Assembly (NCBI RefSeq): GCF_024502345.1 | Contig: NZ_JALDNN010000001.1 | Reading direction: 5' to 3' (one strand) | DNA: 64,000 nt | Source of the DNA: Escherichia coli | GTDB lineage: Bacteria; Pseudomonadota; Gammaproteobacteria; Enterobacterales; Enterobacteriaceae | Program-made: the position numbers and the translations under genes | The notes under the pieces: generated by a model | What the model was told of the DNA's origin: nothing | What the model saw: the letters and a program-made list of their open reading frames with translations, nothing else | The model's database searches: none | Shown here: positions 1 to 64,000 of the stretch, piece after piece | How the letters are laid out: the number at the start of each line of letters is the position of its first letter | Position numbering within the stretch: the stretch's first letter is position 1

Positions 1-2277
1 ATGTCCGTTAAAGCCTCCGGGCGTTTTGTCCCTCCGTCAGCATTTGCCGCAGGCACCGGTAAGGCGTTTACCGGTGCTTATGCATGGAACGCGCCACGCG
101 AGGCTGTAGGGCGCGAAAGACCTCTTACACGTGACGAGATGCGTCAGGTGCAAGGTGTTTTATCCACGATTAATCGCCTGCCTTACTTTTTGCGTTCGCT
201 GTTTACTTCACGCTATGACTACATCCGGCGCAATAAAAGCCCGGTGCACGGGTTTTATTTCCTCACATCCACTTTTCAGCGTCGTTTATGGCCGCGCATT
301 GAGCGTGTGAATCAGCGCCATGAAATGAACACCGACGCGTCGTTGCTGTTTCTGGCAGAGCGTGACCACTATGCGCGCCTGCCGGGAATGAATGACAAGG
401 AGCTGAAAAAGTTTGCCGCCCGTATCTCATCGCAGCTTTTCATGATGTATGAGGAACTCAGCGATGCCTGGGTGGATGCGCATGGCGAAAAAGAATCACT
501 GTTTACGGATGAGGCGCAGGCTCACCTGTATGGTCATGTTGCTGGCGCTGCACGTGCTTTCAATATTTCCCCTCTCTACTGGAAAAAATACCGTAAAGGG
601 CAGATGACCACGAGGCAGGCATATTCTGCCATTGCCCGTCTGTTTAACGATGAGTGGTGGACTCATCAGCTTAAAGGCCAGCGTATGCGCTGGCATGAAG
701 CGTTACTGATAGCTGTCGGGGAGGTCAATAAAGACCGTTCTCCTTATGCCAGTAAACACGCCATTCGTGATGTGCGTGCGCGCCGCCAGGCAAATCTGGA
801 ATTTCTTAAATCGTGTGACCTTGAAAACAGGGAAACCGGCGAGCGCATCGACCTTATCAGTAAGGTGATGGGCAGTATTTCTAATCCTGAAATTCGCCGG
901 ATGGAGCTGATGAACACCATTGCCGGTATTGAGCGTTACGCCGCTGCAGAGGGTGATGTGGGGATGTTTATCACGCTGACCGCGCCGTCAAAGTATCACC
1001 CGACTCGTCAGGTCAGAAAAGGCGAAAGTAAAACCGTTCAGCTTAATCACGGCTGGAACGATGAGGCATTTAATCCAAAGGATGCGCAGCGTTATCTCTG
1101 CCGCATCTGGAGCCTGATGCGCACGGCATTCAAGGATAATGATTTACAGGTCTACGGTTTGCGTGTCGTCGAGCCACACCACGACGGAACGCCGCACTGG
1201 CATATGATGCTTTTTTGTAATCCACGCCAGCGTAACCAGATTATCGAAATCATGCGTCGCTATGCGCTCAAAGAGGATGGTGACGAAAGAGGAGCCGCGC
1301 GAAACCGTTTTCAGGCAAAGCACCTTAACCGGGGCGGTGCTGCGGGATATATCGCGAAATACATTTCAAAAAATATCGACGGCTATGCACTGGATGGTCA
1401 GCTCGATAACGATACCGGTAAGCCGCTTAAAGATACTGCCGCGGCTGTTACCGCATGGGCGTCAACGTGGCGCATCCCGCAATTTAAAACGGTTGGACTG
1501 CCGACAATGGGGGCTTACCGTGAACTACGCAAATTGCCTCGCGGCGTCAGCATTGCTGATGAGTTTGACGAGCGCGTCGAGGCTGCACGCGCCGCCGCAG
1601 ACAGTGGTGATTTTGCGTTGTATATCAGCGCGCAGGGTGGGGCAAATGTCCCGCGCGATTGTCAGACTGTCAGGGTCGCCCGTAGCCCGTCGGATGACGT
1701 TAACGAGTACGAGGAAGAAGTCGAGAGAGTGGTCGGCATTTACGCGCCGCATCTCGGCGCGCGTCATATTCATATCACCAGAACCACGGACTGGCGCATT
1801 GTGCCGAAAGTGCCGGTCGTTGAGCCTTTGACTTTAAAAAGCGGCATCGCCGCGCCTCGGAGTCCTGTCAATAACTGTAGAAAGCTCTCCGGTGGTGATA
1901 CTTCGTTACCGGCTCCCACACCTTCTGAGCACGCCGCAGCAGTGCTTAATCTGGTTGATGACGGTGTTATCGAATGGAATGACCCGGAGGTCGTGAGGGC
2001 GCTCAGGGGGGCATTAAAACACGACCGGAGAACGCCAAACCGTCAGCAAAGAAACGGAAGCCCGTTAAAACAGCATGAAATGGCACCATCGGCCAGACTG
2101 ACCCGGTCGGAACGAATGCAAATTACCCGTATCCGCGTTGACCTTGCTCAGAACGGTATCAGGCCGCAGCGATGGGAGCTCGACGCGCTGGCGCGTGGCG
2201 CGACCGTAAATTATTACGGGAAATCTTTCAATTATCAGGTCGCTGATGAGTGGCCTGGATTTTTGTTACCCATTTGA
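1..2277 (+). CDS. A: P2 gpA rolling-circle replication initiator endonuclease (758 aa)
   Basis: Begins MSVKASGRFVPP like P2 gpA; HUH-type motif TPHWHMMLF and catalytic tyrosine motif GYIAKYISKN seen in translation. Confidence 0.9.
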   Translation: MSVKASGRFVPPSAFAAGTGKAFTGAYAWNAPREAVGRERPLTRDEMRQVQGVLSTINRLPYFLRSLFTSRYDYIRRNKSPVHGFYFLTSTFQRRLWPRIERVNQRHEMNTDASLLFLAERDHYARLPGMNDKELKKFAARISSQLFMMYEELSDAWVDAHGEKESLFTDEAQAHLYGHVAGAARAFNISPLYWKKYRKGQMTTRQAYSAIARLFNDEWWTHQLKGQRMRWHEALLIAVGEVNKDRSPYASKHAIRDVRARRQANLEFLKSCDLENRETGERIDLISKVMGSISNPEIRRMELMNTIAGIERYAAAEGDVGMFITLTAPSKYHPTRQVRKGESKTVQLNHGWNDEAFNPKDAQRYLCRIWSLMRTAFKDNDLQVYGLRVVEPHHDGTPHWHMMLFCNPRQRNQIIEIMRRYALKEDGDERGAARNRFQAKHLNRGGAAGYIAKYISKNIDGYALDGQLDNDTGKPLKDTAAAVTAWASTWRIPQFKTVGLPTMGAYRELRKLPRGVSIADEFDERVEAARAAADSGDFALYISAQGGANVPRDCQTVRVARSPSDDVNEYEEEVERVVGIYAPHLGARHIHITRTTDWRIVPKVPVVEPLTLKSGIAAPRSPVNNCRKLSGGDTSLPAPTPSEHAAAVLNLVDDGVIEWNDPEVVRALRGALKHDRRTPNRQQRNGSPLKQHEMAPSARLTRSERMQITRIRVDLAQNGIRPQRWELDALARGATVNYYGKSFNYQVADEWPGFLLPI

Positions 2278-2537
2278 GTAAAAATGCAGCGTGATTTTAT
2301 ATGCCTTTGAATGGATTATGCGAAGCGCCTCTAAGGCAGATGAGGAGCAATAGCATGCTGAAGTAGAAGGCTAAATTGTATTGAATCGCTAGCATGTAAT
2401 TTAAGGCAGCTATTTGATTCGAGTCATAAAAGAGCATCTATTTCGGCTAATAAAACCATTGCGAGTGACCTTTTGTCGAAGCATAATTCATCTCGAGCGA
2501 AGTCTTGCTAGTCTTTCATCGGAATGATGACAGGCGC

Positions 2538-2568
2538 AAAAAAACCACCCTGGCAGGTGGTTTTTTTG
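2538..2568. terminator. Bidirectional rho-independent terminator
   Basis: A-run, inverted repeat aaccacc/ggtggtt with loop ctggcag, then T-run (aaaaaaaccaccctggcaggtggttttttt). Confidence 0.6.
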
Positions 2569-2579
2569 TTTGAAGCATA

Positions 2580-2693
2580 CTAAAGAATAATACTTACATG
2601 GATATTACTGACGTTTACTGACAAACCACTTGGACTACCATATGGATAGCCAAAGAGGGCCAGAACGAGAATGCAGTAATAGCACTTCTTCAT
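2580..2693 (-). CDS. Hypothetical small hydrophobic peptide, 37 aa (MKKCYYCILVLALFGYPYGSPSGLSVNVSNIHVSIIL)
   Basis: ATG preceded by SD-like GGAGGAGAT; ORF ends just before the bidirectional terminator at 2538-2568; start overlaps stop of upstream minus-strand ORF 2690-2935 (ATGA); below the 60-aa cutoff of the ORF track. Confidence 0.25.
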   Translation of the reverse strand: MKKCYYCILVLALFGYPYGSPSGLSVNVSNIHVSIIL

Positions 2694-3263
2694 ATCTCCT
2701 CCTGTAAGCAGAGGGCAATTTCCGCCGATATATGCGCTTCTAAGGCGGAGTTACTATTTAGCGAAGTCTTGCCCTGAAATAATGCTCTGTTTAAACGCAA
2801 AGTGATCTGGCATATCACCGAACAGAGAGCCTGAACAACACAACATATAGTATGTCGTTGTTTCTGGTTGCATTTTATGTTGTGTAATACTGGTTTTGCA
2901 TCAAGGATGTTTGAGCTTTTTTTGATATAGCTCAAAGTAAAAAGCAGGGACTACGGATGATAAGGTATTGAAAGCAATGTAAATTTTTTAAAGTTATTGG
3001 TGGCTAAAAAATGCACGGTTTCAATATGGCGGACTTAAATAAGCAATTAAAAAAGTCATAAATATCACTAAAATCATGGTGTTACGTTTTTTGTGGGAGC
3101 TGCGGTGACGCTTAAGTTGATTTGTCATTAAATAAGCCGTGCATGCAACAAGTGAATGTTTTTGCATGCGTCGGGGATGCCCGTTCCAGCTGCTTGCGGT
3201 CAGAGCTGGTGCGGATCCATAGTATCTATGCAACTGCATTAAAACCGACTCATGAAGCGGGCG

Positions 3264-3282
3264 GGCGAGGCGGGGAAAGCAC
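3264..3282. other. cos: P2 cos cohesive-end sequence (19 nt GGCGAGGCGGGGAAAGCAC)
   Basis: Exact string present between gene A and Q, where cos lies in P2; the 19-nt sequence is recalled from P2/186 literature. Confidence 0.6.
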
Positions 3283-3421
3283 TGCGCGCTGGCGGTGGTG
3301 CTGATTTTATTTTTTCAGCGTCTGAGCGCGTCGTGAAGGCGTTTACTTGGCCTGCTGGGCGTTGGTGTGTCTGCGGGGTGTTTTGTGCGGTGGTGAGCGT
3401 GTGAGGGCGTGATGGCGGGGT

Positions 3422-3449
3422 GTAAAAAAGCCGCCCGCAGGCGGCGATG
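3422..3449 (-). terminator. Rho-independent terminator downstream of Q (minus strand)
   Basis: Minus strand reads gccgcctgcgggcggc hairpin followed by a T-run immediately after the Q stop. Confidence 0.55.
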
Positions 3450-3450
3450 T

Positions 3451-4485
3451 TCAGCCGTTGTCAGTGTCCAGTGAGTAGTTTTTAAAGCGGATGACCTCCT
3501 GACCGAGCCAGCCGTTTATCTCGCGGATCCTGTCCTGTAACGGGATAAGCTCATTGCGGACAAAGACCTTTGCCACTTTCTCTATATCACCCAGCGACCC
3601 GACGTTCTCCGGCTTGCCACCCATCAACTGAAAGGGGATGCGGTGCGCGTCCAGCAGGTCTGCGGCGCTGGCTTTTTTGATATTAAAAAAATCATCCTTC
3701 GTTGCCACTTCACTGAGCGGGATAATTTTAATGCCGTCGGCTTTCCCTTGTGGGGCATAGAGAAACAGGTTTTTAAAGTTGTTGCGGCCTTTCGACTTCA
3801 CCATGTTTTCGCGGAGCATTTCGATATCGTTGCGATCCTGCACGGCATCGGTGACGTACATGATGTATCCGGCATGTGCGCCGTTTTCGTAATACTTGCG
3901 GCGGAACAGCGTGGCCGACTCATTCAGCCAGGCAGAGTTAAGGGCGCTGAGATATTCCGGCAGGCCGTACAGCTCCTGATTAATATCCGGCTCCAGCAGG
4001 TGAAACACGGAGCCGGGCGCGAAAGGTGTCGGCTCATGGAAGGACGGCACCCACCAGTAAACATCCTCTTCCACGCCACGGCGGGTATATTTTGCCGGTG
4101 AGGTTTCCAGTCTGATGACCTTACCGGTGGTGCTGTAACGCTTTTCCAGAAACGCATTACCGAACACCAGAAAATCCAGCACAAAGCGGCTGAAATCCTG
4201 CTGGGAAAGCCACGGATGCGGGATAAATGTCGAGGCCAGAATATTGCGTTTGACGTAAATCGGCGAGCTGTGATGCACGGCAGCACGCAGGCTTTTCGCC
4301 AGACCGGTAAAGCTGACCGGCGGCTCATACCATCTGCCGTTACTGATGCACTCGACGTAATCCAGAATGTCACGGCGGTCGAGTACCGGCACCGGCTCAC
4401 CAAAGGTGAATGCCTCCATTTTCGGGGCGCTGGCGGTCATTTTTTTTGCCGCAGGTTGCGGTGTTTTCCCTTTTTTCTTACTCAT
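3451..4485 (-). CDS. Q: P2 gpQ portal protein (344 aa)
   Basis: 344 aa, same length as P2 Q; position next to cos and terminase P; stop overlaps P region. Confidence 0.9.
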   Translation of the reverse strand: MSKKKGKTPQPAAKKMTASAPKMEAFTFGEPVPVLDRRDILDYVECISNGRWYEPPVSFTGLAKSLRAAVHHSSPIYVKRNILASTFIPHPWLSQQDFSRFVLDFLVFGNAFLEKRYSTTGKVIRLETSPAKYTRRGVEEDVYWWVPSFHEPTPFAPGSVFHLLEPDINQELYGLPEYLSALNSAWLNESATLFRRKYYENGAHAGYIMYVTDAVQDRNDIEMLRENMVKSKGRNNFKNLFLYAPQGKADGIKIIPLSEVATKDDFFNIKKASAADLLDAHRIPFQLMGGKPENVGSLGDIEKVAKVFVRNELIPLQDRIREINGWLGQEVIRFKNYSLDTDNG

Positions 4486-6257
4486 CAGTAAAACTCCAGA
4501 ATGGTGGATGTCAGCGGGGTGCTGATACCGGCGGTGAGTGGCTCATTTAACAGGGCGTGCATGGTCGCCCAGGCGAGGTCGGCGTGGCTGGCTTCCTCGC
4601 TGCGGCTGGCCTCATAGGTGGCGCTGCGTCCGCTGCTGGTCATGGTCTTGCGGATAGCCATAAACGAGCTGGTGATGTCGGTGGCGCTGACGTCATATTC
4701 CAGACAGCCACGGCGGATAACGTCTTTTGCCTTGAGCACCATTGCGGTTTTCATTTCCGGCGTGTAGCGGATATCGCGCGCGGCGGGATAGAACGAGCGC
4801 ACGAGCTGGAACACGCCGACACCGAGGCCGGTGGCATCAATCCCGATGTATTCAACGTTATATTTTTCGGTGAGTTTGCGGATGGATTCCGCCTGGGTGG
4901 CAAAGTCCATGCCTTTCCACTGGTGACGCTCAAGTATTCTGAATTTGCCACCGGCCACCACCGGCGGTGCCAGTACCACGCATCCGGCGCTGTCGCCACG
5001 GTGTGACGGGTCGTAACCAATCCATACCGGGCGGGAGCCGAACGGATTGGCGGCAAAGGGTGCATAGTCTTCCCATTCTTCCAGCGTGTCGACCATGCAG
5101 CGTTGCAGCTCCTCGAACGGGAACACCGACGCCTTGTCGTCAACAAATTCACACATGAACAGGTTTTTAAAATCGTCGGCGCTGTTTTCGCGTTTGAGCT
5201 GCTCAATGTCGAACAGCGTGCAGCCACCTTTCAGGGCGTCCTCAATGGTGACAATCTGTCGCCACTGGCCGTCCGCACAGAGAAGCCCACCGGCAAGGGC
5301 GTTATGACTGACGTCGATTTCCACGCGTTCGGCGGCGCTGGCGCGTCCCCGGTTAAACAGTGCACCCGACCAGAACGGGTAGGCGTCGTGCGCCAGCGTG
5401 GACGGGGTGGAGAAATAGGTCGAACGCAGGTGACTCTGTGAGGCCATACCTGATGCCACCTTACGCAGTACCTGAAAATTCGGGATCCAGAAAATCTCGT
5501 CGACGTACAGGTCGCCGTTATGGCTCTGTGCGGTGTTGGAGTTGGTGCCGAGAAAAATCAGTTTTGCGCCGTTATTGCCCAGGACAATCGGGTCACCGGT
5601 CAGGTCAACGTCAACCAGCCGGGCAAAGGCGATGATGTATTCACGGAACACATACGCCTGCGTTTTACTGGCCGACAGAAAAATCTGGTTATGGCCGGTT
5701 TTCAGGGCGCGCAGCAGCGCCTCGCGGGAAAAATAAAACGTTGCGCCAATCTGACGGGATTTCAGGATATCGCGGATGCGGTGCTCAAGCCCGGCGCGAT
5801 ACCAGTGCAGCTGATAGTCGAAAGACTGCTCAAAGAAAATCTGCTCCAGCTTTTCGATGGCCTCGTCACTGAAAAAATTCTTTTTCGGTTTGCGACGCCC
5901 GCCTTTGTTGCGGTTAGCGATGTTCGGATTAAGGTCTGCCTCGTTGCCGGTCTGGCTGTAACGGTTGACCCGTGCCAGTCGTTCAATCTGGCGTCCCAGC
6001 AGGTCAATTTCCTTGAAGTCCCCGCCGGTTTTCTGCGGTTTGATGATGAGCTGGGTCAGCCGCGCTTCCAGACTCATTTCGACACGGCTGATGGGGGCAA
6101 CGCTGTCCCAGCCGTCGCGCTGTTTCCAGCTCTGCACCGTCGGGCGTTTCATCTGCAACATGGCGGCAATCTGCGGCACGGAAAACCCCTGCCAGTACAG
6201 CAGCGCCGCCTGACGACGCGGGTCGTGTAAAAGAGTGGTGTCTGTGGTGATGGTCAT
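4485..6257 (-). CDS. P: P2 gpP terminase large (ATPase) subunit (590 aa from internal ATG)
   Basis: ORF-track frame 4485-6287; start placed at MTITTDTTLL (ATG 6257) to match P2 gpP length; terminase-like translation. Confidence 0.9.
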   Translation of the reverse strand: MTITTDTTLLHDPRRQAALLYWQGFSVPQIAAMLQMKRPTVQSWKQRDGWDSVAPISRVEMSLEARLTQLIIKPQKTGGDFKEIDLLGRQIERLARVNRYSQTGNEADLNPNIANRNKGGRRKPKKNFFSDEAIEKLEQIFFEQSFDYQLHWYRAGLEHRIRDILKSRQIGATFYFSREALLRALKTGHNQIFLSASKTQAYVFREYIIAFARLVDVDLTGDPIVLGNNGAKLIFLGTNSNTAQSHNGDLYVDEIFWIPNFQVLRKVASGMASQSHLRSTYFSTPSTLAHDAYPFWSGALFNRGRASAAERVEIDVSHNALAGGLLCADGQWRQIVTIEDALKGGCTLFDIEQLKRENSADDFKNLFMCEFVDDKASVFPFEELQRCMVDTLEEWEDYAPFAANPFGSRPVWIGYDPSHRGDSAGCVVLAPPVVAGGKFRILERHQWKGMDFATQAESIRKLTEKYNVEYIGIDATGLGVGVFQLVRSFYPAARDIRYTPEMKTAMVLKAKDVIRRGCLEYDVSATDITSSFMAIRKTMTSSGRSATYEASRSEEASHADLAWATMHALLNEPLTAGISTPLTSTILEFY

Positions 6258-6430
6258 GAATACCTCGCCGTGATGAATACACGGCAAGGCTACTGAGTCG
6301 CGCCCCGCGATTCGCTAAGGTGCTGTTGTGTCAGTGATAAGCCATCCGGGACTGATGGCGGAGGATGTGCATCGTCGGGAAACTGATGCCGACATGTGAC
6401 TCCTCTAATCACTATTCAGGACTCCTGACA

Positions 6431-7285
6431 ATGGCAAAAAAAGCATCAAAATTCTTTCGTATCGGCGTTGAGGGTGACACCTGTGACGGGCGTGTCATCA
6501 GTGCGCAGGATATTCAGGAAATGGCCGAAACCTTTGACCCGCGAGTCTATGGTTGCCGCATTAACCTGGAACATCTGCGCGGCATCCTGCCTGACGGTAT
6601 TTTTAAGCGTTATGGCGATGTGGCCGAACTGAAGGCCGAAAAGATTGCCGATGATTCGGCGCTGAAAGGCAAATGGGCGCTGTTTGCGAAAATCACCCCG
6701 ACCGATGACCTTATCGCGATGAACAAGGCCGCGCAGAAGGTCTATACCTCAATGGAAATTCAGCCGAACTTTGCCAATACCGGCAAATGTTATCTGGTGG
6801 GTCTGGCCGTCACCGATGACCCGGCAAGCCTCGGCACGGAATACCTGGAATTCTGCCGCACGGCAAAACACAACCCCCTGAACCGCTTCAAATTAAGCCC
6901 TGAAAACCTGATTTCAGTGGCAACGCCTGTTGAGCTGGAATTTGAAGACCTGCCTGAAACCGTGTTCACCGCCCTGACCGAAAAGGTGAAATCCATTTTT
7001 GGCCGCAAACAGGCCAGCGATGACGCCCGTCTGAATGACGTGCATGAAGCGGTGACCGCTGTTGCTGAACATGTGCAGGAAAAACTGAGTGCCACTGAGC
7101 AGCGCCTCGCTGAGATGGAAACCGCCTTTTCCGCACTTAAGCAGGATGTGACTGACAGGGCGGATGAAACCAGCCAGGCATTCACCCGCCTGAAAAACAG
7201 CCTCGACCACACCGAAAGTCTGACCCAGCAGCGCCGCAGCAAGGCCACCGGCGGTGGCGGTGACGCCCTGATGACGAACTGCTGA
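6431..7285 (+). CDS. O: P2 gpO capsid scaffolding protein (284 aa)
   Basis: Start placed at MAKKASKFFRIGVEGDTC within ORF 6365-7285; divergent from P as in P2. Confidence 0.9.
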   Translation: MAKKASKFFRIGVEGDTCDGRVISAQDIQEMAETFDPRVYGCRINLEHLRGILPDGIFKRYGDVAELKAEKIADDSALKGKWALFAKITPTDDLIAMNKAAQKVYTSMEIQPNFANTGKCYLVGLAVTDDPASLGTEYLEFCRTAKHNPLNRFKLSPENLISVATPVELEFEDLPETVFTALTEKVKSIFGRKQASDDARLNDVHEAVTAVAEHVQEKLSATEQRLAEMETAFSALKQDVTDRADETSQAFTRLKNSLDHTESLTQQRRSKATGGGGDALMTNC

Positions 7286-7343
7286 CCGGCGTCAGTCAGT
7301 CCGGGAAAACCTTCACGATTAACCCTTAATTTCAGGAAAAACT

Positions 7344-8417
7344 ATGCGCCAGGAAACCCGCTTTAAATTTAATGCCTATCTGTCCCGTGTTGCCGAACTG
7401 AACGGCATCGACGCCGGTGATGTGTCGAAAAAATTCACCGTTGAACCGTCGGTCACCCAGACCCTGATGAACACCATGCAGGAGTCCTCTGATTTTCTGA
7501 CCCGCATCAACATTGTGCCGGTCAGCGAAATGAAAGGGGAAAAAATTGGCATCGGTGTCACCGGCTCCATCGCCAGCACCACCGACACCGCCGGTGGCAC
7601 CGAGCGTCAGCCGAAGGACTTCTCGAAGCTGGCGTCAAACAAGTACGAATGCGACCAGATTAACTTCGATTTTTATATCCGCTACAAAACGCTGGACCTG
7701 TGGGCGCGTTATCAGGATTTCCAGCTCCGTGTCCGTAATGCCATTATCAAACGCCAGTCCCTTGATTTAATCATGGCCGGTTTTAACGGCGTGAGGCGTG
7801 CCGAAACCTCTGACCGCAGCAGTAACCCGATGCTGCAGGATGTGGCGGTCGGCTGGCTGCAGAAATACCGCAATGAAGCCCCGGCGCGCGTGATGAGCAA
7901 GGTTACTGACGAGGAAGGTCACACGACCTCTGAGGTCATCCGCGTGGGTAAGGGCGGTGATTATGCCAGCCTCGATGCACTGGTGATGGATGCGACCAAC
8001 AACCTGATTGAGCCGTGGTATCAGGAAGACCCTGACCTTGTGGTGATTGTGGGGCGTCAGCTACTGGCGGACAAGTATTTCCCCATCGTTAACAAGGAGC
8101 AGGACAACAGCGAAATGCTGGCCGCTGACGTCATCATCAGCCAGAAACGCATCGGTAACCTGCCGGCGGTACGCGTCCCGTACTTCCCGGCGGATGCGAT
8201 GCTCATCACGAAGCTGGAAAACCTGTCCATCTACTACATGGATGACAGCCATCGCCGCGTGATTGTGGAAAACCCGAAACTCGACCGCGTGGAGAACTAC
8301 GAGTCAATGAACATTGATTACGTGGTGGAAGACTACGCCGCCGGTTGTCTGGTGGAAAAAATTAAGGTCGGTGATTTCTCCACACCGGCTAAGGCGACCG
8401 CAGAGCCGGGAGCGTAA
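7344..8417 (+). CDS. N: P2 gpN major capsid protein (357 aa)
   Basis: 357 aa, P2 N size and position after O. Confidence 0.9.
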   Translation: MRQETRFKFNAYLSRVAELNGIDAGDVSKKFTVEPSVTQTLMNTMQESSDFLTRINIVPVSEMKGEKIGIGVTGSIASTTDTAGGTERQPKDFSKLASNKYECDQINFDFYIRYKTLDLWARYQDFQLRVRNAIIKRQSLDLIMAGFNGVRRAETSDRSSNPMLQDVAVGWLQKYRNEAPARVMSKVTDEEGHTTSEVIRVGKGGDYASLDALVMDATNNLIEPWYQEDPDLVVIVGRQLLADKYFPIVNKEQDNSEMLAADVIISQKRIGNLPAVRVPYFPADAMLITKLENLSIYYMDDSHRRVIVENPKLDRVENYESMNIDYVVEDYAAGCLVEKIKVGDFSTPAKATAEPGA

Positions 8418-8420
8418 CCG

Positions 8421-9164
8421 ATGACGAGTCCCGCACAGCGCCACATGATGCGGGTCTCGGCAGCGATGACCGCGCAGCGGGAAGCCGCCCCGCTGCGACA
8501 TGCAACTGTCTATGAGCAGATGCTGGTTAAGCTCGCCGCAGACCAGCGCACACTGAAAGCGATTTATTCAAAAGAGCTGAAGGCCGCAAAAAAACGCGAA
8601 CTGCTGCCGTTCTGGTTGCCGTGGGTGAACGGCGTGCTGGAGCAGGGCAAAGGTGCACAGGATGACATTCTGATGACGGTCATGCTGTGGCGTCTGGATA
8701 CCGGCGATATTGCCGGTGCGCTGGAGATTGCCCGTTATGCCCTGAAATACGGCCTGGCCATGCCGGGGAAACACCGCCGTACCCCGCCGTACATGTTCAC
8801 CGAGGAGGTGGCGCTTGCTGCCATGCGCGCTCACGCTGCCGGTGAGTCTGTGGATACCCGCCTGCTGACGGACACCCTTGAACTGACCGCCACGGCTGAC
8901 ATGCCTGATGAAGTGCGCGCAAAGCTGCACAAAATCACCGGTCTGTTTCTGCGTGACGCTGGTGATGCCGCAGGTGCGCTGGCGCATCTGCAACGTGCGA
9001 CACAGCTCGACTGTCAGGCAGGCGTCAAAAAAGAGATTGAACGACTGGAGCGGGAGCTGAAACCGAAGCCGGAGCCGCAGCCCAAAGCGGTCACCCGCGC
9101 CCCGCGTAAGACACGGAGCGTGACACCGGCAAAACGTGGACGCCCGAAAAAGAAAGCCAGTTAA
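8421..9164 (+). CDS. M: P2 gpM terminase small/endonuclease subunit (247 aa)
   Basis: 247 aa, position after N; basic C-terminal tail. Confidence 0.9.
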   Translation: MTSPAQRHMMRVSAAMTAQREAAPLRHATVYEQMLVKLAADQRTLKAIYSKELKAAKKRELLPFWLPWVNGVLEQGKGAQDDILMTVMLWRLDTGDIAGALEIARYALKYGLAMPGKHRRTPPYMFTEEVALAAMRAHAAGESVDTRLLTDTLELTATADMPDEVRAKLHKITGLFLRDAGDAAGALAHLQRATQLDCQAGVKKEIERLERELKPKPEPQPKAVTRAPRKTRSVTPAKRGRPKKKAS

Positions 9165-9263
9165 CAACCGAATGCGCCCCGCGCCAGGGCGGCACGCCGG
9201 TCAGTGAGGGTGAATCACCTGACACTGCACCGGCGTCCACCGCCCGACTTTTCAGAGGTAGTC

Positions 9264-9773
9264 ATGATGACGCTGATTATTCCGCGAAAGGAGGCTCCCG
9301 TGTCCGGTGAGGGTACGGTGGTCATCCCGCAACCGGCAGGCGACGAGCCGGTGATTAAAAACACGTTCTTTTTTCCCGATATCGACCCGAAGCGCGTCCG
9401 GGAACGTATGCGCCTTGAGCAGACCGTCGCCCCCGCCCGTCTGCGTGAGGCCATCAAGTCAGGCATGGCTGAAACGAATGCGGAGCTGTACGAGTACCGC
9501 GAACAGAAAATTGCCGCCGGTTTTACGCGTCTGGCGGACGTCCCGGCGGACGACATCGACGGTGAAAGCATCAAAGTTTTTTACTACGAGCGCGCCGTGT
9601 GTGCGATGGCGACCGCGTCGCTTTATGAGCGTTATCGCGGCGTGGATGCCAGTGCGAAAGGCGACAAGAAGGCTGACAGCATTGACAGCACCATTGATGA
9701 GCTGTGGCGGGATATGCGCTGGGCGGTGGCGCGCATCCAGGGCAAGCCGCGCTGCATCGTGAGTCAAATCTGA
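9264..9773 (+). CDS. L: P2 gpL capsid completion protein (169 aa)
   Basis: Start placed at MMTLIIPRKEAP within ORF 9204-9773. Confidence 0.85.
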   Translation: MMTLIIPRKEAPVSGEGTVVIPQPAGDEPVIKNTFFFPDIDPKRVRERMRLEQTVAPARLREAIKSGMAETNAELYEYREQKIAAGFTRLADVPADDIDGESIKVFYYERAVCAMATASLYERYRGVDASAKGDKKADSIDSTIDELWRDMRWAVARIQGKPRCIVSQI

Positions 9774-9976
9774 TGAAGACCTTTGCGCTACAGGGCGACA
9801 CGCTCGACGCCATTTGTGTCCGGTATTACGGGCGCACTGAGGGCGTGGTTGAGACCGTGCTCGCCGCAAATTCGGGACTGGCTGAACTGGGGGCGGTGCT
9901 GCCACATGGCACCGCCGTCGAACTGCCCGACGTTCAGACCGCGCCCGTGGCTGAAACTGTCAATCTGTGGGAGTAA
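9773..9976 (+). CDS. X: P2 gpX tail protein X (67 aa)
   Basis: MKTFALQGDTLDAI...; ATGA overlap with L stop; P2 X is 67 aa. Confidence 0.85.
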   Translation: MKTFALQGDTLDAICVRYYGRTEGVVETVLAANSGLAELGAVLPHGTAVELPDVQTAPVAETVNLWE

Positions 9977-9979
9977 CGC

Positions 9980-10261
9980 ATGACAGCAGAAGAAAAAAGC
10001 GTCCTGTCGCTTTTCATGATTGGGGTGCTGATTGTTGTCGGCAAGGTGCTTGCCGGTGGTGAACCCATCACCCCGCGTCTGTTTATCGGGCGCATGTTGC
10101 TCGGTGGTTTTGTCTCGATGGTTGCCGGTGTTGTTCTGGTGCAGTTTCCTGACCTGTCACTGCCTGCGGTGTGCGGCATCGGCTCCATGCTGGGTATCGC
10201 CGGTTATCAGGTGATTGAGATTGCCATTCAGCGCCGCTTTAAGGGCAGGGGGAAACAGTAA
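9980..10261 (+). CDS. Y: P2 gpY holin (93 aa)
   Basis: 93 aa with hydrophobic transmembrane segments and charged C-terminus; first gene of lysis cassette. Confidence 0.9.
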   Translation: MTAEEKSVLSLFMIGVLIVVGKVLAGGEPITPRLFIGRMLLGGFVSMVAGVVLVQFPDLSLPAVCGIGSMLGIAGYQVIEIAIQRRFKGRGKQ

Positions 10262-10758
10262 TGCCGGAAATTAACACGCATCAGAATATCGCCGCCTTTC
10301 TCGACATGCTGGCGGTGTCCGAAGGGACGGCAAATCATCCGCTGACGAAAAACCGGGGCTATGACGTGATAGTCACCGGACTGGACGGGAAGCCGGAAAT
10401 TTTCACCGACTACAGTGACCACCCGTTCGCGCATGGCCGACCGGCGAAGGTGTTTAACCGTCGCGGTGAAAAGTCCACGGCCTCCGGTCGCTATCAGCAG
10501 CTTTACCTGTTCTGGCCGCACTACCGCAAACAGCTTGCCCTGCCGGATTTCAGTCCGTTGTCACAGGACAGACTCGCCATTCAGTTGATCCGCGAACGCG
10601 GTGCACTGGATGACATCCGGGCGGGACGCATTGAGCGCGCCATTTCACGCTGTCGCAATATCTGGGCGTCCCTGCCGGGTGCCGGTTACGGTCAGCGTGA
10701 GCATTCACTGGAAAAACTGGTCACCGTCTGGCGTACCGCTGGCGGCGCACCGGCTTAA
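10261..10758 (+). CDS. K: P2 gpK endolysin (165 aa)
   Basis: 165 aa, follows holin with overlapping stop/start. Confidence 0.9.
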   Translation: MPEINTHQNIAAFLDMLAVSEGTANHPLTKNRGYDVIVTGLDGKPEIFTDYSDHPFAHGRPAKVFNRRGEKSTASGRYQQLYLFWPHYRKQLALPDFSPLSQDRLAIQLIRERGALDDIRAGRIERAISRCRNIWASLPGAGYGQREHSLEKLVTVWRTAGGAPA

Positions 10759-10772
10759 ACGGAGTAAACACC

Positions 10773-11198
10773 ATGAAAAAATTATCCCTTTCACTGATGC
10801 TGCACGTGTCGCTGGCGCTGATGCTGGCACTGTCCCTGATTTACCCGCAGAGCGTGGCCGTCAGTTTTGTCGCTGCCTGGGCGATTCTGGCGACGGTTAT
10901 CTGTGTGGTTGCCGGTGGTGTCGGCGTGTATGCCACGGAGTATGTACTGGAACGCTACGGACGGGAGCTGCCGCCGGAATCGCTGGCCGTGAAGATTGTC
11001 ACGTCGCTGTTTTTGCAGCCGGTGCCGTGGCGCAGACGGGCAGTAGCTCTGGTGGTGATGGTGGCGACATTTATCTCGCTGGTCGCTGCCGGGTGGATTT
11101 TTACCGCGCTGATTTATCTCGTGGCATCGGTGTTCTTCCGGCTGATACGTACGGCCTGCCGTCAGCGTTTTGAGGGGCGGGAAACATGTCAAGGCTGA
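10773..11198 (+). CDS. lysA: P2 LysA lysis timing protein, membrane (141 aa)
   Basis: 141 aa, multiple hydrophobic helices, follows K. Confidence 0.85.
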   Translation: MKKLSLSLMLHVSLALMLALSLIYPQSVAVSFVAAWAILATVICVVAGGVGVYATEYVLERYGRELPPESLAVKIVTSLFLQPVPWRRRAVALVVMVATFISLVAAGWIFTALIYLVASVFFRLIRTACRQRFEGRETCQG

Positions 11199-11611
11199 TG
11201 ATTGTGCTGGTCGTGTTGTTATCGCTGGCGGTGGCGGGTCTGTTTCTGGCGAAGCATAAAAACGCCAGCCTGCGCGCCTCACTGGACAGGGCGAACAGCG
11301 TCGCCAGCGGGCAGCAGACGACCATCACCATGCTGAAAAATCAGCTTCATGTTGCGCTCACCAGGGCAGACAAAAACGAGCTGGCGCAGGTGGCACTGCG
11401 TCAGGAACTGGAGAACGCCGCGAAGCGTGAAGCACAGCGCGAGAAAACCATCACGAGGTTACTTAATGAAAACGAGGATTTTCGCCGCTGGTACGGTGCT
11501 GACCTGCCTGATGCTGTGCGCCGGTTGCACCAGCGTCCGGCCTGCACCGACGCCAGTGATTGTCCACAACGCCTGCCCGAAAGTGAGCCTTTGCCCGATG
11601 CCGGGCAGTGA
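11186..11611 (+). CDS. lysB: P2 LysB, Rz-like spanin component (141 aa)
   Basis: 141 aa, N-terminal transmembrane anchor then coiled-coil-like region. Confidence 0.85.
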   Translation: MSRLMIVLVVLLSLAVAGLFLAKHKNASLRASLDRANSVASGQQTTITMLKNQLHVALTRADKNELAQVALRQELENAAKREAQREKTITRLLNENEDFRRWYGADLPDAVRRLHQRPACTDASDCPQRLPESEPLPDAGQ

Positions 11612-11756
11612 TCCGGAGACGAACGGCGATTTAAGTGCTGATATCCGGCAGCTTGAGAACGCGCTGGCACGCTGTGCCAGCCAGGTAAAAATGATTAAAC
11701 ACTGTCAGGACGAAAACGATGCTCAAACCCGACAGCCTGCGCAGGGCGCTGACTGA
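11466..11756 (+). CDS. lysC: P2 LysC, Rz1-like lipoprotein encoded in alternate frame overlapping lysB and R (96 aa)
   Basis: MKTRIFAAGTVLTCLMLCAGC has a signal peptide with lipobox; embedded in the lysB 3' end in another frame. Confidence 0.75.
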   Translation: MKTRIFAAGTVLTCLMLCAGCTSVRPAPTPVIVHNACPKVSLCPMPGSDPETNGDLSADIRQLENALARCASQVKMIKHCQDENDAQTRQPAQGAD

Positions 11757-12186
11757 TGCCGTCACGGTGCTGAAAACTAACCCCGATATGCTGCGGATAT
11801 TCGTGGATAACGGGAGTATTGCCTCCACACTGGCGGCGTCGTTGTCATTCGAAAAGCGTTACACGCTCAATGTGATTGTGACCGACTTTACCGGTGATTT
11901 TGACCTGCTCATCGTGCCGGTGCTGGCGTGGCTGCGGGAAAATCAGCCCGACATCATGACCACCGACGCAGGCCAGAAAAAGGGCTTCACGTTTTATGCA
12001 GACATCAACAATGACAGCAGCTTTGATATCAGCATCAGCCTGATGCTGACCGAGCGCACGCTGGTCAGTGAGGTGGACGGCGCGCTGCATGTGAAGAATA
12101 TCCCGGAACCTCTGCCGCCGGAGCCGGTCACCCGCCCGATGGAGCTGTATATCAATGGCGAACTGGTGAGCAAGTGGGATGAATGA
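11719..12186 (+). CDS. R: P2 gpR tail completion protein (155 aa)
   Basis: 155 aa, position after lysis genes. Confidence 0.85.
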   Translation: MLKPDSLRRALTDAVTVLKTNPDMLRIFVDNGSIASTLAASLSFEKRYTLNVIVTDFTGDFDLLIVPVLAWLRENQPDIMTTDAGQKKGFTFYADINNDSSFDISISLMLTERTLVSEVDGALHVKNIPEPLPPEPVTRPMELYINGELVSKWDE

Positions 12187-12637
12187 GTTTAAGCGTTTTG
12201 AAGACCGGCTGACCGGACTTATTGAATCGCTGTCACCGTCAGGGCGTCGGCGACTGGCGGTAGATATTGCGAAGAAACTGCGCCAGCGCCAGCAGCAGCG
12301 AATTAAATTACAAAAAGCCCCGGATGGTACGCCGTATGTACCGAGAAAAAACCAGCCAGTGCGAAATAAGAAAGGCCGGATAAAGCGGGAAATGTTTGCG
12401 AAATTACGCACAAACCGATTTATGAAAGCAACAGGTAGCGAGAGTGCGGCTGTGGTGGAGTTTGCCAGCGGAGTACAACGAATTGCGAGAGTACATCAAT
12501 TAGGGCTTAGGGATAAGCCGGGGCGTAATAGTGCTGTGGTGGAATATCCTGTTCGTGAGTTATTAGGTTTTGACAAGGAATCTATACAATTGATAGAAAA
12601 GGAGTTATTAGTGATTCTATCGAAAGATGTTATATGA
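12179..12637 (+). CDS. S: P2 gpS tail completion protein (152 aa), 3' part AT-rich/mosaic
   Basis: MNEFKRFEDRLTGLIESLSPSGRRRL N-terminus; composition turns AT-rich in 3' third. Confidence 0.85.
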   Translation: MNEFKRFEDRLTGLIESLSPSGRRRLAVDIAKKLRQRQQQRIKLQKAPDGTPYVPRKNQPVRNKKGRIKREMFAKLRTNRFMKATGSESAAVVEFASGVQRIARVHQLGLRDKPGRNSAVVEYPVRELLGFDKESIQLIEKELLVILSKDVI

Positions 12638-13389
12638 GATGGGTGTTTGTGGATAAAAAATTTTCCATTTTGAGAAAAAGAGTAAAGCATTCTCAAAAGA
12701 AAGTTATGGATTGTATTATTGCTGACCATAATGCTGATGTATGTGTGTTATGCGGGAGTTCTGACGATATTACTCGTGAGCACATTATTCCTCAGTGGGC
12801 CTTTGAGTCAAATGCTGAAAAACTTTTAATTAATAAAAAGAATAATCAGTCAACTCATTACATCAAAGCCACTGTACCAGCATGCAGAGTGTGCAATTCT
12901 GATTTGCTGGGAGCGTTTGAGTATAACCTGAAGAAATTTCTTACGGAAAAGAGGGGCGATGAGTTAACAGATTATGAATATGATTGCATCATATGGTGGT
13001 TGCAATACATGGGCTTTAAGTTGCAATTAATGGATTTACGGACCCGCTTTCTCAGGTATAAAGGGGGGGATTATATCCCTTTCCTTGCAAACTTCCCGGT
13101 TGCAATGTTTTGGGGGAATGTCGATACGACACCGGAGGATGTCTTCAGGATTATAAGAAAATCGCGACGCAATCTGATGTCGAAATGGAAGGATAAAAAA
13201 CATAATTCTTTGATGGTTTTTGAAACATCAAACAAGAGTTTTCATTTCTTTCATAAGGTTGATGAATTTATTTTTATTGAAATGCCTCAGGTTAAGAAGG
13301 CGTTTTTCTTCTTTTTTAATAAAGAATTTGACAGCCATGATTTAGCTCATGAGGAGTGTATGAAGATTATAGAGAAGTGCTACAACTAA
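12634..13389 (+). CDS. Accessory protein with HNH-type nuclease motif (251 aa), inserted between S and V
   Basis: CVLCGSSDDITREHIIPQWAF ... ATVPACRVCNSDL resembles a CxxC...H...N...CxxC HNH core; strongly AT-rich; ATG overlaps S stop (ATGA). Confidence 0.6.
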   Translation: MRWVFVDKKFSILRKRVKHSQKKVMDCIIADHNADVCVLCGSSDDITREHIIPQWAFESNAEKLLINKKNNQSTHYIKATVPACRVCNSDLLGAFEYNLKKFLTEKRGDELTDYEYDCIIWWLQYMGFKLQLMDLRTRFLRYKGGDYIPFLANFPVAMFWGNVDTTPEDVFRIIRKSRRNLMSKWKDKKHNSLMVFETSNKSFHFFHKVDEFIFIEMPQVKKAFFFFFNKEFDSHDLAHEECMKIIEKCYN

Positions 13390-13466
13390 TATTTATTATG
13401 TTGTGTCACGGCTGACAGAGTCCTCCATGATTGCTGCTGGTATCGTCCGGCGGCATCCTTCCCGTC

Positions 13467-14102
13467 ATGAACACTCTCGCAAATATTCAGGAACTCGCGC
13501 GCGCACTGCGCAACATGATCCGCACCGGCATTATCGTCGAAACCGACCTTAACGCCGGTCGCTGCCGTGTGCAGACCGGCGGCATGTGCACCGACTGGCT
13601 TCAGTGGCTGACCCATCGCGCCGGACGTTCGCGCACATGGTGGGCACCTTCCGTGGGGGAACAGGTGCTGATTCTGGCCGTGGGCGGTGAACTCGACACG
13701 GCGTTCGTTCTGCCGGGGATTTATTCCGGCGATAACCCCGCGCCGTCTGCGTCGGCGGATGCCCTGTATATCCGTTTCCCTGACGGGGCGGTGATTGAAT
13801 ATGAACCCGAAACCAGTGCACTCACGGCAAGCGGAATTAAAACGGCCAGCGTGACGGCTTCTGATTCTGTTACTGCCACGGTGCCGGTGGTCATGGTGAA
13901 AGCATCAACCCGCATCACCCTGGACACACCGGAGGTGGTCTGCACCAACAGGCTGATTACCGGCACGCTGGAAGTGCAGAAGGGCGGGACGATGCGCGGC
14001 AACATTGAACACACCGGCGGTGAACTCTCATCAAACGGTAAGGTACTGCATACCCATAAACACCCCGGCGACAGCGGCGGCACAACAGGGGGACCTCTAT
14101 GA
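13467..14102 (+). CDS. V: P2 gpV baseplate spike (211 aa)
   Basis: Start placed at MNTLANIQELARALRNMIRTGII within ORF 13431-14102. Confidence 0.9.
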   Translation: MNTLANIQELARALRNMIRTGIIVETDLNAGRCRVQTGGMCTDWLQWLTHRAGRSRTWWAPSVGEQVLILAVGGELDTAFVLPGIYSGDNPAPSASADALYIRFPDGAVIEYEPETSALTASGIKTASVTASDSVTATVPVVMVKASTRITLDTPEVVCTNRLITGTLEVQKGGTMRGNIEHTGGELSSNGKVLHTHKHPGDSGGTTGGPL

Positions 14103-14446
14103 CTGCGCGTTATCTCGGAATGAATCGCAGTGATGGCCTGACTGTCACTGACCTTGAGCATATCAGCCAGAGTATCGGCGATATCCTGCGCACACCGGTC
14201 GGCTCACGGGTGATGCGTCGTGATTACGGCTCGTTGCTGGCGTCAATGATTGACCAGCCGCAGACCCCGGCGCTTGAGTTGCAGATTAAAGTCGCCTGTT
14301 ACATGGCAGTGCTGAAATGGGAACCCCGCGTCACCCTGTCATCCGTCACCACGGCGCGCAGTTTTGACGGGCGAATGACGGTCACGTTAACCGGTCAGCA
14401 CAACGACACCGGCCAGCCACTTTCGTTAACCATCACTGTGAGTTGA
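14099..14446 (+). CDS. W: P2 gpW baseplate protein (115 aa)
   Basis: 115 aa, overlapping start with V stop. Confidence 0.9.
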   Translation: MTARYLGMNRSDGLTVTDLEHISQSIGDILRTPVGSRVMRRDYGSLLASMIDQPQTPALELQIKVACYMAVLKWEPRVTLSSVTTARSFDGRMTVTLTGQHNDTGQPLSLTITVS

Positions 14447-14450
14447 AACC

Positions 14451-15359
14451 ATGCCGATTATCGACCTGAACCAGCTACCCGCACCGGATGTGGTCGAGGA
14501 GCTGGACTTTGAAACCATTCTTGCCGAACGCAAGGCGACACTGATTTCCCTTTACCCGGAAGACCAGCAGGAGGCGGTCGCCCGTACCCTGACGCTGGAA
14601 TCCGAGCCTCTCGTCAAACTGCTGGAGGAAAATGCGTATCGCGAGCTTATCTGGCGTCAGCGTGTGAATGAGGCTGCACGGGCGGTGATGCTGGCCTGTG
14701 CAGCCGGTAATGACCTTGATGTGATTGGTGCCAATTACAACACCACGCGCCTGACTATCACCCCGGCAGATGATTCGACCCTCCCGCCGACACCGGCAGT
14801 GATGGAATCTGACACGGATTATCGTCTGCGTATTCAGCAGGCGTTTGAAGGTTTAAGCGTTGCCGGGTCGGTGGGTGCCTATCAGTATCATGGTCGCAGT
14901 GCCGACGGGCGCGTCGCAGATATCTCTGTCACCAGTCCGTCTCCGGCCTGCGTCACCATCTCTGTGCTGTCACGTGAAAATAACGGTGTCGCATCCGAAG
15001 ACCTGCTGGCTGTGGTACGTAACGCCCTTAATGGCGAGGACGTCAGGCCGGTGGCCGACCGCGTGACCGTGCAGTCTGCCGCCATTGTTGAATATCAGAT
15101 AAACGCCACGCTTTACCTTTACCCTGGTCCCGAAAGCGAACCCATTCGCGCTGCCGCCGTGAAAAAACTGGAAGCGTATATCACGGCACAGCACCGGCTG
15201 GGGCGCGACATCCGTCTGTCTGCCATTTATGCCGCTTTGCATGTGGAAGGCGTGCAGCGTGTCGAACTGGCTGCACCACTGGCTGACATCGTGCTCAACA
15301 GTACGCAGGCGTCTTTCTGTACCGAATACCGCGTCGTGACCGGAGGCTCGGATGAGTGA
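14451..15359 (+). CDS. J: P2 gpJ baseplate protein (302 aa)
   Basis: 302 aa, position and size. Confidence 0.9.
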   Translation: MPIIDLNQLPAPDVVEELDFETILAERKATLISLYPEDQQEAVARTLTLESEPLVKLLEENAYRELIWRQRVNEAARAVMLACAAGNDLDVIGANYNTTRLTITPADDSTLPPTPAVMESDTDYRLRIQQAFEGLSVAGSVGAYQYHGRSADGRVADISVTSPSPACVTISVLSRENNGVASEDLLAVVRNALNGEDVRPVADRVTVQSAAIVEYQINATLYLYPGPESEPIRAAAVKKLEAYITAQHRLGRDIRLSAIYAALHVEGVQRVELAAPLADIVLNSTQASFCTEYRVVTGGSDE

Positions 15360-15882
15360 TTCGCGACTGCTGCCGACCGGCTCATCACCGCTTGAAGTTG
15401 CTGCCGCAAAAGCCTGTGCGGAAATTGAAAAAACGCCGGTCAGTATTCGTGAGCTGTGGAACCCGGACACCTGCCCGGCAAATCTGCTGCCGTGGCTGGC
15501 GTGGGCGTTTTCGGTCGACAGGTGGGATGAAAAGTGGCCGGAAGCGACAAAACGCGCCGTTATCCGCGATGCGTATTTCATTCATTGTCATAAAGGCACT
15601 ATAGGTGCAATCCGGCGTGTGGTGGAGCCGCTCGGCTATCTCATCAACGTGACGGAGTGGTGGGAAACCAGTGACCCGCCAGGCACCTTCCGGCTTGATA
15701 TTGGTGTACTGGAAAGCGGCATCACAGAGGCAATGTATCAGGAAATGGAACGGCTTATTGCTGATGCCAAACCTGCAAGCCGTCATCTTATTGGCCTGAA
15801 CATTACCCGGGACATTCCCGGCTACCTGTTCGCCGGTGGTGTGGCTTACGACGGCGATGTAATTACGGTTTACCCCGGATAA
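15352..15882 (+). CDS. I: P2 gpI baseplate protein (176 aa)
   Basis: 176 aa, overlaps J stop. Confidence 0.9.
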   Translation: MSDSRLLPTGSSPLEVAAAKACAEIEKTPVSIRELWNPDTCPANLLPWLAWAFSVDRWDEKWPEATKRAVIRDAYFIHCHKGTIGAIRRVVEPLGYLINVTEWWETSDPPGTFRLDIGVLESGITEAMYQEMERLIADAKPASRHLIGLNITRDIPGYLFAGGVAYDGDVITVYPG

Positions 15883-15892
15883 GTGAGGAATA

Positions 15893-18211
15893 ATGAGCAC
15901 AAAATTCAGAACCGTTATCACCACTGCCGGTGCAGCAAAGCTGGCAGCGGCAACCGCACCGGGAGGGCGGAAGGTCAACATTACCACGATGGCCGTCGGG
16001 GATGGCGGTGGTAAATTGCCTGTCCCGGATGCCGGACAGACCGGGCTTATCCACGAAGTCTGGCGACATGCGCTGAACAAAATCAGCCAGGACAAACGAA
16101 ACAGTAATTATATTATCGCAGAGCTGGTTATTCCGCCGGAGGTGGGCGGTTTCTGGATGCGTGAGCTTGGCCTGTACGATGATGCGGGAACGTTAATTGC
16201 CGTGGCGAACATGGCCGAAAGTTATAAGCCAGCTCTTGCCGAAGGCTCAGGGCGTTCGCAGACCTGCCGCATGGTCATCATCGTCAGCAGTGTGGCCTCA
16301 GTGGAGCTGACCATTGACACTACAACGGTGATGGCAACGCAGGATTACGTTGATGACAAAATTGCAGAGCACGAACAGTCACGACGTCACCCGGACGCCT
16401 CGCTGACCGCAAAAGGTTTTACTCAGTTAAGCAGTGCGACCAACAGCACGTCTGAAACACTGGCCGCAACGCCGAAAGCGGTAAAGGCCGCCTATGACCT
16501 TGCTAACGGGAAATATACTGCGCAGGATGCCACCACGGCGCGAAAAGGCCTTGTTCAGCTCAGTAGTGTGACCAACAGCACGTCTGAAACGCTCGCCGCA
16601 ACGCCGAAAGCGGTAAAGGCAGCATATGACCTTGCTAACGGGAAATACACTGCACAGGACGCCACCACCGCGCGAAAAGGCCTTGTTCAGCTCAGTAGCG
16701 CCACCAACAGCGATTCTGAAACGCTTGCGGCAACACCAAAGGCGGTTAAGACAGCGTATGACCTTGCTAACGGGAAATACACTGCACAGGATGCCACCAC
16801 TGCGCGAAAAGGTCTTGTCCAGCTCAGTAGCGCCACCAACAGTGATTCTGAAACCCTCGCGGCAACGCCAAAAGCAGTGAAGTCTGCCTATGACAATGCT
16901 GAAAAACGTCTTCAGAAAGATCAGAACGGTGCGGATATTCCGGGAAAGGATACCTTTACGAAAAATATCGGTGCCTGTCGTGCTTATAGCGGCGCTTTGA
17001 GCACTGAAGCCGGAAACTGGACAACCGCTCAGTTTATTGAATGGCTGGATTCCCGTGGTGCATTTAATCATCCGTACTGGATGTGCAAAGGCTCCTGGTC
17101 ATATGCAAATAACAAAATCATTACGGATACCGGATGTGGTGATATCCACCTGGCTGGTTGTGTAGTCGAGGTCATGGGAACTAAATCTGCAATCACTATC
17201 CGAGTGACCACGCCGACAACATCAAGCGGTGGCGGTACAACCAGCGCACAATTCACTTACATTAATCATGGGGACGGCTACTCCCCCGGCTGGCGTCGTG
17301 ACTGGAATCGTCAGGGCGACTCAATGACCGGAACGATTAATCAGGATGGCGGAAGCCAGAATGCCTATATGTCTACGGCCTTATGTTCAGGCACCAGAGG
17401 CGGCAAAAAATATCTCAGAAAGTTTCGTGGTGGAGAAGGAGACACTATCTGGCATGAAACAGTGCAGGGCGGGGTAATTCGCTGGGCGACAGGAAACTAT
17501 GACGCTCAGGAAGAATTATCACTCAGCTCCGCTTATGGTCTCCGTTCTAGAGGTGAAATTACATCACTCAGTGCTAATGGTCTGCGCATTGCTTATGGCA
17601 ATTATGGATTCTTTATCAGGAATGATGGTGGCAGCACATATTTAATGCTGACGGCCTCTGGTGATAAATTTGGGACATGGAACGGTTTAAGGCCGCTGAC
17701 TATCAATAACGCTAATGGCGGAGTGTCAATGGGGCATGGCCTGAGTGTTACTGGTGATATTGCCTCAAGTACCAAAGTACGTGCCGGTAGCGGGAAAAAG
17801 TTCACGGTCAGCAGCAGCAATACATCCACGAAGGAAGCCGCATTCAATTTGTGGGGAAACTCAAGTCGTCCTGTGGTGGCTGAATTAGGTGATGATGCAG
17901 GCTGGCATTTTTACAGTCAGAGAAATACAGATAACAGCATCACTTTTGCTGTTAACGGGCAGGTATCACCATCTAACTATAGTAATTTTGATTCACGCTA
18001 TGTCCGGGATATCCGACTTGGTGGTGCTGCCACATACAAACCTGCTAACAATGGCATGACATGGACACATCAGGCACCGTCCGGGTGTGTATATTCCGGC
18101 ATTATTGTTCAGGATACCGGCTCAAACTCTGCCGATAACATTGGTGGCGTATATTACAGACCGGTGCAGAAATACATTAATGGGACTTGGTATAACGTGG
18201 CGCAGGTATAA
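15893..18211 (+). CDS. H: P2 gpH tail fiber protein (772 aa) with internal tandem repeats
   Basis: Conserved N-terminus MSTKFRTVITTAGAAKLAAATAPGG; four 44-aa repeats; variable C-terminal half. Confidence 0.9.
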   Translation: MSTKFRTVITTAGAAKLAAATAPGGRKVNITTMAVGDGGGKLPVPDAGQTGLIHEVWRHALNKISQDKRNSNYIIAELVIPPEVGGFWMRELGLYDDAGTLIAVANMAESYKPALAEGSGRSQTCRMVIIVSSVASVELTIDTTTVMATQDYVDDKIAEHEQSRRHPDASLTAKGFTQLSSATNSTSETLAATPKAVKAAYDLANGKYTAQDATTARKGLVQLSSVTNSTSETLAATPKAVKAAYDLANGKYTAQDATTARKGLVQLSSATNSDSETLAATPKAVKTAYDLANGKYTAQDATTARKGLVQLSSATNSDSETLAATPKAVKSAYDNAEKRLQKDQNGADIPGKDTFTKNIGACRAYSGALSTEAGNWTTAQFIEWLDSRGAFNHPYWMCKGSWSYANNKIITDTGCGDIHLAGCVVEVMGTKSAITIRVTTPTTSSGGGTTSAQFTYINHGDGYSPGWRRDWNRQGDSMTGTINQDGGSQNAYMSTALCSGTRGGKKYLRKFRGGEGDTIWHETVQGGVIRWATGNYDAQEELSLSSAYGLRSRGEITSLSANGLRIAYGNYGFFIRNDGGSTYLMLTASGDKFGTWNGLRPLTINNANGGVSMGHGLSVTGDIASSTKVRAGSGKKFTVSSSNTSTKEAAFNLWGNSSRPVVAELGDDAGWHFYSQRNTDNSITFAVNGQVSPSNYSNFDSRYVRDIRLGGAATYKPANNGMTWTHQAPSGCVYSGIIVQDTGSNSADNIGGVYYRPVQKYINGTWYNVAQV
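16412..16939 (+). repeat. Four tandem 132-bp repeats inside tail fiber gene H
   Basis: Repeated unit KG(L/F)xQLSSxTNSxSETLAATPKAVKxAYDLANGKYTAQDATTAR visible in protein and DNA; fourth copy diverges. Confidence 0.8.
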
Positions 18212-18214
18212 TTT

Positions 18215-18742
18215 ATGCAGCATTTGATAAATATAATGGCAGGTAATCCAAAAACGGTTGAACAATATCAATTGACAAAGGACTTTGATGTTGTCTGGTT
18301 TTTTTCAGAAGATGGTAAGAACTGGTACGAAGAACAAAAGTATTTTGCTGATGACACGATAAAAATAGCGTACGACAAAGATAATATTATCCGCTATGTG
18401 GAAAAGGATGTGACAGCTATCAGACCGGATGGATTAAGTGTTGTTGAAGTGCCGGATATTACTGCTAACCGACGGGCGGACATTTCAGGGAACTGGATGT
18501 TTAAGGACGGTACAGTGATTAAACGAATTTATACGGCAGAGGAATTGCAGCAGCAGGCAGAAAATCGGAAAGCCAGACTTCTTGCAGATGCTGAATCCGT
18601 GATTTTGCCGCTGGAGCGCGCTGTCAGGCTGAATATGGCAACAGATGAGGAGCGCAGTCGACTGGAGGCATGGGAACGCTACAGTGTTCTGGTCAGTCGT
18701 GTGGATCCTGCAAATCCTGAATGGCCGGAAATGCCGCAATAA
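18215..18742 (+). CDS. G: P2 gpG tail fiber assembly chaperone (175 aa)
   Basis: 175 aa, immediately after H. Confidence 0.85.
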
Positions 18743-18864
18743 GTTGTATGAGCTCTGGTGTGAGCTTACATATCTATGGCACAGAGTAAAGCCTAATCTG
18801 AGAGTCCGCTCTGTGCCAGGAGGGGACGTTGCTCACCTATAAATATCCCAGCAAAACGGAACAC

Positions 18865-19673
18865 TCATCTTTGCAATCTTTTTATGTTTATATAAAGTTC
18901 CTCAATCAGCTCTTCCGAATTTTGACTGTAATGCAATGCCCGATGGCAATTCGGGCATAATGCAACACAATTGCTTATGGTGTCAGCACCAGATAAAGAA
19001 AGAGGTATCACATGATACACTTCGAGATATGGGATATCGCCATTTATTAAGAACGGTGTATTTTCACTACATCTTTCACAAACGCCCTTACTCCCTTGCA
19101 ATACACAAGATTTAACAGCAAGATCCCGAATATAAACCTTCTGAACTCTTTCTAATGTTCCAGTTTTTTATGTCCCTCGGACTCGTTCAAAGGAATTTAT
19201 ATTAGCTTACTGACCATTTTACTTAGAACACTCTCATCATTAGTGGCTCGAAAAGCACTGATGTATCTCCGTAGATGATAGGTTTCCAAAATTCAGCACT
19301 ATTAACACTAGGAACATTTATCATTACTCGCTCAGTTCTGTTCCCTGATGGTGCATCTTTTTTAGCAGTACTGTTCAAATGAGTCTGATACATACACATT
19401 TTTTGGGAAATATCGGAAGGGTAGTTTCCCACTAAAGAAAATTACATCATCAGGATGTATTTTTCTTTCCGCTATAGATGGTATATGTCTTCCGGTTGAT
19501 GATGAGGCCAAATACACAACGCCTTTGTTTACCCCGGAATCAATAAGTCGTCCAATGATATAATCGATGGCAATATTATAATCTTTGTTTCTATGCGCCA
19601 GTCATCAGGGCTCAAATATCAGGCCATATACCCCATCTTCTTCACCTACTAGGCACTCAACGTTCAGTTCCAT
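18865..19673 (-). pseudogene. mcrA-like HNH endonuclease gene (type IV 5-methylcytosine restriction family), disrupted by several frame changes
   Basis: Pieces in three frames: MELNVECLVGEEDGVYGLIFEP; AHRNKDYNIAIDYIIGRLIDSGVNKGVVYLASSSTGRHIPSIAERKIHPDDV; ...SGNRTERVMINVP...; intact C-terminal HNH core CERC...PYLEVYHVIPLSLSGADTISNCVALCPNCHRALH. These resemble McrA as recalled from memory. Confidence 0.6.
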
Positions 19674-19877
19674 ACCATTGTTATCAAGAGATTGCTTTGT
19701 ATTGCGCGGGAAACGTCTAGTTTGAATTAAGGAATTGTGAGGCGGAAGATGGGATTTAGGAATTTGGTTAGAGTTAGCAATGTTAATAAATGGGCCTAAT
19801 TTCACTTTAAATCAAATTCCTAAATATTAAAGAAAGCAAGCTGGCCTACATAAACAGCCAGCCTTGGATAATTCAAT

Positions 19878-21692
19878 TCACTTCTTACATAGAATGCTGG
19901 GTTTTACTCCGTACTCAACACATGCACTCAAAAATGTATTTATAAGCCAGATTAGCTGAACAGTATAAGGTTTGGCTGACTGATTTCTCTTGATGATTTC
20001 CACCTCATCGATTAACATTTTTTTTCTTAAAAATGGAGCAGCTAATATTAACTCCCTACTAGTTTTCGGACTCTCATTAATTTTGTCAAGAGCTAACTCA
20101 ATGTCATTCCTGGAAGTGTCAATTGGTCTAATTCTACTAATCTGCGTTTGTAAATATTTTGAAGACCATTCATTATCATATTTATCAAGGTAAAGTTCTT
20201 TTGGTGAATGTAATCTGCCAATATTTTTTAAAGCTTGACTTATAACTTCATGAAATTTACTGGCGCCATAGCTCTCTTTTTTAATATATTTAGAATGAAT
20301 AAACTTTATGGATGGATTTCCTGTCGTGATATCCAGCACAATATGATCGGCCCACTCATCATTCATATCATCACAAATTACAATAGCATCTTTATTTGAA
20401 TAGATATTCTCCACTCGTCTAAATAGCGATCTCACTGGAAATCTTTTAATATTTTCTGGATAAGATTGTTTGTCATCTTTCTCTTTTTCCGATCTGATTG
20501 TTGAAAAATCAAAGCTATCATCAAAAACGGACAGGAAAATATTCAAATTATTTAACATCGTTTTATCTTCAAAACACGAACGACCATGATAGCAATATTG
20601 GGGGGAATCGAAGGTTATAGTGAATGGCTTAAACTTGTTAATATATTTACTAAGCGACATTAACTGAGAACCATTTTCACTAATCATTATACCATCGAGA
20701 TATTTGGATACTATAGTCACAACCTTAGTATTGAATCTCAGACGACATTTGAATTTGAATCTTAAATTGGTTAGCGTTTCACCATCTAAGAAATATGATG
20801 ATTTAAATCCATTGAAAAATTTGTCAAGTTCAACAGAACTTAACGTCACCGTTCCATGAGGCACATTTTTTGTTAGTGTAAAAGTATGGGACGTGCCACG
20901 CACCATATCATCCAACTCGCTAAGATCTATAAAAATAGCTTTTGGCTTGACTTTTTTTGCTAATAATTCACTCAAAGTAATAGGGGAAGAGAAACCTGCC
21001 ATTAGCTTACTTGACAAAGAGGCTGTGTTAGATAATTCATTTACTGTAGCTATTGCCCATGAGCAGAAATTAAAAAAATCCACTTTTTTATCTTTGTAGC
21101 CTATTCGTGAAGTATTTGGTGTTAAAGTAAATATGTCATTTCCTGTCTTGACTCTAAATGTCCCTGGAATTGAACGTCCAGTCGTGTTAGGAGAAAGAAT
21201 GCCACTTAGATTTTTTGCTTCCACTGTTCTATTTCTTATCACTGAATCTGACAGTGACATATTCCTCATGCTAATTTTTTCATACTCAGGATTCAGCCTT
21301 CCATTAAAATTTGAAAATTTATCAAACTCAAAGTATTCTATGAACCTTTCCAACTCGCTTTCAATTGCATCAACATTTTTCTTCGAAATTATTAAAAAAT
21401 CCTGAACCTCCAAGATCATTAGATACGCATACTTGCTTTCTGAAATGCTAGTGCCTTGTAGAAATGAAGGCTCTTCTAGAACTTTAAAAGACACCAAAGA
21501 GTAAGTTAAATTCCCATTATCTACAACAACTTCAGATTTAATTTTATTTATAAGAAAGACACCATCTTTTATCGAGGATATGCTTCTAAATAGATTTTTT
21601 ATTTTATTTCTAGATAAAGGTTTTTTTATCTTAAAAAATTGTGCATTTTTTGATAAAATTAAATCATTGATACTGAAAATATATTTAGTCAC
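19878..21692 (-). CDS. Orphan AT-rich protein of unknown function (604 aa), prophage hotspot cargo
   Basis: Long uninterrupted ORF in very AT-rich DNA; GTG start 8 nt after AAGGA; no Walker A, no YxDD box, no HNH seen by eye; C-terminal segment AIVICDDMNDEWADHIVLD...IKFIHSKY could be a nuclease-like acidic/basic cluster. Confidence 0.6.
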   Translation of the reverse strand: MTKYIFSINDLILSKNAQFFKIKKPLSRNKIKNLFRSISSIKDGVFLINKIKSEVVVDNGNLTYSLVSFKVLEEPSFLQGTSISESKYAYLMILEVQDFLIISKKNVDAIESELERFIEYFEFDKFSNFNGRLNPEYEKISMRNMSLSDSVIRNRTVEAKNLSGILSPNTTGRSIPGTFRVKTGNDIFTLTPNTSRIGYKDKKVDFFNFCSWAIATVNELSNTASLSSKLMAGFSSPITLSELLAKKVKPKAIFIDLSELDDMVRGTSHTFTLTKNVPHGTVTLSSVELDKFFNGFKSSYFLDGETLTNLRFKFKCRLRFNTKVVTIVSKYLDGIMISENGSQLMSLSKYINKFKPFTITFDSPQYCYHGRSCFEDKTMLNNLNIFLSVFDDSFDFSTIRSEKEKDDKQSYPENIKRFPVRSLFRRVENIYSNKDAIVICDDMNDEWADHIVLDITTGNPSIKFIHSKYIKKESYGASKFHEVISQALKNIGRLHSPKELYLDKYDNEWSSKYLQTQISRIRPIDTSRNDIELALDKINESPKTSRELILAAPFLRKKMLIDEVEIIKRNQSAKPYTVQLIWLINTFLSACVEYGVKPSILCKK

Positions 21693-22214
21693 TTTGATGT
21701 CCTTATAATTAACATTTGATTATTCAAGAACAACTAGACAGCACTTCAGAGAAAATCAAATGGGAAATGGAATAGTTTAGATTCAGAAGATTACATTAAC
21801 ACGTAATATATTAAAAGTAATTATCTAAAACAATATTAATTATTGACTCGCGCAGTATTTAACTGCAAAAATTTGATTTAGGTCGTTTTTTTCTTACAAA
21901 GGCCAAGCCGCCAGGCCCGAAATGCCGCCTCTGCCGGTTAGCGCAATTGGGCTGACGCCCCGGGGCACTGGGGAGCCGAAACTTTAAGAAATCCGGAGAA
22001 TTGACCGTTATTTGAAATAAAAATGCCATTGTAACTTTCGTGTTTAGGCATAGAAAAATTTCCTTTTAACAAAACATAGTAATACTAGTAATGCGCCTTG
22101 TGCGGTGATCAAAATTGCGAACTTCCGCTCCTCGCTCAAAGCAGACTGTCAGATTTGATAGCGTTTTGGCTATGTAAATTGTCAGTCGGAAAATGAGTGA
22201 GTACAAACTAGGAC

Positions 22215-22240
22215 AGGCGGGCGAATTGCCCGCCTTTTCT
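22215..22240 (+). terminator. Rho-independent terminator upstream of FI
   Basis: ggcgggcg-aatt-gcccgcc hairpin followed by ttttct. Confidence 0.55.
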
Positions 22241-22338
22241 GTATCTGTTGTTTCATCCACTGACCAGACAGGTCAAATAGCGTCTCATGCTCTGCCCAAC
22301 GGAAAATAGTTGCACCCATTAACCACGGAGTTAAACGG

Positions 22339-23529
22339 ATGAGTGACTATCATCACGGCGTGCAGGTGCTGGAGATTAACGACGGCACCCGCGTCATTTC
22401 CACCGTATCCACTGCCATTGTCGGCATGGTCTGTACGGCCAGCGATGCAGATGCGGAAACCTTCCCCCTCAATAAACCGGTGTTGATTACCAATGTGCAG
22501 AGCGCAATTGCAAAGGCCGGTAAAAAAGGCACGCTGGCGGCATCGTTGCAGGCCATCGCTGACCAGTCAAAACCGGTCACCGTTGTCGTGCGCGTGGAAG
22601 ACGGCACCGGTGATGACGAGGAAACGAAACTCGCGCAGACCGTTTCCAATATCATCGGCACCACCGACGAAAACGGTCAGTACACCGGACTGAAAGCCCT
22701 GCTGGCGGCGGAGTCGGTAACCGGTGTTAAACCGCGTATTCTCGGCGTGCCGGGACTGGACACCAAAGAGGTGGCTGTTGCACTGGCATCAGTCTGTCAG
22801 AAGCTGCGCGCTTTCGGGTATATCAGCGCATGGGGCTGTAAAACTATTTCCGAGGTGAAAGCCTACCGCCAGAATTTCAGCCAGCGTGAGTTGATGGTCA
22901 TCTGGCCGGATTACCTCGCATGGGATACGGTCACCAGTACCACCGCCACCGCGTATGCCACCGCCCGTGCGCTGGGTCTGCGCGCTAAAATCGACCAGGA
23001 GCAGGGCTGGCATAAAACACTGTCCAACGTTGGGGTGAACGGTGTTACCGGCATCAGCGCATCTGTATTCTGGGATTTGCAGGAGTCCGGCACCGATGCT
23101 GACCTGCTGAATGAGTCAGGCGTCACAACGCTGATTCGCCGTGACGGTTTCCGCTTCTGGGGTAACCGTACCTGCTCTGATGACCCGCTGTTCCTCTTTG
23201 AAAACTACACCCGCACCGCGCAGGTACTGGCCGACACGATGGCTGAGGCGCACATGTGGGCGGTGGACAAGCCCATCACCGCAACGCTGATTCGCGACAT
23301 CGTTGACGGCATCAATGCCAAATTCCGTGAGCTGAAAACAAACGGTTATATCGTGGATGCGACCTGCTGGTTCAGCGAAGAATCCAACGATGCGGAAACC
23401 CTCAAGGCCGGAAAACTGTATATCGACTATGACTATACACCGGTGCCTCCTCTCGAAAACCTGACCCTGCGCCAGCGTATTACCGATAAATACCTGGCGA
23501 ATCTGGTCACCCCGGTTAACAGCAATTAA
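22339..23529 (+). CDS. FI: P2 gpFI tail sheath protein (396 aa)
   Basis: 396 aa, size and position. Confidence 0.9.
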   Translation: MSDYHHGVQVLEINDGTRVISTVSTAIVGMVCTASDADAETFPLNKPVLITNVQSAIAKAGKKGTLAASLQAIADQSKPVTVVVRVEDGTGDDEETKLAQTVSNIIGTTDENGQYTGLKALLAAESVTGVKPRILGVPGLDTKEVAVALASVCQKLRAFGYISAWGCKTISEVKAYRQNFSQRELMVIWPDYLAWDTVTSTTATAYATARALGLRAKIDQEQGWHKTLSNVGVNGVTGISASVFWDLQESGTDADLLNESGVTTLIRRDGFRFWGNRTCSDDPLFLFENYTRTAQVLADTMAEAHMWAVDKPITATLIRDIVDGINAKFRELKTNGYIVDATCWFSEESNDAETLKAGKLYIDYDYTPVPPLENLTLRQRITDKYLANLVTPVNSN

Positions 23530-23541
23530 GGAGCCTGACCG

Positions 23542-24060
23542 ATGGCAATGCCGCGCAAACTCAAGTTAATGAACGTCTTTCTGAACGGCTACAGCTATCA
23601 GGGCGTTGCAAAGTCCGTCACGCTGCCAAAACTGACCCGTAAACTCGAAAACTATCGCGGTGCGGGGATGAACGGCAGCGCACCGATAGACCTCGGCCTT
23701 GATGACGATGCGCTGTCAATGGAGTGGTCGCTCGGTGGTTTCCCGGATTCGGTTATCTGGGAGCTTTACGCCGCAACCGGTGTGGATGCCGTACCGATTC
23801 GTTTTGCAGGCTCTTACCAGCGCGACGATACCGGCGAAACGGTGGCCGTCGAGGTGGTCATGCGTGGACGTCAGAAAGAAATCGACACCGGCGAGGGTAA
23901 ACAGGGAGAAGACACCGAGTCGAAAATCTCCGTGGTCTGCACCTATTTCCGGCTGACGATGGACGGTAAGGAGCTGGTCGAAATCGACACCATCAACATG
24001 ATTGAGAAGGTGAACGGCGTCGACCGGCTGGAGCAACACCGCCGCAATATCGGCCTGTGA
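23542..24060 (+). CDS. FII: P2 gpFII tail tube protein (172 aa)
   Basis: 172 aa, follows sheath. Confidence 0.9.
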   Translation: MAMPRKLKLMNVFLNGYSYQGVAKSVTLPKLTRKLENYRGAGMNGSAPIDLGLDDDALSMEWSLGGFPDSVIWELYAATGVDAVPIRFAGSYQRDDTGETVAVEVVMRGRQKEIDTGEGKQGEDTESKISVVCTYFRLTMDGKELVEIDTINMIEKVNGVDRLEQHRRNIGL

Positions 24061-24116
24061 TTTTCATCCGGTCAGCCAGGCTGACCGGTTAACCCTGATT
24101 AAGAAGTGAGAAAACC

Positions 24117-24392
24117 ATGAACAAAGAAAATGTGATTACCCTGGACAATCCGGTCAAACGTGGTGAGCAGGTCATCGAACAGGTCACGCTGATGAAACCC
24201 AGTGCGGGGACGCTGCGCGGTGTCAGTCTGGCTGCGGTCGCAAACTCCGAAGTCGATGCACTGATTAAAGTGCTGCCGCGCATGACGGCACCGATGCTGA
24301 CCGAGCAGGAGGTCGCCGCACTGGAACTGCCTGACCTTGTGGCGCTGGCCGGTAAGGTGGTCGGTTTTTTGTCGCCGAACTCGGTGCAGTGA
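24117..24392 (+). CDS. E: P2 gpE tail assembly chaperone (91 aa)
   Basis: 91 aa between tube and tape measure. Confidence 0.85.
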   Translation: MNKENVITLDNPVKRGEQVIEQVTLMKPSAGTLRGVSLAAVANSEVDALIKVLPRMTAPMLTEQEVAALELPDLVALAGKVVGFLSPNSVQ

Positions 24393-24544
24393 CGTTCCCG
24401 AAAAATCTCTCGGTCGATGACCTGATGGCGGATGTGGCAGTGATATTTCACTGGCCGCCATCAGAACTGTATCCCATGAGCCTGACCGAACTCATCACAT
24501 GGCGCGAAAAGGCGCTCCGGCGAAGCGGAAACACGAATGAGTAA
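24117..24544 (+). CDS. E': P2 gpE+E' produced by programmed -1 ribosomal frameshift (about 142 aa)
   Basis: Slippery GGTTTTTTG run at 24363-24371 near the end of E; the -1 frame stays open to TAA at 24542-24544, overlapping the T start. Confidence 0.65.
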
Positions 24545-26984
24545 CAATGTAAAATTACAGGTATTGCTCAGGGCTGTTGACCAGGCATCCCGCCCGTTTA
24601 AATCCATCCGCACAGCGAGTAAGTCGCTGTCGGGGGATATCCGGGAAACACAAAAATCACTACGCGAGCTGAACGGTCACGCATCCCGTATTGAGGGATT
24701 CCGCAAGACCAGCGCACAGCTCGCCGTGACTGGTCATGCACTTGAAAAGGCACGGCAGGAGGCCGAAGCCCTTGCCACACAGTTTAAAAACACCGAACGT
24801 CCGACCCGTGCTCAGGCGAAAGTGCTGGAATCCGCAAAGCGAGCGGCGGAGGACTTACAGGCGAAATATAACCGCCTGACGGATTCCGTTAAACGCCAGC
24901 AGCGGGAACTGGCCGCTGTGGGAATTAATACCCGCAATCTTGCACATGATGAGCAGGGACTGAAAAACCGTATCAGTGAAACCACCGCACAGCTTAACCG
25001 GCAGCGTGACGCGCTGGCGCGTGTCAGTGCGCAACAGGCAAAACTTAACGCAGTAAAACAGCGTTATCAGGCAGGCAAGGAACTGGCCGGAAATATGGCC
25101 TCAGTGGGCGCTGCCGGTGTGGGGATTGCGGCGGCGGGAACGATGGCCGGAGTTAAGTTGCTGATGCCCGGTTATGAGTTTGCGCAGAAAAACTCAGAAT
25201 TGCAGGCCGTGCTCGGAGTGGCAAAAGACTCCGCCGAAATGACCGCACTACGCAAACAGGCGCGCCAGCTCGGCGACAATACCGCCGCCTCGGCGGATGA
25301 TGCGGCCGGTGCACAGATAATCATCGCGAAAGCGGGTGGGGATGTTGATGCCATTCAGGCGGCAACGCCGGTCACGCTGAATATGGCGCTGGCGAACCGT
25401 CGCACGATGGAAGAAAACGCCGCCCTGCTGATGGGGATGAAATCCGCCTTTCAGCTTTCAAACGATAAGGTCGCTCATATTGGGGATGTTCTCTCCATGA
25501 CGATGAACAAAACCGCCGCCGATTTTGACGGTATGAGCGATGCGCTGACCTATGCCGCACCTGTGGCAAAAAATGCCGGTGTCAGCATTGAAGAAACCGC
25601 CGCAATGGTCGGGGTGCTGCATGATGCAAAAATCACAGGCTCAATGGCGGGGACGGGAAGCCGTGCCGTGTTAAGCCGCCTGCAGGCACCGACGGGAAAA
25701 GCATGGGATGCACTCAAAGAGCTTGGAGTGAAAACCTCAGACAGCAAGGGAAACACCCGGTCAATATTTACCATTCTGAAAGAAATGCAGGCCAGTTTTG
25801 AGAAAAACCGGCTCGGTACTGCCCAGCAGGCTGAATACATGAAAACCATTTTCGGGGAGGAGGCCAGCTCAGCCGCCGCCGTGCTGATGACTGCCGCCTC
25901 AACCGGAAAGCTGGACAAACTGACCGCTGCGTTTAAAGCCTCAGACGGGAAGACCGCGGAGCTGGTAAATATCATGCAAGACAACCTCGGCGGTGACTTT
26001 AAGGAGTTTCAGTCCGCTTATGAGGCGGTAGGGACTGACCTGTTTGACCAGCAGGAAGGTGCGCTGCGTAAGCTCACGCAGACGGCCACAAAGTATGTGT
26101 TAAAACTCGACGGCTGGATACAGAAAAACAAATCACTGGCGTCAACCATCGGCCTCATTGCCGGTGGCGCACTGGTGCTGACTGGCATCATCGGTGCCAT
26201 TGGTCTTGTAGCCTGGCCGGTTATCACCGGCATCAATGCCATCATCGCGGCAGCAGGCGCAATGGGGGCAGTCTTCACGACGGTTGGCAGTGCTGTTATG
26301 ACCGCCATCGGGGCGATTAGCTGGCCGGTTGTGGCCGTGGTGGCCGCAATTGTCGCCGGGGCGTTGCTTATCCGTAAATACTGGGAGCCTGTCAGCGCAT
26401 TCTTTGGCGGTGTGGTTGAAGGGCTGAAAGTGGCATTTGCGCCGGTGGGGGAACTGTTCACGCCACTTAAGCCGGTGTTTGACTGGCTGGGTGAAAAGTT
26501 ACAGGCCGCGTGGCAGTGGTTTAAAAACCTGATTGCCCCGGTCAAAGCCACTCAGGACACCCTGAACAGTTGCCGTGACACGGGGGTCATGTTCGGGCAG
26601 GCACTGGCTGACGCGCTGATGCTGCCGCTTAATGCGTTCAACAAACTGCGCAGCGGTATTGACTGGGTACTGGAAAAACTCGGTGTTATCAACAAAGAGT
26701 CAGACACACTTGACCAGACCGCCGCCAGAACTCAAGCCGCCACGTATGGCAGCGGTGGTTATATTCCGGCGACCAGCTCTTATGCAGGCTATCAGGCTTA
26801 TCAGCCAGTCACGGCACCGGCTGGCCGCTCTTATGTGGACCAGAGTAAAAACGAATATCACATCAACCTGACGGGCGGTACTGCGCCGGGAACACAGCTT
26901 GACCGCCAGTTACAGGATGCGCTCGAAAAATACGAGCGGGATAAACGTGCGCGCGCCCGTGCCAGCATGATGCATGACGGTTAA
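24537..26984 (+). CDS. T: P2 gpT tail tape measure protein (815 aa)
   Basis: 815 aa; coiled-coil N-terminal half and Gly/Ala-rich hydrophobic segments. Confidence 0.9.
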   Translation: MSNNVKLQVLLRAVDQASRPFKSIRTASKSLSGDIRETQKSLRELNGHASRIEGFRKTSAQLAVTGHALEKARQEAEALATQFKNTERPTRAQAKVLESAKRAAEDLQAKYNRLTDSVKRQQRELAAVGINTRNLAHDEQGLKNRISETTAQLNRQRDALARVSAQQAKLNAVKQRYQAGKELAGNMASVGAAGVGIAAAGTMAGVKLLMPGYEFAQKNSELQAVLGVAKDSAEMTALRKQARQLGDNTAASADDAAGAQIIIAKAGGDVDAIQAATPVTLNMALANRRTMEENAALLMGMKSAFQLSNDKVAHIGDVLSMTMNKTAADFDGMSDALTYAAPVAKNAGVSIEETAAMVGVLHDAKITGSMAGTGSRAVLSRLQAPTGKAWDALKELGVKTSDSKGNTRSIFTILKEMQASFEKNRLGTAQQAEYMKTIFGEEASSAAAVLMTAASTGKLDKLTAAFKASDGKTAELVNIMQDNLGGDFKEFQSAYEAVGTDLFDQQEGALRKLTQTATKYVLKLDGWIQKNKSLASTIGLIAGGALVLTGIIGAIGLVAWPVITGINAIIAAAGAMGAVFTTVGSAVMTAIGAISWPVVAVVAAIVAGALLIRKYWEPVSAFFGGVVEGLKVAFAPVGELFTPLKPVFDWLGEKLQAAWQWFKNLIAPVKATQDTLNSCRDTGVMFGQALADALMLPLNAFNKLRSGIDWVLEKLGVINKESDTLDQTAARTQAATYGSGGYIPATSSYAGYQAYQPVTAPAGRSYVDQSKNEYHINLTGGTAPGTQLDRQLQDALEKYERDKRARARASMMHDG

Positions 26985-26998
26985 GGAGGTGACGAAAA

Positions 26999-27478
26999 AT
27001 GATGCTCGCGTTAGGTATGTTTGTTTTTATGCGCCAGACGCTGCCACACCAGGCCATGCAGCGTGAATCAGATTATCGCTGGCCGTCAAATTCCCGTATC
27101 GGTAAACGGGATGCCTTTCAGTTTCTCGGTGTGGGTGAGGAAAACATTACGCTTGCCGGTGTGCTTTATCCCGAACTGACAGGCGGAAAGCTGACGATGA
27201 CCACGCTCAGGATGATGGCAGAGGAAGGTCGGGCGTGGCCGTTGCTGGATGGCACCGGCATGATTTACGGCATGTATGTCATCAGCAGGGTGAGTGAAAC
27301 AGGGAGTATTTTCTTTGCAGACGGCACACCCCGGAAAATTGATTTTACGCTGTCGCTCACCCGCGTTGATGAATCACTGGCCGCGCTTTATGGCGATATC
27401 GGTAAACAGGCGGAATCGCTCATCGGTAAGGCTGGCAGTATGGCGACCAGATTCACGGGTATGACGGGGGCGGGATAA
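26999..27478 (+). CDS. U: P2 gpU tail protein (159 aa)
   Basis: 159 aa, size and position. Confidence 0.9.
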   Translation: MMLALGMFVFMRQTLPHQAMQRESDYRWPSNSRIGKRDAFQFLGVGEENITLAGVLYPELTGGKLTMTTLRMMAEEGRAWPLLDGTGMIYGMYVISRVSETGSIFFADGTPRKIDFTLSLTRVDESLAALYGDIGKQAESLIGKAGSMATRFTGMTGAG

Positions 27479-28641
27479 TGCTGGATGCGCTGACATTTGA
27501 TGCAGGCAGTACGCTGACGCCGGATTACATGCTGATGCTCGACAGCAGGGATATTACCGGCAATATCAGCGACCGTCTGATGAGCATGACCCTGACGGAT
27601 AACCGGGGCTTTGAGGCTGACCAGCTTGATATTGAACTGAACGATGCCGACGGGCAGGTCGGGCTGCCGGTTCGTGGCGCTGTCCTGACGGTGTATATCG
27701 GCTGGAAAGGTTTTGCCCTGGTATGCAAAGGGAAATTTACCGTTGATGAGGTTGAACACCGGGGCGCACCGGATGTGGTCACCATCCGTGCCCGGAGTGC
27801 AGATTTTCGTGGGACGCTCAATTCCCGCCGGGAAGGCTCCTGGCATGACACCACGCTCGGTGCGATTGTTGAGGCGATAGCCTCCCGTAACAGGCTGGAA
27901 GCCAGTGTCGCTCCGTCACTGGCCGGAATTAAAATCCCGCACATCGACCAGTCGCAGGAGTCTGATGTGAAATTCCTGACCCGTCTTGCTGAACGCAACG
28001 GCGGCGAGGTGTCGGTAAAAATGGGAAAACTGCTGTTTCTCAAAGCAGGGCAGGGGGTGACGGCCAGCGGTAAAAAAATCCCGCAGATTACCATCACCCG
28101 CAGCGACGGCGACCGTCATCATTTTGCGATTGCTGACCGTGGAGCTTACACCGGCGTAACGGCAAAGTGGTTACACACCAAAGACCCGAAGCCGCAAAAG
28201 CAGAAGGTAAAACTGAAACGCAAAAAGAAAGAAAAACACCTGCGCGCACTGGAGCACCCGAAAGCGAAACCGGTCACGCAGAAGAAAGCGCCAAAAGTAC
28301 CGGAAGCGCGCGAAGGTGAATACATGGCCGGTGAAGCTGACAACGTTTTTGCCCTGACTACGGTATATGCCACAAAAGCGCAGGCCATGCGCGCCGCTCA
28401 GGCAAAGTGGGACAAACTGCAACGGGGCGTCGCGGAGTTCTCCATCAGCCTGGCTACCGGTCGGGCAGATATTTACACGGAAACACCGGTTAAAGTGTCA
28501 GGCTTTAAGCGCGTCATAGACGAGCAGGACTGGACAATCACTAAGGTGACACATTTTCTGAATAATAGCGGCTTCACGACGTCCTTAGAGCTTGAGGTCA
28601 GGCTTTCTGATGTGGAGTACGAAACAGAAGATGATGAGTGA
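27478..28641 (+). CDS. D: P2 gpD tail protein (387 aa)
   Basis: 387 aa, size and position. Confidence 0.9.
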   Translation: MLDALTFDAGSTLTPDYMLMLDSRDITGNISDRLMSMTLTDNRGFEADQLDIELNDADGQVGLPVRGAVLTVYIGWKGFALVCKGKFTVDEVEHRGAPDVVTIRARSADFRGTLNSRREGSWHDTTLGAIVEAIASRNRLEASVAPSLAGIKIPHIDQSQESDVKFLTRLAERNGGEVSVKMGKLLFLKAGQGVTASGKKIPQITITRSDGDRHHFAIADRGAYTGVTAKWLHTKDPKPQKQKVKLKRKKKEKHLRALEHPKAKPVTQKKAPKVPEAREGEYMAGEADNVFALTTVYATKAQAMRAAQAKWDKLQRGVAEFSISLATGRADIYTETPVKVSGFKRVIDEQDWTITKVTHFLNNSGFTTSLELEVRLSDVEYETEDDE

Positions 28642-28722
28642 TGTTTATTATTTATCTGTTTGTTTTATAAGGATAAATTAACTAAAATGGCACCATCAAC
28701 AAAACCGGAAGAGGTGCTCGCG

Positions 28723-28941
28723 ATGTTTCATTGTCCTTTATGCCAGCATGCCGCACATGCGCGTACAAGTCGCTATATCACTGACACGACAAAAGAGCGT
28801 TATCACCAGTGCCAGAACGTGAATTGCAGCGCCACGTTCATCACTTATGAGTCGGTACAGCGATACATCGTTAAGCCGGGAGAAGTCCACGCCGTAAGGC
28901 CGCACCCGTTGCCGTCAGGGCAGCAAATTATGTGGATGTAA
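28723..28941 (+). CDS. ogr: P2 Ogr late-gene transcriptional activator, zinc-finger (72 aa)
   Basis: MFHCPLCQHAAHARTSRYITDTTKERYHQCQNVNCSATF has the Cys4 arrangement; last gene before att. Confidence 0.9.
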   Translation: MFHCPLCQHAAHARTSRYITDTTKERYHQCQNVNCSATFITYESVQRYIVKPGEVHAVRPHPLPSGQQIMWM

Positions 28942-28952
28942 TTACAAACAGA

Positions 28953-28979
28953 AAGCCCCTCAGTCGAGGGGCTTTTTTG
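28953..28979 (+). terminator. Rho-independent terminator after ogr
   Basis: agcccctc-agtc-gaggggct hairpin followed by a T-run. Confidence 0.65.
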
Positions 28980-29042
28980 TCGATGTGGTCAATGTGTGGA
29001 CGTGACCAGAAATAAATCCTTTTATTTCATCGTATTACGCGT

Positions 29043-29069
29043 AAAAAATAAGCCCGTGTAAGGGAGATT
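29043..29069. other. attR: Probable P2 attachment core (prophage/host junction) overlapping the cyaR 3' end
   Basis: AAAAAATAAGCCCGTGTAAGGGAGATT matches the 27-nt P2 att core as recalled; lies exactly where phage sequence gives way to host backbone. Confidence 0.5.
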
Positions 29070-29129
29070 ACACAGGCTAAGGAGGTGGTTCCTGGTACAG
29101 CTAGCATTTTATGGGTTATGTTTTTCAGC
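29043..29129 (-). ncRNA. cyaR: CyaR (RyeE) Hfq-dependent sRNA
   Basis: Minus strand reads GCTGAAAAACATAACCCATAAAATGCTAGCTGTACCAGGAACCACCTCCTTAGCC...terminator hairpin and U-run; sits between yegQ and the ogr end as in K-12. Confidence 0.8.
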
Positions 29130-29213
29130 GAAACGGATGATAACCTTAATAAATGCAGCTGTATGTGATCGGTTTCTAAGAATTTTCCATCCGGGAAAAA
29201 TAATCGAAATTAA

Positions 29214-30575
29214 TCACTTACCGTGTGGGTTACGCGTGGTTTCCCCGGAGAAATTACGCATCAGCAGCGCGTAATTTAGCTCAAGATCCTGCGGCACCGG
29301 GAGCCACACAGTATAACCATCGCCTGGTGCTACCGGCATAGCTTCGCCTTTGGCGTTTTCCATGTGCTCAAGGGTAAAGTTAATGTTGCCTTGCGGCGTC
29401 ATCAGCTCAAGGCTGTCGCCAACGGAGAATTTATTTTTCACTGCTACCGCCGCGAGGTCCCCCTTGCGCTCACCGGTAAACTCACCAACAAACTGCTGGC
29501 GGTCAGAAACCGAATAACCGTATTCGTAGTTCTGATAATCGTCGTGAGTATGACGACGCAGGAAACCTTCGGTATAGCCACGATGCGCCAGACCTTCCAG
29601 AGTTTCCAGCAGGCTGGTATCGAACGGTTTGCCCGCAGCGGCATCATCGATAGCTTTACGATAAACCTGTGCGGTGCGTGCGCAATAGTAGAAAGATTTA
29701 GTACGGCCTTCGATCTTCAGCGAATGCACGCCCATTTTGGTCAGGCGCTCAACGTGGGCGATGGCACGCAGATCTTTCGAGTTCATAATGTAAGTGCCGT
29801 GTTCGTCTTCAAACGCGGTCATATACTCGCCCGGACGCTGGGCCTCTTCGATCATAAACACTTTGTCGGTTGGCGCGCCAATACCAAGCGTCGGCTCAAC
29901 GTTTTGCACCGGAATCGGCTCGTACTTGTGTACGATGTTGCCGACGTCATCTTCTTTACCTTCCTGTACGTTGTACTCCCAGCGGCAGGCATTGGTGCAG
30001 GTTCCCTGGTTCGGGTCGCGTTTGTTAATGTAGCCCGAGAGCAGGCAGCGGCCGGAGTAGGCCATGCACAGTGCGCCGTGAACGAAGATCTCGATCTCCA
30101 TATCCGGCACCTGATTGCGGATCTCTTCAATCTCTTCCAGCGACAGCTCGCGAGAGAGGATCACGCGGGTCAGGCCCATTTGCTGCCAGAATTTCACCGT
30201 CGCCCAGTTTACGGCGTTAGCCTGCACCGAGAGGTGGATCGGCATTTCAGGGAAGTGCTCACGCACCAGCATAATCAGCCCTGGATCGGACATAATCAGC
30301 GCATCCGGCCCCATTTCCACCACCGGTTTCAGGTCACGGATAAAGGTTTTCAGCTTGGCGTTGTGCGGGGCAATGTTGACCACGACATAAAACTTTTTCC
30401 CCAGCGCGTGGGCTTCATTGATGCCGAGCTGAAGATTTTCGTGGTTGAATTCGTTGTTGCGCACACGCAGGGAGTAACGCGGCTGGCCCGCATAAACAGC
30501 ATCTGCGCCATAAGCGAAAGCGTAACGCATATTTTTCAGCGTTCCCGCCGGGGAAAGGAGTTCCGGTTTAAACAT
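29214..30575 (-). CDS. yegQ: U32-family peptidase-like protein YegQ (453 aa)
   Basis: 453 aa; MFKPELLSPAGTLKNMRYAFAYGADAVYAG N-terminus typical of U32 family. Confidence 0.9.
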   Translation of the reverse strand: MFKPELLSPAGTLKNMRYAFAYGADAVYAGQPRYSLRVRNNEFNHENLQLGINEAHALGKKFYVVVNIAPHNAKLKTFIRDLKPVVEMGPDALIMSDPGLIMLVREHFPEMPIHLSVQANAVNWATVKFWQQMGLTRVILSRELSLEEIEEIRNQVPDMEIEIFVHGALCMAYSGRCLLSGYINKRDPNQGTCTNACRWEYNVQEGKEDDVGNIVHKYEPIPVQNVEPTLGIGAPTDKVFMIEEAQRPGEYMTAFEDEHGTYIMNSKDLRAIAHVERLTKMGVHSLKIEGRTKSFYYCARTAQVYRKAIDDAAAGKPFDTSLLETLEGLAHRGYTEGFLRRHTHDDYQNYEYGYSVSDRQQFVGEFTGERKGDLAAVAVKNKFSVGDSLELMTPQGNINFTLEHMENAKGEAMPVAPGDGYTVWLPVPQDLELNYALLMRNFSGETTRNPHGK

Positions 30576-30677
30576 AATTCTCTCGTTCTGATGACAGGTC
30601 AGATCCGCTTCACCTGATGAAGCGGTTAGGGGAGTGCCCCCACTTTAAGGGCGGGCATTGTAGCGCAATCGGCGGGT

Positions 30678-30974
30678 TTAGCTCCAGTGTAAATGTCTGG
30701 TGGCGTCCTGGTTTTGGTTAAGGATACGAATGACGATAATTTCCCCTGGTGATTGCAGGAAATAAATTACGTGGCGTTCAAAAGGAAGAACAAAAATACC
30801 TTCGCCTAATTCAGGTCTGGGCGTACCTATATTATTGTTACTCAGAATCTGGAGAACGTCTGAAAGATGTTCCACATATCTGTCGGCTTGTGGTTCGCCG
30901 AAATGGTGATAACTGTAATACCAGATGCCTTCTAAATCCTCATTGGCTTTTGGCATGAGTTTAATAATACGCAC
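30678..30974 (-). CDS. ParE/RelE-family type II toxin (98 aa)
   Basis: About 100 aa, directly downstream of and 1 nt separated from a small RHH antitoxin-like gene; ParE-like sequence character. Confidence 0.6.
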   Translation of the reverse strand: MRIIKLMPKANEDLEGIWYYSYHHFGEPQADRYVEHLSDVLQILSNNNIGTPRPELGEGIFVLPFERHVIYFLQSPGEIIVIRILNQNQDATRHLHWS

Positions 30975-30975
30975 A

Positions 30976-31227
30976 TTATTTCCTTATCCCTGCTTTCACC
31001 TTCCGTAAAAACGCGTCCTTTTCCCACGGCTGAGCTTCACCACTACTCAACCCTTCTGCAAGCATGCCACGTAACGCTTGCAGGCGAGACTCTGCTTGCT
31101 TTTCTCGAAGTAAGCGCAGTGACTCACGGATCACTTCGCTTTGGGTGCGATAGTCGCCGGATTCAATTAAGGACTCGATAAATTCACGCAACTCATCGCC
31201 GAGATCAACCGTCATCGTTCTGGCCAT
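30976..31227 (-). CDS. ParD-like ribbon-helix-helix antitoxin (83 aa)
   Basis: 83 aa, N-terminal RHH-like segment, acidic C-terminal half; precedes the toxin. Confidence 0.6.
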   Translation of the reverse strand: MARTMTVDLGDELREFIESLIESGDYRTQSEVIRESLRLLREKQAESRLQALRGMLAEGLSSGEAQPWEKDAFLRKVKAGIRK

Positions 31228-31470
31228 GTTTATGCTCTCCTGTAAGTAAAAATCTTACATCAGTGTATGTCATAAACCGGATAGCGTCACGAAAAGTATT
31301 AGAAGATATTTTGGCAGATGAACATGTTCAGGAGGATAAGCATGGAGATGTTAAACAAAGAAAGCACAATGAGTATTCATCAGTGTCCACTATTTTAATG
31401 GCGCAGGTAAATAATTAAGCGTTATTTGGAAATAAAGCCGGACGCCAACAACCCACGCCCGGCATCGTAA

Positions 31471-31803
31471 TTACGTATTGTCTTTTACCGTCTGACTTGT
31501 GCCATTGGCTTTAACGGAGGCAATTCCGGTTTCACGAGATTGCGCGGTGGCGTACATCTGGCTGGAGCCGATAATTTGATGATTGGCGGCTTTCAGATTG
31601 AAATAGAATTTGCCGTTACTTGCCGTTTTTTTCTCATAGCGTTCTTCTTGCGGGCTGTTGCTACGCACCGACGCGATGCCCTTTTCCGCAGAGGCTTTTG
31701 AGGTATACAGCTCGCTGGTGAGGATAGTCTCACCATTGCCCGCTTTTAGCACAAACCGGAACTGATTATCACTGCTCTTACTGAGTTCAAACCAACCAGC
31801 CAT
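31471..31803 (-). CDS. yegP: UPF0339/DUF1508 protein YegP (110 aa)
   Basis: Start at MAGWFELSKSSDNQFRFVLKAGNGE; two tandem DUF1508-like halves. Confidence 0.85.
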   Translation of the reverse strand: MAGWFELSKSSDNQFRFVLKAGNGETILTSELYTSKASAEKGIASVRSNSPQEERYEKKTASNGKFYFNLKAANHQIIGSSQMYATAQSRETGIASVKANGTSQTVKDNT

Positions 31804-31993
31804 AATGACTCCTTGATTGAAATTGCTTATCGAAAACAGCATCTAAAGGTGCTGTTTACCGATTAAAGTATGAGCGATTTTCTGATGCCTGCCAGGGCGG
31901 AGAGATAATGTCAGTTTGCTGACCATGCGTGGGATAATGTTGCCGGATCTGGTCTGAACGCCATCTCCGGCTAACAAAGTAATGTCGCTAAAA

Positions 31994-32716
31994 CTAAACG
32001 ATGCGGCAGGCGTCGGCTTCCCAGCGGTAACCAACGCCGTAAACGGCGCGGATAAATGACTGTTCGGCGTCGAGAGATTCCAGCTTGCGGCGCAGGTTTT
32101 TAATGTGGCTGTCGATGGTGCGGTCGGTTACTACGCGGTAGTCGTCATAAAGATGATTGAGCAATTGCTCGCGGGAGAACACTTTTCCTGGTTCATGAGA
32201 GAGCGTTTTCAGCAGACGAAATTCCGCAGGCGTCAGGTCAAGCATTTTACCGCGCCATGAAGCCTGAAAACGACCTTCGTCGATAATCAACGGGCTTTCA
32301 GCATCCTGTTGCTGCAACTCGCGCTGCGGTTTGCAACGGCGCAAAATGGTTTTGACGCGCGCTACCACTTCCCGTGGGCTGTACGGCTTACAGATATAAT
32401 CATCTGCGCCAATCTCCAGTCCGAGCAGGCGGTCGATCTCTTCGATTTTTGCCGTGACCATCACGATAGGAATGTCAGAAAAACGACGAATTTCCCGGCA
32501 CAGCGTCAAGCCATCGGTACCAGGGAGCATCAGATCCAACAGGATCAGATCCGGTGGTGTCTGGCGCACATACGGCAGTACCTGATCGCCGTGGCTGATA
32601 AGCGTCGGCGCATAGCTCGCAGCACGCAGATAATCAATGAGCAACTGCCCCAGCTTCGGTTCATCTTCCACGATCAAAATACGCGGTGTGTTTTCGTCGA
32701 TTGGTAACTCGGTCAT
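31994..32716 (-). CDS. baeR: Envelope stress response regulator BaeR (240 aa)
   Basis: OmpR-family receiver plus winged helix; 240 aa; downstream of baeS. Confidence 0.95.
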
Positions 32717-34116
32717 ACTTCTCTCTGTAAATCCCGTTCCAGCGGTAACTCAACTGTAATGCTTACCCCGCCAAAAGGCGAATGGGCAGCAATAATGCGG
32801 CCATTATGTGCTTCAACAATGTTCAGGCAAATCGCCAGCCCCAGCCCGGAACCGCCGCTGGCACGGTTGCGGGAACCTTCGGTGCGATAAAAACGTTCAA
32901 ACAATTTTTGTAGCTGATCGTCACTGACACCTGGCGCACTGTCGGCAAAGGTCAGGCGCACCGTTTTGTCGTGTTGCTCGGCAGAGATTTTCAGGCTGCC
33001 GCCGCTGTCAGTGTAGCGCAGGCTGTTTTCAAGTAAGTTATTGAATAACTGCATTAAACGGTCGCGATCGCCAAATACGGTAATACTGTCTGGCAGGGAA
33101 AATTGCAGTTTCAGGCCACGGCTGGCGAATCGTTCGCGAAATGCGCCTCCCGCCACTTCCAGCAGTGGGATCAAATCTACCGGTGCTTTTTGATAGGCGA
33201 GAGCGCCTTCATCAGACATCGACAACTGATGGAGATCGTCAACCAGTTTGGTCAGTGTACCGACCTCCGCCTGTAAAGACGCCACCGTCTCCGGCGTGAA
33301 TTTACGCACGCCATCCTGAATGGCTTCCAGTTCACCGCGCAGCACCGCTAATGGCGTACGCAGTTCGTGAGAAATATCGGCCATAAAATCGCGCCGCATT
33401 TGCTGGTTTTTCTCCAGCGTGCTGGCAAGCTGGTTGAAGTCTTGCGCCAGTTTGCCCAGTTCATCTTCACTGGTGGGCGTTACGCGGGTAGTGAAATCGC
33501 CCGCCGCCAGTTTGTGCGTGCCGTCCACCAGCCGTTTGACCGGGGCCAAAAGGCCACGCGCCAGCAGAAAGGTGGCGAGCGCCGCGAGTAACGTTGCCAG
33601 GGCGACAATCAGCCAGCTGGTTTGCCGCTGTTGTTTATCGAAATTGATATCAGTATTGCGGGTCAGCCGCTCAACGGGGGAGGCAATCACCGCGCCCACT
33701 TCCGCACCGTTGACCAGAATGGGTCGCCGTGTACCGTCAGGTGGAATCGGCGCTCGCGGACCAACCAGCACCTTGTTGTTTTGATCAACCACCCAGAACT
33801 GAGTACGCCAGCCGTGTGGTGGCATACCCGGGCCGGGTTTATCTTCCGAATTATCGTGTTCAAATGAACGCAGGATCTGAAAGACAAAACGATCATTGTT
33901 GCGCAGGAAGCGCCAGTTGCCATGCTGCGCATACTGCTCGCCAAGCGCATCACTTAACAGTTGTAATCGCTGTTCATTACCATGCTTGATGTAATCAATA
34001 AAGCCACGCTCAAAACTGATACGCACCGCCCAGTGCATACTGATCAGCAAGACAATGCAGGTGGCGAAAATCGCCAGAAACAGTTTGCCGGTAATACCGG
34101 GTCGCCAGAACTTCAT
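32713..34116 (-). CDS. baeS: Sensor histidine kinase BaeS (467 aa)
   Basis: Two TM segments, HAMP, H-box SHELRTPL, ATPase domain; 467 aa. Confidence 0.95.
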
Positions 34117-35528
34117 TGCGCGCTCCTTTTTCGCCGCGAAATAGCTACATTTTGATGCGTATCGTTCGGCACTCTGGCAAAGATGAACGCCGGAAGGGCG
34201 ATGATAAACGCCATGCTAAGCCAGGTGTACATAAAGACGGTTTGTGTGGTGCCGCTGTCGACGCTGACATGCTGCGAACCAAAAAGTCCCAGCAACAGCC
34301 CGGCGATGGTGACGCCGATACTCATCGACAATTGCATAATCATCGACAGCAGACTGTTGCCGCTGCTCGCCAGATTGTCCGGGAGATCTTTCAGCGTCAG
34401 GGTGTTCATGGAGGAGAAACGGGTCGAGTTGACCATCCCTTGTAAAAACAGGACGAACGGCAAAACGTAGTACCAGCCCAACAGAGCGGTAGTCATAAAC
34501 AACAGGGTGACCAGCGACAGACCCTGCGTGGTCGCTACCAGTACCCGACGATAACCAAAGCGATTCACCACCTGTACCACAATTCGCTTCATTCCCATGC
34601 TGCCAAGCACCATCGGGATCATCATCAGTCCGGCATGAAACGGTGAGAAGCCAAGGCCAATTTGCAGGAAAACTGGTGTCATAAAGGGCAACATGCCGCT
34701 ACCGATACGTCCGGCAAAGCTCCCCGCCAGGCCCAGCGAAAAGGTACGAGTACGGAACAGTTTCAGACTGAACAGGGCGCGGTTGTTATTTCTGGCGTGC
34801 AGCAGATAAAGCACCAGTGCCACCACACCAACTGCGACCAGGCCAGCAATCGCCAGCGGCGATAAACCTGTACCTTTACTGCCGTCCAGCGCCAGGGTTA
34901 ATACCGCCATGCCAACCGCCAGCAATAAAAAGCCGGAAAGATCAAAGCGCCGCGTCTGCATGGTGTAGTTCGGCATTAACATCAATGTGGCGATCGCACC
35001 GATAATCCCCACCGGAATGTTGATCAAAAAGATCCAGTGCCACGACGCGTACTCCACCAGCAGACCGCCGAGCGCCGGACCGAGCAGCGGACCGACCTGA
35101 CCGGGTAACGTGACAAAGGTCATCGCCGCCATATACTGCTCGCGCGGTACGATTTTCATCACCGTCAATCTGCCGACCGGCACCATCATCGCGCCGCCAA
35201 CGCCCTGTAACGCGCGTGCCAGCAACAATTCGTTCAGCGTGCCGGAAAGCGCGCAAAACAGTGAACCGAGAGTAAACAGCACGATAGCGGTAAAGAAAAT
35301 ATTGCGCACGCCGACTTTGTCCGCCAGCCAGCCGCTGGCGGGCAGCATCACCGCCACGGTCAGCACATAAGAGACAATGACCATGTGCATATGCAACGGA
35401 CTTTCCCCGAGGCTTTGCGCCATTGAGGGAAGGGCGGTGTTTACGATGGTGGTATCCAGCGACTGCATAAAGAAGCCGAAAGCCACAATCCACAATTGCC
35501 AACGGGTGCTGTCGGGAAGATCAGTCAT
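34113..35528 (-). CDS. mdtD: MFS transporter MdtD (471 aa)
   Basis: Multi-TM MFS protein, 471 aa, in mdtABCD-baeSR operon order. Confidence 0.95.
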
Positions 35529-38500
35529 TTACTCGGTTACCGTTTGTTTAGGTTTACGCGAAAAACGCAGCCGTAGACGGTCGAAAAAGAGATACACCAC
35601 CGGCGTGGTGTACAGCGTCAGGAGCTGACTCATTACCAGACCGCCGACAATGGTGATCCCCAAGGGTTGCCGCAGCTCCGAGCCGTCACCGCCCGACAAC
35701 ACCAGCGGCAGCGCGCCAAACAGCGCCGCCAGGGTAGTCATCATAATCGGGCGAAAACGCAGCAGACAGGCCTGGAAAATAGCTTCCTTCGGCGTCAGGT
35801 TACCGTGCCGTTGGGCTTCAAGCGCAAAATCGACCATCATAATGGCGTTTTTCTTCACAATGCCGATTAATAGCATGATCCCTATCAGGGCGATTAGGCT
35901 GAACGGGGCATTGAACAGCTCCAGCGCCAGCAGCGCTCCAACGCCCGCCGAGGGCAGGGTGGAGAGAATCGTCAGCGGATGTACGTAACTCTCGTAAAGG
36001 ATACCCAGCACGATATACACCGTGGCGATGGCGGCGATAATCAGGAGCACCTGTGAGTTCATCGTCTCCTGGAACACCTGCGCCGTGCCGGCAAAACTGC
36101 CGCGCACCGTCGAAGGCACACCAAGCTGGGTCATTGCGCGATCGATCGCCGCACTGGCGTCCGAGAGCGATTTTCCGGTCGGCAGGTTGAACGAGATGGT
36201 CGAGGCTGCCGATAATCCCTGATGATTCACCGATAGTGGGGCATTCGCCGGTTGCCATTTAGCGAAATACGACAGCGGGATCGCTTTTCCTTCGTTATTG
36301 ATAACGAACATTTTTTCTAGCGCGCTGATGTCCTGGGTATAGCGCGGATCTACTTCCATCACCACTTTATACTGGTTCATCGGCTGGTAAATGGTCGAGA
36401 TTTGCCGCTGACCGAAGGCGTTATTTAACAGGCTGTTGGCGGCCTGTACGTCGATTCCCAGCCGTGCCATGGTGTCGCGGTCGTAAACCAGATTCATCTC
36501 CGCGCCGTTATCCTGCTGATCGGAGTTCACGTCCGCTAGTTCCGGCAATGTCGCCAGTTTTTTGCGGATTTTCGGCTCCCATTCGCGCAGTGCCGCCAGG
36601 TCGTCGGATAACAACGTGTACTGATAACTGGCGTTAGACTGACGTCCGCCAACGCGAATATCCTGTACCGCCATCAGGAACAGATTCGCCCCCGGTTCTT
36701 TCGCCAGCTTCACCCGCAGACGGTCGATAATTTGCTGCGCCGTTTCGCTGCGTTCGTCGCGTGGCTTGAGGGTGATAAACATCATCCCACTGTTAACTGG
36801 TGAACCGCCGGTAAAGCCGGTGACATTATCCACTGCCGGATCGTCACGGATAATTTTCATAAAATCCTGCAATTTGCCGCGCATCGCCTGAAACGAAATA
36901 CTCTGATCCGCCTGTATCCCGCCCATCAACACGCCAGTGTCCTGCTCCGGGAAGAAGGTTTTCGGGATCGAGATATACAGCCAGATATTCAAAGCAATGG
37001 TGCCAAGCAGCACCACGCCCACCAGACGGGTATGATTGAGCACCCATTTCAGCGACTTACCATAGCCTTGTTGCAGGGCTACCAACATTCGACCAAAACC
37101 ACGCAGTCGCTTTTGCTCGCGCGGCTTGCTGGCTTTCAGCATCCAGCCACACATCATCGGCGTTAATGTCAGAGAAACCAGCAACGAAATACCAATGGCG
37201 ACAGAAAGCGTCACGGCAAACTCGCGTAACAGTCGGCCCGGCAATCCGCCCATCAACAGCAGCGGCAGGAACACCGCCACCAGTGACAGACTCATCGACA
37301 GCACCGTAAAACCGACTTCGCGAGTACCTTGCAGTGCGGCTTGCAACGGTTTCATTCCCGCTTCCAGATGACGTGCAATGTTTTCCAGCACCACGATGGC
37401 GTCATCCACCACGAAACCAGTAGCGATGGTGAGCGCCATTAACGAAAGGTTATTGAGGCTGAATCCGCACAGGTACATCGCCGCAAACGTACCAATCAGC
37501 GAAACCGGCACCGCAACGGCGGGAATAATAGTGGCGCGACCCGAGCGTAGGAATAAAAACACCACCAGAATCACCAGCGCCACCGAGATAATCAGCGTTT
37601 GCTCGACTTCTTCCAGCGAGGCGCGAATGGTGGGGGAGCGATCCTGGGCAATTTGCAGATCAATCGCCGCCGGAATGGTTTCCTGCAACTCCGGTAATTT
37701 TGCCCGGATGCTGTCAACCGTCTGGATAATATTGGCTTCCGGCAGCTTGCGGATCATCAGCAAAATAGCCGGTTTGGCGTTGGTCATCCCGGCGTTGCGC
37801 ACATCCTGCACTGAGTCGGTCACCGTCGCCACATCACCCAGACGAACCGCGCCGCCGTTGTTGTAATGAATAATCAACGGCTGATATTCAGCGGCGGTTT
37901 TTAGCTCATCATTGGTCTGGATCTGCCAGCGGTGAGTGCCATCTTCCAGCGCCCCCTGCGGTTTACGCACGTTGGCATTGCTGATGGCAGTGCGTACGTC
38001 GTCCAGCGACACGCCCTGATTAAACAGCGCCTGCGGGTTCAGCCCGACGCGCACGGCGGGCAGCGAGCTGCCGCCGACATCGACATCACCGACACCGTCG
38101 ATTTGCGAAATCGTCGGAGCCAGCTGCGTCGAGGCGAAATCGTACAGTTCACCCTGCGAATAAGTATCGGATGTCAGCGTGAGGATCATAATTGGCGCAT
38201 CCGACGGGTTCGCTTTGCGATAGGTCGGACGGCTGGGCATCCCGCTGGGCAGCAAACTTTGTGCAGCGTTGATCGCCGCCTGCACATCGCGCGCCGCGCC
38301 GTTGATATCCCGGTCAAAATCAAACTGCAAAATAATACGCGTGCTGCCGAGCGAACTGCTGGAGGTCATTTCACTGACTCCGGCAATGCGCCCAAGTGAG
38401 CGCTCCAGCGGCGTGGCAACGGAAGACGCCATTGTTTCTGGTGACGCACCGGGCAGCGAGGCGCTGACCATAATCACTGGAAAATCGACCTGCGGCAGCG

Positions 38501-38606
38501 GGGCGACCGGCAGCATACGGAAGCCCAGTATGCCGCACAGGGTAATGGCAACCGACAGTAAAATCGTCGCCACCGGGCGGTAAATGAAGAGGGCAAAAAA
38601 CTTCAC
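35529..38606 (-). CDS. mdtC: RND multidrug efflux pump subunit MdtC (1025 aa)
   Basis: 1025-aa RND permease. Confidence 0.95.
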
Positions 38607-41600
38607 TTACGCCTCCTCTTCATGACGGGCAAAGCGGCTTTTGGTCCACAATGCCAGGCGGTCGAACAGCAAATAAATCACCGGCGTGGTAAACAGCGTC
38701 AGCACCTGGCTGATAATCAGACCGCCGACCATGCCGATACCTAACGGACGACGCAGTTCCGCGCCGACCCCGGTACTCAACATCAGCGGCAGCGCGCCAA
38801 GCAGAGCCGCCAGAGTGGTCATCAGGATCGGACGAAAACGCAACAGACAAGCCTGGTAGATTGCCTCGCGCGGCGACATGCCTTGCTCGCGCTCGGCAGC
38901 CAGCGCGAAGTCGATCATCATGATGGCGTTCTTCTTCACGATACCGATCAGCAAAATAATGCCGATAATCGCAATCACATCCAGTTCGCTACCAGCAATC
39001 AGCAACGCCAGCAGTGCGCCAACCCCTGCGGTGGGTAGCGTCGAGAGAATGGTGATCGGGTGAATAAAGCTCTCGTACAGAATGCCGAGCACGATATACA
39101 TCGCCACCACCGCCGCGACAATCAGCCAGACAGTGCTGCCCAGCGCCGACTGGAAGGCGAGGGTGCTGCCCTGGAACTGCGTGGTGATATCCACCGGCAG
39201 ATTCAGCGTCTTTTCGGTGTCCATAATCGCCTGCACCGCATCGCCCAGCGAATAGTTATCCGGCACGTTAAAGGAGATGGTCGTTACCGGGAACTGATCC
39301 AGATGGTTGATGGAGAGCGGCGCAAAACGCTGCTCAATTTTGGCAATTGAGCTTAACGGCACCACGCCACCATCGCTGCTGGTCAGGCGAATGGTATCCA
39401 GCGCCGCGAGGCCTGGGGTATTTTCGGTGTTGTGTTCCAGCACCACGCGATACTGGTTAGCCTGAGTATAAATAGTGGAAATCAGCCGCTGACCAAACGC
39501 GTTGTACAGGGCGTTATCGACATCCGCCATACTGATCCCCAGACGGCTGGCGCTGTCGCGATCAACATTGACATACGCCACCAGCCCTTTGTCCTGCCAG
39601 TCGCTGGAGACATCAGAAAGCTGTGGTAGTTGCTGGAGTTTTTCCATCAACTGTGGCACCCAGGTACTGAGCGCATCCAGTGACGTGGCCTGCAAGGTAA
39701 ACTGGTACTGGGTGCGGCTGACCTGAGTATCGATGGTCAGGTCCTGCGTTGGTTGCAGGAAGAGATCGACGCCCGGCAATTTATCCACCGCCGTTTGCAG
39801 ACGGGCGATGACTTTTTGCACCCGATCATCACGTTCATCCAGCGGTTTGAGGTTGATCTGCAAACGCGCACTGTTCAGCGACGGGTTAGTGCCATCAACG
39901 CCAACAAATGAGGTCAGACTTTGCACTGCCGGATCCTGCAAAATCACGTCCGCGACCTGGCGTTGCCGCTGGGCCATATTGGCAAAGGAGCTGGATTGCG
40001 GTGCCTGCAAAGTGCCCTGAATAATGCCGTTATCCTGTACCGGGAAGAAACCTTTCGGAATGAACACCCACAATAGAACGCTAAGCAGCAGCGTGCTGAG
40101 CGCCACGCTTAAGGTCAGCCACGGATGATTCAGCACTTTCGCCAGTCCACGACCATAGGCGGCGATTATCTTGTCGAACATTTTTTCCGAGGCACGGGAG
40201 AAGCGGTTCTGTTTACGCAACGACTCCTGGCTGAGCATCCGTGCGCACATCATCGGTGTCAGGGTTAGCGACACCACGGCTGAGATTAAAATCGCTACCG
40301 CCAGGGTAATAGCAAATTCGCGGAACAGTCGCCCGACGATATCGCCCATAAACAGCAGTGGGATCAACACCGCAATCAGCGAGAAGGTCAGCGAGATAAT
40401 GGTAAAGCCGATTTCACCTGCGCCTTTGAGCGCCGCCGCCAATGGTTTTTCGCCTTTTTCGATATAGCGGGAAATATTTTCGATCACCACGATGGCGTCA
40501 TCGACCACGAACCCGGTGGCGATAGTTAACGCCATCAGCGTCAGGTTATTGATTGAAAAATCGAGAAACACCATGACCGCGAAGGTGCCGATTAACGACA
40601 GCGGCACTGCGACGCCGGGAATGATGGTCGCCGGAATATTGCGCAAAAACAGGTAGATAATCATGACTACCAGCGCGATAGCCATCATCAATTCAAACTG
40701 AGTATCATCGACGGATGCGCGGATATTGGTGGTACGGTCAGAAAGTACCGTCACCTTCACCGATTTCGGCAGACTCTCGGTGAGCTGTGGCAGCATCTGC
40801 CGGATGCTGTCGGCGGTGGAGATAATGTTAGCACCGGGCTGGCGCTGAACATTCATCACAATGGCCTGTTCTTTGTTCGCCCATGCGCCGAGCCAGCTGT
40901 TTTCTGCACCTTGCTCTACGGTTGCGACATCGCCCAGACGAATCGGCGCGCCGTTCTGGTAGGCGATAATCAACTGGCGATATTCTTCCGCAGATTGCAT
41001 TTGGTCATTCGCGGAAAGCGTAACCGCGCGGGAAGGGCCGTCGAGGCTACCTTTTGCCGAGTTAACGTTAGCGCCGGTAATGGCGGTGCGCACGGTTTCG
41101 CTGGTCAGGCCGAGGGCGGCAATCGCCTGAGCGTTAAGTTTGACGCGAACAGCCGGACGCTGGCCGCCGGAAAGCGTCACCAGGCCGACGCCGGAAATCT
41201 GCGAGATTTTCTGCGCGACGCGGGTTTCCACCATATCTTCCACTTGCGTCATCGGCATGGCTGTTGAGGTGACGGCGAGCGTCATGATCGGCGGATCTGC
41301 CGGGTTCACTTTGCTGTAAACCGGCGGGTTAGGCAGATCGCTCGGCAACAAGTTGGTCGCAGCGTTAATCGCGGCCTGCACTTCCTGCTCGGCGACATCG
41401 AGCGGTAATGTTAGCTGGAACTGTAAAGTGATAACTGACGCACCGCCGGAACTTTGCGACGACATCTGTTTCAGGCCAGACATCTGCCCGAACTGGCGTT
41501 CGAGCGGCGCGGTAACGGCAGAGGTCATGACATCCGGGCTCGCACCTGGGTAGAGCGTGACCACCTGAATGGTCGGATAGTCCACTTCCGGCAGCGCCGA

Positions 41601-41729
41601 AACGGGCAGGGCGCGATAACCGATAATCCCGGCGAGTAAGATCGCCACCATCAGCAGCGTGGTGGCCACAGGACGCATAATAAACAGGCGCGACGGGCCG
41701 CCTGTGCTGCCCGGGGGTAACACCTGCAT
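38607..41729 (-). CDS. mdtB: RND multidrug efflux pump subunit MdtB (1040 aa)
   Basis: 1040-aa RND permease, paralogous to MdtC. Confidence 0.95.
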
Positions 41730-42976
41730 CAGGAGCGAGCTCCTTTTTTCGCGTATTCGCGGCTGGTGGCTTTCTCTTCCGGAGTGGTGGCGCTCTGGGC
41801 TTCCACCACTTCCACTTTCGCCCCTTCGGTCAGGCGATCAATGCCGTCTGTCACCACGCGATCGCCCGCAGAAATACCTGCGCGGATCACCACTTTCTGA
41901 CTGTCCTGAATGCCCGGCGTCACCAGATGTTTGCTGACCTTGTTTTCGCTATTCAGCACCCAGACAAAATGGCCTTCATTGCCCATTTGCAGGGCGGCGG
42001 TGGGGATCACTACGGCGTTTTGTTCGGTGTCGACTAACATGCGCGCGTTAACAAACTGATTGGGAAACAGCGCATCATCCTGATTATTAAAGCGTGCTTT
42101 CACTTTAATCGTACCGGTAGTGGCATCGATTTGGTTATCGAGACTTAACAGCGTGCCTTCACTTAATTTCTTCGAGTTGGTGCGATCCCAGGCTTCTACC
42201 ACCAGCGGTTTTCCGGCTTTTTGCGCCTGCACGACGGTAGCGATATCGCTTTCCGGCAGGGTAAAGAGCAAATCGATAGGATGCGTCTGGGTGATCACCA
42301 CGATCCCGGTGGTATCACCACTGGAGATTTGGTTACCAACATCAACCTGCTTGAGACCAACGCGACCATCGACTGGTGCGGTAATACGGCTCCAGTCGAG
42401 TTGCAGCTGCGCGCTGGCGACGCTTGCTTCATCAGCCTTAATGGTGCCTTCGGTTTCACTGACCAGCGCCTGTTGGGCATCCAGCTCCTGGCGGGAGACG
42501 AGATTGGTTTTTGCCAGTTGCTGATAACGCGCCAGATCACGGCGGGCGTTGGTAAGCGTGGCTTTATCTTTTGCCAGTTGGCCCTGGGCTTGTGCTAATG
42601 CAACTTTGAACTGGCTGGGGTCAATTTCTGCCAGTAAATCGCCTGCTTTGACCTGCTGGCCTTCCTGGAAATGTAACGCCATCAGTTGACCGTCCACGCG
42701 GCTGCGCACCGTAACAGTATTAGCAGCGGTAATGGTGCCAAGCCCGGTGAGGTAACGCGGAACTGCCTGTTCTACGGCGGTCGCCGCCTGAACCGGGGCT
42801 AATGGGCCGGAACGCATACCACGGCGACCACCCGCTGGCGATTGCTGCGCTTGTTTCGTCGCCCCTGGGGCTGCACTCTGGGAGTCATTGCGGCCTTGCC
42901 AGAACCAGAATGCGGCGATGGCGGCGATAACCACCACGATTACGATTACCCAACGGGATTTATAACTGCCTTTCAT
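41729..42976 (-). CDS. mdtA: Periplasmic adaptor (membrane fusion) protein MdtA (415 aa)
   Basis: Start placed at [19 protein letters not shown] within ORF 41729-43123. Confidence 0.9.
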
Positions 42977-43199
42977 CGTTAAGAGTTTCTCTTCCTGAAA
43001 CGTTTCGCGGAATGATACTAGTGTAGCCAGCCAATAAGGGAGAAAAATGGAGGAATTATGAAACACTATCGGGAATCGTCTGAATGGCGGGCACATTTGC
43101 GAGCACGCATCCAGTAATAACACAGGAAACTATTTTATCTACGCGTTAGCGATAGACTGCTTGCATGGCGAAAGGAGGTAAGCCGACGATTTCAGCGGG

Positions 43200-43340
43200 A
43201 CGCTGAAACGGGAAAGCCCCTCCCGAGGAAGGGGCCATAAATAAGGAAAGGGTCATGATGAAGATACTCATCATCGTGGTGCTCTTAGTGATTAGCTACC
43301 CAGCATACTAAGACTACCAGGGCGGGGGAAACCCCGCTCT
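43200..43340 (-). ncRNA. Sib antisense sRNA, unit 1 (approximate boundaries)
   Basis: Sib RNAs are about 140 nt and fully antisense to ibs; the hairpin upstream of ibs on the plus strand would serve as the minus-strand terminator. Confidence 0.45.
43255..43311 (+). CDS. Ibs-family type I toxin peptide (MMKILIIVVLLVISYPAY)
   Basis: Tiny hydrophobic ORF with SD-like aaggaaaggg upstream, in repeat unit 1. Confidence 0.7.
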   Translation: MMKILIIVVLLVISYPAY

Positions 43341-43527
43341 ACCCTCACTCCTGAAAGTATGCCTTCACGTTCAGAATGTCAATCCGCAGGCTTTGCAGTC
43401 TGCGATCCTGCCAGCAAATATTCTTTGCGAGACGTTACGCAATAATCACAGAGGAAACTATTTTGTTCACGCGTTAGCGATAGACTGAATTCAGGGCGAA
43501 AGGAGGTAAGCCGACGATTTCAGCGGG

Positions 43528-43668
43528 ACGCTGAAACGGGAAAGCCCCTCCCGAGGAAGGGGCCTTAAATAAGGAAAGGGTCATGATGAAGTGGATCATC
43601 ATCGTGGTGCTCTTAGTCATAAGCTTCCCGGCTTACTAAGACTACCAGGGCGGGGGAAACCCCGCTCT
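43528..43668 (-). ncRNA. Sib antisense sRNA, unit 2 (approximate boundaries)
   Basis: As unit 1. Confidence 0.45.
43583..43639 (+). CDS. Ibs-family type I toxin peptide (MMKWIIIVVLLVISFPAY)
   Basis: Same architecture in repeat unit 2. Confidence 0.7.
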   Translation: MMKWIIIVVLLVISFPAY

Positions 43669-43855
43669 ACCCTCACTCCTGAAAGTATGCCTTCACGATA
43701 AGATTGTCAATCTGCAGGCTTTGCAGTCTGCGATCCTGCCAGCAAATATTCTTTGCGAGACGTTACGCAATAATCACACTGGAAACTATTTTATCCGCAA
43801 GTCAGCGATAGACTGCATGCATGGCGAAAGGAGGTAAGCCGACGATTTCAGCGGG

Positions 43856-43996
43856 ATGCTGAAACGGGAAAGCCCCTCCCGAGGAAGGGGCCTTAAATAA
43901 GAAAAGGGTTATGATGAAGCACGTCATCATACTGGTGATACTCTTAGTGATTAGCTTCCAGGCTTACTAAGAACACCAGGGGGAGGGGAAACCTCT
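43856..43996 (-). ncRNA. sibA: Sib antisense sRNA, unit 3 (approximate boundaries)
   Basis: As unit 1. Confidence 0.45.
43911..43970 (+). CDS. ibsA: Ibs-family type I toxin peptide (MMKHVIILVILLVISFQAY)
   Basis: Same architecture in repeat unit 3; closest to the K-12 IbsA sequence as recalled. Confidence 0.7.
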   Translation: MMKHVIILVILLVISFQAY

Positions 43997-44189
43997 CCCT
44001 AACCCTCACTCCTGAAATTATGTCACTCCGCCCTTAGTGTCAATCGACGGCTCTCCGTTCTTGCGAGGCGAATAGCAAAATTTTCTGCGCCGCCGGGACT
44101 AATTCTGAAAGTTTCTTCGTTTGCTCTTATTTCATTATTGCAGTCGGTATGATACCGGACCTCAATAATTCTCTAAGAAAGGATTTCTT

Positions 44190-44849
44190 ATGAGCGAACA
44201 AATCACGTTTGCCACCAGCGATTTTGCCAGTAACCCGGAACCACGTTGCCCCTGCATTCTGCTGCTGGATGTTTCTGGCTCGATGAGCGGCAGACCTATT
44301 AATGAACTTAACGCCGGATTGGTTACCTTTCGTGATGAACTGCTTGCTGATCCGCTGGCTTTAAAAAGAGTGGAACTCGGCATTGTGACGTTCGGCCCGG
44401 TGCATGTGGAACAACCCTTTACCAGCGCCGCTAACTTTTTCCCGCCCATCCTGTTTGCCCTGGGGGATACGCCTATGGGGGCCGCCATTACCAAAGCCCT
44501 GGATATGGTAGAGGAGCGGAAACGTGAGTACCGCGCAAATGGTATTTCGTATTATCGCCCGTGGATTTTCCTGATCACCGATGGCGCTCCAACCGATGAG
44601 TGGCAGGCTGCCGCCAACAAAGTGTTTCAGGGGGAAGAAGATAAGAAGTTTGCCTTCTTTTCCATCGGTGTTCAGGGGGCGGATATGAAGACGCTGGCAC
44701 AAATCAGCGTTCGTCAGCCTTTGCCACTGCAGGGATTACAATTCCGTGAACTGTTTAGCTGGTTATCCAGTTCGCTGCGTTCGGTTTCCCGCTCCACGCC
44801 GGGAACGGAAGTTGTGCTGGAAGCGCCAAAAGGCTGGACGTCAGTGTGA
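44190..44849 (+). CDS. yegL: von Willebrand factor A domain protein YegL (219 aa)
   Basis: 219 aa; vWA MIDAS-like DxSxS motif [11 protein letters not shown]. Confidence 0.9.
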
Positions 44850-45606
44850 GCTGGCGTCTGGTTTATGCATCCGCTGTTGGAACGTCGCACATTAGCGCTG
44901 ATTTACCTTGTCAGGATGCCTGCCAGATGCAGGTTGCCTGGCTAAATGACCAGCAGCCATTACTGGTGATGTTCCTTGCTGATGGCGCAGTAGCGTTTCG
45001 CAGGGAGGAGAAGGCGCGAAGCTCGCCGTCAATGAAGCGATGACGTTTATGGTGCAAAAAGTACAGGACGGTGAATTGGGGCTTAATGATGTCCTCGCCA
45101 CAAATATGGTACTGACCATTCGTCAACGACTTTTTGCCGAGGCAGAAGCCAAAGCATTAGCAGTTCGCGATTTTGCCTGCACGTTTCTGGGATTGATTTC
45201 ATCGGCTAACGGCACATTGATTATGCAAATTGGCGACGGCGGTGTAGTGGTGGATTTTGGTCACGGTCTGCAATTACCGCTTACGCCGATGGTGGGTGAA
45301 TATGCCAATATGACGCATTTCATTACCGATGAAGATGCCGTTTCCAGACTGGAAACTTTCACCAGCACTGAGCGTGTGCATAAAGTTGCAGCATTTACGG
45401 ATGGTATCCAGCGACTGGCGTTAAATATGTTGGATAATTCTCCGCATGTGCCTTTCTTTACCCCTTTTTTCAATGGACTGGCGGCAGCAACGCAGGAACA
45501 GCTCGATTTATTACCTGAATTGTTAAAGCAGTTTTTGTCCAGCCCGGCGGTAAACGAGCGTACCGATGATGATAAAACGTTGGCACTGGCGCTGTGGTTA
45601 CCATGA
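44846..45606 (+). pseudogene. yegK: PP2C-like phosphatase gene yegK/pphC, split by a frameshift into 65-aa and 188-aa ORFs
   Basis: ORFs 44846-45043 and 45040-45606 lie in different frames; together they span 761 nt, not a multiple of 3. Confidence 0.6.
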
Positions 45607-47543
45607 AACCCACTTTATATACTGCTACTGGTGAGTGCGTTACGCCAGGCCGTGAACTGGGCAAAGGTGGCGAAGGCGCGGTTTATGATATCAATGAGTT
45701 TGTCGATAGCGTCGCCAAGATTTATCACACGCCGCCACCCGCCTTAAAACAGGACAAACTTGCCTTTATGGCTGCGACAGCTGACGCGCAGTTGTTGAAT
45801 TATGTCGCCTGGCCGCAGGCAACGCTTCACGGTGGACGAGACGGAAAAGTTATCGGTTTTATGATGCCAAAAGTTTCTGGTAAAGAACCGATTCATATGA
45901 TCTATAGCCCGGCACATCGTCGCCAGAGTTACCCTCATTGTGCGTGGGATTTTCTACTCTATGTTGCGCGCAATATTGCTTCATCTTTTGCTACGGTTCA
46001 CGAGCACGGGCACGTCGTGGGGGACGTAAACCAGAACAGCTTTATGGTAGGTCGCGACAGCAAAGTGGTGTTGATCGATAGTGACTCCTTTCAGATTAAC
46101 GCCAATGGCACACTGCATTTATGCGAAGTCGGCGTGTCGCATTTTACGCCGCCAGAGCTACAAACCTTGCCATCATTTGTCGGTTTTGAACGTACCGCGA
46201 ATCACGATAATTTTGGCCTTGCGTTGCTGATTTTTCACGTCTTGTTTGGTGGGCGGCATCCTTATTCTGGTGTGCCGCTTATCTCTGATGCGGGTAATGC
46301 GCTGGAGACGGATATTGCCCATTTCCGTTATGCCTACGCGTCAGATAATCAGCGACGTGGTTTAAAACCGCCGCCACGATCTATTCCGCTGTCGATGTTA
46401 CCGGGCGATGTTGAAGCCATGTTTCAGCAGGCATTCACGGAAAGTGGCGTGGCAACGGGGCGTCCGACGGCTAAAGCGTGGGTAGCGGCACTGGACTCTC
46501 TACGCCAACAGTTAAAGAAATGTACCGTTTCAGCAATGCATGTTTACCCCGCTCATTTGACTGACTGCCCGTGGTGTGCGCTGGATAATCAAGGTGTTAT
46601 CTATTTTATTGATCTTGGTGAAGAGGTCATTACCACCGGCGGGGATTTTGTGCTGGCGAAAGTCTGGGCGATGGTGATGGCGTCAGTAGCACCGCCAGCA
46701 TTGCAATTGCCATTACCCGATCATTTCCAACCGACTGGCAGGCTGCTTCCTTTAGGCCTGTTACGGCGCGAATACATCATTCTGATTGAGATCGCACTGT
46801 CAGCGTTATCGCTGTTGCTTTGCGGCCTTCAGGCAGAACCGCGTTATATTATTTTGGTTCCTGTGCTGGCGGCTATCTGGATTATTGGCAGTCTGACAAG
46901 CAAAGCTTATAAAGCAGAAATCCAGCAACGCCGTGAGGCATTTAATCGCGCGAAAATGGACTATGACCATTTAGTCAGCCAGATCCAACAGTTGGGCGGG
47001 CTGGAAGGTTTTATCGCCAAACGGACGATGCTCGAAAAAATGAAGGACGAAATTCTCGGGTTACCGGAAGAAGAAAAACGTGCTCTGGCAGCACTTCACG
47101 ACACTGCAAGGGAACGGCAGAAGCAGAAGTTTCTGGAGGGATTTTTTATTGATGCTGCCTCTATTCCCGGCGTTGGCCCTGCGCGTAAAGCGGCGTTACG
47201 GTCTTTTGGTATTGAAACAGCCGCGGATGTTACCCGTCGTGGGGTTAAGCAAGTTAAAGGGTTTGGCGACCATCTGACCCAGGCGGTTATCGACTGGAAA
47301 GCGAGTTGCGAACGCCGTTTTGTGTTCAGGCCGAACGAAGCGGTAACGCCAGCAGACAGACAGGCGGTAATGGCGAAAATGGCCGCCAAACGACATCGGC
47401 TGGAAGCCGCATTGACAGAGGGCGCGACAGAGTTGCAGCGATTCCGCCTTCATGCTCCAGCACGGACCATGCCGTTGATGGAACAGTTACGTCAGGCAGC
47501 AGAAAAACTGGCTCAGGCGCAGGCAGATTTAAGCCGCTGCTGA
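45594..47543 (+). CDS. yegI: Eukaryotic-like Ser/Thr protein kinase family protein YegI (649 aa)
   Basis: 649 aa; kinase-like N-terminal region, central TM segment, C-terminal helix-hairpin-helix-like region. Confidence 0.9.
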   Translation: MVTMKPTLYTATGECVTPGRELGKGGEGAVYDINEFVDSVAKIYHTPPPALKQDKLAFMAATADAQLLNYVAWPQATLHGGRDGKVIGFMMPKVSGKEPIHMIYSPAHRRQSYPHCAWDFLLYVARNIASSFATVHEHGHVVGDVNQNSFMVGRDSKVVLIDSDSFQINANGTLHLCEVGVSHFTPPELQTLPSFVGFERTANHDNFGLALLIFHVLFGGRHPYSGVPLISDAGNALETDIAHFRYAYASDNQRRGLKPPPRSIPLSMLPGDVEAMFQQAFTESGVATGRPTAKAWVAALDSLRQQLKKCTVSAMHVYPAHLTDCPWCALDNQGVIYFIDLGEEVITTGGDFVLAKVWAMVMASVAPPALQLPLPDHFQPTGRLLPLGLLRREYIILIEIALSALSLLLCGLQAEPRYIILVPVLAAIWIIGSLTSKAYKAEIQQRREAFNRAKMDYDHLVSQIQQLGGLEGFIAKRTMLEKMKDEILGLPEEEKRALAALHDTARERQKQKFLEGFFIDAASIPGVGPARKAALRSFGIETAADVTRRGVKQVKGFGDHLTQAVIDWKASCERRFVFRPNEAVTPADRQAVMAKMAAKRHRLEAALTEGATELQRFRLHAPARTMPLMEQLRQAAEKLAQAQADLSRC

Positions 47544-47555
47544 GCCATTTTTCAA

Positions 47556-48908
47556 TTAACGAAACACCACTTCCGCCCAGCGTGCCAGCCCGGCGGTGAC
47601 GGAGCCAAAGTCATCGCCGCCTGCAATCGGAATGCCCGGCAACTGTTCTGCCAGCGCTTTTTTAATCAGCGGAGAACGGGCGCTACCGCCGGTCAGGTAG
47701 ATAACGTCCGGTTTTTCCTGGGCGTTATCCAGGGCCAGTTGCACCTGTTCCAGAATCCGCGCCAGTGGCTGGCTGAGGGCGCTTTCCAGCCCTCGCTGGC
47801 TAATCAGCGTAGCCAGTTCATTGCTGATAAACGGCAGTGAGGCGCGGGTTTCCGCTACGCTTGAAAGAGCAATTTTGCACTCTTCTGCGCTACGCACCAG
47901 GCGATAGCTTAAACGCTGACGCCAGACTTTCTGTAACAGGGCCACTTTTTCCGGTTCGCGGGCATCGCGTACCAGATCGTTAAGCAGACGACCGTTGGCA
48001 CTACTGTAGAAATCACTCTGCGCAGGTACGTCGTTGATGGCAACCGCATTCCACCACGGCAGGATCGGCAGGGCGATGCCTTTTTCGGTTTCGCCACCCA
48101 TACCCAGCAGTGGCATCAGGTTTTTAAACGCCAGGGCGATATCCAGATCGTTACCGCCAATACGACAACCACTGTGACCCAGCAGACTGGCTTCACGATC
48201 GAGACGCGAACGCCACTGCGGCCCCATCAGCAGCAATGAACAGTCAGTCGTACCACCGCCGATATCCACCACCAGCACCCGTTTTTCTTCCTGCAAGGTG
48301 GCTTCGTAATCCAGCCCAGCCGCGACCGGCTCGTACTGGAATACCACGTCCCTGAATCCGGCACGCTTCGCCGCGCGTTCCAGAATCCCTTGCGCCTGGG
48401 CGTTTGCTTCATCGCCGCCCAGCCCCTGGAAGTTGATCGGGCGACCAATCACCGCCTGAGTAATCGCTTCTGGCAGCTGCGCCTGCGCCTGCTGGCGAAT
48501 GTGCAACATCATTGCGCAGACCAGATCCTCAAACAGCGCTACCTGCTGCGGTTTTAAGCCGCTGGCACCGAGGAACGATTTTGGTGATTTCACAAACCAC
48601 ACTTCTTCTGGATCATCAATGTACTGTGCCAGTGAGGAAAGACCGAACTGCACGCTTTTCGCCGTAACATCGATATCTTCTTCGCGGTTATAACGAATCG
48701 CCCGACGTAACAGCGCCTGCGTTTCATCGTCGTCTGCCGGAACATCATGATGGCGGTACAGCCATTCACTTACTGCTTCACGCGTTGGCGCGCAAAGCAT
48801 TGAAGGCAGCAGCGTGCTGTCGTTTTCCATTTTCAGTAATTGCGGTTTACCGTCACGCATGACCGCCACTGAACAGTTTGCTGTACCGTAATCAAAACCA
48901 ATAAACAC
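47556..48908 (-). CDS. yegD: Hsp70/actin-like ATPase family protein YegD (450 aa)
   Basis: MFIGFDYGTANCSVAV N-terminus is an Hsp70-type phosphate-1 motif; 450 aa. Confidence 0.9.
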   Translation of the reverse strand: MFIGFDYGTANCSVAVMRDGKPQLLKMENDSTLLPSMLCAPTREAVSEWLYRHHDVPADDDETQALLRRAIRYNREEDIDVTAKSVQFGLSSLAQYIDDPEEVWFVKSPKSFLGASGLKPQQVALFEDLVCAMMLHIRQQAQAQLPEAITQAVIGRPINFQGLGGDEANAQAQGILERAAKRAGFRDVVFQYEPVAAGLDYEATLQEEKRVLVVDIGGGTTDCSLLLMGPQWRSRLDREASLLGHSGCRIGGNDLDIALAFKNLMPLLGMGGETEKGIALPILPWWNAVAINDVPAQSDFYSSANGRLLNDLVRDAREPEKVALLQKVWRQRLSYRLVRSAEECKIALSSVAETRASLPFISNELATLISQRGLESALSQPLARILEQVQLALDNAQEKPDVIYLTGGSARSPLIKKALAEQLPGIPIAGGDDFGSVTAGLARWAEVVFR

Positions 48909-49041
48909 GAATTAATCCCCATGCCGGTGAAGAAGGGGCGTGACTTTAGCGAAATGTTGCCGTCGCGACAACCGGAATATGAAAGCAAAGCGTAGCGTCT
49001 GAATAACGTTTATGCTGAAAGCGGATGAATAAGGAGATGCG

Positions 49042-49890
49042 ATGTATACCCTGAACTGGCAGCCGCCGTATGACTGGTCGTGGATGTTGGGATTTCTCGC
49101 CGCCCGTGCAGTGAGTGGTGTGGAAACGGTAGCTGAGGATTATTATGCCCGTAGTCTGGCGGTGGGCGAATATCGCGGCGTGGTGACTGCTATTCCGGAT
49201 ATAGCCCGCCATACTCTGCACATAAATTTAAGTGCAGGTTTAGAACCCGTTGCCGCTGAGTGTCTGGCGAAAATGAGCCGCCTGTTTGATCTGCAATGTA
49301 ACCCGCAGATTGTTAACGGTGCGTTGGGCAAGTTAGGCGCGGCGCGGCCCGGATTGCGTTTACCCGGCTGTATTGATGCTTTTGAGCAGGGTGTGCGGGC
49401 GATTTTAGGCCAACTGGTGAGCGTGGCGATGGCGGCAAAATTGACTGCCAAAGTTGTACAGCTTTATGGCGAACGGCTGGATGATTTTCCGGAGTATATC
49501 TGCTTCCCCACGCCTCAGCGGCTGGCAGCAGCCGACCCGCAGGCATTAAAAGCGTTAGGCATGCCGTTGAAACGGGCAGAGGCACTGATTCATCTGGCAA
49601 ATGCGGCGCTGGAGGGCAGCTTACCAATGACAATTCCGGGCGATGTGGAGCAGGCGATGAAAACGCTGCAAACTTTTCCGGGTATCGGGCGCTGGACGGC
49701 GAATTATTTCGCTTTGCGTGGCTGGCAGGCGAAAGATGTTTTCCTGCCGGATGATTATCTGATTAAACAGCGGTTTCCGGGAATGACACCAGCACAAATC
49801 CGCCGTTATGCCGAACGCTGGAAGCCCTGGCGTTCTTATGCGCTGTTGCATATCTGGTATACGGAAGGCTGGCAACCAGACGAAGCATGA
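49042..49890 (+). CDS. alkA: 3-methyladenine DNA glycosylase II AlkA (282 aa)
   Basis: 282 aa; helix-hairpin-helix glycosylase signature near FPGIGRWTANYFALRG. Confidence 0.95.
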   Translation: MYTLNWQPPYDWSWMLGFLAARAVSGVETVAEDYYARSLAVGEYRGVVTAIPDIARHTLHINLSAGLEPVAAECLAKMSRLFDLQCNPQIVNGALGKLGAARPGLRLPGCIDAFEQGVRAILGQLVSVAMAAKLTAKVVQLYGERLDDFPEYICFPTPQRLAAADPQALKALGMPLKRAEALIHLANAALEGSLPMTIPGDVEQAMKTLQTFPGIGRWTANYFALRGWQAKDVFLPDDYLIKQRFPGMTPAQIRRYAERWKPWRSYALLHIWYTEGWQPDEA

Positions 49891-49892
49891 CG

Positions 49893-49985
49893 TTGGTCGC
49901 CGGATGCGGTGCGAGCGCCTTATCCGGCCTGGGGAATGAGCGATTTGTAGGCATGATAAGACGCGTTAGCGTCGCATCAGGCGAT
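49893..49985. repeat. REP/BIME palindromic elements
   Basis: gccggatgcggtgcgagcgccttatccggcc ... gataagacgcgttagcgtcgcatcaggc. Confidence 0.75.
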
Positions 49986-49998
49986 GGGGAAGCACGCC

Positions 49999-52900
49999 TC
50001 AGTTAATCGCGAAATAACTGCTATTCACCAGCAAATCCAGCGGTTGGGAATCGGCAATCACATCACCATAAATCAGATCGACGCCGATGCCAGAAAGCGT
50101 ATCCATCACTAAGGGTAAAACGACTGGCCCGGCGATGGTTTTCATCCCGAGTCGCTGAGCGTGCCCCTGAATAATCGTAATCAGCATCTCATCCATCAAA
50201 TTACCCTGCACGTTGGCGCATAACTCACCATCAAGTAGCAGGTAATCTGCCATATTCGCTTTCAGCGAGTTGAAGATTTGCAGATCGCGGCCCACCTGGC
50301 TGAGCACTATCCGACATCCCGCCAGCCGCAGTTTTTGCACGCTTACTGCGTGATCTAAAATCGCTTCAGCCGGAATAATCAGATGTAATAACCGTGGTGG
50401 TAGAGGGCTATTTTCCAGCTGCTCAAGCAGTTCATTCACCAGCGTGGCGCTACTCAAACCGGCAACGGAAAGAGGGAGGGCGATGCTTATGCCTTTACTG
50501 GCAACCGCTTTTGCGGCCTGCTGGAAAAATTCGTGGAATACCCGTCGGTCAAGAGCATGGCTAAGTGCCGGATCGCTGAAGCTACGACGAAATTTTTGTT
50601 CATCAATAATCTCGCCTTCGCAACTCCAGAGCTTAAGTGAAATCAGCCACAAATTACGCGCTTCCGGGATCCGCGGCGAAGCGACACCGTGGGCGATCAT
50701 CATCAACTGATTCTCTTTAATCATCCGCCACTGTTCATCAAGCGACATCGCCGCCCGTTCGCTATGTGCGGCAGCTTGCTGTGGTTCGTAAATCGTCACC
50801 CGGCCCCGGCCACCATTTTTGGAGGCATAACAGGCGATATCAGCCTGCGACATCACTTCAGCCGCCTGATGATTGTTGTCATCAATCAAGGTAATCCCGG
50901 CACTGGCACCTACCCGATGTACACGTCCTTCCCAGATAAAGTGATAGTCATTCACGGCACTGATAATGCGTGTAGCGATAAAACGCGCGCTTTCAACATT
51001 ACAGTCTGGTAGCAGCAGACCAAATTCATCCCCACCGAGTCGCGCCAGCACGTCGCTGGAACGCAGCATACTCAGCATTAACGACGCCAGTTCGCGCAGC
51101 AAAGCGTCACCCGCCGCATGCCCGGCGCTGTCATTCACCGCTTTAAAGCGATCAAGATCGATAAACACCAGGGCATGTCGCTGATGTGTACTGTTTACCG
51201 TTTGCAGCAGGATACGCAGTTGTTTCTCAAAACTGGCGCGATTGGCGAGATGCGTCAGTGCATCATGGGAGGCGCTGTAGCTCAGCTGGCGCAGCATTTT
51301 GCGTGATTCGGTAACGTCCTGAATCACCAGAACCGAACCAATATTGCTGCCGTCCAGAGTACTTAACGGCGTAATACTGTAATGCACGTCGTAGCTGCCG
51401 CCGCTCCGGCAGTGCAACACCACATCTTGTTCAATCGCGGAACGTGAGGTGTCGGCACTGTAAATGTTCTCCATCAGGGGACCATTGTCGCCAAAGGTAA
51501 TATGCAACACCGTCAGGAGCGGAACACCTAATGCTTCTTCCTGCGTCCAGCCGCTCATCTTCTCCGCCACTGGATTCATAAAGGTAATTTTCATTGCCAT
51601 ATCAATACAGACCACGGCTTCGCCGATGGAGTCCAGCGTAATGTGCAGGCGCTCTTTTTCCTAAAACAATGCCTCGTTAAGCTGTTTCACTTCGGTCATA
51701 TCCATATTGATGCCGAGGAGACGTTCGACTTCGCCTTCTTTATTCAGTACCCGGTTGGCGAGGGCGCGGATATGGCGAATACCGTCTTTTACGGTAATGC
51801 GAAATTCCAGTTTAAAGGGCGAGCGTGATTGCAACGAATCACGAATCACTTTTTCGGCATGCTGGCGATCTTCCGGCAGCACGCACTCGTACCACACCTG
51901 CCAGTTCGGTTTGATATGTGGAGGAATTTCATACAGCTCGAACATCCGCTTATCCCAGCTAAAAACATTCGGTTTCAACTCCCACTCCCAGATGCCAATC
52001 CCGCCCGCTTCGTTAGACAGCGTGATGCGCTCCATCAGTTGCTGATTGACCTGTTCGGTGCGTTTTAGCTCGTTAATGTCTTCAATCTGAGCGATAAAAT
52101 AGAGCGGCGTGCCATCCGTGTGGCGCACCAGTGAGACGGCAAGCAACGCCCAGACAACATCGCCATTGCGGTTGTAGTAGCGTTTTTCCATTGAATAGGT
52201 GTTTATTTCACCGCTTATCAGCTTTTCAACCTGTTGGAGATCTTTATTGAGATCCTCCGGCCAGGTCAGTTGCTGAAAGGTGAGTCCGCGCAGCTCTTCC
52301 TGACTGTACCCGAGAAACTGGCAGAGCGCTTTGTTGGTTTGCAGCCATTGTCCCTCGGTGCCCACTAACGCCATACCGATAGCGGAATATTCCATCGCGT
52401 TCCGAAAGCGGGTTTCGCTTTCGGAAATGTGTTTGCGTTCCGCACGAAAGGCATACATCACCATGGTCATGATGTTGGCGGGCAGCAGGATCAGCAAAAA
52501 CGGTAGCCACGGCATATGGCTCATCAGGTACGTACGCGGCGTAGCAAGCAGGGAGGGATCCGCGGCCATCATCAGCGACACCATCATCACCGTGGTAAGG
52601 AAGATCAAAAAGGCTTCCATTCGTGGCAGGCGCACGGCGCTCCACATCAACAGCACAATAATGAAAGTAAAAGGCCACGGCAGATACAGCATCGAAAGCC
52701 AGCTTAACGTCAGTGTGATGGCTAACGTGAGCAGCGACTCAAAAAGCAACCGTGGGTTGCGATGGCGCAGCAGATAGTGTGGTTTAAATAACAATCCCAG
52801 CGGCACCAGTGCCAGAGCGCCGATGGATTCTGACAGTACCCATATCAAAAATGCCCTGAGAGGATCGTCTCCGGGCGTCAGCAGGACAACCAGACCCCCC

Positions 52901-53316
52901 CCCAACAGAGGCGGAACAATGGCGCTGCCGAGTGCCAGACGCAGCCAGTCAGCCAGATTTTGCAAGGGGTTATACCACGGCAGCAATTTACGTAGCAGCA
53001 CTGCCCCGACCACGGCTTCAACCATATTGATGGTCGTCCAGGTCATGTTCAGCGAGCTGGTGGAAAAAAGCAGGATGGATGCGGCGATATTTCCCAGCGA
53101 ACAGCTCAGCGCAATTCCCGGCCACATGCGCCCGGCATGGCGATAAAACGCCACCATCATGATGGACGTCGGGAACCACAGTGGGGCGAGTTGGGTGCCA
53201 AACTGCGAAAGCTCAAGCGAGAAAAGGGTAAAGATAAACGAGACTAAACCTAAACTGACCAGGTGAAGCAGCGGGTGGGGCAGGGCAATTAATACATGCT
53301 GTGATTGTTTGCTCAT
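49999..53316 (-). pseudogene. dgcE: Diguanylate cyclase DgcE (YegE) reading frame, interrupted by one in-frame amber (TAG) codon
   Basis: Minus-strand ORFs 51661-53316 (551 aa: membrane N-terminus and PAS) and 49999-51615 (538 aa: PAS, GGDEF with RLGGDEFGLLL, EAL) are in the same frame; only stop between them is TAG at 51661-51663; 551+1+15+538 = 1105 codons. Confidence 0.7.
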
Positions 53317-53633
53317 TACCGCTTTATCCGCAAGACCAGGTCGCCAGTATTCGTTTCTGTGTTTATGCTAGTACAAAAGTTTTACATTTTATATGCGAAT
53401 TGCTCATAAAGTGACGTAAAGGCGGATAATTTGCGCAACTGCGTATAACATTTTTTACCTTACATAAAACTGATCAACGTAATTTGCCACCGGGAATTCT
53501 TTGTCAACAATTAACTCTGAGCGCGCGGCAACGCTATTCGACTGGTATCAGACGGATGAAATCCCTATAATTGCCGCGTTTGGCGCTTCGTCGCCCCCTT
53601 CCTAACATCCAGGTTAATCAGGTCGCTAAATAT

Positions 53634-54275
53634 ATGACTGATCAGTCTCATCAGTGCGTCATTATCGGTATCGCTGGCGCATCGGCTTCCGGCAAGAGTC
53701 TTATTGCCAGTACCCTTTATCGTGAATTACGTGAGCAAGTCGGTGATGAACACATCGGCGTAATTCCCGAAGACTGCTATTACAAAGATCAAAGCCATCT
53801 GTCGATGGAAGAACGCGTTAAGACCAACTACGACCATCCCAGCGCGATGGATCACAGCCTGTTGCTTGAGCATTTACAAGCGTTGAAACGCGGCTCGGCA
53901 ATTGACCTGCCGGTTTACAGCTATGTTGAACATACGCGTATGAAAGAAACGGTGACGGTTGAGCCGAAGAAGGTCATCATTCTCGAAGGCATTTTATTGC
54001 TGACGGATGCGCGTTTGCGTGACGAACTTAACTTCTCCATTTTCGTTGATACCCCGCTGGATATCTGCCTGATGCGCCGCATCAAGCGTGACGTTAACGA
54101 GCGTGGGCGTTCAATGGATTCCGTGATGGCGCAATATCAAAAAACCGTGCGCCCGATGTTCCTGCAATTCATTGAGCCTTCTAAACAATATGCGGACATT
54201 ATCGTGCCGCGCGGCGGGAAAAACCGCATCGCGATCGATATATTGAAAGCGAAAATAAGTCAGTTCTTTGAATAA
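53634..54275 (+). CDS. udk: Uridine/cytidine kinase Udk (213 aa)
   Basis: Start at [22 protein letters not shown] with P-loop; 213 aa. Confidence 0.95.
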
Positions 54276-54366
54276 GCTTGATAAATTGTGTACCGTTCAG
54301 TGATAACCTGGTATGCCCTTGACGTAATTGGCGTTAAGGGAGTGATGCGCGAAAGGAGAAAATGCC

Positions 54367-54948
54367 ATGCGTCTGTGTGACCGAGATATTGAAGCCTGGC
54401 TTGATGAAGGCCGTTTGTCGATCAACCCACGTCCGCCAGTGGAGCGTATTAACGGCGCGACGGTGGATGTACGCCTGGGCAATAAATTTCGTACCTTCCG
54501 TGGTCACACGGCAGCGTTTATCGATCTGAGCGGTCCCAAAGATGAAGTGAGCGCCGCGCTTGACCGCGTGATGAGCGATGAGATCGTTCTCGACGAGGGC
54601 GAGGCGTTCTATCTTCACCCAGGAGAGCTGGCGCTGGCGGTGACGCTGGAGTCGGTGACGCTGCCAGCCGATCTGGTGGGCTGGCTGGACGGGCGTTCCT
54701 CTTTGGCGCGTCTGGGGCTGATGGTGCACGTCACCGCGCACCGTATCGATCCGGGCTGGTCTGGTTGCATTGTGCTGGAGTTCTACAACTCCGGTAAGCT
54801 GCCGCTGGCGCTGCGTCCGGGCATGTTAATTGGTGCGCTGAGCTTTGAGCCGCTTTCCGGCCCGGCGGCGCGACCTTACAACCGCCGTGAAGATGCGAAA
54901 TATCGCAACCAGCAGGGCGCGGTAGCCAGCCGAATCGATAAAGACTAA
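54367..54948 (+). CDS. dcd: dCTP deaminase Dcd (193 aa)
   Basis: [24 protein letters not shown]-terminus; 193 aa. Confidence 0.95.
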
Positions 54949-54969
54949 TTCAGGCCCATTGAGGATACC

Positions 54970-56823
54970 ATGAGACGATTTCTGACGACGCTGATGATAC
55001 TCCTGGTCGTGCTGGTGGCCGGGTTATCTGCGTTAGTGTTGCTGGTGAATCCGAATGATTTCCGCGACTATATGGTCAAGCAAGTTGCTGCACGTAGCGG
55101 TTATCAATTGCAGCTCGACGGGCCACTGCGTTGGCACGTCTGGCCGCAGCTTAGTATCCTCTCCGGGCGAATGTCTCTCACCGCCCAGGGCGCAAGCCAG
55201 CCACTGGTTCGCGCCGACAACATGCGTCTGGACGTGGCGCTTTTACCACTACTGAGTCATCAACTGAGCGTTAAGCAGGTGATGCTAAAAGGGGCAGTGA
55301 TCCAACTGACGCCGCAGACGGAAGCGGTGCGCAGTGAAGACGCTCCGGTTGCACCGCGCGACAATACCTTGCCGGATCTGTCAGACGATCGCGGATGGTC
55401 GTTTGATATATCCAGTCTTAAGGTGGCGGACAGCGTGCTGGTGTTCCAGCATGAAGATGACGAGCAGGTGACAATCCGCAATATTCGCCTGCAAATGGAA
55501 CAAGATCCCCAACATCGTGGTTCATTTGAGTTCTCCGGGAGGGTTAATCGCGATCAGCGCGATCTCACGATATCCCTTAACGGTACGGTAGATGCTTCTG
55601 ATTATCCGCATGATTTAACGGCGGCTATTGAACAAATTAACTGGCAGTTGCAGGGTGCAGATTTACCAAAACAAGGTATTCATGGGCAGGGGAGTTTCCA
55701 GGCCCAGTGGCAGGAGTCACATAAACGCCTTTCATTTAACCAAATCAGCTTGACCGCCAATGACAGCACGCTGAGCGGGCAAGCACAGGTCACGCTGACA
55801 GAGAAACCTGAATGGCAGCTGAGACTGCAATTCCCGCAACTGAATCTTGACAACCTCATCCCGCTTAATGAAACCGCTAATGGTGAAAACGGTGCCGCGC
55901 AGCAGGGGCAGAGCCAATCAACGTTGCCGCGCCCGGTTATTTCTTCGCGTATTGATGAACCGGCCTATCAGGGACTGCAAGGCTTTACGGCTGATATTTT
56001 GTTGCAGGCCAGTAACGTGCGCTGGCGCGGAATGAATTTTACAGATGTTGCCACGCAAATGACCAACAAGTCGGGTTTGCTGGAAATTACTCAACTGCAG
56101 GGCAAGCTTAACGGTGGACAGGTTTCACTGCCGGGCACGCTGGACGCGACATCAATAAATCCGCGGATAAACTTCCAGCCACGGCTGGAGAACGTTGAGA
56201 TTGGTACCATTCTGAAGGCGTTTAACTATCCGATTTCGTTGACCGGAAAGATGTCACTGGCTGGTGATTTCTCCGGTGCTGACATAGATGCCGACGCATT
56301 CCGCCACAACTGGCAAGGACAGGCACATGTCGAAATGACCGACACGCGCATGGAAGGGATGAACTTCCAGCAGATGATTCAGCAAGCGGTAGAACGTAAT
56401 GGTGGTGATGTGAAGGCCGCTGAAAACTTCGATAACGTAACGCGTCTTGACCGCTTTACCACCGATTTGACGTTGAAGGATGGCGTCGTGACGTTAAACG
56501 ACATGCAAGGTCAATCGCCTGTGCTGGCGCTGACAGGGGAAGGCATGTTGAATCTGGCAGATCAAACCTGCGACACCCAGTTTGATATTCGGGTCGTGGG
56601 TGGCTGGAGCGGGGAAAGCAAACTGATTGATTTCCTCAAAGAAACGCCAGTACCGCTGCGGGTTTATGGCAACTGGCAGCAACTCAATTACAGCCTGCAG
56701 GTGGATCAGTTACTGCGCAAACATCTACAGGACGAAGCGAAACGTCGCCTGAATGACTGGGCCGAGCGGAATAAAGATTCCCGCAATGGCAAAGATGTGA
56801 AGAAGTTGCTGGAGAAGATGTAG
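54970..56823 (+). CDS. asmA: Outer-membrane assembly protein AsmA (617 aa)
   Basis: 617 aa, N-terminal TM anchor, follows dcd. Confidence 0.95.
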   Translation: MRRFLTTLMILLVVLVAGLSALVLLVNPNDFRDYMVKQVAARSGYQLQLDGPLRWHVWPQLSILSGRMSLTAQGASQPLVRADNMRLDVALLPLLSHQLSVKQVMLKGAVIQLTPQTEAVRSEDAPVAPRDNTLPDLSDDRGWSFDISSLKVADSVLVFQHEDDEQVTIRNIRLQMEQDPQHRGSFEFSGRVNRDQRDLTISLNGTVDASDYPHDLTAAIEQINWQLQGADLPKQGIHGQGSFQAQWQESHKRLSFNQISLTANDSTLSGQAQVTLTEKPEWQLRLQFPQLNLDNLIPLNETANGENGAAQQGQSQSTLPRPVISSRIDEPAYQGLQGFTADILLQASNVRWRGMNFTDVATQMTNKSGLLEITQLQGKLNGGQVSLPGTLDATSINPRINFQPRLENVEIGTILKAFNYPISLTGKMSLAGDFSGADIDADAFRHNWQGQAHVEMTDTRMEGMNFQQMIQQAVERNGGDVKAAENFDNVTRLDRFTTDLTLKDGVVTLNDMQGQSPVLALTGEGMLNLADQTCDTQFDIRVVGGWSGESKLIDFLKETPVPLRVYGNWQQLNYSLQVDQLLRKHLQDEAKRRLNDWAERNKDSRNGKDVKKLLEKM

Positions 56824-56829
56824 GTTACC

Positions 56830-56895
56830 AGGTGACCAGTCCTGTAGGCCTGATAAGACGCGTAAAGCGTCGCATCAGGCGTTCGTGGCGGCATC
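56830..56895. repeat. REP palindromic element
   Basis: gtaggcctgataagacgcgtaaagcgtcgcatcaggc. Confidence 0.75.
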
Positions 56896-57115
56896 ATTAT
56901 ATTCTGAATATGTAAGATCGAAGGCTGTTCCGTTCACTTGATGTTCCTCGCTACTATGGAACGCTCAAGCCGGTGAACGTGCCATGGTGGCTCAATCTCC
57001 ACCACCCTGGCAACCCGGGCCCACACCCCCGCTGTGATGTCCGTTTACCACAGACAACGCTTCATTGCTGAAGTTATAAGGCGTTACGCAGCATCGGGTA
57101 AAATGACCGATACCA

Positions 57116-58699
57116 TCACACCTCGTACTCCATCTCGCCATCCTTACGCAGCGGTATAATCTGCACCTTCTGCACGCGATGGCTTTCTACCTGCAACGTT
57201 TTAAGCAAATAATCCCCCACCTGAACTTCTTCGCCAGGTTTTGGAATACGCTGCAAATACTCCATCAACAGCCCGGCAATGGTGTGATATTCACGTTTTT
57301 CATCCAGCGGCAGCGGCACATATTGCACCAGATCCTCCAGCGGCATATGACCATTCGCCGTCCAGGAACCGTCCGCATTTTTCTGAATATCATGGCGGGC
57401 GTCGATCTCTTCCACTTCGTTCGGTAAGTTACCGGCAATGGTTTCAGTGACGTCACTTAATGTCACAATCCCTTCCACCGAGCCAAACTCATCCACTACA
57501 AAAGCAAAGTGCGTGCGGGCATTACGGAACTGCTCCAGGGCAGGTAACAACGGCAAGGTTTCCGGGAACACCAGCGGCTGGCGAATCAACACCCGCAGGT
57601 TGAGCGGTTCGCCGCGCAGTGACTGTTGTAGCAGGTCGATAACGTGAACAACACCGAGCAAATCTTCTGCGTCATCACCGTCGGTAACCACCAGCCGCGT
57701 ATGCTGATTTCGCTCCAGTAACTGGCGGATCTCGTCTTCCGGCGCGTTGAGATCGATATGCTCAATATCGTGGCGCGACGTCATAATGCTGCTGACGGTA
57801 CGCTGGTTAAGATTTAGTACCCGCTCAATCATCCGCCGTTCCTGCGGATTAAAGATCTGCTGGTTACCATGATCCACCAGCATGGACGCGGTTTCGGCGT
57901 CCAGTTCCGCATCTTCTTTTTGCCCGCTAAGCAGGCGCATTACCGCTTCGGTAGTCCGCTGGCGTAGCGTCTGGTTAGCGGAAAGAAAACGTCGCCGGTT
58001 AAAGATAGCCAACTGATTGAGCGCCTCGATCATCACCGAGAAACCAATGGCAGCGTACAGGTAGCCTTTCGGAATGACGAAGCCGAAACCTTCTGCCACC
58101 AGGCTAAAGCCAATCATCAACAGGAAGCTTAAGCAGAGAATAACGATGGTCGGGTGACTGTTAACAAATTGCGTTAACGGCTTGCTGGCCATCAACATCA
58201 GGCTGATAGCGATAACCACGGCGGCCATCATGACCAGTAAATGGTCGACCATCCCGACGGCGGTAATCACTGAGTCGAGTGAGAAAATGGCGTCCAGTAC
58301 CACAATTTGCGTCACCACGCCCCAGAACTTCGCACCTTTGCGTTGTGTGGGATTATTGCTGTCTTTCCCTTCCAGCCGTTCGTTCAGCTCCATCGTGGCT
58401 TTGAACAACAGGAATAAACCACCAAACAGCATGATTAAGTCGCGGGCGCTAAAGGTAAACGAGCGGAAGCTGAACAGCGGTTGAGTCAGGGTGACCAGCC
58501 AGGAGATTGACGCCAGCAGTAACAGGCGCATTAACATTGCCAGCAGCAGCCCGGTAACCCGTGCGCGGTCACGCTGCTTCGGCGGTAGTTTTTCGGCGAG
58601 GATGGCAATAAAGACCAGGTTATCAATGCCGAGGACCAGTTCGATCACAATCAGCGTGATTAACCCGGCCCAGATAGACGGATCGGCAATCCATTCCAT
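57116..58699 (-). CDS. yegH: TerC/CBS/CorC-domain inner membrane protein YegH (527 aa)
   Basis: Start placed at [16 protein letters not shown] within ORF 57116-58765; multi-TM N-terminal half and CBS/CorC-like C-terminal half. Confidence 0.9.
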
Positions 58700-59167
58700 A
58701 GTAAGTACAAAACCTATTCGTTGTATGACAAATGTCACAATTCGATCATGGATAAATCGGGGCAAAAATGCAATGTTGCAGCACTATTTATCTCATATTA
58801 TTTGAGGGTAATAACCTCACATTATCCCTGAATTAAAAGTGGTAATAATAAAACATTATTTAAGAAATATCGCATGTGGAGACACTATATTAAATATTGT
58901 CAACCTAAAGAAACTCCTAAAAACCATATTGAATGACACTTAATATAATTCTTAAAAATAGCCAATTACCGAATTGTTATCTTGCCTGCTATTCCGTTAG
59001 CTGTAACACTTCCTCCTGCATTATTGGAAAGCCAATATTCAATTACCATAATGTCACCTTATATTCGGAAGTTAATTTCCGTAATAACCCTTTCTCATCA
59101 ACGACTGCATGCTGAGAGGGTGTGAAAAATTAAACTAAATCAGTGTATTGGTAGCTAAAAAGCCAGG

Positions 59168-59179
59168 GGCGGTAGCGTG
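59168..59179 (+). promoter_or_regulatory. ops element (GGCGGTAGCGTG) within a JUMPstart-like leader upstream of wza
   Basis: Exact 12-mer GGCGGTAGCGTG about 180 nt upstream of the wza start codon. Confidence 0.6.
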
Positions 59180-59357
59180 TCTGGATGCCTGAAAGACCAG
59201 TCTGAATTATTCTGTCAATAGCCTGCGGATGAAATCAATTTTTTTAGGACTGATGCCAGTTAAATTTTTATTCAATTAACTGCAAGGTAAATGTGCATGG
59301 CGACATTGCTATTAATAGTGCACAGGATAATTACTCTGCCAAAGTGATAAATAAACA

Positions 59358-60497
59358 ATGATGAAATCCAAAATGAAATTGATGCCATTATTGGTGTCAG
59401 TAACCTTGATAAGCGGTTGCACAGTACTTCCGGGCAGCAATATGTCGACGATGGGCAAAGACGTCATCAAACAGCAGGACGCTGATTTCGATCTCGACAA
59501 AATGGTGAATGTTTATCCGCTGACCCCGCGCCTGATTGACCAATTACGCCCACGCCCGAATGTAGCGCGCCCCAATATGACGCTGGAAAGTGAGATCGCG
59601 AATTACCAGTATCGCGTCGGGCCGGGGGACGTTCTTAATGTCACCGTCTGGGATCACCCGGAACTCACCACGCCAGCCGGTCAGTACCGCAGCTCCAGCG
59701 ACACCGGCAACTGGGTACAGCCTGACGGCACTATGTTTTACCCGTATATCGGCAAGGTCCACGTAGTCGGGAAAACGCTCGCTGAAATCCGCAGTGATAT
59801 TACCGGGCGCTTAGCGACGTACATCGCTGACCCGCAGGTGGACGTTAATATCGCCGCCTTCCGCTCACAAAAGGCCTATATCTCCGGTCAGGTGAATAAA
59901 TCCGGTCAACAGGCGATCACCAACGTGCCACTGACTATTCTCGACGCCATCAACGCCGCAGGTGGCCTGACCGACACCGCTGACTGGCGCAACGTGGTGT
60001 TAACACACAATGGTCGTGAAGAACGCATTTCTTTGCAGGCGCTGATGCAAAACGGCGACCTCAATCAGAACCGACTGCTTTATCCCGGCGATATTCTCTA
60101 CGTGCCGCGTAATGATGATCTGAAAGTGTTTGTGATGGGTGAAGTGAAGAAACAGAGCACCCTGAAAATGGACTTTAGCGGCATGACCCTGACTGAAGCC
60201 CTGGGCAATGCTGAAGGCATCGACATGACCACCTCCAACGCCAGCGGCATCTTTGTCATTCGTCCGCTGAAAGGCGAGGGCGGGCGTAACGGCAAGATTG
60301 CCAATATCTACCAGCTGGATATGTCCGATGCGACGTCGCTGGTGATGGCGACAGAATTCCGCCTGCAACCTTATGACGTGGTGTATGTCACCACCGCCCC
60401 GGTTTCCCGCTGGAACCGTCTGATCAATCAGTTGCTGCCAACTATTAGCGGTGTCCGTTACATGACGGATACAGCCAGCGACATTCATAACTGGTAA
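59358..60497 (+). CDS. wza: Colanic acid export outer membrane lipoprotein Wza (379 aa)
   Basis: Signal peptide with lipobox LISGC; 379 aa. Confidence 0.95.
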
Positions 60498-60502
60498 TCG
60501 TC

Positions 60503-60946
60503 ATGTTTAACAACATCTTAGTTGTCTGTGTCGGCAATATTTGCCGTTCCCCGACGGCGGAACGCTTACTGCAACGTTATCACCCGGAGCTGAAAGTGGA
60601 GTCCGCTGGACTCGGCGCGCTGGTCGGTAAGGGCGCTGATCCTACCGCTATCAGCGTCGCCGCAGAACATCAACTGTCTCTGGAAGGTCACTGTGCACGG
60701 CAAATCAGCCGCCGCCTGTGTCGCAACTATGACCTGATTTTGACCATGGAAAAGCGCCATATCGAACGCTTATGCGAGATGGCACCTGAGATGCGCGGCA
60801 AAGTGATGCTGTTTGGTCACTGGGATAACGAATGTGAAATCCCCGATCCGTATCGCAAAAGCCGGGAAACGTTTGCAGCGGTGTACACATTACTTGAACG
60901 GTCTGCCCGCCAGTGGGCGCAGGCATTGAACGCAGAGCAGGTATAA
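60503..60946 (+). CDS. wzb: Low molecular weight protein-tyrosine phosphatase Wzb (147 aa)
   Basis: CVGNICRSP P-loop motif; 147 aa. Confidence 0.95.
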   Translation: MFNNILVVCVGNICRSPTAERLLQRYHPELKVESAGLGALVGKGADPTAISVAAEHQLSLEGHCARQISRRLCRNYDLILTMEKRHIERLCEMAPEMRGKVMLFGHWDNECEIPDPYRKSRETFAAVYTLLERSARQWAQALNAEQV

Positions 60947-60948
60947 GA

Positions 60949-63111
60949 ATGACAGAAAAAGTAAAACAACATGCCGCTCCGGTAACGGGCAGTGATGAAA
61001 TCGATATTGGTCGCCTGGTCGGCACCGTCATTGAAGCGCGCTGGTGGGTGATTGGCATCACCGCTGTATTTGCCCTCTGTGCTGTGGTTTACACTTTCTT
61101 CGCCACGCCGATTTATAGTGCCGACGCACTGGTACAAATCGAACAAAACAGCGGCAATTCGTTAGTGCAGGACATTGGCTCGGCATTAGCCAACAAACCG
61201 CCTGCATCGGACGCCGAGATCCAGTTGATTCGTTCGCGTCTGGTGCTTGGTAAAACGGTGGACGATCTAGACCTCGATATTGCGGTGAGCAAAAACACGT
61301 TCCCGATTTTCGGTGCGGGTTGGGATCGCCTGATGGGACGTCAGAACGAGACGGTGAAAGTGACCACCTTTAACCGCCCGAAAGAGATGGCGGACCAGGT
61401 GTTTACGCTTAATGTGCTGGATGACAAAAACTACACTCTGAGCAGTGATGGCGGCTTTAGCGCCCGTGGGCAAGCGGGCCAGATGCTGAAAAAAGAAGGC
61501 GTCACGCTGATGGTTGAAGCCATTCACGCCCGCCCGGGCAGTGAGTTTACCGTCACCAAATACTCCACGTTGGGGATGATCAACCAACTGCAAAACAGCC
61601 TGACGGTAACGGAGAACGGCAAAGACGCAGGCGTACTGAGCCTGACTTATACCGGTGAAGATCGCGAACAGATCCGCGACATTCTTAACAGCATCGCCCG
61701 TAACTATCAGGAACAAAATATTGAGCGCAAATCGGCGGAAGCGTCGAAAAGCCTCGCTTTCCTCGCGCAACAGTTACCGGAAGTACGTAGCCGCCTCGAT
61801 GTTGCCGAAAACAAACTGAATGCCTTCCGTCAGGATAAAGATTCTGTTGATCTGCCGCTGGAAGCGAAAGCGGTGCTCGATTCGATGGTGAACATCGACG
61901 CGCAGTTGAACGAACTGACCTTTAAAGAGGCGGAAATCTCCAAGCTGTACACCAAAGTTCACCCCGCGTACCGCACGCTGCTGGAGAAACGTCAGGCGCT
62001 GGAAGACGAAAAAGCCAAACTTAATGGTCGCGTAACGGCGATGCCGAAAACCCAGCAGGAAATTGTCCGTCTGACCCGCGATGTCGAGTCTGGTCAGCAG
62101 GTCTATATGCAACTGCTGAATAAAGAGCAGGAGCTGAAAATCACCGAAGCCAGCACCGTCGGCGATGTGCGCATTGTTGACCCGGCAATCACCCAGCCAG
62201 GTGTACTGAAACCGAAGAAAGGGCTGATTATCCTTGGGGCGATTATTCTTGGCCTGATGCTCTCTATCGTGGGTGTGCTGCTGCGCTCGTTGTTTAATCG
62301 CGGCATCGAAAGCCCGCAGGTGCTGGAAGAACACGGTATCAGCGTCTATGCCAGCATCCCGTTGTCGGAATGGCAGAAAGCGCGCGATAGCGTCAAAACC
62401 ATCAAAGGGATTAAACGCTATAAACAGAGCCAGCTACTGGCGGTGGGGAATCCAACCGATCTGGCGATTGAAGCCATCCGTAGTCTGCGTACCAGTTTGC
62501 ACTTCGCGATGATGCAGGCGCAGAACAATGTGTTGATGATGACCGGGGTTAGCCCGTCAATCGGTAAAACCTTTGTCTGCGCCAACCTGGCGGCGGTGAT
62601 CAGCCAGACCAATAAACGCGTGTTGTTGATCGACTGCGATATGCGCAAAGGCTACACCCACGAGCTGTTGGGCACTAATAACGTTAATGGCCTGTCGGAA
62701 ATTCTGATTGGTCAGGGCGATATTACTACCGCTGCTAAACCGACCTCTATTGCCAAATTTGACCTGATCCCGCGCGGTCAGGTGCCGCCAAATCCTTCTG
62801 AACTGTTGATGAGCGAACGCTTTGCCGAACTGGTGAACTGGGCGAGTAAAAACTATGACCTGGTGTTGATTGATACGCCGCCGATTCTGGCAGTGACCGA
62901 TGCGGCAATTGTTGGTCGTCATGTTGGAACCACGTTAATGGTGGCGCGTTATGCGGTCAACACATTGAAAGAAGTGGAAACCAGTCTGAGCCGCTTTGAG
63001 CAAAACGGTATTCCGGTGAAAGGGGTGATTCTGAACTCCATCTTCCGCCGCGCCAGCGCGTATCAGGATTATGGCTATTACGAATACGAATATAAGTCGG
63101 ATGCGAAATAA
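60949..63111 (+). CDS. wzc: Tyrosine autokinase / polysaccharide co-polymerase Wzc (720 aa)
   Basis: Start at MTEKVKQHAAP within ORF 60913-63111; Walker A GVSPSIGKT; Tyr-rich C-terminal tail YQDYGYYEYEYKSD. Confidence 0.95.
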   Translation: MTEKVKQHAAPVTGSDEIDIGRLVGTVIEARWWVIGITAVFALCAVVYTFFATPIYSADALVQIEQNSGNSLVQDIGSALANKPPASDAEIQLIRSRLVLGKTVDDLDLDIAVSKNTFPIFGAGWDRLMGRQNETVKVTTFNRPKEMADQVFTLNVLDDKNYTLSSDGGFSARGQAGQMLKKEGVTLMVEAIHARPGSEFTVTKYSTLGMINQLQNSLTVTENGKDAGVLSLTYTGEDREQIRDILNSIARNYQEQNIERKSAEASKSLAFLAQQLPEVRSRLDVAENKLNAFRQDKDSVDLPLEAKAVLDSMVNIDAQLNELTFKEAEISKLYTKVHPAYRTLLEKRQALEDEKAKLNGRVTAMPKTQQEIVRLTRDVESGQQVYMQLLNKEQELKITEASTVGDVRIVDPAITQPGVLKPKKGLIILGAIILGLMLSIVGVLLRSLFNRGIESPQVLEEHGISVYASIPLSEWQKARDSVKTIKGIKRYKQSQLLAVGNPTDLAIEAIRSLRTSLHFAMMQAQNNVLMMTGVSPSIGKTFVCANLAAVISQTNKRVLLIDCDMRKGYTHELLGTNNVNGLSEILIGQGDITTAAKPTSIAKFDLIPRGQVPPNPSELLMSERFAELVNWASKNYDLVLIDTPPILAVTDAAIVGRHVGTTLMVARYAVNTLKEVETSLSRFEQNGIPVKGVILNSIFRRASAYQDYGYYEYEYKSDAK

Positions 63112-63115
63112 CGAC

Positions 63116-63176
63116 GCCTGCATTCGCACCGCCCCGTAGGCCGGATAAGGCGCTCACGCCGCATCCGGCAAGCAAA
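63116..63176. repeat. REP palindromic element between wzc and wcaA
   Basis: gcctgcattcgcaccgccccgtaggccggataaggcgctcacgccgcatccggcaagc. Confidence 0.7.
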
Positions 63177-63203
63177 CCAGCTCATAAGCCGGGAGAACAA
63201 CCT

Positions 63204-64000
63204 ATGAAAGATAATCCGCTGATCTCAATCTATATGCCAACCTGGAACCGCCAACAACTGGCGATTCGGGCGATAAAATCGGTCCTGCGCCAGGACTACA
63301 GCAACTGGGAGATGATCATCGTGGATGATTGCTCCACCTCCTGGGAACAACTGCAACAGTACGTCACCGCCCTCAACGATCCGCGTATCACTTACATCCA
63401 CAACGATATTAACAGCGGGGCGTGCGCGGTACGTAACCAGGCTATTATGCTGGCGCAAGGGGAATACATTACCGGGATCGATGACGATGACGAATGGACA
63501 CCCAACCGCCTGAGCGTCTTCCTCGCCCATAAACAGCAACTGGTCACTCACGCCTTTTTGTACGCTAACGACTACGTATGCCAGGGAGAAGTTTATTCCC
63601 AACCAGCAAGCTTACCACTGTATCCCAAATCGCCGTACTCACGCCGCCTGTTCTATAAACGCAATATCATTGGCAATCAGGTTTTTACCTGGGCGTGGCG
63701 TTTCAAAGAGTGCTTGTTCGATACCGAACTGAAAGCAGCACAGGATTACGACATCTTCCTGCGGATGGTGGTGGAGTATGGCGAACCGTGGAAAGTGGAA
63801 GAGGCGACGCAGATCCTGCATATCAATCACGGTGAAATGCAGATCACCTCGTCACCGAAAAAATTCTCCGGGTACTTCCACTTTTACCGCAAGCACAAAG
63901 ATAAATTTGACCGTGCAAGCAAAAAATATCAGCTGTTTACCCTCTACCAGATCCGCAATAAACGTATGACCTGGCGCACTTTGCTGACGCTGCTGTCGGT
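63204..64000 (+). CDS. wcaA: Colanic acid glycosyltransferase WcaA, 5' part (runs off window end)
   Basis: MKDNPLISIYMPTWNRQ... family-2 glycosyltransferase N-terminus; open frame to the end of the window, so absent from the ORF track. Confidence 0.85.
   Translation, partial: MKDNPLISIYMPTWNRQQLAIRAIKSVLRQDYSNWEMIIVDDCSTSWEQLQQYVTALNDPRITYIHNDINSGACAVRNQAIMLAQGEYITGIDDDDEWTPNRLSVFLAHKQQLVTHAFLYANDYVCQGEVYSQPASLPLYPKSPYSRRLFYKRNIIGNQVFTWAWRFKECLFDTELKAAQDYDIFLRMVVEYGEPWKVEEATQILHINHGEMQITSSPKKFSGYFHFYRKHKDKFDRASKKYQLFTLYQIRNKRMTWRTLLTLLS

Follow-up and report, generated by a model that had tools for sequence, protein, structure and literature searches.

Positions 1-29069 of the window (the whole stretch of 64,000 nucleotides of Escherichia coli DNA that was analysed) carry a block of genes from A to ogr that is free of gaps, well preserved and collinear with phage P2 (NC_001895), whose order A, cos, Q-P, O-S, V-G, FI-D, ogr it shares. 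A tblastn search with all 42 P2 proteins as queries matched the essential proteins over their full length, mostly at 94-100% identity, and the cos 19-mer, the ori nick site, the E/E' slip site, the pO/pP site, the Int P-arm and the 27-bp att core are identical to those of P2. These results bear out the initial annotation, which had described a P2-like prophage with the genes from A to ogr intact. Against isolated P2-like phages (R18C, fiAA91-ss, Wphi and others), megablast gave 96-97% identity.

The window opens on gene A (1-2277, plus strand), which encodes a rolling-circle replication endonuclease of 758 aa that matches residues 1-754 of the 761 of P2 A at 97% identity as well as Pfam Phage_GPA, and which contains the ori nick site as a 31-mer (1844-1874). 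An identical 758-aa gpA was found in 54 blocks of the collection. Between A and cos lies a variable region (2278-3263), AT-rich and almost gene-free, in the slot that holds orf91, tin and old in P2; the sole ORF noted there is a hydrophobic one of 37 aa on the minus strand (2580-2693), beside a hairpin at ca. 2538-2568. The small ORFs of this region rendered no matches to Pfam, PADLOC or PHROG, and an Rfam search for RNA genes gave sub-threshold, chance-level matches only. The cohesive-end 19-mer of cos, GGCGAGGCGGGGAAAGCAC (3264-3282, plus strand), corresponds exactly to P2 cosL/cosR and adjoins Q. It is followed by an exact copy of the P2 tQ terminator (3424-3445) and, on the minus strand, by full-length genes for the Q portal (3451-4485, 98.8% to P2) and the P large terminase (4485-6257, 99.7%).

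The late genes are represented by single full-length matches at 93.6-100% identity in the case of Q, P, O, N, M, L, X, Y, K, lysA, lysB, lysC, R, V, W, J, I, FI, FII, E, T, U, D and ogr. An Ogr activator site (6321-6351, plus strand), in which 31 of 31 positions agree with P2, is common to pP and pO, two late promoters that diverge from each other. The O operon (6431-12637, plus strand) comprises O (6431-7285), N (7344-8417), M (8421-9164), L (9264-9773), X (9773-9976), Y (9980-10261), K (10261-10758), lysA (10773-11198), lysB (11186-11611), lysC (11466-11756), R (11719-12186) and S (12179-12637). The S product (152 aa) is of full length, yet only 57% identical to that of P2, and thus an alternative allele; it matches TIGR01635 (tail_comp_S). 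In the V operon (13467-18742, plus strand), V (13467-14102), W (14099-14446), J (14451-15359) and I (15352-15882) precede the tail-fibre gene H (15893-18211, 772 aa) and G (18215-18742). H is a mosaic, with an N-terminal part of 251 aa at 96% and a C-terminus at 59% to P2 by tblastn, and has the Pfam domains Phage_tail_fib, Phage_fiber_2 and Gp34_trimer, whereas G is 75% identical to P2 G. The F operon (22339-28641, plus strand), all of whose genes are of full length and at 98-100% to P2, includes the genes for the FI sheath (22339-23529) and the FII tube (23542-24060), E (24117-24392), T for the tape measure (24537-26984), U (26999-27478) and D (27478-28641), with the slip site of the E+E' -1 frameshift at 24358-24387. 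Downstream, ogr (28723-28941, plus strand) encodes a zinc-finger late-gene activator of 72 aa that is 100% identical to P2 Ogr, with its promoter at 28660-28689 and a terminator exact to that of P2 at 28952-28975.

The promoter regions pV (ca. 13390-13466) and pF (ca. 22236-22338) differ from P2, each with more than 7 mismatches to the P2 activator sites. Similar regions are found in R18C (NC_049461), an element from rabbit deposited as a phage genome, which is the best phage match to the window (77% coverage, 96.8% identity): positions 12100-13600, which include pV, align to it gap-free at 96.7%, and pF is 95.6% identical. It is only from this similarity to R18C that both promoters would be predicted to function. 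R18C also shares the 152-aa S allele and the extra gene of 251 aa that follows it, at ca. 96% and gap-free, but its A-cos slot is occupied by a Fic-family gene and its G-FI slot by small genes of other kinds, and it differs in int, C, cox and the length of the tail fibre (669 aa).

Non-essential cargo has been swapped with respect to P2, and orf91, tin, old, orf30 and fun(Z) are absent from the window. The slot of orf30 is occupied by the 251-aa gene (12634-13389, plus strand), whose start overlaps the stop codon of S. Since the N-terminus of its product carries a CxxC..EH..N..CxxCN pattern, we read it as a putative HNH (His-Me finger) nuclease. The slot between G and FI, in which P2 has fun(Z), contains two genes on the minus strand. 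One is a type IV (methyl-directed) HNH restriction endonuclease gene (18865-19805; PADLOC PDLC03656, mREase_IV) that has decayed into three fragments in three different frames (19605-19805, 19223-19432 and 18865-19101), which cover model positions 4-29, 89-151 and 200-277 of 277; the last fragment matches Pfam HNH (1.1e-12). As no single intact ORF is left, its sequence is that of a pseudogene. The other gene, PDC-S71 (19878-21692), encodes 604 aa, matches PADLOC PDLC05077 over model positions 3-589 of 589 (E 1e-218), lies in a region of 33% GC, and is transcribed opposite to the late genes.

PDC systems have been described as a set of 145 candidates, and a literature search for PDC-S71 or its accession WP_000170427 found no mention of either. 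We consider PDC-S71 a candidate for a single-gene phage defence with a putative nuclease-like fold. It is possible, though somewhat short of probable, that it is a functional nuclease which, as a single protein of a new family, acts against phages. In that case, it would have an N-terminal region resembling RdgC-like DNA-binding proteins and a PD-(D/E)xK-like C-terminal domain with a non-canonical D...HxK site, would be expressed in the lysogen from the strand opposite to the late genes, as is P2 fun(Z), and would travel between P2 prophages and the integrative defence islands of E. coli and Providencia as a module of 3.3 kb. A conserved two-gene system made up of PDC-S71 and the HNH gene was also considered and was rejected: in Providencia and in STEC309 the HNH gene next to PDC-S71 has already degenerated, the neighbour in Aeromonas is a different gene, located upstream, with 277 aa and without a Pfam match, and the Pseudomonas syringae loci have no neighbour in common with those of E. 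coli, Providencia or Aeromonas. Cargo hotspots in P2 have been described in the gpA-gpQ interval and among the late and tail genes (Rousset et al. 2022, PMC9122126; bioRxiv 10.64898/2026.02.27.708500), and the variable cargo of the window occupies these positions. In contrast to the elements in those reports, however, the gpA-gpQ slot is essentially empty here, and the slot among the tail genes holds PDC-S71, which is a candidate and not a validated system.

At its right end the element is delimited by attR (28980-29069, plus strand), which consists of the Int P-arm (28980-29007), an IHF-site region with 6 mismatches and the att core of 27 bp, AAAAAATAAGCCCGTGTAAGGGAGATT (29043-29069), in which all 27 positions agree with P2. 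As judged from its sequence, the visible part is structurally intact with regard to A and ori, cos, portal, terminase, head, lysis, tail and tail-fibre genes, the E/E' site, Ogr and its site, and attR, although intact reading frames are compatible with inactivation by missense changes. The att core overlaps the gene of the small RNA CyaR (29046-29131, minus strand; Rfam RF00112, 100.7 bits, model positions 1-85 of 85), and integration leaves cyaR intact because the core itself forms its terminator and 3' end. P2 Int would have integrated the prophage with yegR on one side and cyaR/yegQ on the other, at the 27-bp core that forms the terminator of cyaR, a location that we take to be the classic P2 site locI. 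In K-12, cyaR is followed by a cryptic prophage of 629 bp, PR-X, and then by yegR, in agreement with the initial annotation, according to which only ogrK and yegZ are kept there. PR-X lies at the same site and in the same orientation as the element of the window, with ogr adjoining cyaR and yegQ, but no more than 629 bp are left of it, with ogrK and part of D, whereas the window has the entire A-ogr block. The description of the backbone as K-12-like was likewise correct: positions 28435-64000 align to K-12 at 94-98% identity, and the differences in the flank are an insertion of ca. 770 bp with parDE and a third sib/ibs repeat.

The same annotation had placed an apparently complete prophage at positions 1-29069. 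The end of this interval holds, since 29069 is the last base of the att core, but its start does not, position 1 being the edge of the window and not the end of the prophage. Because base 1 is the first base of the gene A ATG (the source record apparently begins there), attL, int, C, cox, orf78, B and orf80-83, some 3.7 kb in all, lie beyond the window, which by itself gives no verdict on completeness. The state of the left end was therefore considered in relatives. The nearest one, GCA_036296765.1, is collinear with positions 1-28211 of the window without gaps and shows 126 mismatches, 123 of them within a recombined patch (5500-11500) and only 3 outside it. Its left end comprises yegR, attL, int (337 aa, 100% to P2 Int), C (99 aa, 65%), cox (91 aa, 84%), orf78, B (166 aa, 99%) and orf80-83, and the core of attL (locus L004, positions 6316-6342; 27/27) is identical to that of the window. 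Full-length int, C, cox and B were found at all four loci with an identical 758-aa gpA for which upstream sequence was shown (L003-L006). By analogy with the nearest relative, the left end of the element (attL, int, C, cox, orf78, B and orf80-83) is probably intact as well. As a whole, the locus is in all likelihood best explained as a P2-type (Peduovirus) temperate prophage of ca. 32.7 kb, of which positions 1-29069 would be the right-hand 29.07 kb (89%). If its left end is intact, it would be a potentially viable P2-like phage that is not SOS-inducible, the lysogenic state would be held by a C repressor of an immunity class other than that of P2, as the divergence of C and Cox in the relative would imply, and excision would need Int plus Cox.

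Decay at this locus is nevertheless real, because related elements have been damaged. The closest complete genome, that of E. coli O19:H7 730V1 (NZ_CP061764.1; 91% coverage and 98.2% identity by megablast against complete RefSeq E. coli genomes), has its prophage at the same site, with the same H and G and with the module of PDC-S71 and the decayed HNH gene at 99.9% (only a remnant of 51 aa is annotated for the latter). Unlike in the nearest relative, IS5 truncates int in 730V1, and C, cox, orf78 and B are missing, while the block from A to ogr is still intact; it further differs from the window in its A-Q cargo and in its S-V cargo, a gene of 357 aa on the minus strand. Logan assembly SRR6111843 shows a member of this lineage from which two large segments have been deleted, and K-12 PR-X can be seen as the end point of such decay. 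The element of the window could, in the same way, be a defective or cryptic prophage whose left end is disrupted as in 730V1, so that it is locked in, or can neither maintain nor exit lysogeny, its late genes notwithstanding. We regard this as unlikely, since it is the relative differing by 3 mismatches outside one recombined patch that has the intact left end and the perfect attL core, all four of the other loci with the identical gpA have their switch and integration genes at full length, and no frameshift was found across 29 kb, which argues for recent activity or recent acquisition. A domesticated contractile-tail element, of the tailocin type, kept by the host and no longer a phage, would also account for intact tail genes. 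Tail modules of the P2 type are the ancestors of R-type bacteriocins. However, such an element would be expected to lose the head, portal, terminase, cos, replication and lysis functions and att, all of which are intact here and ca. 97-100% P2-like, and this explanation is barely credible.

Switches of the P2 type are not known to be SOS-inducible, whereas that of the 186 type, which has Tum, is. From the integrity of the late, lysis and replication genes, the initial annotation had concluded that the element may be inducible, with mitomycin C and plaque formation on E. coli C as tests. This does not follow, because late-gene integrity carries no information on induction. Some P2-like prophages are indeed SOS-inducible, for instance the tum-bearing, 186-type prophage of E. 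coli HS (PMC11195241). Induction of this kind needs Tum and a 186-type cI, and a tblastn search of the window and of the relative's left end for homologues of tum, 186-type cI and cII gave nothing better than E 0.005, the matches being short and off-target. Neither was a perfect LexA box (CTGT-N8-ACAG) found in the window. Coliphage 186 itself (NC_001317), of the SOS-inducible branch, shares the general P2-like architecture but has cI, apl, cII and a LexA-controlled tum. The nearest relative carries instead the simpler C/Cox switch of the P2 type (PMC3448106). A complete prophage that is inducible by mitomycin C and forms plaques on E. coli C is accordingly a very improbable reading, and inducibility by DNA damage is doubtful, a judgement drawn from the general biology of P2 and, by analogy, from the switch region of the relative. 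Given that switch and the negative searches for tum and for a perfect LexA box, a negative outcome with mitomycin C would not refute viability. Nor would an absence of plaques on E. coli C be decisive, because the C-terminus of H, presumably the receptor-binding part, has diverged from that of P2 and the indicator may not suit.

The P2-type prophage that we favour as the explanation of the locus is an ordinary element, since 811 of 5426 complete E. coli genomes contain a yegR-attL-int junction; mildly new content is limited to a few candidate cargo genes. With ca. 15% of complete genomes bearing a P2-like prophage at cyaR/yegR, and with a biology that is textbook knowledge, the prophage itself matters little. 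Many public assemblies start at gpA. Assemblies rotated to that start split the prophage over the record ends, so that completeness calls made on linear windows or records are either erroneous or impossible to decide. In ordinary P2-like prophages of this kind, the cargo slots carry candidate genes, here PDC-S71 and the HNH-like gene of 251 aa, which would be cheap to clone and to test for phage exclusion.

The segment at window 1-29069 is a new mosaic of a very well known kind, that of the P2-like prophages. An ORF listing combined with tblastn of all 42 phage P2 proteins against the window indicated that P2 gene order is preserved throughout, gene A (1-2277) being followed by a short variable region and cos, then by Q and P on the minus strand, the O operon (O, N, M, L, X, Y, K, lysA, lysB, lysC, R, S), the V operon (V, W, J, I, H, G), a low-GC insert, the F operon (FI, FII, E/E', T, U, D) and ogr. 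Each essential P2 protein rendered one full-length tblastn match (93.6-100% identity), except S, G and H. S is an alternative allele, only 57% identical to P2 S but still matching TIGR01635; G is 75% identical to its P2 counterpart; and H is mosaic, with its N-terminal 251 aa 96% identical to P2 H and its C-terminus 59%. Secondary BLAST hits also revealed an imperfect repeat within this tail-fibre gene (16408-16894), consisting of ca. 355-bp segments, 87% identical, with an offset of 131 bp.

Exact copies of P2 sequence were found for the ori nick site within A (1844-1874), the 19-nt cos end (3264-3282), the Ogr site between pP and pO (6321-6351), the E/E' slippery site (24358-24387), the Int P-arm (28980-29007), the 27-bp att core (29043-29069), and the tQ and ogr terminators. 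For pV and pF, the activator sites known from P2 had no match within 7 mismatches in the window; the corresponding regions, as well as the module of S and the 251-aa gene, are ca. 96% identical, without gaps, to those of the sequenced P2-like phage R18C (NC_049461). These full-length protein matches and exact P2 sites bear out, far beyond chance, the A-to-ogr block described in the initial annotation, whose account of the visible part is accurate.

The att core corresponds to the 3' end of cyaR, which is present in full length (29046-29131, minus strand; Rfam) and followed by yegQ. We take this to be locI, the preferred site of P2, which reportedly was shown long ago to hold a remnant in K-12. 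The same K-12 site comprises cyaR, the 629-bp cryptic prophage PR-X (ogrK and yegZ, a fragment of D) and yegR, so that the proposed location at the ogrK/yegZ remnant holds, as does the K-12-like nature of the backbone: the flank (yegP, baeRS, mdtDCBA, sib/ibs repeats, then yegL through the wca genes) is 94-98% identical to K-12 out to 64000. The sib/ibs repeats (43240-44043, minus strand) number three in tandem (Rfam RF00113, 140-145 bits each), against two in K-12 (sibA and sibB). A parDE type II toxin-antitoxin pair (30678-31227, minus strand; ParE_toxin, E 1.8e-13; ParD_antitoxin, E 1.1e-18) occupies a ca. 770-bp insertion between yegQ and yegP that is missing from K-12 and from E. coli O19:H7 730V1, the closest complete genome; in metagenome contigs with the same ParE, the cyaR site is empty in some and prophage-occupied in others. 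Of 5426 complete E. coli genomes, 811 matched a 401-bp probe across the yegR-attL-int junction at ≥80% coverage, while the K-12-type yegZ-yegR junction was found in 359, and P2-like sequence of some kind in 3415. The prophage belongs to a common type and occupies the site usual for it.

Base 1 of the window is the ATG of gene A. Many public E. coli chromosome records likewise open at the gpA ATG: the match starts at base 1 of the record in 8 of the 25 best complete-genome hits, and in a 4.9-Mb contig (L007). Presumably, a rotation step or tool takes gpA for a replication-initiator gene and sets it as base 1, so that the prophage is split across both ends of the record; if so, the source record would carry attL, int, C, cox, orf78, B and orf80-83 at its opposite end. 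Among complete RefSeq E. coli genomes, coverage reaches 91% at most. The nearest relative, GCA_036296765.1, is collinear with window 1-28211 without gaps (126 mismatches, no indels), and 123 of the mismatches fall within 5500-11500 (P to lysB), a stretch that looks like a patch acquired from another P2-like phage by homologous recombination. The left end of GCA_036296765.1 opens with yegR and an attL core that is perfect over its 27 bp, and continues with a 337-aa Int identical to that of P2, a 99-aa C (65% to P2 C), a 91-aa Cox (84% to P2 Cox), orf78, a 166-aa B (99% to P2 B) and orf80-83. With this relative as a proxy, the prophage would measure about 32.75 kb, with 88.7% of it inside the window. 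Completeness is not to be assumed, however, since in 730V1 (L001, 10285-12194) int is truncated by IS5 and there is no C, cox, orf78 or B even though A to ogr looks perfect, and since the prophage in the Logan assembly SRR6111843 (L025, 1-13100), of the same lineage and at the same site, has lost two large internal segments (from Q to Y, and from the middle of V to D) but retains int, C, cox, B, A, K to S, the 251-aa gene and ogr. The latter is an intermediate toward a K-12-like remnant. On balance, the left end of the prophage studied here is probably intact, and a complete prophage with its left end beyond the window edge is plausible.

Whether the prophage can be induced does not follow from the integrity of its late genes. 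By textbook accounts, neither UV nor mitomycin C induces P2 itself, and its release is only spontaneous and at a low rate; mitomycin C would therefore make a poor refuting test, and E. coli C is an uncertain indicator because the C-terminus of H has diverged. Among P2-like phages, SOS inducibility belongs to those that have a 186-type cI/apl/cII switch and a LexA-controlled tum, such as the tum-carrying prophage of E. coli HS (PMC11195241). In GCA_036296765.1 the switch is a simple C/Cox pair of the P2 type (PMC3448106). Searches by tblastn with Tum, CI, Apl, CII and Orf97 of 186 yielded no meaningful match, either in the window or in the left end of that relative, and the window contains no perfect LexA box. 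The suggestion that the element may be inducible is, on these grounds, probably wrong.

What distinguishes this prophage from P2 is its non-essential cargo. The A-to-cos slot, the main defence hotspot (PMC9122126), carries tin and old in P2 but 986 bp of AT-rich DNA here. Its sole ORF (2580-2693, minus strand) encodes a hydrophobic 37-aa product and adjoins a strong GC-rich hairpin (ca. 2538-2568) that is flanked on either side by runs of T and A. The slot, this ORF included, had no recognisable database match; the gene is also called in the relatives L006, L007 and L025, and could encode a small membrane peptide or a type I toxin. In the G-to-FI slot, where P2 has fun(Z), lies a 3.6-kb insert of 33% GC. 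It contains a gene for a type IV HNH restriction enzyme, now split over three reading frames, and a gene of 604 aa that matches the PADLOC family PDC-S71 over its whole length (E 1e-218). "Guilt by embedding" is the approach from which the PDC systems, 145 candidates for a role in defence, were put forward (bioRxiv 10.1101/2024.01.29.577857); our literature search found no paper on PDC-S71 itself. The family comprises ca. 590-aa proteins, all annotated as hypothetical, from Gammaproteobacteria, Bacteroidota and Campylobacterota. The same 3.3-kb module, 99.8% identical and with the HNH gene already decayed, is present in a non-P2 island of STEC309. In a Providencia rettgeri island (L033, 136-7748) that adjoins an integrase and smpB, three other modification-dependent nuclease genes (PvuRts1I-like/SRA, HNH_2 and Mrr_cat) precede a PDC-S71 of 94% identity, after which comes an HNH remnant of 25 aa; more distant homologues stand alone. 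This genomic context lends no more than circumstantial support to a candidate role of PDC-S71 in defence. The mildly novel material is confined to these cargo candidates, in an element that is otherwise ordinary.

Follow-up and report, generated by a model that had tools for sequence, protein, structure and literature searches.

Several type I toxin-antitoxin systems of Escherichia coli, among them tisB/istR-1, zorO/orzO and dinQ/agrB, rely on a small RNA (sRNA) that pairs in the 5′UTR. In these systems the sRNA is divergent and lies upstream, no terminator is held in common, and the tisB and dinQ promoters are SOS/LexA-controlled. A different layout has been described for par of pAD1 from Enterococcus faecalis, which has convergent promoters, a common terminator, direct repeats and a stem-loop that sequesters the Shine-Dalgarno sequence (SD) (PMC7472228). 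Annotated proteins were the basis on which the P2/P4 defence hotspot has been surveyed (Rousset et al., 2022, PMC9122126), and a cassette of the kind described here is therefore invisible to such surveys.

The stretch of E. coli DNA analysed here (64,000 nucleotides, hereafter the window) carries such a cassette between gene A and cos of a P2-like prophage, the position that is occupied by orf91, tin and old in phage P2. We propose, with a probability of roughly 60%, that window positions 2414–2986 form a self-contained, mobile, par-like module of the type I toxin-antitoxin type, for which anaerobiosis and dNTP status are, on the evidence of its promoter, the probable triggers. The features of the locus are as follows.

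2277: 3′ end of gene A, the left border of the interval.
2414–2986, both strands: the whole conserved cassette of 573 bp, with sRNA gene, common terminator, peptide gene, 5′UTR and nrdDG-type promoter.
2459–2487, plus strand: sRNA promoter from a promoter scan, with −35 TTGCGA, a 17-nt spacer and −10 CATAAT.
2495–2571, plus strand: predicted sRNA (candidate antitoxin) of about 77 nt, both ends putative.
2496–2508, plus strand: sRNA seed AGCGAAGTCTTGC, copy 1 of the direct repeat, an exact 13-nt repeat of 2760–2772.
2537–2568, both strands: bidirectional intrinsic terminator with a 13-bp, 100% complementary stem and the loop CTGGCA at 2550–2555.
2580–2693, minus strand: 37-aa peptide gene (candidate toxin), MKKCYYCILVLALFGYPYGSPSGLSVNVSNIHVSIIL, intact and under purifying selection in relatives.
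2698–2715, minus strand: SD AGGAGG (2698–2703) and upstream anti-SD box CCCUC (2711–2715), a local hairpin.
2721–2749, minus strand: 5′UTR hairpin H2, UCCGCC...GGCGGA, from RNAalifold, with both-side changes in four of seven pairs.
2760–2772, minus strand: sRNA seed target, copy 2 of the direct repeat, in the mRNA 5′UTR about 65 nt upstream of the AUG.
2785–2827, minus strand: 5′UTR hairpin H1, with compensatory changes in five of seven outer and two of six inner pairs.
2838–2885, minus strand: predicted NrdR-box pair with a 15-nt linker, box 2 ATACTATATGTTGTGT (2853→2838) and box 1 candidate ACACAACATAAAATGC (2885→2870).
2865–2877, minus strand: −10 TAAAAT (2877→2872) and a predicted transcription start near 2865.
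2891–2935, minus strand: two FNR-type sites with centres 31 bp apart, proximal TTGATGCAAAACCA (2904→2891) and distal TTGAGCTATATCAA (2935→2922).
2936–3012, minus strand: upstream region homologous to that of nrdDG, with AAAGTAAAAAG... and ATGTAAATTTT.
3112–3282, plus strand: generic cos-proximal sequence of P2-like phages, cos included, outside the cassette.
3264–3282: cos, 19 nt, the exact P2 cosR 19-mer GGCGAGGCGGGGAAAGCAC, outside the cassette.
3451–4485, minus strand: portal gene Q, right of cos.

The interval is AT-rich and without a long ORF, as had been noted from its letters: GC content is 32–43% against about 50–60% in the flanks, and the longest ORF has 81 codons. Outside the cassette lie lineage-specific spacer (2278–2413 and 2987–3111) and the generic cos-proximal sequence (3112–3263, or 3112–3282 with cos), which corresponds to the genome ends of phage 186, SEN1 and Yersinia phages. 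The borders of the cassette itself are constant, and the 67–74% homology to cassettes from Klebsiella plasmids and metagenomes starts and stops at 2414 and 2986. A cassette of 86–100% identity is present at the gene A–cos position of P2-like prophages in 151 E. coli genomes (about 9% of the 1681 that have a P2-like gene A), copies of 73–74% identity are found on about 400 Klebsiella IncF plasmids, and more distant ones occur on plasmids of Salmonella and Citrobacter as well as in filamentous-phage-like loci. Cassettes are overall 67–75% identical across unrelated replicons and were found exclusively on plasmids, prophages and filamentous-phage-like elements; the cassette is a real mobile unit. 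The position had been described as minimal, which holds for the small module seen here but not for all relatives, in which further cargo genes often come after this cassette.

PGAP had annotated nothing within the cassette in any RefSeq record examined. The sets compared below comprise 73 copies for the terminator, 72 complete copies for the peptide and 40 unique cassettes for the promoters, and were partly gathered by seeding on the invariant terminator, which biases them towards complete copies. Contigs of species-representative genomes, scanned with a 19-mer of hairpin H1, gave one chance match, in Collimonas, indicating that these genomes are without the cassette. A word-indexed search of protein databases returned four hypothetical proteins of Klebsiella, and an exhaustive HMMER search returned eight matches, two of which led to new cassette types. 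Full-text literature searches gave no match to the peptide, seed or terminator sequences, and a search on FNR-linked type I toxins yielded nothing relevant.

The 37-codon ORF with a strong SD, already pointed out by the sequence-only reading, is found on the minus strand (2693→2580) and is intact in 72/72 complete copies, with 17 variants of 37–39 aa. Synonymous divergence is high (pS 0.6–0.97) against pN of 0.17–0.30, giving a dN/dS of about 0.1–0.2, and the variable sites are distributed 22/13/33 over the three codon positions. By these substitution patterns the ORF is a real coding gene under purifying selection, and a selected gene for a small (<60 aa) hydrophobic protein is what a type I system is expected to contain. 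The N-terminus of the peptide is basic, its hydrophobic stretch spans about 11–13 residues, and its tail of 14–17 aa is amphipathic and strand-like; polar and hydrophobic residues alternate in its C-terminal half, and a (V/A/I)-x-(G/S)↓Q motif resembles a signal-peptidase site. As a type I toxin it would be atypical, given the short hydrophobic stretch, the alternating C-terminal half and the lack of a charged C-terminal tail. AlphaFold, run on a 16-sequence alignment, gave a low-confidence helix at residues 3–15 (pLDDT 57), which is not informative. Scans of the peptides against Pfam, PHROGs, NCBIfam and PADLOC returned no match; five variants found nothing at E ≤ 10 (NCBIfam) or E ≤ 1 (Pfam), which assigns them to none of the Hok, Ldr, TisB, DinQ, Ibs, ShoB and ZorO families, and no peptide matched a PADLOC model of a known defence protein. 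The peptide is a candidate toxin, and, more speculatively, it might act in the envelope and not as a classical inner-membrane helix, because its N-terminus is signal-peptide-like and its tail resembles the amphipathic C-terminal strand of outer-membrane proteins.

Four other short ORFs of the interval were rejected as genes. An 81-codon minus-strand ORF that starts with TTG is present (2935→2690), as had been stated, but is spurious, since it has a stop in the related cassette L007 and a frameshift in L009; its start codon falls within the distal FNR-type site and precedes the predicted start of transcription. A 39-aa ORF (2873–2754) also begins upstream of this transcription start and is frameshifted in L009, and both a 46-aa ORF (2437–2297, minus strand) and a 37-aa ORF beginning with TTG (2414–2527, plus strand) are broken in relatives. 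One short ORF with an SD per 1 kb of AT-rich DNA is meaningless alone, and it is comparative data that decide.

The promoter region of the peptide gene is about 80% identical over about 118 bp to the core of the E. coli treC–nrdD intergenic region, which contains the nrdDG promoter and was matched in 5425/5426 genomes. Both show the same succession of distal site, 31 bp, proximal site, 13 nt and TAAAAT, and in 39/40 unique cassettes the FNR-site geometry is that of K-12: the proximal FNR-type site is followed at exactly 13 nt by TA(A/G)AAT, a spacing that the nrdD promoter of K-12 also has. We take the FNR sites of nrdDG to be centred at −64.5 and −33.5, of which the present analysis measured only the 31-bp spacing. 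Judged by homology and geometry, the peptide promoter is a copy of the FNR-activated, NrdR-repressed nrdDG promoter, differing from it in that a 37-aa peptide and not the anaerobic ribonucleotide reductase is driven, and control by FNR and NrdR may have come with it. Probes from nrdDG, nrdAB and nrdHIEF have been shown experimentally to be bound by NrdR (PMC12176259), and the cores of the predicted NrdR boxes in the cassettes, compared with those probes by eye, match the bound ones. In the window, by eye and with no scoring matrix, box 2 is strong and box 1 is weaker and overlaps the −10. Other cassette types keep the box 1 core CTATAT(A/G)TAG, one of them also the nrdAB box 2 core CTACAGGTAG, and a canonical pair such as CACTATATGTAG, 15 nt, CCTACAGGTAGG is seen in them by the same judgement. 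The cassette type of the window differs from nrdDG by a 10-bp insertion that shifts the NrdR pair downstream and by degeneracy of both box 1 and the proximal FNR half-site; other types have a stronger proximal FNR site (in the window TTGATgcaaAACCA) and a stronger box 1.

Such a gene could also be read as encoding an accessory small protein that is not toxic (a "moron"), sits in the membrane or is exported, and has its level tuned by the sRNA; it would help the lysogen or plasmid host when oxygen is absent or dNTPs are limiting, possibly by modulating a membrane complex or by superinfection exclusion. Purifying selection on the peptide, its basic N-terminus, hydrophobic stretch of about 11 aa, signal-peptidase-like motif and 14–17-aa amphipathic tail, its lack of similarity to known toxin families (Pfam, NCBIfam, PADLOC) and a promoter type that is shared with nrdDG and is not SOS, unlike that of tisB and dinQ, are all compatible with this. 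We nevertheless consider it unlikely, if credible, since the tight dual control predicted below, by an SD-sequestering hairpin together with a dedicated covarying antisense RNA, is a signature of type I toxins, ordinary small proteins seldom have a private sRNA, and the cassette is confined to plasmids, prophages and filamentous-phage-like elements.

The antitoxin side of the proposed type I module is a convergent sRNA gene. In its promoter CATAAT is kept in 40/40 unique cassettes and the −35 TTGCG in 38/40, with a spacer of 17 or 18 nt, and the distance from the −10 to GAGC is exactly 7 nt in 40/40. The predicted transcript consists of a single-stranded 5′ seed, a variable stem-loop and the terminator hairpin, and RNAalifold, applied to 16 aligned of 20 unique variants, returned a covarying stem-loop 1 and an invariant terminator; on this pattern of conservation, the sRNA gene is real. 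The bidirectional terminator, which the earlier reading had correctly recognized, is a 13-bp perfect inverted repeat with A7/T7 flanks, and its 32-mer is identical in 73/73 copies despite cassettes that are otherwise only 67–75% identical. Both predicted transcripts, sRNA and peptide mRNA, would end at it, and it probably also terminates the early operon of P2 downstream of gene A. A search of Rfam at E ≤ 1 yielded no more than weak noise around the terminator (RNAI, Phe-leader, mir-363), and fstAT was not matched.

Seed and target can form a duplex of 13–17 bp (ΔG −29 to −39 kcal/mol), in which 94.7% of cells are paired compared with 28–45% in slid controls. Four pairs show double changes, and one-sided changes in the duplex core (positions 4–17) are all G·U, never A·C. 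The two partners vary in step across cassette types (GAGCGAAGTCTTGC, ...TTGTCAC, GAGCAAAGCCTTACC), the independent covariation events being few, in about 5–6 lineages. A predicted RNA encoded at the locus is in this way complementary to the peptide mRNA through a covarying duplex, as in type I systems. Since the target lies about 65 nt from the AUG, direct occlusion of the ribosome-binding site (RBS) is excluded. The SD itself is kept in all variants, is paired in the local MFE structure of most representatives, and has a P(unpaired) of 0.03–0.40 in the full-length ensemble. Its hairpin is one of those in the 5′UTR that covary. Farther upstream, 92.9% of the cells in H1 and H2 are paired and 11/20 pairs carry double changes, scores that were reached by 0/500 shuffles, and the G·U pairs of the leader hairpins fit the minus-strand sense only. 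The H1 loop UGCCAG (2812→2807), which reads TGCCA(G/A) in 40/40 unique cassettes, is complementary to the sRNA terminator loop CUGGCA. A second direct repeat, D1 (2325–2340 and 2734–2749), was treated as chance, its left copy being not conserved in L007 and L009.

The promoter, seed and terminator of the sRNA are the most conserved parts of the cassette, as might be expected if the sRNA were the main effector, acting in trans on mRNAs of the host or of competing phages, with the peptide mRNA as a decoy, sponge or secondary target. This appears very improbable: the seed varies with its cis-encoded target, a pattern that a conserved external target would hardly allow, the 64-kb window has no further match to the seed apart from that target, and the peptide ORF is itself under purifying selection. 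An empty hotspot of decayed cargo or neutral AT-rich spacer with chance ORFs and hairpins, for which the missing RefSeq annotation, the base composition and the several spurious ORFs might speak, deserves next to no credence and is on the comparative data already refuted by 67–75% identity across unrelated replicons with saturated synonymous sites and an intact ORF, by compensatory changes in three helices and the intermolecular duplex, and by invariant promoter geometry. The sequence-only reading had left the choice between an empty position and a very small toxin-peptide or sRNA module; emptiness falls away and the small module stands, with peptide gene and convergent sRNA both conserved. 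It had also held that identity to non-coding spacer of related prophages would speak against a module, and such identity exists formally, to unannotated spacer, but this spacer proves by its sequence to be coding and structured.

Among described systems, the architecture of the cassette corresponds to that given for par (PMC7472228), the cassette RNAs being predicted. As with the Fst mRNA RNA I and the antitoxin RNA II, convergent promoters would share one bidirectional intrinsic terminator, the RNAs are complementary because direct repeats in the DNA are read from opposite strands, the terminator loop offers further complementarity with a YUNR-type motif (CUGG in the cassette sRNA loop), an intramolecular stem-loop sequesters the SD, and a hydrophobic peptide of about 33–39 aa is encoded on mobile elements. 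The peptide, however, has no sequence similarity to Fst, and it falls outside the Fst/Ldr superfamily in lacking PXXXG, a charged C-terminal tail and an Rfam fstAT match. The cassette has one repeat where par has DRa and DRb, and this repeat is placed about 65 nt before the AUG whereas those of par cover the initiation region. A further leader hairpin carries a duplicate of the terminator loop, the presumably regulated peptide promoter is of the nrdDG type, and the hosts are Gram-negative.

With tisB/istR-1, zorO/orzO and dinQ/agrB the cassette shares imperfect-to-perfect complementarity of 13–20 nt far upstream of the RBS, a long structured leader, a full-length mRNA that is predicted to be inert, and a promoter that would respond to stress; the peptides are unrelated, and the cassette sRNA is convergent with a common terminator. 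Like hok/sok, the cassette combines a small peptide with a predicted antisense RNA, occurs on plasmids and prophages, has an mRNA predicted to hide the SD in its fold, and is likely to follow an addiction logic. The hok/sok antisense RNA, in contrast, overlaps the mok/hok 5′ region in cis without a common terminator, and the cassette peptide is unrelated and matches no NCBIfam or Pfam Hok model. In position, between gene A and cos/Q, and in its variable, horizontally exchanged content, the locus is like the tin/old (TO) region of P2 and the P2/P4 hotspot, but unlike hotspot cargo the cassette is a stable resident beside gene A that coexists with swapped protein systems.

In the module that we propose, a minus-strand mRNA of about 330 nt (about 2865 to 2537) would consist of a 172-nt structured leader and the gene for the 37-aa hydrophobic peptide, and alone would be translationally inert because its SD is locked in the local hairpin. 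A near-consensus, probably constitutive plus-strand promoter would give rise to the convergent sRNA of about 77 nt (about 2495–2571), ending at the same bidirectional terminator. The single-stranded 5′ seed AGCGAAGUCUUGC of this sRNA would pair with the leader of the mRNA at the other, identical copy of the direct repeat, and its terminator loop may kiss the H1 loop just upstream of the seed target. By analogy with tisB/istR-1 and zorO/orzO, pairing would most likely stop ribosome loading or trigger cleavage, keeping the peptide off. Anaerobiosis and a dATP/ATP signal that releases NrdR should raise mRNA synthesis, because the promoter is a copy of that of nrdDG with two FNR sites and NrdR boxes. 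On prophages and plasmids such a module would serve addiction or stress-triggered growth arrest.

A more specific, and doubtful, version is that the cassette is a nucleotide-pool-sensing switch for abortive infection or growth arrest. FNR would be permanently active in the anaerobic gut, so that NrdR, leaving the DNA when the dATP signal falls, would act as the actual trigger. Were dNTP pools to collapse or be rewired, by phage infection or by some other insult, the peptide mRNA would be derepressed to levels that the sRNA can no longer titrate, and the peptide would bring the cell to a halt. If true, this would explain why a ribonucleotide reductase promoter guards a toxin-like gene at the principal defence hotspot of P2-like prophages and on large plasmids.

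Surveys based on protein calls, and routine annotation, score the position of the cassette as empty or ignore it, and an unannotated gene pair is carried by 151/1681 of the gene A-bearing E. coli genomes and by hundreds of clinical Klebsiella plasmids. If the pair is a toxin-antitoxin system, it would extend the type I repertoire of enterobacteria by a new peptide family and a new sRNA, and would give a Gram-negative example of the convergent, common-terminator architecture of the par type. A mobile toxin-like gene with a copied promoter of nrdDG, a target of FNR and NrdR control, would be an unusual case of regulatory piracy. This promoter type predicts expression only without oxygen and upon a change in dNTP signalling, and if so, aerobic laboratory screens would miss such modules because they would be expressed only in the absence of oxygen.

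In phage P2, orf91, tin and old lie between the replication gene A and cos. In the prophage studied here the same gap (2278-3263) spans only 986 bp, with a GC content of 32-43% vs ~50-60% in its surroundings. The features that the sequence-only reading had listed were all found at their positions, and the gap indeed holds no long ORF, the longest being 81 codons. Pairwise comparison sets the common boundaries of an unannotated cassette at 2414-2986, composed of a peptide gene, a convergent small RNA (sRNA), a shared terminator, a leader and a promoter, and we give it a probability of roughly 0.9 of being functional as a unit of peptide and sRNA.

Features of the prophage and the cassette (window coordinates)
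1..2277, plus strand: P2-type replication gene A, at whose ATG the window opens
~2495-2571, plus strand: predicted sRNA, with single-stranded 5′ end, stem-loop and terminator hairpin
2537-2568: bidirectional terminator of 32 nt, 100% identical in 73/73 copies
2721-2749, minus strand: leader hairpin H2 (RNAalifold and explicit pair counts)
2785-2827, minus strand: leader hairpin H1 (RNAalifold and explicit pair counts)
2853->2838, minus strand: strong window-type NrdR box 2, ATACTATATGTTGTGT
3112-3118: first cargo-insertion point, between cassette and cos-proximal sequence, receiving an ImmA/IrrE peptidase and two hypothetical genes
3264-3282: cos, exact copy of the P2 cosR 19-mer
3288-3290: second cargo-insertion point, directly after cos and before Q
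from 3451 on, minus strand: portal gene Q and terminase gene P
19878..21692, minus strand: 604-aa ORF at the second P2 hotspot (Z/fun position, tail-fibre genes to FI)

An intact minus-strand ORF of 37-39 aa follows every occurrence of the terminator but one, which is cut by a contig end. The 17 peptide variants share a basic N-terminus, an invariant Cys, a hydrophobic stretch of ~11 residues and a turn of the G-(S/G)-Q-S-(G/N)-W type, and polar and hydrophobic residues alternate in their C-terminal tail. Synonymous change has almost reached saturation (pS 0.6-0.97) vs a pN of 0.17-0.30, dN/dS is 0.1-0.2 where calculable, and variable sites fall 22/13/33 over the codon positions; judged by its substitutions, the 37-codon ORF is a real gene. 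Of the two alternatives raised for this hotspot, empty or with a very small module (peptide or sRNA), the latter is borne out by a selected ORF, together with a conserved sRNA promoter and pairing. The 81-codon ORF was rejected as a gene, as were the 46-aa and plus-strand 37-aa TTG ORFs, all of which carry stops or frameshifts in relatives. The peptide matched nothing in any protein library searched, and AlphaFold returned only a low-confidence N-terminal helix. Its signal-peptide-like N-terminus and strand-like tail would suit a non-toxic small envelope protein tuned by the sRNA, the main rival; a toxic peptide under repression by the sRNA has, in our estimate, somewhat better than an even chance.

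The sRNA promoter lies on the plus strand upstream of the terminator, with TTGCG(N) and CATAAT separated by 17-18 nt and GAGC(G/A)AAG following CATAAT at a distance of exactly 7 nt. This layout holds in 40/40 unique cassettes, with TTGCG itself in 38/40, and a promoter scan also detected the window's copy. While the stem-loop of the predicted sRNA varies in sequence, its pairing is kept. At its 5′ end the sRNA carries a seed of 13-18 nt that recurs as a direct repeat in the mRNA leader, 63-66 nt ahead of the start codon, and since the two are transcribed in opposite directions, seed and site are complementary. This repeat varies across cassette types and agrees within each cassette (GAGCGAAGTCTTGC(C/T), ...TTGTCAC, GAGCAAAGCCTTACC); the seed has no other match within the 64-kb window. 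Treated as an intermolecular helix, seed and target form standard pairs in 94.7% of cells vs 28-45% with the partner slid, with both-side changes at four positions and predicted duplex energies of -29 to -39 kcal/mol. One-sided differences in the duplex core (positions 4-17) are all G·U and never A·C, an asymmetry that speaks for RNA pairing and against a repeated DNA site.

In the leader, H1 and H2 are paired in 92.9% of cells (slid controls 38-46%) with compensatory changes in 11/20 pairs, values reached by 0/500 shuffles, and, read on the minus strand, several of the pairs are G·U, which marks that strand as the folded one. The H1 loop, UGCCA(G/A) in 40/40 unique cassettes, lies just 5′ of the seed target and is complementary to the sRNA terminator loop CUGGCA, so that loop-loop contact and seed pairing could form together. 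The SD and an upstream C-rich box are paired in the local MFE of most representatives, and the SD is mostly paired in the full-length ensemble (P(unpaired) 0.03-0.40). Outside the terminator the cassettes are only 67-75% identical; the conservation of the terminator exceeds what termination alone would need, and fits a role of its loop in RNA-RNA recognition.

A sensitive search found 2895-3012 to be ~80% identical to a locus in 5425/5426 E. coli genomes, the treC-nrdD intergenic region, from whose promoter the anaerobic ribonucleotide reductase operon is transcribed; in the window it points along the minus strand, towards the 37-codon ORF. The order TTG-N7-TCAA, 31 bp centre to centre, TT(G/A)ATGCAA..., 13 nt, TA(A/G)AAT recurs in 39/40 unique cassettes, with exactly the spacing of K-12 nrdD, and by this likeness the predicted peptide promoter is of the nrdDG type. 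The FNR consensus is TTGAT-N4-ATCAA. FNR activates nrdDG, as passages in PMC2892513 and PMC1805755 state with reference to Boston & Atlung 2003 and Roca et al. 2008, and NrdR binds two 16-bp boxes in the nrdDG promoter, 15 bp apart (PMC12176259); the probe sequence of the latter study aligns with the cassettes. The box 1 core CTATAT(A/G)TAG, overlapping the proximal FNR site, is kept in several cassette types, one type has the core CTACAGGTAG, identical to nrdAB box 2, 15 nt downstream of box 1, and in the window type a weaker box 1 lies over the -10. Layout, spacing, FNR-type sites and NrdR box cores make control by FNR and NrdR a well-founded prediction.

That the hotspot is empty can be dismissed, given a conserved cassette that also occurs on other replicons. 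Nor is the interval a private spacer, being present, with annotation absent every time, in 183/5426 complete E. coli genomes; identity to unannotated DNA of relatives holds formally, but the sequence is coding and structured. Its last 150 bp (3112-3263) belong to the cos-proximal sequence general to P2-like phages, and its first ~840 bp are shared with two phage genomes (three database records) and with many prophages, in which different cargo follows. Within these 840 bp, 2278-2500 and the part beyond ~2990 show 72-86% identity, and 2530-2950 stays 90-100% identical among relatives. The core (2536-2866) lies on 151 E. coli chromosomes, the cassette thus occurring in ~9% of E. coli genomes with a P2-like gene A (151 vs 1681), and ~400 large Klebsiella IncF plasmids carry the core at 73-75% identity; Salmonella and Citrobacter IncF plasmids have the identical terminator within a far more diverged version of the layout. 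Searched with the invariant 32-nt terminator, metagenome and viral contigs yielded 57 loci, which pooled with those already collected make 73 occurrences, and an exhaustive protein search added two peptide variants, both encoded beside Zot/secretin genes.

Diverged cassettes (L029 and L030 on Salmonella and Citrobacter IncF plasmids, L011 on a Klebsiella-type plasmid, and L032-L034) have Rpn-family nuclease genes as neighbours and, ~1 kb away, a type I toxin gene annotated as dinQ; on metagenome and draft-genome contigs their neighbours are filamentous-phage-type Zot/secretin genes. In many RefSeq E. coli chromosomes the cassette sits at record coordinates 2536-2866, so these assemblies evidently had their first base moved to the start of the prophage replication gene, gene A presumably having been mistaken for a replicon start gene.

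At 3288-3290, E. coli W and E24377A have an AAA ATPase with a hypothetical gene as cargo, and NMBU-W12E19 has SIR2/IS5; because homology breaks exactly at cos, cos-mediated joining between elements is suggested. Some relatives (L007, L009) lack an 80-bp segment (3048-3127) that has a copy of the 10-bp direct repeat TTAAATAAGC on either side (3035-3044, 3128-3137), consistent with deletion between short repeats. The prophage lineages L009/L036 and L007 are otherwise near-identical, the one difference being the promoter block (equivalent to window 2828-2928), window-type in one and diverged in the other, with proximal site TTAATGCAAAGCCC and -10 TAGAAT, which indicates mosaic recombination within the cassette. 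Elsewhere in the prophage, the 604-aa ORF has no Pfam domain but matches, over almost its full length, PDC-S71, a candidate defence protein of PADLOC (E = 1e-218). Host genes to the right (29214-43123) may include baeSR/mdtABCD, going by ORF sizes and order; in the relative L010 the prophage adjoins yegR/yegS.

The hotspot surveys in the literature drew on annotated proteins encoded between gpA and gpQ (PMC9122126), and the unannotated cassette was therefore invisible to them. Its peptide, seed and terminator sequences were not found in 8 million full texts. With par of pAD1 (PMC7472228) the cassette shares convergent promoters, one bidirectional terminator for both transcripts, direct-repeat complementarity, complementary loops, an SD-sequestering stem, a peptide of ~37 aa and residence on plasmids and phages; its peptide, however, is not Fst-like. 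The cassette matches no Rfam antitoxin family. In tisB/istR-1 and zorO/orzO the sRNA target lies in the distal leader, and the cassette target is placed likewise. On these three grounds we assign it to no existing family, and read it as a cassette that would work like a type I toxin-antitoxin module.

Follow-up and report, generated by a model that had tools for sequence, protein, structure and literature searches.

A conserved 37-codon gene in the gpA-gpQ interval of P2-like prophages as part of a candidate type I toxin-antitoxin-like cassette

The 64,000-nucleotide stretch of Escherichia coli DNA analysed here (contig NZ_JALDNN010000001.1; hereafter the window) contains, on its minus strand, a 37-codon open reading frame (ORF) that, on comparative sequence evidence, is almost certainly a real coding gene under purifying selection. 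On balance, this ORF probably represents the coding half of a type I toxin-antitoxin (TA)-like cassette of a new family. The cassette is a conserved module of ~545 bp that comprises a predicted small RNA (sRNA) gene, a bidirectional terminator, the small ORF, a structured 5'UTR and a putative mRNA promoter (Table 1).

Table 1. Features of the module, in window coordinates
Feature	Position	Strand	Basis or remark
Whole conserved mobile module	2414..2957	.	Homology to the Klebsiella plasmid, Kluyvera and metagenome copies starts and stops here, ~73% identity
Predicted sigma-70 sRNA promoter (TTGCGA, 17-nt spacer, (G)CATAAT)	2459..2487	+	Promoter scan and conservation
Predicted ~75-nt antisense sRNA (candidate antitoxin)	~2493..2570	+	5' seed, stem-loop 2, terminator
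Predicted sRNA seed GAGCGAAGTCTTGC	2495..2508	+	Predicted 5' end
Predicted sRNA stem-loop 2	2511..2535	+	Sequence varies by clade, hairpin conserved
Bidirectional intrinsic terminator of sRNA (+) and ORF mRNA (-)	2538..2567	.	100% conserved in 38/38 unique module copies
37-codon small-protein gene (candidate toxin)	2580..2693	-	Conserved length, codon-position bias, dN/dS, in-frame indel only
Shine-Dalgarno region CAGGAGGAGAT	2694..2704	-	Directly before the ATG; contains AGGAGG
5'UTR hairpin H3, conserved loop (GAAGCGCAUAUA)	2719..2750	-	Stem sequence differs by clade, stays paired
Predicted sRNA target site, mRNA reads CAGGGCAAGACUUCGCUA	2759..2776	-	In the 5'UTR, ~65-80 nt upstream of the Shine-Dalgarno sequence
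5'UTR hairpin H2, loop UGCCA(G)	2785..2827	-	Nearly invariant, 100% of cells paired
5'-proximal mRNA hairpin H1	2833..2864	-	Predicted in the P2 and Klebsiella clades
Putative mRNA promoter (TTGATGCAAA block, 17-18 nt, TAAAAT/TAGAAT)	2872..2904	-	Blocks conserved in all clades

The window opens with the gene for a P2-type replication endonuclease, gpA (positions 1-2277), and positions 3451-4485 of the minus strand encode the portal protein gpQ, followed by terminase. The 37-codon ORF is located in the cos-proximal interval between gpA and gpQ, which spans 1.17 kb and is devoid of annotated genes in the window. In P2-like phages, this interval was described as a hotspot for anti-phage cargo by Rousset et al. 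(PMC9122126). An earlier note, made from the DNA sequence alone, had called the ORF unannotated, and we found no RefSeq annotation for it in the E. coli records listed; nor does RefSeq/PGAP place any annotation under the module in 151 E. coli genomes. One Salmonella phage record and scattered GenBank submissions, such as ECW_m2278 of E. coli W, label the ORF as a 'hypothetical protein'. Literature searches with the peptide and seed strings, and for type I TA systems of P2 or Klebsiella, retrieved no description of the locus, and the Klebsiella transcriptome and RIL-seq papers, with one supplement, yielded no usable sequence match to it.

Among 5426 complete E. coli genomes, the module is found in 151, where it occupies the P2 gpA-gpQ hotspot, and its copies in P2-like prophages are 88-100% identical. 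It is also carried by ~400 Klebsiella plasmids of the IncF type, which are large and for the most part conjugative and among which are pLVPK-like virulence plasmids and a KPC hybrid plasmid; here the identity is ~73% and the end points are unchanged. Further clades were sought with the invariant terminator as the anchor, and copies were found in a viral metagenome contig (L051), in Kluyvera georgiana within an inovirus-like (Zot-type) neighbourhood (L069), and in two other metagenome contigs (L092 and L079), the latter bearing two tandem copies. The metagenome contigs are rich in insertion sequences. When genome contigs were scanned with the same anchor, most matches were unrelated ColE1-like small plasmids, and the module itself was present only in the Kluyvera copy. 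In P2 prophages, the hotspot begins on its left with the module and continues into variable plus-strand cargo, consisting of the retron Ec48, SIR2, an AAA ATPase or ImmA/IrrE, while in this window the module carries no cargo and is directly followed by cos and gpQ. Since the cargo is variable or absent across these contexts, the module is an independent passenger that moves between different mobile elements.

To assess coding, we compared 19 distinct nucleotide versions of the ORF from at least six clades. The earlier note had proposed a conservation check of the reading frame at homologous loci, and in this comparison the length of 37 codons is kept in all clades, with the exception of the Kluyvera copy, which has 38 codons as the result of one in-frame codon insertion. 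The variable sites are distributed 21/15/34 over the three codon positions, and pairwise Nei-Gojobori dN/dS values range from 0.08 to 0.38; in the most diverged pairs, pS is saturated at 0.8-0.9, while pN does not exceed 0.28. The coding sequence has sustained a single indel, of 3 nt, whereas the 176-nt 5'UTR has undergone 15 or more, most of them 1-2 nt long, and a 5-nt indel occurs immediately past the stop codon of the ORF. Eleven positions of the peptide are invariant (M1, C7, I8, L11, L13, G15, Y16, P17, S22, S25 and I35). The ORF is thus under selection as a protein-coding sequence, as judged from these substitution and indel patterns. Some copies (P0038, P0040 and P0045) are read-through or frameshifted, indicating that the gene is dispensable.

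The near-ideal Shine-Dalgarno (SD) sequence reported previously was found as described, with the minus strand reading CAGGAGGAGAT-ATG (plus coordinates 2704-2694), and its GGAGG core is retained in all clades except for GGTGG in L051 and GGAGA in L028. The bare pattern (GGAGG, 4-8 nt and an ATG that opens an ORF of 30 codons or more) is at chance level, occurring 3 times in the window as compared to 2.9 +/- 1.7 times in shuffled sequences. Because the raw pattern does not exceed chance, the significance of the ORF rests on the comparative evidence only. One of the other two matches to this pattern is a chance ORF, antisense inside wza. The start codon also overlaps the stop of an 81-codon ORF that begins with TTG (2935..2690), the ATG and TGA being joined as ATGA, as the earlier note had stated. 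In other clades, the 1-2-nt indels of the 5'UTR destroy the frame of this upstream ORF, and we therefore rejected it as a gene.

The encoded peptide (2693..2580, minus strand) reads MKKCYYCILVLALFGYPYGSPSGLSVNVSNIHVSIIL and ends at a TAG stop codon. It consists of 37 residues with a GRAVY of 0.73-0.91 and a hydrophobic run at residues 4-14, and the ORF is accordingly a gene for a small (<60 aa) hydrophobic protein, as is characteristic of type I toxins. The basic N-terminus and the following hydrophobic segment bear out one part of the previous proposal of a membrane toxin or signal-like peptide. The other part fits less well, as the hydrophobic segment extends over 11-14 residues, unlike a classic transmembrane toxin helix; by its sequence, it seems to be more like a signal or signal-anchor. 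The C-terminal 14 residues strictly alternate between hydrophobic and polar positions (hphph-pp-hphph) in all clades, and this pattern suggests an amphipathic beta structure. An AlphaFold model built from a 10-sequence alignment was of low confidence (pLDDT 55.7).

No family match to the peptide was obtained from Pfam, NCBIfam or PADLOC at E<=10; the PHROGs matches were all to families of unknown function and not significant (E 0.23-0.41). HMMs of the catalogued toxin families, including Hok/Gef, Ldr, Ibs, TisB, ShoB, DinQ and ZorO, did not match. In a profile search against 1.84 billion protein representatives, only relatives from the module itself appeared at strong E-values, and the rest of the matches were junk. 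The peptide family is small and confined to Enterobacteriaceae-type sequences.

On the opposite strand, converging on the ORF, we identified a predicted sRNA gene, which the earlier note had overlooked together with a 13-nt repeat that links the sRNA to the 5'UTR. In all clades its promoter has an invariant -35 (TTGCG(A/G)) and -10 (GCATAAT) at a constant distance of 17 nt, and the sequence between them diverges; invariant hexamers around a free spacer are a classic promoter signature, as read from the alignment. The invariant GAGCGAAGUCUUG begins ~7 nt downstream of this promoter and is followed by a hairpin and then by the terminator, and GAGCGAAGTCTTG is invariant in all variants of the sRNA. 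The predicted three-element fold is the same in six clades (z = -2.2 to -3.9). In an RNAalifold analysis with pair counts, 94.5% of the alignment cells were paired, as compared to 52-67% in slid controls. The conservation of the RNA structure is accompanied by covariation: in stem-loop 2, four of the six pairs show compensatory double changes, and 15 cells are changed on both sides, as against 5.9 in shuffles (0/500 reach 15).

The two convergent transcription units would share one terminator hairpin, AAAAAAACCACC-CTGGCA-GGTGGTTTTTTT, for which a 12-bp hairpin with a U-run is predicted on both strands. The sRNA and the mRNA would overlap by 30 nt at their 3' ends and be fully antisense across the terminator. 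A simple terminator scanner missed positions 2538-2567, as the stem incorporates the T-run. The bidirectional terminator had been placed about 10 nt from the stop codon, and we measured 12 nt to the A/U-extended stem, which folds as a terminator on both strands.

A short ORF that ends 12 nt before a strong terminator could be a leader peptide controlling read-through by attenuation, and the region gives weak matches to the Rfam Phe_leader (RF01859; 26 and 23 bits). With a gathering score of 55 these matches fall short, and in the peptide, which is under purifying selection along its whole length, no regulatory amino acid occurs in runs. Moreover, an attenuator would have to control something, but no conserved minus-strand gene lies downstream: in P2 prophages the ORF is followed by the convergent 3' end of gpA, and in the plasmids by unrelated sequence. 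On this genomic context we rejected the attenuator, which we consider extremely improbable.

The terminator also bears on a second RNA-based reading, in which the ORF is untranslated and the locus acts through RNA only, either as two structured, convergent non-coding RNAs or as what is left of an RNAI-like control element of the ColE1 type. The hairpin (AAACCACC...GGTGGTTTTTTTGTTTG) is nearly identical to that of ColE1 RNAI (RF00106), which is likewise a short antisense RNA with stem-loops, and 27 of its nt recur unchanged in a hairpin of small ColE1-like plasmids; in addition, PGAP never calls the 37-codon ORF. However, the RNAI matches (26.2 and 22.3 bits) are far from reaching the gathering score of 47, nothing outside the terminator hairpin is similar, and no replication origin accompanies the module. 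With a permissive E-value, Rfam returned only sub-threshold matches (RNAI, Phe_leader and STnc130), all of which are explained by this hairpin. Furthermore, the codon-position bias, the dN/dS of 0.08-0.38, the conserved length, SD and ATG, and the restriction of indels to an in-frame one are hard to explain for an untranslated sequence. We thus regard an RNA-only locus as very unlikely.

The ORF is preceded on the minus strand by a 5'UTR that is predicted to fold into a conserved set of helices, namely hairpins H2 and H3 together with a three-way junction, which is closed by GGGC:GCCC and has the sRNA target site inside it. Throughout this region, 98.6% of the cells are paired, as compared to 42-47% in slid registers, and seven pairs carry double compensatory changes, a number reached by 0/500 shuffles. 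Several invariant G.U pairs are strand-specific, which points to the minus strand as the relevant one. The H3 stem exists in alternative versions (TCCGCC/GGCGGA, TCCACC/GGTGGA and CCTTCAG/CTGAAGG), with double changes in two pairs and 98.8% of the cells paired, while three outer-stem pairs of H2 show compensatory double changes in L051 and L092. In the same two clades H1 is shortened or absent, and it is thus probably dispensable. The probability that the SD is unpaired amounts to 0.03-0.29 in most of the predicted folds and to 0.48 in one clade, in the full-length fold, which suggests that the 5'UTR structure sequesters the SD. A structured toxin mRNA with a sequestered ribosome binding site, a hallmark of type I systems, is thus predicted for the cassette.

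The start of the mRNA would be at ~2865, downstream of the putative promoter. This promoter has a good -10 and a weak -35 (3 of 6), was not called by the promoter scan, and is the weakest element of the cassette. Inspection by eye revealed no LexA box upstream of the mRNA.

The sRNA and the 5'UTR are linked by the exact 13-mer AGCGAAGTCTTGC, which occurs twice in the 64-kb window (2496-2508 and 2760-2772; 0.09 expected). Since the transcripts would be convergent and the 13-mer is a direct DNA repeat, it provides the sRNA 5' end with a complementary site in the mRNA 5'UTR. Ranked by predicted duplex, the target site came first for the sRNA 5' end in each of the ten variants tested, with energies of -28 to -37 kcal/mol, as compared to shuffled means of -17 to -23. 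The window's own variant has the weakest complementarity of all clades, with a 13-nt duplex (-27.7 kcal/mol, against -30.5 for the best shuffle); in the other clades, the perfect or wobble-containing duplex extends over 15-18 nt. An adjacent sRNA gene with partial complementarity to the toxin mRNA, another typical component of type I systems, is thereby predicted in silico.

The complementarity is conserved among the clades. In the seed-target alignment, each of the 11 variants forms all 14 central pairs, and 94.7% of the cells are paired, as compared to 24-43% in slid registers. Where one side alone has changed (nine cells), the result is always a G.U or U.G pair and never A.C, and one position shows the full path from C:G through U.G to U:A, with the compensation in L092. 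This directional wobble pattern lends moderate, though not decisive, support to the seed-target pairing at the level of sequence; by our own estimate it comprises roughly 6-8 tolerated-type events, with a p on the order of 0.01. With so little variation, and one double change only, the shuffle control did not separate the duplex from chance (349/500). Given this weak formal covariation, the repeat could conceivably be a conserved direct DNA repeat that is bound by a protein. Nevertheless, we consider it likely, from the conserved elements and their complementarity, that the sRNA exists and pairs with the mRNA 5'UTR. As read from the sequence, the invariant UGCCA loop of H2 is also complementary to the UGGCA loop of the sRNA terminator, and a kissing contact between them is possible.

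Selection on the ORF and the evidence for the sRNA are equally compatible with a product that is not a toxin. The peptide could be a real small membrane or periplasm-exposed protein, tuned by the sRNA, that serves the mobile element in a non-toxic accessory capacity and is no part of an addiction or killing system; it might, for instance, act in superinfection exclusion, modulate a host membrane protein, or assist the defence cargo beside it. In favour of this possibility, many of the small membrane proteins of enterobacteria act as regulators and not as toxins. It is also in keeping with the position of the module in P2 prophages, at the left edge of the anti-phage hotspot and adjoining the variable cargo (PMC9122126), and with the observation that TimP, at endogenous levels, permits growth (PMC7667032). 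On the other hand, there are copies of the module that lack cargo, the one in this window among them, and others lie in unrelated plasmid and inovirus contexts; the module is thus independent of any particular neighbour. In addition, a long structured UTR, an occluded SD and a dedicated sRNA are typical of products that have to be kept off. A non-toxic accessory protein is, in our view, the main alternative, possible but less probable, and the type I TA-like cassette is the interpretation that we compare below with known systems.

The closest functional analogue is timP/timR, in which TimP is a signal-sequence toxin of 38-41 aa and the 5' end of TimR pairs with 18 nt of the timP 5'UTR (PMC7667032). 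The resemblance extends to a protein of ~38-41 aa with a basic N-terminus, a signal-like hydrophobic segment and a CxCI(V/L)(L/V) start, and, as predicted for the module, to an adjacent sRNA whose 5' end pairs with the 5'UTR well upstream of the SD and to the control of translation by RNA structure. However, timR is divergent and located upstream of timP, whereas here the predicted sRNA is convergent and has the terminator in common with the mRNA. Furthermore, timPR belongs to the chromosomal core (the RyfA locus of Salmonella and E. coli), whereas the module resides on prophages and plasmids. The CxCI(V/L) N-terminus had prompted us to consider homology to TimP, which was rejected by HMM and hhalign comparisons. 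NCBIfam toxic_TimP (NF040796) gave 0 matches at E<=10 for five peptides of the family, with 86.8 bits for the TimP positive control; hhalign of the peptide family against TimP returned a probability of 12% over 11 residues; and Rfam ryfA (RF00126) had no match at E<=10.

Also close are the enterobacterial type I TA pairs zorO/orzO, tisB/istR-1, shoB/ohsC and dinQ/agrB, which are described with a separate sRNA gene and, in place of an antisense overlap over the full length, with ~18-21 nt of complementarity to the 5'UTR (PMC7667032; PMC3919570). The present module resembles them in its small hydrophobic protein, its long structured 5'UTR and its occluded SD, and the tandem copies in L079 recall the tandem duplication in zorO/zorP. 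It differs from this group in that their sRNAs are divergent, from upstream, whereas here the sRNA would be convergent with a 30-nt 3' overlap, and the peptide sequence is unrelated (no Pfam or NCBIfam match). Convergent toxin mRNAs and antitoxin RNAs with overlapping 3' ends are known from bsrG/SR4 and txpA/RatA of the Bacillus subtilis prophages, and SR4 promotes decay and alters the structure around the SD. The module is similar to these pairs in its convergent 3' overlap and prophage-like carriage. On the other hand, they are Gram-positive systems of unrelated sequence with a long overlap (~120 nt), whereas the cis overlap of the module comprises the terminator hairpin only, the main complementarity being in a separate, trans-type seed. 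The cassette thus lies, by sequence, outside all of the named type I TA families tested, and represents a candidate new family.

We propose the following mechanism for the cassette. A minus-strand mRNA of ~330 nt (~2865 to ~2538) would bear the long structured 5'UTR with the partly sequestered SD and the 37-codon ORF, and the peptide would insert into the inner membrane and be harmful when over-made. The convergent ~75-nt plus-strand sRNA would be transcribed from its own invariant promoter and end at the shared bidirectional terminator. Its 5' end would form 13-18 nt of duplex with the mRNA 5'UTR at a site ~65-80 nt upstream of the SD, while its terminator hairpin would be antisense to that of the mRNA. 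This pairing would keep the mRNA untranslated and/or trigger its decay, and loss of the unstable sRNA, through loss of the element or stress, would release the synthesis of the peptide. We infer the transcription of both RNAs, the repression by the sRNA and the membrane targeting from the predicted elements, and the toxicity of the peptide by analogy. The type I TA design is matched in that a silenced small protein, a dedicated seed sRNA, tandem duplication and carriage by mobile elements come together in one module.

A more specific version of this mechanism is speculative, and we consider it unlikely as a whole. The peptide might be a Sec-type signal-anchor that exports a 15-residue, amphipathic, beta-hairpin-like tail (hphph-pp-hphph), which would act in the periplasm by oligomerising into a beta-type pore or by interfering with an envelope machine, and not as an alpha-helical inner-membrane pore like Hok or TisB. 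Abortive infection or competition between elements might then be the function of the cassette, in the P2 defence hotspot as well as on the Klebsiella virulence and resistance plasmids. Its sRNA might make a dual contact, through the 5' seed and through a kiss between the terminator loop and the H2 loop.

If confirmed, the cassette would extend the enterobacterial type I TA repertoire by a new family, unrelated in sequence to the known ones, that is widespread on clinically relevant mobile elements, and, if the interpretation is true, it may have a role in prophage or plasmid maintenance or in phage exclusion. The combination of a convergent sRNA, a common bidirectional terminator and a separate seed in the 5'UTR would make it a compact test case for the control of toxin translation by sRNAs. 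At present, PGAP annotation shows ~1.2 kb of 'empty' sequence at this place in 151 complete E. coli genomes and in ~400 plasmids, and such 'empty' defence hotspots may hold genes of fewer than 50 codons as well as RNA genes.

In the mRNA of the 37-codon small-protein gene, the candidate toxin of the module, the loop of the 5′UTR hairpin H2 (2801-2806, minus strand, UGCCAG) is complementary to the terminator loop of the predicted antitoxin sRNA (2550-2555, plus strand, CUGGCA). The UGCCA of the H2 loop is invariant in all clades, and the H2 internal loop UUUGCGUUUAAA is nearly invariant as well. On the basis of this complementarity, the two loops could form a second sRNA-mRNA contact, of the kissing-loop type.

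Many contigs of small ColE1-like plasmids contain a hairpin that shares about 27 identical nt with the terminator hairpin (AAAAACCACCCTGGCAGGTGGTTTTT) of the module, an identity that may stem from recombination or convergence. The 3′ flank of the module's hairpin, GGTGGTTTTTTTGTTTG, also matches the 3′ end of RNAI. The weak Rfam hits to RNAI thus arise because the hairpin and the 3′ flank are shared with ColE1-like plasmids and RNAI. Part of these contigs, found in assemblies from unrelated phyla, are likely contaminants.

The last codons of the upstream P2-type gpA gene contain a terminator-like hairpin, and therefore gpA transcription probably halts ahead of the module, which supports the idea that the sRNA has a promoter of its own. 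To the right of the module, an AT-rich stretch of about 330 bp (2958-3290), which includes a promoter-like element, is 97-99% shared with prophages in which a retron Ec48 or a SIR2 locus comes next (L006 and L007). In the window, this stretch leads directly into cos and gpQ, and therefore the hotspot is "empty" save for the module. The stretch may represent a cargo promoter or a recombination border.

Features of the module, its surroundings and its homologues (L-numbers denote loci compared with the window; positions without an L-number are those of the window)
Feature	Record	Position	Strand	Remark
Hairpin matches, ColE1-like	L050, L052-L068, L070	window 2538-2567		compared with the window's terminator hairpin
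Terminator-like hairpin	window	2235-2258	+	within last codons of gpA
Promoter-like TTAAAA-16-TAAAAT	window	3047-3074	+	within 2958-3290
Second GGAGG-ATG ORF, 42 codons	window	60226	-	antisense within wza of the wza-wzb-wzc cluster (59358-63111)
Module copies	L079	3417-3441 and 6337-6361	same strand	metagenome contig

In at least 12 complete E. coli chromosome records, the region lies at 2480/2481-2780, and these records therefore begin, like the window, exactly at the gpA ATG. It seems that a prophage "replication" gene, instead of dnaA, was taken as the starting point when these assemblies were rotated, and this chromosome start looks like an artefact of the assembly pipeline. As judged from the position of wza-wzb-wzc in the window, the colanic-acid/capsule export genes lie about 55 kb from the prophage; the ORF antisense to wza looks like a chance occurrence.

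The module is also found on other carriers. On the metagenome contig L079, the complete module occurs twice, as diverged copies separated by 2.9 kb, an arrangement that recalls the tandemly duplicated type I loci of the zorO/zorP type. On the Klebsiella hybrid plasmid pJ53-KPC_Vir (L008), PGAP annotates dinQ, a type I toxin gene (5400-5537), about 0.9 kb from the module, and ThiF/MPN genes, a 3′-5′ exonuclease and IS elements lie nearby. In some database copies of the peptide (P0038, P0040 and P0045), the sequence is read through, frameshifted or cut off after about 16-24 residues, indicating that the small-protein gene decays in some hosts. In Kluyvera georgiana ATCC 51603 (L069, 1744-5549), the module adjoins several inovirus-like ORFs, among them a Zot-like P-loop ORF, recognized by inspection of their N-terminal sequences; this putative inovirus-like region adds a third type to the mobile elements that bear the module. 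The surroundings on pJ53-KPC_Vir, in turn, are those of an accessory island in which small toxin loci build up.

Follow-up and report, generated by a model that had tools for sequence, protein, structure and literature searches.

Our analysis indicates that the open reading frame (ORF) at positions 11466-11756 on the + strand of the window (the whole 64,000-nucleotide stretch of Escherichia coli DNA that was analysed) is very probably lysC of a P2-like (Peduovirus) prophage, the o-spanin half of a two-component LysB/LysC spanin, overlapped with both lysB and R. The data establish the gene, its start, its frame relations, the purifying selection on it, its membrane-targeting signals and its lysis-cassette context. 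As judged from the comparative sequence data presented here, lysC has its own translation start, an ATG with a GAGG Shine-Dalgarno (SD) sequence, inside lysB in the +1 frame.

Position and architecture of lysC

The gene begins with ATG (11466-11468), ends with TGA (11754-11756) and has 96 codons. Its N-terminus is MKTRIFAAGTVLTCLMLCAGC, and both the ORF and the translation quoted in the sequence-only reading matched exactly. That reading had described lysC as hidden in a longer 135-aa frame, and a mechanical 135-aa ORF (11349-11756) does indeed contain lysC as its 3′ two-thirds. It had also placed lysC out of frame across the lysB-R junction, which agrees with our coordinates: lysC is +1 relative to lysB (11186-11611), with 146 nt common to both, and R (11719-12186) is in turn +1 relative to lysC and shares its last 38 nt. 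The remaining 107 nt of lysC (11612-11718) are coded by no other gene.

The features of lysC, all on the + strand, are as follows.

11455-11458, +: GAGG SD sequence of lysC, 7 nt 5′ of the ATG (best anti-SD duplex, conservation, SpaninDB).
11466-11756, +: lysC, 96-aa o-spanin, predicted outer-membrane lipoprotein precursor (ORF, PF23793, NF038368, match to P2 NP_757382.1).
11466-11525, +: predicted LysC signal peptide, residues 1-20, with n-region MKTR and h-region IFAAGTVLTCLMLCAG (K2/R4, hydropathy, model, SpaninDB).
11514-11528, +: LysC lipobox L17-C18-A19-G20 and putative lipid-acceptor Cys21, codon 11526-11528 (alignment of 64 sequences).
11466-11611, +: lysB/lysC dual-coding stretch of 146 nt, LysB residues 94-141 and LysC residues 1-49 (reduced diversity at all codon positions).
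11612-11718, +: lysC-only stretch (third-position diversity excess in the lysC frame).
11663-11681, +: perfect 8-bp hairpin GCTGGCAC-GCT-GTGCCAGC within the lysC-only stretch (position, folding).
11719-11756, +: overlap of the lysC 3′ end with the R start, 38 nt (ORF coordinates).

The sequence-only reading had also called this an Rz/Rz1-style embedded spanin arrangement, and this part has to be corrected. LysC is encoded by an overlapped and not an embedded gene, because it starts inside lysB in another frame yet ends 145 nt past the lysB stop, in R. In the lambda-type embedded arrangement the o-spanin gene lies wholly within the i-spanin gene; here 145 of the 291 nt of lysC, half of the gene, lie beyond the lysB stop, and the embedded (lambda Rz1-type) architecture was ruled out. 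P2 is regarded as the paradigm of the overlapped two-component spanin class (Kongari 2018, PMC6139136), an architecture credited to Summer 2007 and Kongari 2018 (PMC6139136). The P2 lysC start has been described as +1 within lysB and its stop as lying in R, in contrast to lambda (Lynch 2010, PMC3091744). The PGAP note on lysC of E. coli MZ1211 likewise reads "not fully embedded".

The lysis cassette

The cassette order is Y, K, lysA, lysB, lysC, R, S, as in P2. All of these are on the + strand and are late "O operon" genes, at about 9.7-14 kb of the window. The holin, endolysin and lysA genes lie immediately 5′ of lysB/lysC, which is the context of a lysis cassette.

9773-9976, +: X (position).
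9980-10261, +: Y, holin (PF04550, 143.6 bits; phrog_175).
10261-10758, +: K, endolysin (phrog_90; position of P2 gene K; PGAP glycoside hydrolase family 24 in E. coli MZ1211).
10773-11198, +: lysA, multi-pass membrane protein affecting lysis timing (NF038378, 122 bits; P2 lysA position).
11186-11611, +: lysB, 141-aa i-spanin with an N-terminal transmembrane anchor and a periplasmic domain (TIGR03495; phrog_89, Rz-like spanin).
11719-12186, +: R, tail completion/tail terminator protein (PF06891, 154 bits).
12179-12637, +: S (PF05069).

The lysA gene is labelled "endolysin" in PHROG and INPHARED-derived annotations, and by sequence it codes for a hydrophobic membrane protein. This label looks like a propagated misnomer. 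The P2 record describes lysA as "nonessential; affects timing of lysis", and its product has been termed an antiholin (PMC3091744).

Start codon and selection on the reading frames

The lysC region was compared across 12 Peduoviridae loci, namely the window and 11 loci at 70-98% DNA identity (P2, Wphi, R18C, 186, PSP3, SEN1, PHB48, EtG, MDG94-186, Kp4884-2, and YenM201.16), which cover the genera Peduovirus, Eganvirus, and Duonihilunusvirus. In all 12, lysC is +1 to lysB, overlaps it by 146-164 nt, runs 133-157 nt beyond the lysB stop and enters R. The start at 11466 proposed in the sequence-only reading was borne out, with both the ATG and its SD conserved in 12/12 loci. In every locus the distance from the ATG to the lipid Cys is exactly 20 codons, and this Cys is itself kept in all of them. 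The motif ACGAGGTTACT precedes the lysC ATG in 12/12 loci, in the variant form AAAGGTTACT in YenM201.16. The anti-SD duplex predicted for the 11466 start has an energy of −6.6 kcal/mol, the best among four candidate starts tested in this frame, and the same SD is marked in SpaninDB.

Nucleotide diversity among the loci follows the proposed frames. In the lysB-only part (11186-11465) it was 0.44 at third positions and 0.28 at positions 1+2, a periodicity in the lysB frame (p=1e-7). In the lysC-only stretch (11612-11718) it was 0.378 at third positions versus 0.137 at positions 1+2 in the lysC frame (p=7e-7), and no such periodicity was found there in the other two frames. In the lysB/lysC overlap (11466-11608) diversity was 0.12-0.21 at all three phases, with a mean of 0.175 versus 0.33 upstream. 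Such low diversity, with no free wobble position, is as expected if both frames are constrained. In the lysC/R overlap the pattern of variation is that of the R frame, and the tail of LysC (residues 85-96) is its least conserved part (0.54).

Signal peptide, lipobox and dual coding

The N-terminus of LysC has the make-up of a lipoprotein signal: a basic n-region (K2 and R4), a hydrophobic h-region (mean Kyte-Doolittle value of 2.06 over residues 5-20), a small residue at −1, and a Cys within residues 15-35. Conservation was assessed on 64 full-length LysC sequences, the query and 63 homologues. Cys21 is present in 63/64 of these and the −1 residue is G, A or S in all 64. The +2 residue is Thr in 64/64 and the Asp retention signal is absent, and therefore sorting to the outer membrane is implied. 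SpaninDB (Young laboratory) gives the P2-family o-spanin the same layout, namely 96 aa, of which 20 form the signal and 76 the mature protein, with four cysteines in the periplasm, and places it in class "ovl".

The sequence-only reading had spoken of a textbook lipobox. There is a lipobox, with G20-C21, and it is near the consensus; "textbook" goes too far, as the Cys at −3 makes L-C-A-G-C fail PROSITE PS51257 at this one position. It also misses the consensus [LVI][ASTVI][GAS]C, as quoted in PMC6139136, at one position. The −3 residue is Cys in 62/64 sequences and Ser in the other 2/64. The Cys is likewise found in LysC of P2 and close relatives, and is accepted by SpaninDB.

The codon of this residue, Cys18 (TGC, 11517-11519), takes its first two bases from the end of the LysB Val111 codon (GTG) and its third from the start of the Arg112 codon (CGC). 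The LysB V111-R112 pair (11516-11521) is inside the most conserved motif of LysB, PDAVRRLH. Among the loci compared, LysC has Cys at −3 in each one whose LysB retains Val-Arg. The sole locus with Val-Ile in LysB (GTT ATC), YenM201.16, has the consensus lipobox L-S-G-C in LysC. These codon relations suggest that the −3 Cys may be a by-product of dual coding and not a feature selected in LysC, an interpretation to which we give about an even chance.

Mature LysC and its LysB partner

Mature LysC would have 76 aa and 10.5% Pro, with seven of its eight prolines within the first 30 residues. Its cysteines C37, C43, C70, and C80 are each kept in 62-64 of the 64 sequences. An AlphaFold model of LysC from a 44-sequence alignment (mean pLDDT 71) predicted a helix at residues 8-18 (the signal), an extended part at 22-50, and a single long helix at 56-89 with pLDDT 80-92, and Cys70 and Cys80 are on this last helix in the model.

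LysB scored 173 bits against TIGR03495 (phage_LysB equivalog), whose cut-off is 92.75. It has a single hydrophobic segment (residues 4-22, Kyte-Doolittle value of 2.99), and later segments never rise above 0.08. LysB therefore shows the single N-terminal transmembrane segment and periplasmic domain of an i-spanin partner. It has cysteines C120 and C126, so both members of the LysB/LysC pair carry periplasmic cysteines. Neither the LysC profile nor LysB gave more than chance-level matches in PDB sequence searches (E >= 0.14), and no solved structure was found for either family.

Family identity and comparison with known systems

LysC matched the NCBIfam equivalog model NF038368 (P2_Rz1, Rz1-like lysis system protein LysC; cut-off 27) with 127.2 bits and E=2e-37, and Pfam PF23793 (LysC; cut-off 27) with 62.3 bits and E=4e-17. 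It also matched PHROG "Rz-like spanin" families. The window DNA in this region is 96-98% identical to many Peduovirus genomes. The 801 nt around lysC are present in 1612/5426 complete E. coli genomes, in which PGAP names the gene lysC.

These scores (127 and 62 bits), together with 94% identity to P2 LysC (NP_757382.1; both proteins have 96 aa), upheld the name lysC given in the sequence-only reading. The two LysC proteins differ by six conservative substitutions (K2R, R4K, V24A, R25P, H34P, and E51Q), and the LysB proteins of P2 and the window are 98% identical. In the P2 record, lysB is at 7922-8347, lysC at 8202-8492, and R at 8455-8922, with lengths and offsets equal to those of the window. 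Both have a lysB to lysC offset of 280 nt, the +1 frame, a 146-nt overlap, and 38 nt of lysC in R. They also share the start context ACGAGGTTACTTAATG, the internal hairpin, and the flanking genes Y-K-lysA-lysB and R-S. The cargo of the window prophage differs from that of P2 at the S-V and G-FI loci.

More distant relatives, 186 Orf28, PSP3 orf12, and other LysC proteins of Eganvirus and Duonihilunusvirus, are 46-71% identical to LysC of the window. Like it, they are overlapped, in the +1 frame, share 146-158 nt with lysB and extend into the R homologue. The start, the SD, the lipid Cys, the four conserved cysteines, and an NGDLSADI motif are all kept in them.

Lambda Rz1 resembles LysC in being a small proline-rich outer-membrane lipoprotein, encoded +1 in the i-spanin gene at the end of the cassette, with a type II inner-membrane partner and periplasmic cysteines (PMC6139136). 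However, lambda Rz1 is wholly embedded in Rz, whereas lysC extends 145 nt past lysB. LysC also differs from Rz1 in its longer mature form (76 aa), in having just 10.5% Pro, and in its long predicted C-terminal helix. LysC did not match the lambda Rz1 Pfam family at E up to 0.01, PF23793 being its sole Pfam match, and by these searches no sequence homology between LysC and lambda Rz1 is detectable. The lipoprotein nature of the product and the functional analogy to Rz1, both proposed in the sequence-only reading, are supported by the family models and the conserved lipid Cys. By this analogy LysC would work like lambda Rz1, yet it belongs to the P2 LysC family, in the overlapped class.

Alternative readings

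Three other readings concern which frame or start is used. The gene might be the full 135-aa ORF from ATG 11349, with a 39-residue extension before the signal sequence; this frame is open from 11349 in the window, P2, and R18C, with 43 open codons 5′ of the lysC ATG. However, a stop codon interrupts this frame 0-4 codons 5′ of the lysC ATG in 7/12 loci (Wphi, EtG, 186, PSP3, PHB48, SEN1, and MDG94-186), and therefore the 135-aa form is not the gene. The 11349 start has no SD (+0.4 kcal/mol), and the NCBIfam match starts only at residue 44 of the long form. Between 11349 and 11465 third-position diversity was found in the lysB frame (p=2e-5) but not in the lysC frame (p=0.96), and as the pattern tracks lysB and not lysC, the 11466 coordinates are right. 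With upstream stops in relatives, a missing SD and lysB periodicity all against it, the long form was rejected, and we consider its probability close to nil. A chance alternative-frame ORF with no protein product has just as little probability. Long spurious ORFs of this kind are common in this region of 57% GC, where dozens were listed. But the curated HMM scores of lysC are far over their cut-offs, periodicity in the lysC frame is present in the 107 nt coded by no other gene, and the start, SD, lipobox Cys, and four other cysteines are kept down to 46% identity. These comparative data already refute the chance-ORF reading. According to the third reading, the real product is an 81-aa form from Met16 (ATG 11511), which would stay soluble in the cytoplasm as a "lysis regulator" instead of being a lipoprotein. 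It is the form annotated by RefSeq/PGAP in E. coli MZ1211, where lysC has 246 nt, and among the 120 homologues listed, 25 have it, starting MLCAGC. Yet the Met16 ATG is not conserved, being ACG in MDG94-186 and CTG in YenM201.16, and its SD is weak (−3.0 versus −6.6 kcal/mol at 11466). Residues 1-15 are conserved as protein, with M1, K2, A7, and G9 at >=90%, and the 96-aa form is the one found in the P2 RefSeq record and in the manual curation of the Young laboratory (SpaninDB). Misidentified start codons have been described as a general problem in spanin identification (Kongari 2018, PMC6139136). The Met16 form has just five residues ahead of Cys21. As this start is not conserved and leaves no signal peptide, we ruled it out as the start of lysC; that it gives the real product is very improbable.

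It might also be supposed that LysC and LysB are mainly regulators of lysis timing and not a membrane-fusing spanin. The P2 record describes lysB as "nonessential; affects timing of lysis" and lysC as "non-essential; regulation of lysis", and "lysis regulatory protein" is still used in several phage records. However, a timing phenotype is itself compatible with loss of a spanin, and the topology signals are those of a pair of inner-membrane and outer-membrane proteins. P2 lysB and lysC, when co-expressed, reportedly complement lambda Rz/Rz1 null mutants (Markov et al. 2004), which speaks against this reading. The current curated names are Rz-like and Rz1-like, and P2 is used as the paradigm two-component spanin (PMC6139136). 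A mainly regulatory role is thus most unlikely. The same entries in the P2 record bear on the sequence-only reading, which had proposed that lack of a lysis defect in a mutant would refute the assignment; for genes recorded as non-essential and affecting lysis timing or regulation this test is too strict. In lambda, spanin defects are evident only in millimolar divalent cations.

Proposed mechanism

The steps of the mechanism were drawn from established spanin biology, that of lambda Rz/Rz1 (PMC6139136), and by analogy with it we infer lipidation, sorting, and membrane fusion by the LysC of the window copy. The 96-aa precursor would be exported by Sec, lipidated on Cys21 and cut by signal peptidase II after Gly20. 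Since Thr, rather than Asp, occupies position +2, LysC would then be handed to the Lol system and delivered to the outer membrane, in its inner leaflet. In the mature 76-aa protein, which has four conserved cysteines, an extended linker rich in proline would lead into a long helix at the C-terminus. Homotypic disulfides through these cysteines are likely, again by analogy.

LysC would bind the periplasmic domain of LysB, which would be held in the inner membrane by its one N-terminal transmembrane helix. Because LysC in the outer membrane would bind a LysB anchored in the inner membrane, the complex would span the periplasm, passing through the peptidoglycan mesh. When the holin Y frees the endolysin K and the wall is degraded, the spanin complexes would become mobile and undergo a conformational change. 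As the last step of lysis, they would fuse the two membranes, inner and outer, or disrupt them.

The internal hairpin and other features of the prophage

The hairpin at 11663-11681 is at the position at which the P2 record places a "putative transcription attenuator; O operon". It folds as predicted, although in its context it gains no stability over shuffled sequences (z = −0.98). A T tract is lacking, and a terminator scan did not call the hairpin. Given the terminator scan and the z value, we make no claim of an attenuator function for it.

A 604-aa ORF on the − strand (19878-21692) was found in an island of 33% GC (about 18.8-22.2 kb), between the P2 tail genes G (18215-18742) and FI (22339-23529). 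We take this slot to be the Z/fun position in the P2 gene order. Over its full length the ORF matched PDC-S71, a candidate defence protein in PADLOC (726 bits), and no Pfam domain was found in the ORF.

A second ORF, of 251 aa on the + strand (12634-13389), is in a lower-GC stretch between S and V. It occupies the slot of the non-essential P2 orf30, on the strand opposite to that of orf30. It matched phrog_10503 (unknown function) over its full length, gave only sub-threshold hints of HNH_5 and Endonuclease_1, and had no match in the PADLOC scan. It is probably prophage cargo of unknown function.

The window starts inside the P2 replication gene A (1-2277, PF05840) and therefore lacks the left part of the prophage. 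At its right end (about 28.6-31.3 kb) the prophage adjoins ogrK, a ParD/ParE-family toxin-antitoxin pair, and yegQ/trhP of an E. coli-like chromosome. In this region the best identity to E. coli was 98.7%.

Public annotation and significance

The lysC gene of the window is an already described gene of a common prophage and is ordinary, and the finding itself is of little weight. P2 lysC is the textbook example of overlapped spanin pairs, and it was reportedly defined genetically through P2 gor mutants by Markov et al. 2004 (J Bacteriol 186:4628).

In public annotations, lysC is frequently shortened at the N-terminus, to 81 aa (PGAP, from Met16) or 52 aa (several phage records), or is left out. 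The lysC coordinates concerned are 3412-3657 in locus L012, 2199-2357 in L001, 1009-1167 in each of L006, L007, L008, and L009, and 911-1225 in L010. In the Yersinia phage vB_YenM_201.16 lysC is unannotated, though the phage has a 104-aa ORF whose lipobox reads L-S-G-C.

The practical value of this analysis is in annotation. Shortened forms of lysC drop the signal peptide that defines the protein, and the comparative evidence favours the 96-aa form chosen in the sequence-only reading. If the −3 Cys is indeed a by-product of dual coding, the P2 family would be a clean natural example of an overlapping frame keeping a lipoprotein sorting signal off its optimum.

What the first reader, a model, noticed from the sequence alone, without database searches (positions are those of the whole stretch)
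12634..13389. 251-aa HNH-motif protein inserted between tail genes S and V, translationally coupled to S
The ATG overlaps the S stop codon (ATGA). The DNA is very AT-rich, and the 3' third of S itself is AT-rich with a changed C-terminus, which points to cassette exchange by recombination inside S. The N-terminal region has a CxxC ... EHIIP ... N ... CxxCN arrangement typical of HNH nucleases. The C-terminal 150 aa are unassignable by eye. In P2 this position holds the small unknown orf30, as I recall.
Basis: partly seen in the sequence, partly recalled or inferred. Interest (0 to 1): 0.7.

Follow-up and report, generated by a model that had tools for sequence, protein, structure and literature searches.

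The report
HNH nuclease gene in P2 prophage
A real but uncharacterised accessory gene sits just after tail gene S of a P2-like E. coli prophage and encodes a divergent HNH-type nuclease with a second domain of unknown fold; it is probably used in conflicts between mobile elements, but its function is untested.

Summary
The ORF (12634/12649..13389, +) is real, intact and under purifying selection. It lies in an AT-rich island (GC 0.36, against about 0.58 in the flanks) between tail genes S and V of a P2-like prophage.

- **HNH call.** The N-terminal CxxC…EH…N…CxxCN motif is invariant across relatives down to 24% identity. Its best profile matches are all HNH/His-Me finger families, but they are weak. 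Residues ~110-251 match no Pfam family or solved structure.
- **Dispensable.** About 5% of E. coli P2-like prophages carry the gene and most have an empty S-V site. Phage R18C carries it, where it was published as a hypothetical "moron".
- **Position.** In P2-like phages (≥45% identity) it always sits 8-20 nt after S, on the late-operon strand. It is linked to its own AT-rich version of the S 3' end, 76/76 in E. coli.
- **Other cargo.** Every other gene found at this site is on the opposite strand, and an orf30 homologue can co-occur with it.
- **Distant relatives.** They are lone genes in integron cassettes and variable islands.
- **Reading.** The best reading is a nuclease used in conflicts between mobile elements (defence or exclusion). 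A homing endonuclease is the main rival. I rate it a new member of a known kind, of moderate interest.

The parts
12179..12637 (+). Tail completion gene S, a mosaic allele. 12179-12257 is P2-like. 12258-~12439 is shared with alleles linked to other cargo. ~12440-12637 is an AT-rich segment found in full only together with the HNH gene.
   Evidence: phrog_26 'tail completion', 2.2e-45. Alignment to P2 breaks at ~12257. Protein mosaic and GC by thirds. Segment 12440-12633 is in 78 E. coli genomes, 76 of them full length, equal to the number with the HNH gene. Segment 12258-12439 is in 96 genomes.
12634..13389 (+). HNH-motif accessory gene. It is 251 aa from ATG 12634, or 246 aa from the conserved start position, GTG 12649.
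   Evidence: ORF. phrog_10503 full length, 4.8e-181, unknown function. 96% identical to R18C ORF16. Present in 76 of 5426 E. coli complete genomes. Start-codon comparison.
12742..12897 (+). HNH (ββα-metal) core with a Cys4 zinc motif, residues 37-88: C37, C40, E49, H50, P53, W55, N70, C84, C87, N88.
   Evidence: Invariant in alignments A1 and A4. The model places strand 46-50 and helix 85-105 as an HNH fold requires. Pfam HNH_5 and PDB 4h9d matches of the core profile.
12961..13386 (+). Helical linker plus C-terminal α/β domain (residues ~110-251) of unknown fold, including a conserved basic patch at residues 175-192.
12570..12599 (+). Possible internal sigma-70 promoter inside the S 3' end: TTGACA, 18 nt, TGaTAGAAA. 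This is a weak candidate only.
   Evidence: My own scoring gives 11.0, reached by 5.5% of local shuffles. It is not significant in the other lineages and was not reported by the consensus scan.
13400..13417 (+). Box GTTGTGTCACGGCTGACA at the position of the P2 late-promoter (pV) activator site, starting 10 nt after the HNH stop codon. No terminator precedes it.
   Evidence: All loci carry a (G)TTGT box (GTTGTG in most) at about -68 from the V ATG. In 'empty' loci the box overlaps the S stop. P2 annotates an activator site at the same place. No terminator was found between 13389 and 13467.
13467..14102 (+). Baseplate spike gene V. P2-like sequence resumes here.
   Evidence: PHROG baseplate hits. 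RefSeq annotation. Alignment to P2.

Best explanation
The gene encodes a two-part protein. The N-terminal part is a zinc-stabilised HNH (His-Me finger, HNH_5-like) nuclease core. The rest is a conserved helical and α/β module of unknown fold, which I infer gives target or trigger specificity.

It is a dispensable accessory gene (a 'moron') in the S-V variable locus of P2-like phages, one of the three classical P2 moron regions. It travels as one block with the AT-rich 3' end of S. The block moves between P2-like genomes by homologous recombination within S and near the pV promoter.

The most likely role is a DNA nuclease used in conflicts between mobile elements. It would cut incoming or co-resident foreign DNA (competing phages, possibly satellites) while sparing its own genome, for example by recognising a DNA modification or structure.

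Shown: gene reality, conservation of the motif, dispensability, linkage to S, family distribution. Inferred: nuclease activity, target, timing of expression, protective effect.
For: - **Real and conserved.**
- **HNH core.** The CxxC/EH/N/CxxCN residues are invariant. HNH_5 matches 26 of 40 cores at E<=0.1, best 1.7e-5. The best PDB match is 4h9d, E=0.013. PHROG HNH scores 0.0039. The other weak Pfam hit, Endonuclease_1, is also a His-Me finger family (PMC5714182).
- **Dispensable.** In an evenly spaced sample of 60 of 1596 E. coli records with R-S…V, about 62% have an empty S-V site, about 23% have orf30-like cargo and 5% have this gene. P2 lacks it. The viable phage R18C carries it, where it is described as a moron (PMC6823313).
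- **A variable cargo site.** In other genomes the same site holds a P-loop NTPase (PADLOC candidate PDC-S59, 2.8e-31), a PCRF-domain protein, a phrog_12680 protein and orf30.
- **Composition.** The island matches the two recognised defence hotspots of this prophage. The TO region has GC 0.39. The Z/fun region has GC 0.33 and carries PADLOC candidate PDC-S71, 1e-218.
- **Distant relatives are lone genes in variable, conflict-type contexts.**
  - A Vibrio integron cassette between attC repeats (L083), and a locus 158 nt from an integron integrase (L082).
  - A type IV restriction enzyme as neighbour (L076, 4.9e-65) and a ProA/Hhe-like helicase (L080).
  - Cap2/JAB genes (L010), a viperin-like radical SAM gene (L017) and a type II methyltransferase in convergent orientation (L067).
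  - In a Pfam scan of 149 nearest-neighbour ORFs, the top families include Mrr_cat, NA-iREase1, AAA_16, AAA_21 and integrases.
  - No conserved partner gene was found.
- **Integron precedent.** Integron cassettes are reported reservoirs of single-gene defence systems, including HNH-like ones (preprint 10.1101/2024.07.02.601686). HNH_5 is reported as abundant in cassettes (PMC7370490).
Against: - There is no significant match to any PADLOC model or NCBIfam model. The defence role rests on association only.
- Many neighbours of distant relatives are housekeeping genes, so the enrichment is modest and was not tested statistically.
- The gene is on the late-operon strand, 12 nt or less from S, with no room for its own promoter and no terminator. 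Every other cargo gene at this site is antisense, as expected for genes expressed in the lysogen. A P2 prophage keeps its late operons silent, so a classical lysogen-expressed defence needs a promoter inside S. Only a weak, non-conserved candidate exists.
- The fixed position after S across phages whose flanking R proteins are only 54-80% identical to the window's is unusual for freely shuffling defence cargo.
- A lone nuclease without a partner needs a way to avoid cutting its own genome, and none is evident.
Confidence: 0.45

Rival explanations
1. It is a freestanding HNH homing endonuclease. Expressed late with S, it cuts S-V alleles of co-infecting or resident P2-like genomes that lack it. 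Repair from the donor copies the gene together with the adjacent S 3' segment, whose divergent sequence makes the donor immune to cutting.
For: - Presence/absence polymorphism at one exact site between two conserved essential genes, with the empty site the majority.
- Always the same strand and position in 48 of 51 viral loci, across diverged P2-like backbones.
- Complete linkage to a private S 3' allele, 76/76, with variable breakpoints further upstream.
- The S3'+HNH block is less diverse (pairwise difference 0.014 and 0.021) than the flanks (0.028-0.036). Its distances correlate with each other (r=0.46) but not with R, V or J (r<=0.16).
- Late-operon placement with no need for lysogenic expression fits. 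So do the AT-richness and the architecture of a nuclease plus an unknown binding module.
- Rare truncated or frameshifted copies exist.
Against: - No similarity to known homing-endonuclease families or their DNA-binding modules.
- Full-length relatives, with the C-terminal domain conserved at 30-42% identity, are lone genes in integron cassettes and chromosomal islands of Vibrio, Shewanella, Bacteroidota and others, with no S or V nearby. A site-specific homing enzyme would not be expected to keep its recognition domain across unrelated sites.
- Linkage and low diversity are equally explained by ordinary cassette recombination.
- P2 prophages are not inducible, so co-replication with a target is infrequent (established P2 biology).
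Confidence: 0.22
2. It is a lytic-cycle nuclease co-expressed with S from the late O operon. It would work for the phage's own benefit, for example by degrading host DNA or competitor or satellite (P4) DNA late in infection, or after trans-activation of the prophage late operons by an incoming P2-like phage or P4.
For: - Same strand as S, at most 12-20 nt from it, with no terminator before or after. In all lineages it reads as the last gene of the O operon.
- It co-occurs with antisense cargo at the same site (L053, L019), so it occupies a different 'slot' from lysogen-expressed morons.
- P2 late promoters of a prophage are trans-activated by Ogr or P4 delta (established P2/P4 biology).
Against: - Most P2-like phages do without it.
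- Relatives in integrons and bacterial chromosomes have no late operon.
- Nothing links it to P4.
Confidence: 0.18
3. It is the nuclease half of a restriction-type system, either a modification-dependent (type IV, McrA-like) enzyme or a type II enzyme whose methyltransferase is elsewhere.
For: - A single-protein Cys4-HNH plus an extra domain resembles the architecture of McrA, which is encoded by prophage e14 (from my own knowledge).
- One relative lies convergent with a D12-class type II methyltransferase (L067). Another lies next to a type IV enzyme (L076).
Against: - No methyltransferase is conserved next to the family.
- No similarity to McrA or to known modified-base reader domains.
- This overlaps the best explanation and is not a true alternative.
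Confidence: 0.1
4. It is a virion or assembly accessory protein that works with S in tail completion, or a non-catalytic zinc-finger DNA-binding protein.
For: - Tight coupling to S.
- S alleles linked to HNH share a distinct, longer C-terminus ('IQLIE[KR]ELL…') across lineages.
Against: - No similarity to any tail or baseplate family.
- Absent from most P2-like phages, including P2.
- All catalytic-type residues are invariant.
- Relatives occur outside phages.
Confidence: 0.04

Closest known systems
ORF16 of bacteriophage R18C (QDP43509; MN016939)
   Same: It is the same gene (96% aa, 96.8% nt), in the same position between S and V of a viable P2-like phage. It was published as a moron of unknown function (PMC6823313).
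   Different: That paper found no motif by PSI-BLAST. The HNH core, the family distribution and the linkage to S were not described there.
orf30 of phage P2 (NP_046770; phrog_2407)
   Same: It occupies the same S-V moron locus, is AT-rich and is non-essential.
   Different: It is an unrelated protein (261 aa) on the opposite strand, lying between a terminator after S and the pV activator site. An orf30 homologue co-occurs with the HNH gene in L053.
Pfam HNH_5 (PF14279), group 1 and group 8 of the His-Me finger classification (PMC5714182); closest solved structure PDB 4h9d, deposited as 'HNH endonuclease'
   Same: The layout is the same: CxxC…[DE]H…N…CxxCN. These are the best profile matches.
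   Different: Matches are marginal. 4h9d is a 112-aa single domain, whereas this protein carries ~150 further residues of unknown fold.
McrA of prophage e14 (type IV HNH restriction enzyme)
   Same: It is a prophage-borne single-protein HNH nuclease with a Cys4 zinc site and an extra specificity domain. This resemblance is from my own knowledge and was not tested.
   Different: In McrA the HNH domain is C-terminal. No sequence or fold similarity was detected beyond the motif, and modification dependence is untested here.
Sirona and Nemetona, HNH-like single-gene defence cassettes of the Vibrio cholerae chromosomal integron (preprint 10.1101/2024.07.02.601686)
   Same: They are small, single-gene, HNH-related proteins in integron cassettes. 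This family also has Vibrio cassette members (L083).
   Different: They are described as related to a type II enzyme domain and to lambda NinG, which this family does not hit.
Freestanding HNH homing endonucleases of phages (T4 MobA-E, I-HmuI type)
   Same: An AT-rich gene sits between conserved genes, is present in some genomes and absent in others, and is linked to polymorphism in the flanking gene.
   Different: There is no homology to those families or their DNA-binding modules. The family also occurs outside phages.

Membership tests
HNH / His-Me finger (ββα-metal) nucleases | Catalytic His at the end of strand β1, preceded by an acidic residue | tested here: met
   E49-H50 is invariant in 27 sequences of 24-96% identity. 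The model has a strand at 46-50.
HNH / His-Me finger (ββα-metal) nucleases | Central Asn, and a metal-ligand Asn or His on the following α-helix | tested here: met
   N70 and N88 are invariant. N88 opens helix 85-105. N70 lies in a low-confidence loop (residues 61-73, pLDDT <50).
HNH / His-Me finger (ββα-metal) nucleases | Two CxxC pairs flanking the core (the structural zinc site of the Cys4 subclass) | tested here: met
   C37, C40, C84 and C87 are invariant. They sit in the same register as 4h9d.
HNH / His-Me finger (ββα-metal) nucleases | Significant profile match to an HNH family | tested here: inconclusive
   The query scores i-E 0.42 (full length) and 0.058 (core alone) against HNH_5. 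None of 27 full-length members reaches <=0.001. Of 40 core-only relatives, 26 reach <=0.1 and 2 reach <=0.001, best 1.7e-5. PDB 4h9d scores E=0.013.
HNH / His-Me finger (ββα-metal) nucleases | Metal-dependent nuclease activity | not testable with these tools
   This needs purified protein.
P2 'moron' (accessory cargo of the orf30 / S-V region) | Lies in the S-V variable region, has deviant base composition, and is absent from most relatives | tested here: met
   The region is named as one of three moron regions in PMC6823313.
P2 'moron' (accessory cargo of the orf30 / S-V region) | Its own promoter and terminator, with expression from the prophage | tested here: inconclusive
   No terminator was found. 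Only one weak promoter-like site lies inside S, reached by 5.5% of shuffles and not conserved. Expression cannot be tested here.
Known anti-phage defence systems (PADLOC-DB v2) | Match to a model of a known or candidate system | tested here: not met
   The only hit is PDC-M01B at E=0.022. One distant relative (P0167) hits PDC-M01B at 9.7e-6.
Known anti-phage defence systems (PADLOC-DB v2) | Enrichment next to defence genes | tested here: inconclusive
   Some neighbours are defence-type or mobile-element genes and many are housekeeping genes. No statistical test was possible.
Freestanding homing endonuclease | Presence/absence polymorphism at one site between conserved genes, with linked flanking polymorphism | tested here: met
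Freestanding homing endonuclease | Homology to a known homing-endonuclease family or DNA-binding module, with the family confined to its homing site | tested here: not met
   No such hits were found. Relatives occur in integrons and chromosomal islands with no S or V nearby.
Freestanding homing endonuclease | Cleavage of the allele that lacks the gene, and super-Mendelian inheritance | not testable with these tools
   This needs crosses and cleavage assays.
Packaging-associated phage HNH (HK97 gp74 type) | Small (~100-120 aa) HNH protein encoded next to the terminase genes | tested here: not met
   The protein is 246-251 aa and lies between S and V, about 3.5 kb from M and more than 6 kb from P. 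One distant relative (P0048) does sit next to a small terminase gene.

The most novel reading that the evidence does not exclude
The nuclease is deliberately wired into the Ogr/delta-dependent late O operon. A silent prophage would then make it only when an incoming P2-like phage or a P4-like satellite trans-activates the late promoters. That would make it a trans-activation-triggered weapon of the helper phage against satellites or rival P2-like phages. The co-inherited S 3' segment would serve as its expression or immunity context.
Probability: 0.07. Interest if true: 0.8.

Novelty: new member of a known kind. Interest (0 to 1): 0.42.

Why it matters
Surveys of defence hotspots in P2-like phages cover the old/tin and Z/fun loci and, in one of the three, a tail-to-cI locus. 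None of the three papers I searched mentions orf30 or the baseplate/V side of the S-V region.

This work shows that the S-V site in E. coli holds at least five alternative cargo genes:
- this HNH protein;
- orf30;
- a phrog_12680 protein;
- a P-loop NTPase matching PADLOC candidate PDC-S59;
- a PCRF-domain protein.

All are cheap to test. The HNH family is broad (882 representative proteins at E<=0.001) and lacks any solved or annotated relative for two thirds of its length. It recurs in integron cassettes. A positive phenotype would therefore define a new single-gene nuclease system. A homing result would give the first homing endonuclease described in P2-like phages, as far as I know.

Tried and rejected
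- **Sequence search of PDB.** The full-length profiles gave nothing significant.
- **Conserved partner gene.** None was found among ~70 distant loci.
- **Promoter for lysogenic expression.** The consensus scan found none upstream. My own scoring found one weak site, not conserved.
- **Link to the integron defence genes Sirona and Nemetona.** The names and sequences are absent from the held supplement, and a literature search found nothing more.
- **Tail or assembly role.** Rejected: no homology, and the gene is absent from most P2-like phages.
- **Packaging HNH.** Rejected for the window on position and size.
- **ATGA overlap as a family feature.** Rejected.
Full report
**Observation**

The window holds a P2-like prophage, running from gene A at position 1 to ogr at about 29 kb, next to yegQ.
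- ORF 12634..13389 (+) is present. Its ATG overlaps the S stop as ATGA at 12634-12637.
- GC drops from about 0.58 to 0.28-0.43 between ~12300 and ~13400. The CDS has GC 0.364, against 0.56-0.60 for R, V, W and J.
- This is one of three AT-rich islands in the prophage. The others are the old/tin region (GC 0.39) and the Z/fun region (GC 0.33).

**The start codon is uncertain**

RefSeq and the R18C record start the gene 15 nt downstream, at GTG 12649, giving MDKKF…. In every other lineage the homologous M[DE]KK start is an ATG, 8-20 nt after the S stop. The ATGA overlap is therefore peculiar to the E. coli clade. What is conserved is a very short S-to-gene spacer.

**The gene is real**
- It has a full-length match to phrog_10503 (unknown function, 4.8e-181).
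- It is 96% identical to ORF16 of the viable phage R18C.
- It is present in 76 of 5426 complete E. coli genomes, always next to S.
- It has about 45 clusters of relatives in 5.8 billion proteins, from Escherichia, Klebsiella, Enterobacter, Yersinia, Kosakonia, Erwinia and Citrobacter.
- All 14 distinct close copies examined are intact, with about 13 synonymous to 10 non-synonymous codon differences, a rough dN/dS of 0.25. A few truncated or frameshifted copies exist elsewhere.

**The protein**
- Residues C37, C40, E49, H50, P53, W55, N70, C84, C87 and N88 are invariant across 27 sequences down to 24% identity.
- The AlphaFold model (pLDDT 79, pTM 0.82) puts E49-H50 on a strand and C87-N88 at the start of a long helix, as an HNH ββα-metal fold requires.
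- The query has no significant Pfam hit. The best are Endonuclease_1 at 0.014 and HNH_5 at 0.42, and both are His-Me finger families (PMC5714182).
- A profile search of 1.84 billion representative proteins found 882 relatives at E<=0.001. Of these, 34 reach E<=1e-30; the top-scoring ones are full length and several are fragments. A large set of 300-360-aa proteins shares residues ~25-135.
- Taking only the core of 40 relatives, 26 hit HNH_5 at E<=0.1 and 2 at E<=0.001, best 1.7e-5. The best PDB match is the HNH endonuclease 4h9d, E=0.013, aligned over both motif halves.
- I accept the HNH assignment at about 85% confidence.
- The protein is basic (pI 8.9), with a conserved K/R patch at residues 175-192.

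**The locus**
- In P2, S is followed by a terminator, then orf30 (261 aa, minus strand, non-essential), then the pV activator site, then V.
- The R18C paper names this as one of three moron regions of P2-like phages. It lists the present gene as a hypothetical moron with no detectable motif (PMC6823313).
- Three recent hotspot papers do not mention orf30 or the baseplate/V side of this region.
- 1593 E. coli genomes carry R-S…V. An evenly spaced sample of 60 records shows about 62% with an empty S-V site, about 23% with orf30-like cargo and 5% with this gene. The rest carry rarer cargo:
  - a 247-aa phrog_12680 protein;
  - a 414-aa P-loop NTPase matching PADLOC candidate PDC-S59 (2.8e-31);
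  - a PCRF-domain protein.
- Every one of these other genes is on the minus strand. Only the HNH gene is on the late-operon strand and abuts S.
- In L053 the order is S, HNH (+), an orf30 homologue (−), V. In L019 an antisense membrane-protein gene follows HNH. The HNH gene is therefore not an allele of orf30. It occupies a separate slot attached to S.
- No terminator lies between S and the gene or after it. A GTTGTG box, at the position of the P2 pV activator site, starts 10 nt after the HNH stop. In empty loci it overlaps the S stop.

**Cassette structure**
- Identity to P2 breaks at ~12257 (S codon ~27) and resumes at the V ATG.
- S is a three-part mosaic:
  - residues 1-27 are common to all alleles;
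  - residues 27-90 are shared (95%) with the allele linked to the P-loop cargo;
  - the last third is private to HNH-bearing phages, at 39-49% identity to other alleles.
- In E. coli the segment 12440-12633 occurs full length in exactly 76 genomes, the number that carry the gene. Two further genomes have a partial match, and the one examined (strain 1500, a PCRF-domain cargo) ends at ~12572. The segment 12258-12439 occurs in 96 genomes.
- HNH-linked S alleles from phages whose HNH proteins are only 55-69% identical to the window's also have a low-GC last third (0.41-0.43). They share a longer '…IQLIE[KR]ELL…' C-terminus.
- Among 13 E. coli-type loci the S3'+HNH block is less diverse (0.014 and 0.021) than R, V and J (0.028-0.036). 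Its distances correlate internally (r=0.46) but not with the flanks (r<=0.16).

**Family context**
- All 48 viral-contig relatives with >=45% identity lie in the order R-S-gene-V-W. One 35%-identical relative is also directly after an S gene.
- Relatives at 30-42% identity occur in Vibrio, Shewanella, Colwellia, Halomonas, Acinetobacter, many Bacteroidota and Gracilibacteria. None has S or V nearby, and there is no conserved partner gene.
- Their contexts include:
  - a Vibrio integron cassette bounded by attC repeats;
  - an integron integrase 158 nt away;
  - a type IV restriction enzyme and a ProA/Hhe-like helicase;
  - Cap2/JAB genes;
  - a viperin-like radical SAM gene next to a small terminase gene;
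  - a type II methyltransferase in convergent orientation.
- A Pfam scan of 149 nearest-neighbour ORFs put GNAT acetyltransferases, AAA_16, integrases, Mrr_cat, NA-iREase1 and AAA_21 among the top families.
- Several neighbours are plain housekeeping genes. The association with conflict genes is suggestive, not proven.
- Integron cassettes are reported to encode single-gene defence systems, including two HNH-like ones. HNH_5 is reported as common in cassettes. I could not test homology to those two systems.

**Interpretation**

Shown:
- It is a conserved, dispensable accessory gene.
- Its protein has an HNH-type core and an unknown second module.
- It is inherited as a block with the S 3' end, in a variable cargo site.

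Inferred:
- The most likely role (confidence about 0.45) is a nuclease used in conflicts between mobile elements. Self-sparing would be achieved by the unknown domain, possibly in the manner of a modification-dependent enzyme.
- The main difficulty is expression. The gene reads as the last gene of the silent late O operon, and only one weak, non-conserved promoter-like site lies inside S.
- That difficulty, the fixed position and the private flanking allele fit a freestanding homing endonuclease (confidence about 0.22). The family's lone-gene occurrence in integrons and chromosomes, and the lack of similarity to any homing family, argue against it.
- A late-expressed nuclease acting for the phage, possibly against satellites, comes third (about 0.18).
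- A structural role is very unlikely.

**Verdict**

This is a new, uncharacterised member of a known kind, a prophage accessory HNH nuclease. It is of moderate interest, mainly because it points to a neglected P2 cargo site with several testable candidates.

Noticed in passing
window 19878-21692 (- strand), within AT-rich island ~19200-22200: The Z/fun hotspot between tail genes G and FI carries a 604-aa gene. It matches PADLOC defence candidate PDC-S71 over its full length (E=1.1e-218), in DNA of GC 0.32-0.35.
   Followed up: partly
window 2278-3450: The old/tin (TO) region between gene A and portal gene Q is short and AT-rich (GC 0.39). It holds only small ORFs of 81 and 72 aa, with no PADLOC hit. 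In strain ECC-1470 the same region holds a DUF7380 protein.
   Followed up: partly
window 15893-18211: Tail fibre gene H (772 aa) contains four tandem copies of a ~43-aa unit (…ATNS[TD]SETLAATPKAVK[AST]AYDLANGKYTAQDATTARKGLVQLSS…). It is 189 bp longer than the fibre gene annotated at the same position in ECC-1470 (2130 bp).
   Followed up: no
L012 1311-2555 (-); L147 2770-4221 (-); L014 1427-2170 (-): Other E. coli P2-like prophages carry different antisense cargo at the same S-V site. These are a P-loop NTPase (PDC-S59, 2.8e-31), a PCRF-domain protein (483 aa) and a 247-aa phrog_12680 protein. The site behaves as an overlooked fourth variable hotspot.
   Followed up: partly
L083 4333-5315: A 39%-identical relative is a complete cassette of a Vibrio chromosomal integron, bounded by attC-type repeats that recur 11 times in the 8.9-kb contig.
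   Followed up: partly
L067 606-2483: In a viral contig, a 39%-identical relative lies convergent with a D12-class type II DNA methyltransferase (PADLOC 7.9e-100). This may be a restriction-modification pair.
   Followed up: no
L056 4785-5828 and L073 (same arrangement): Some P2-like phages carry an extra 347-aa gene on the + strand between the HNH gene and V. It has no PADLOC or PHROG hit.
   Followed up: no
PMC6823313 (R18C paper): The paper calls P2 ORF30 'short, 261-bp-long'. The P2 record shows 786 bp, or 261 aa.
   Followed up: yes
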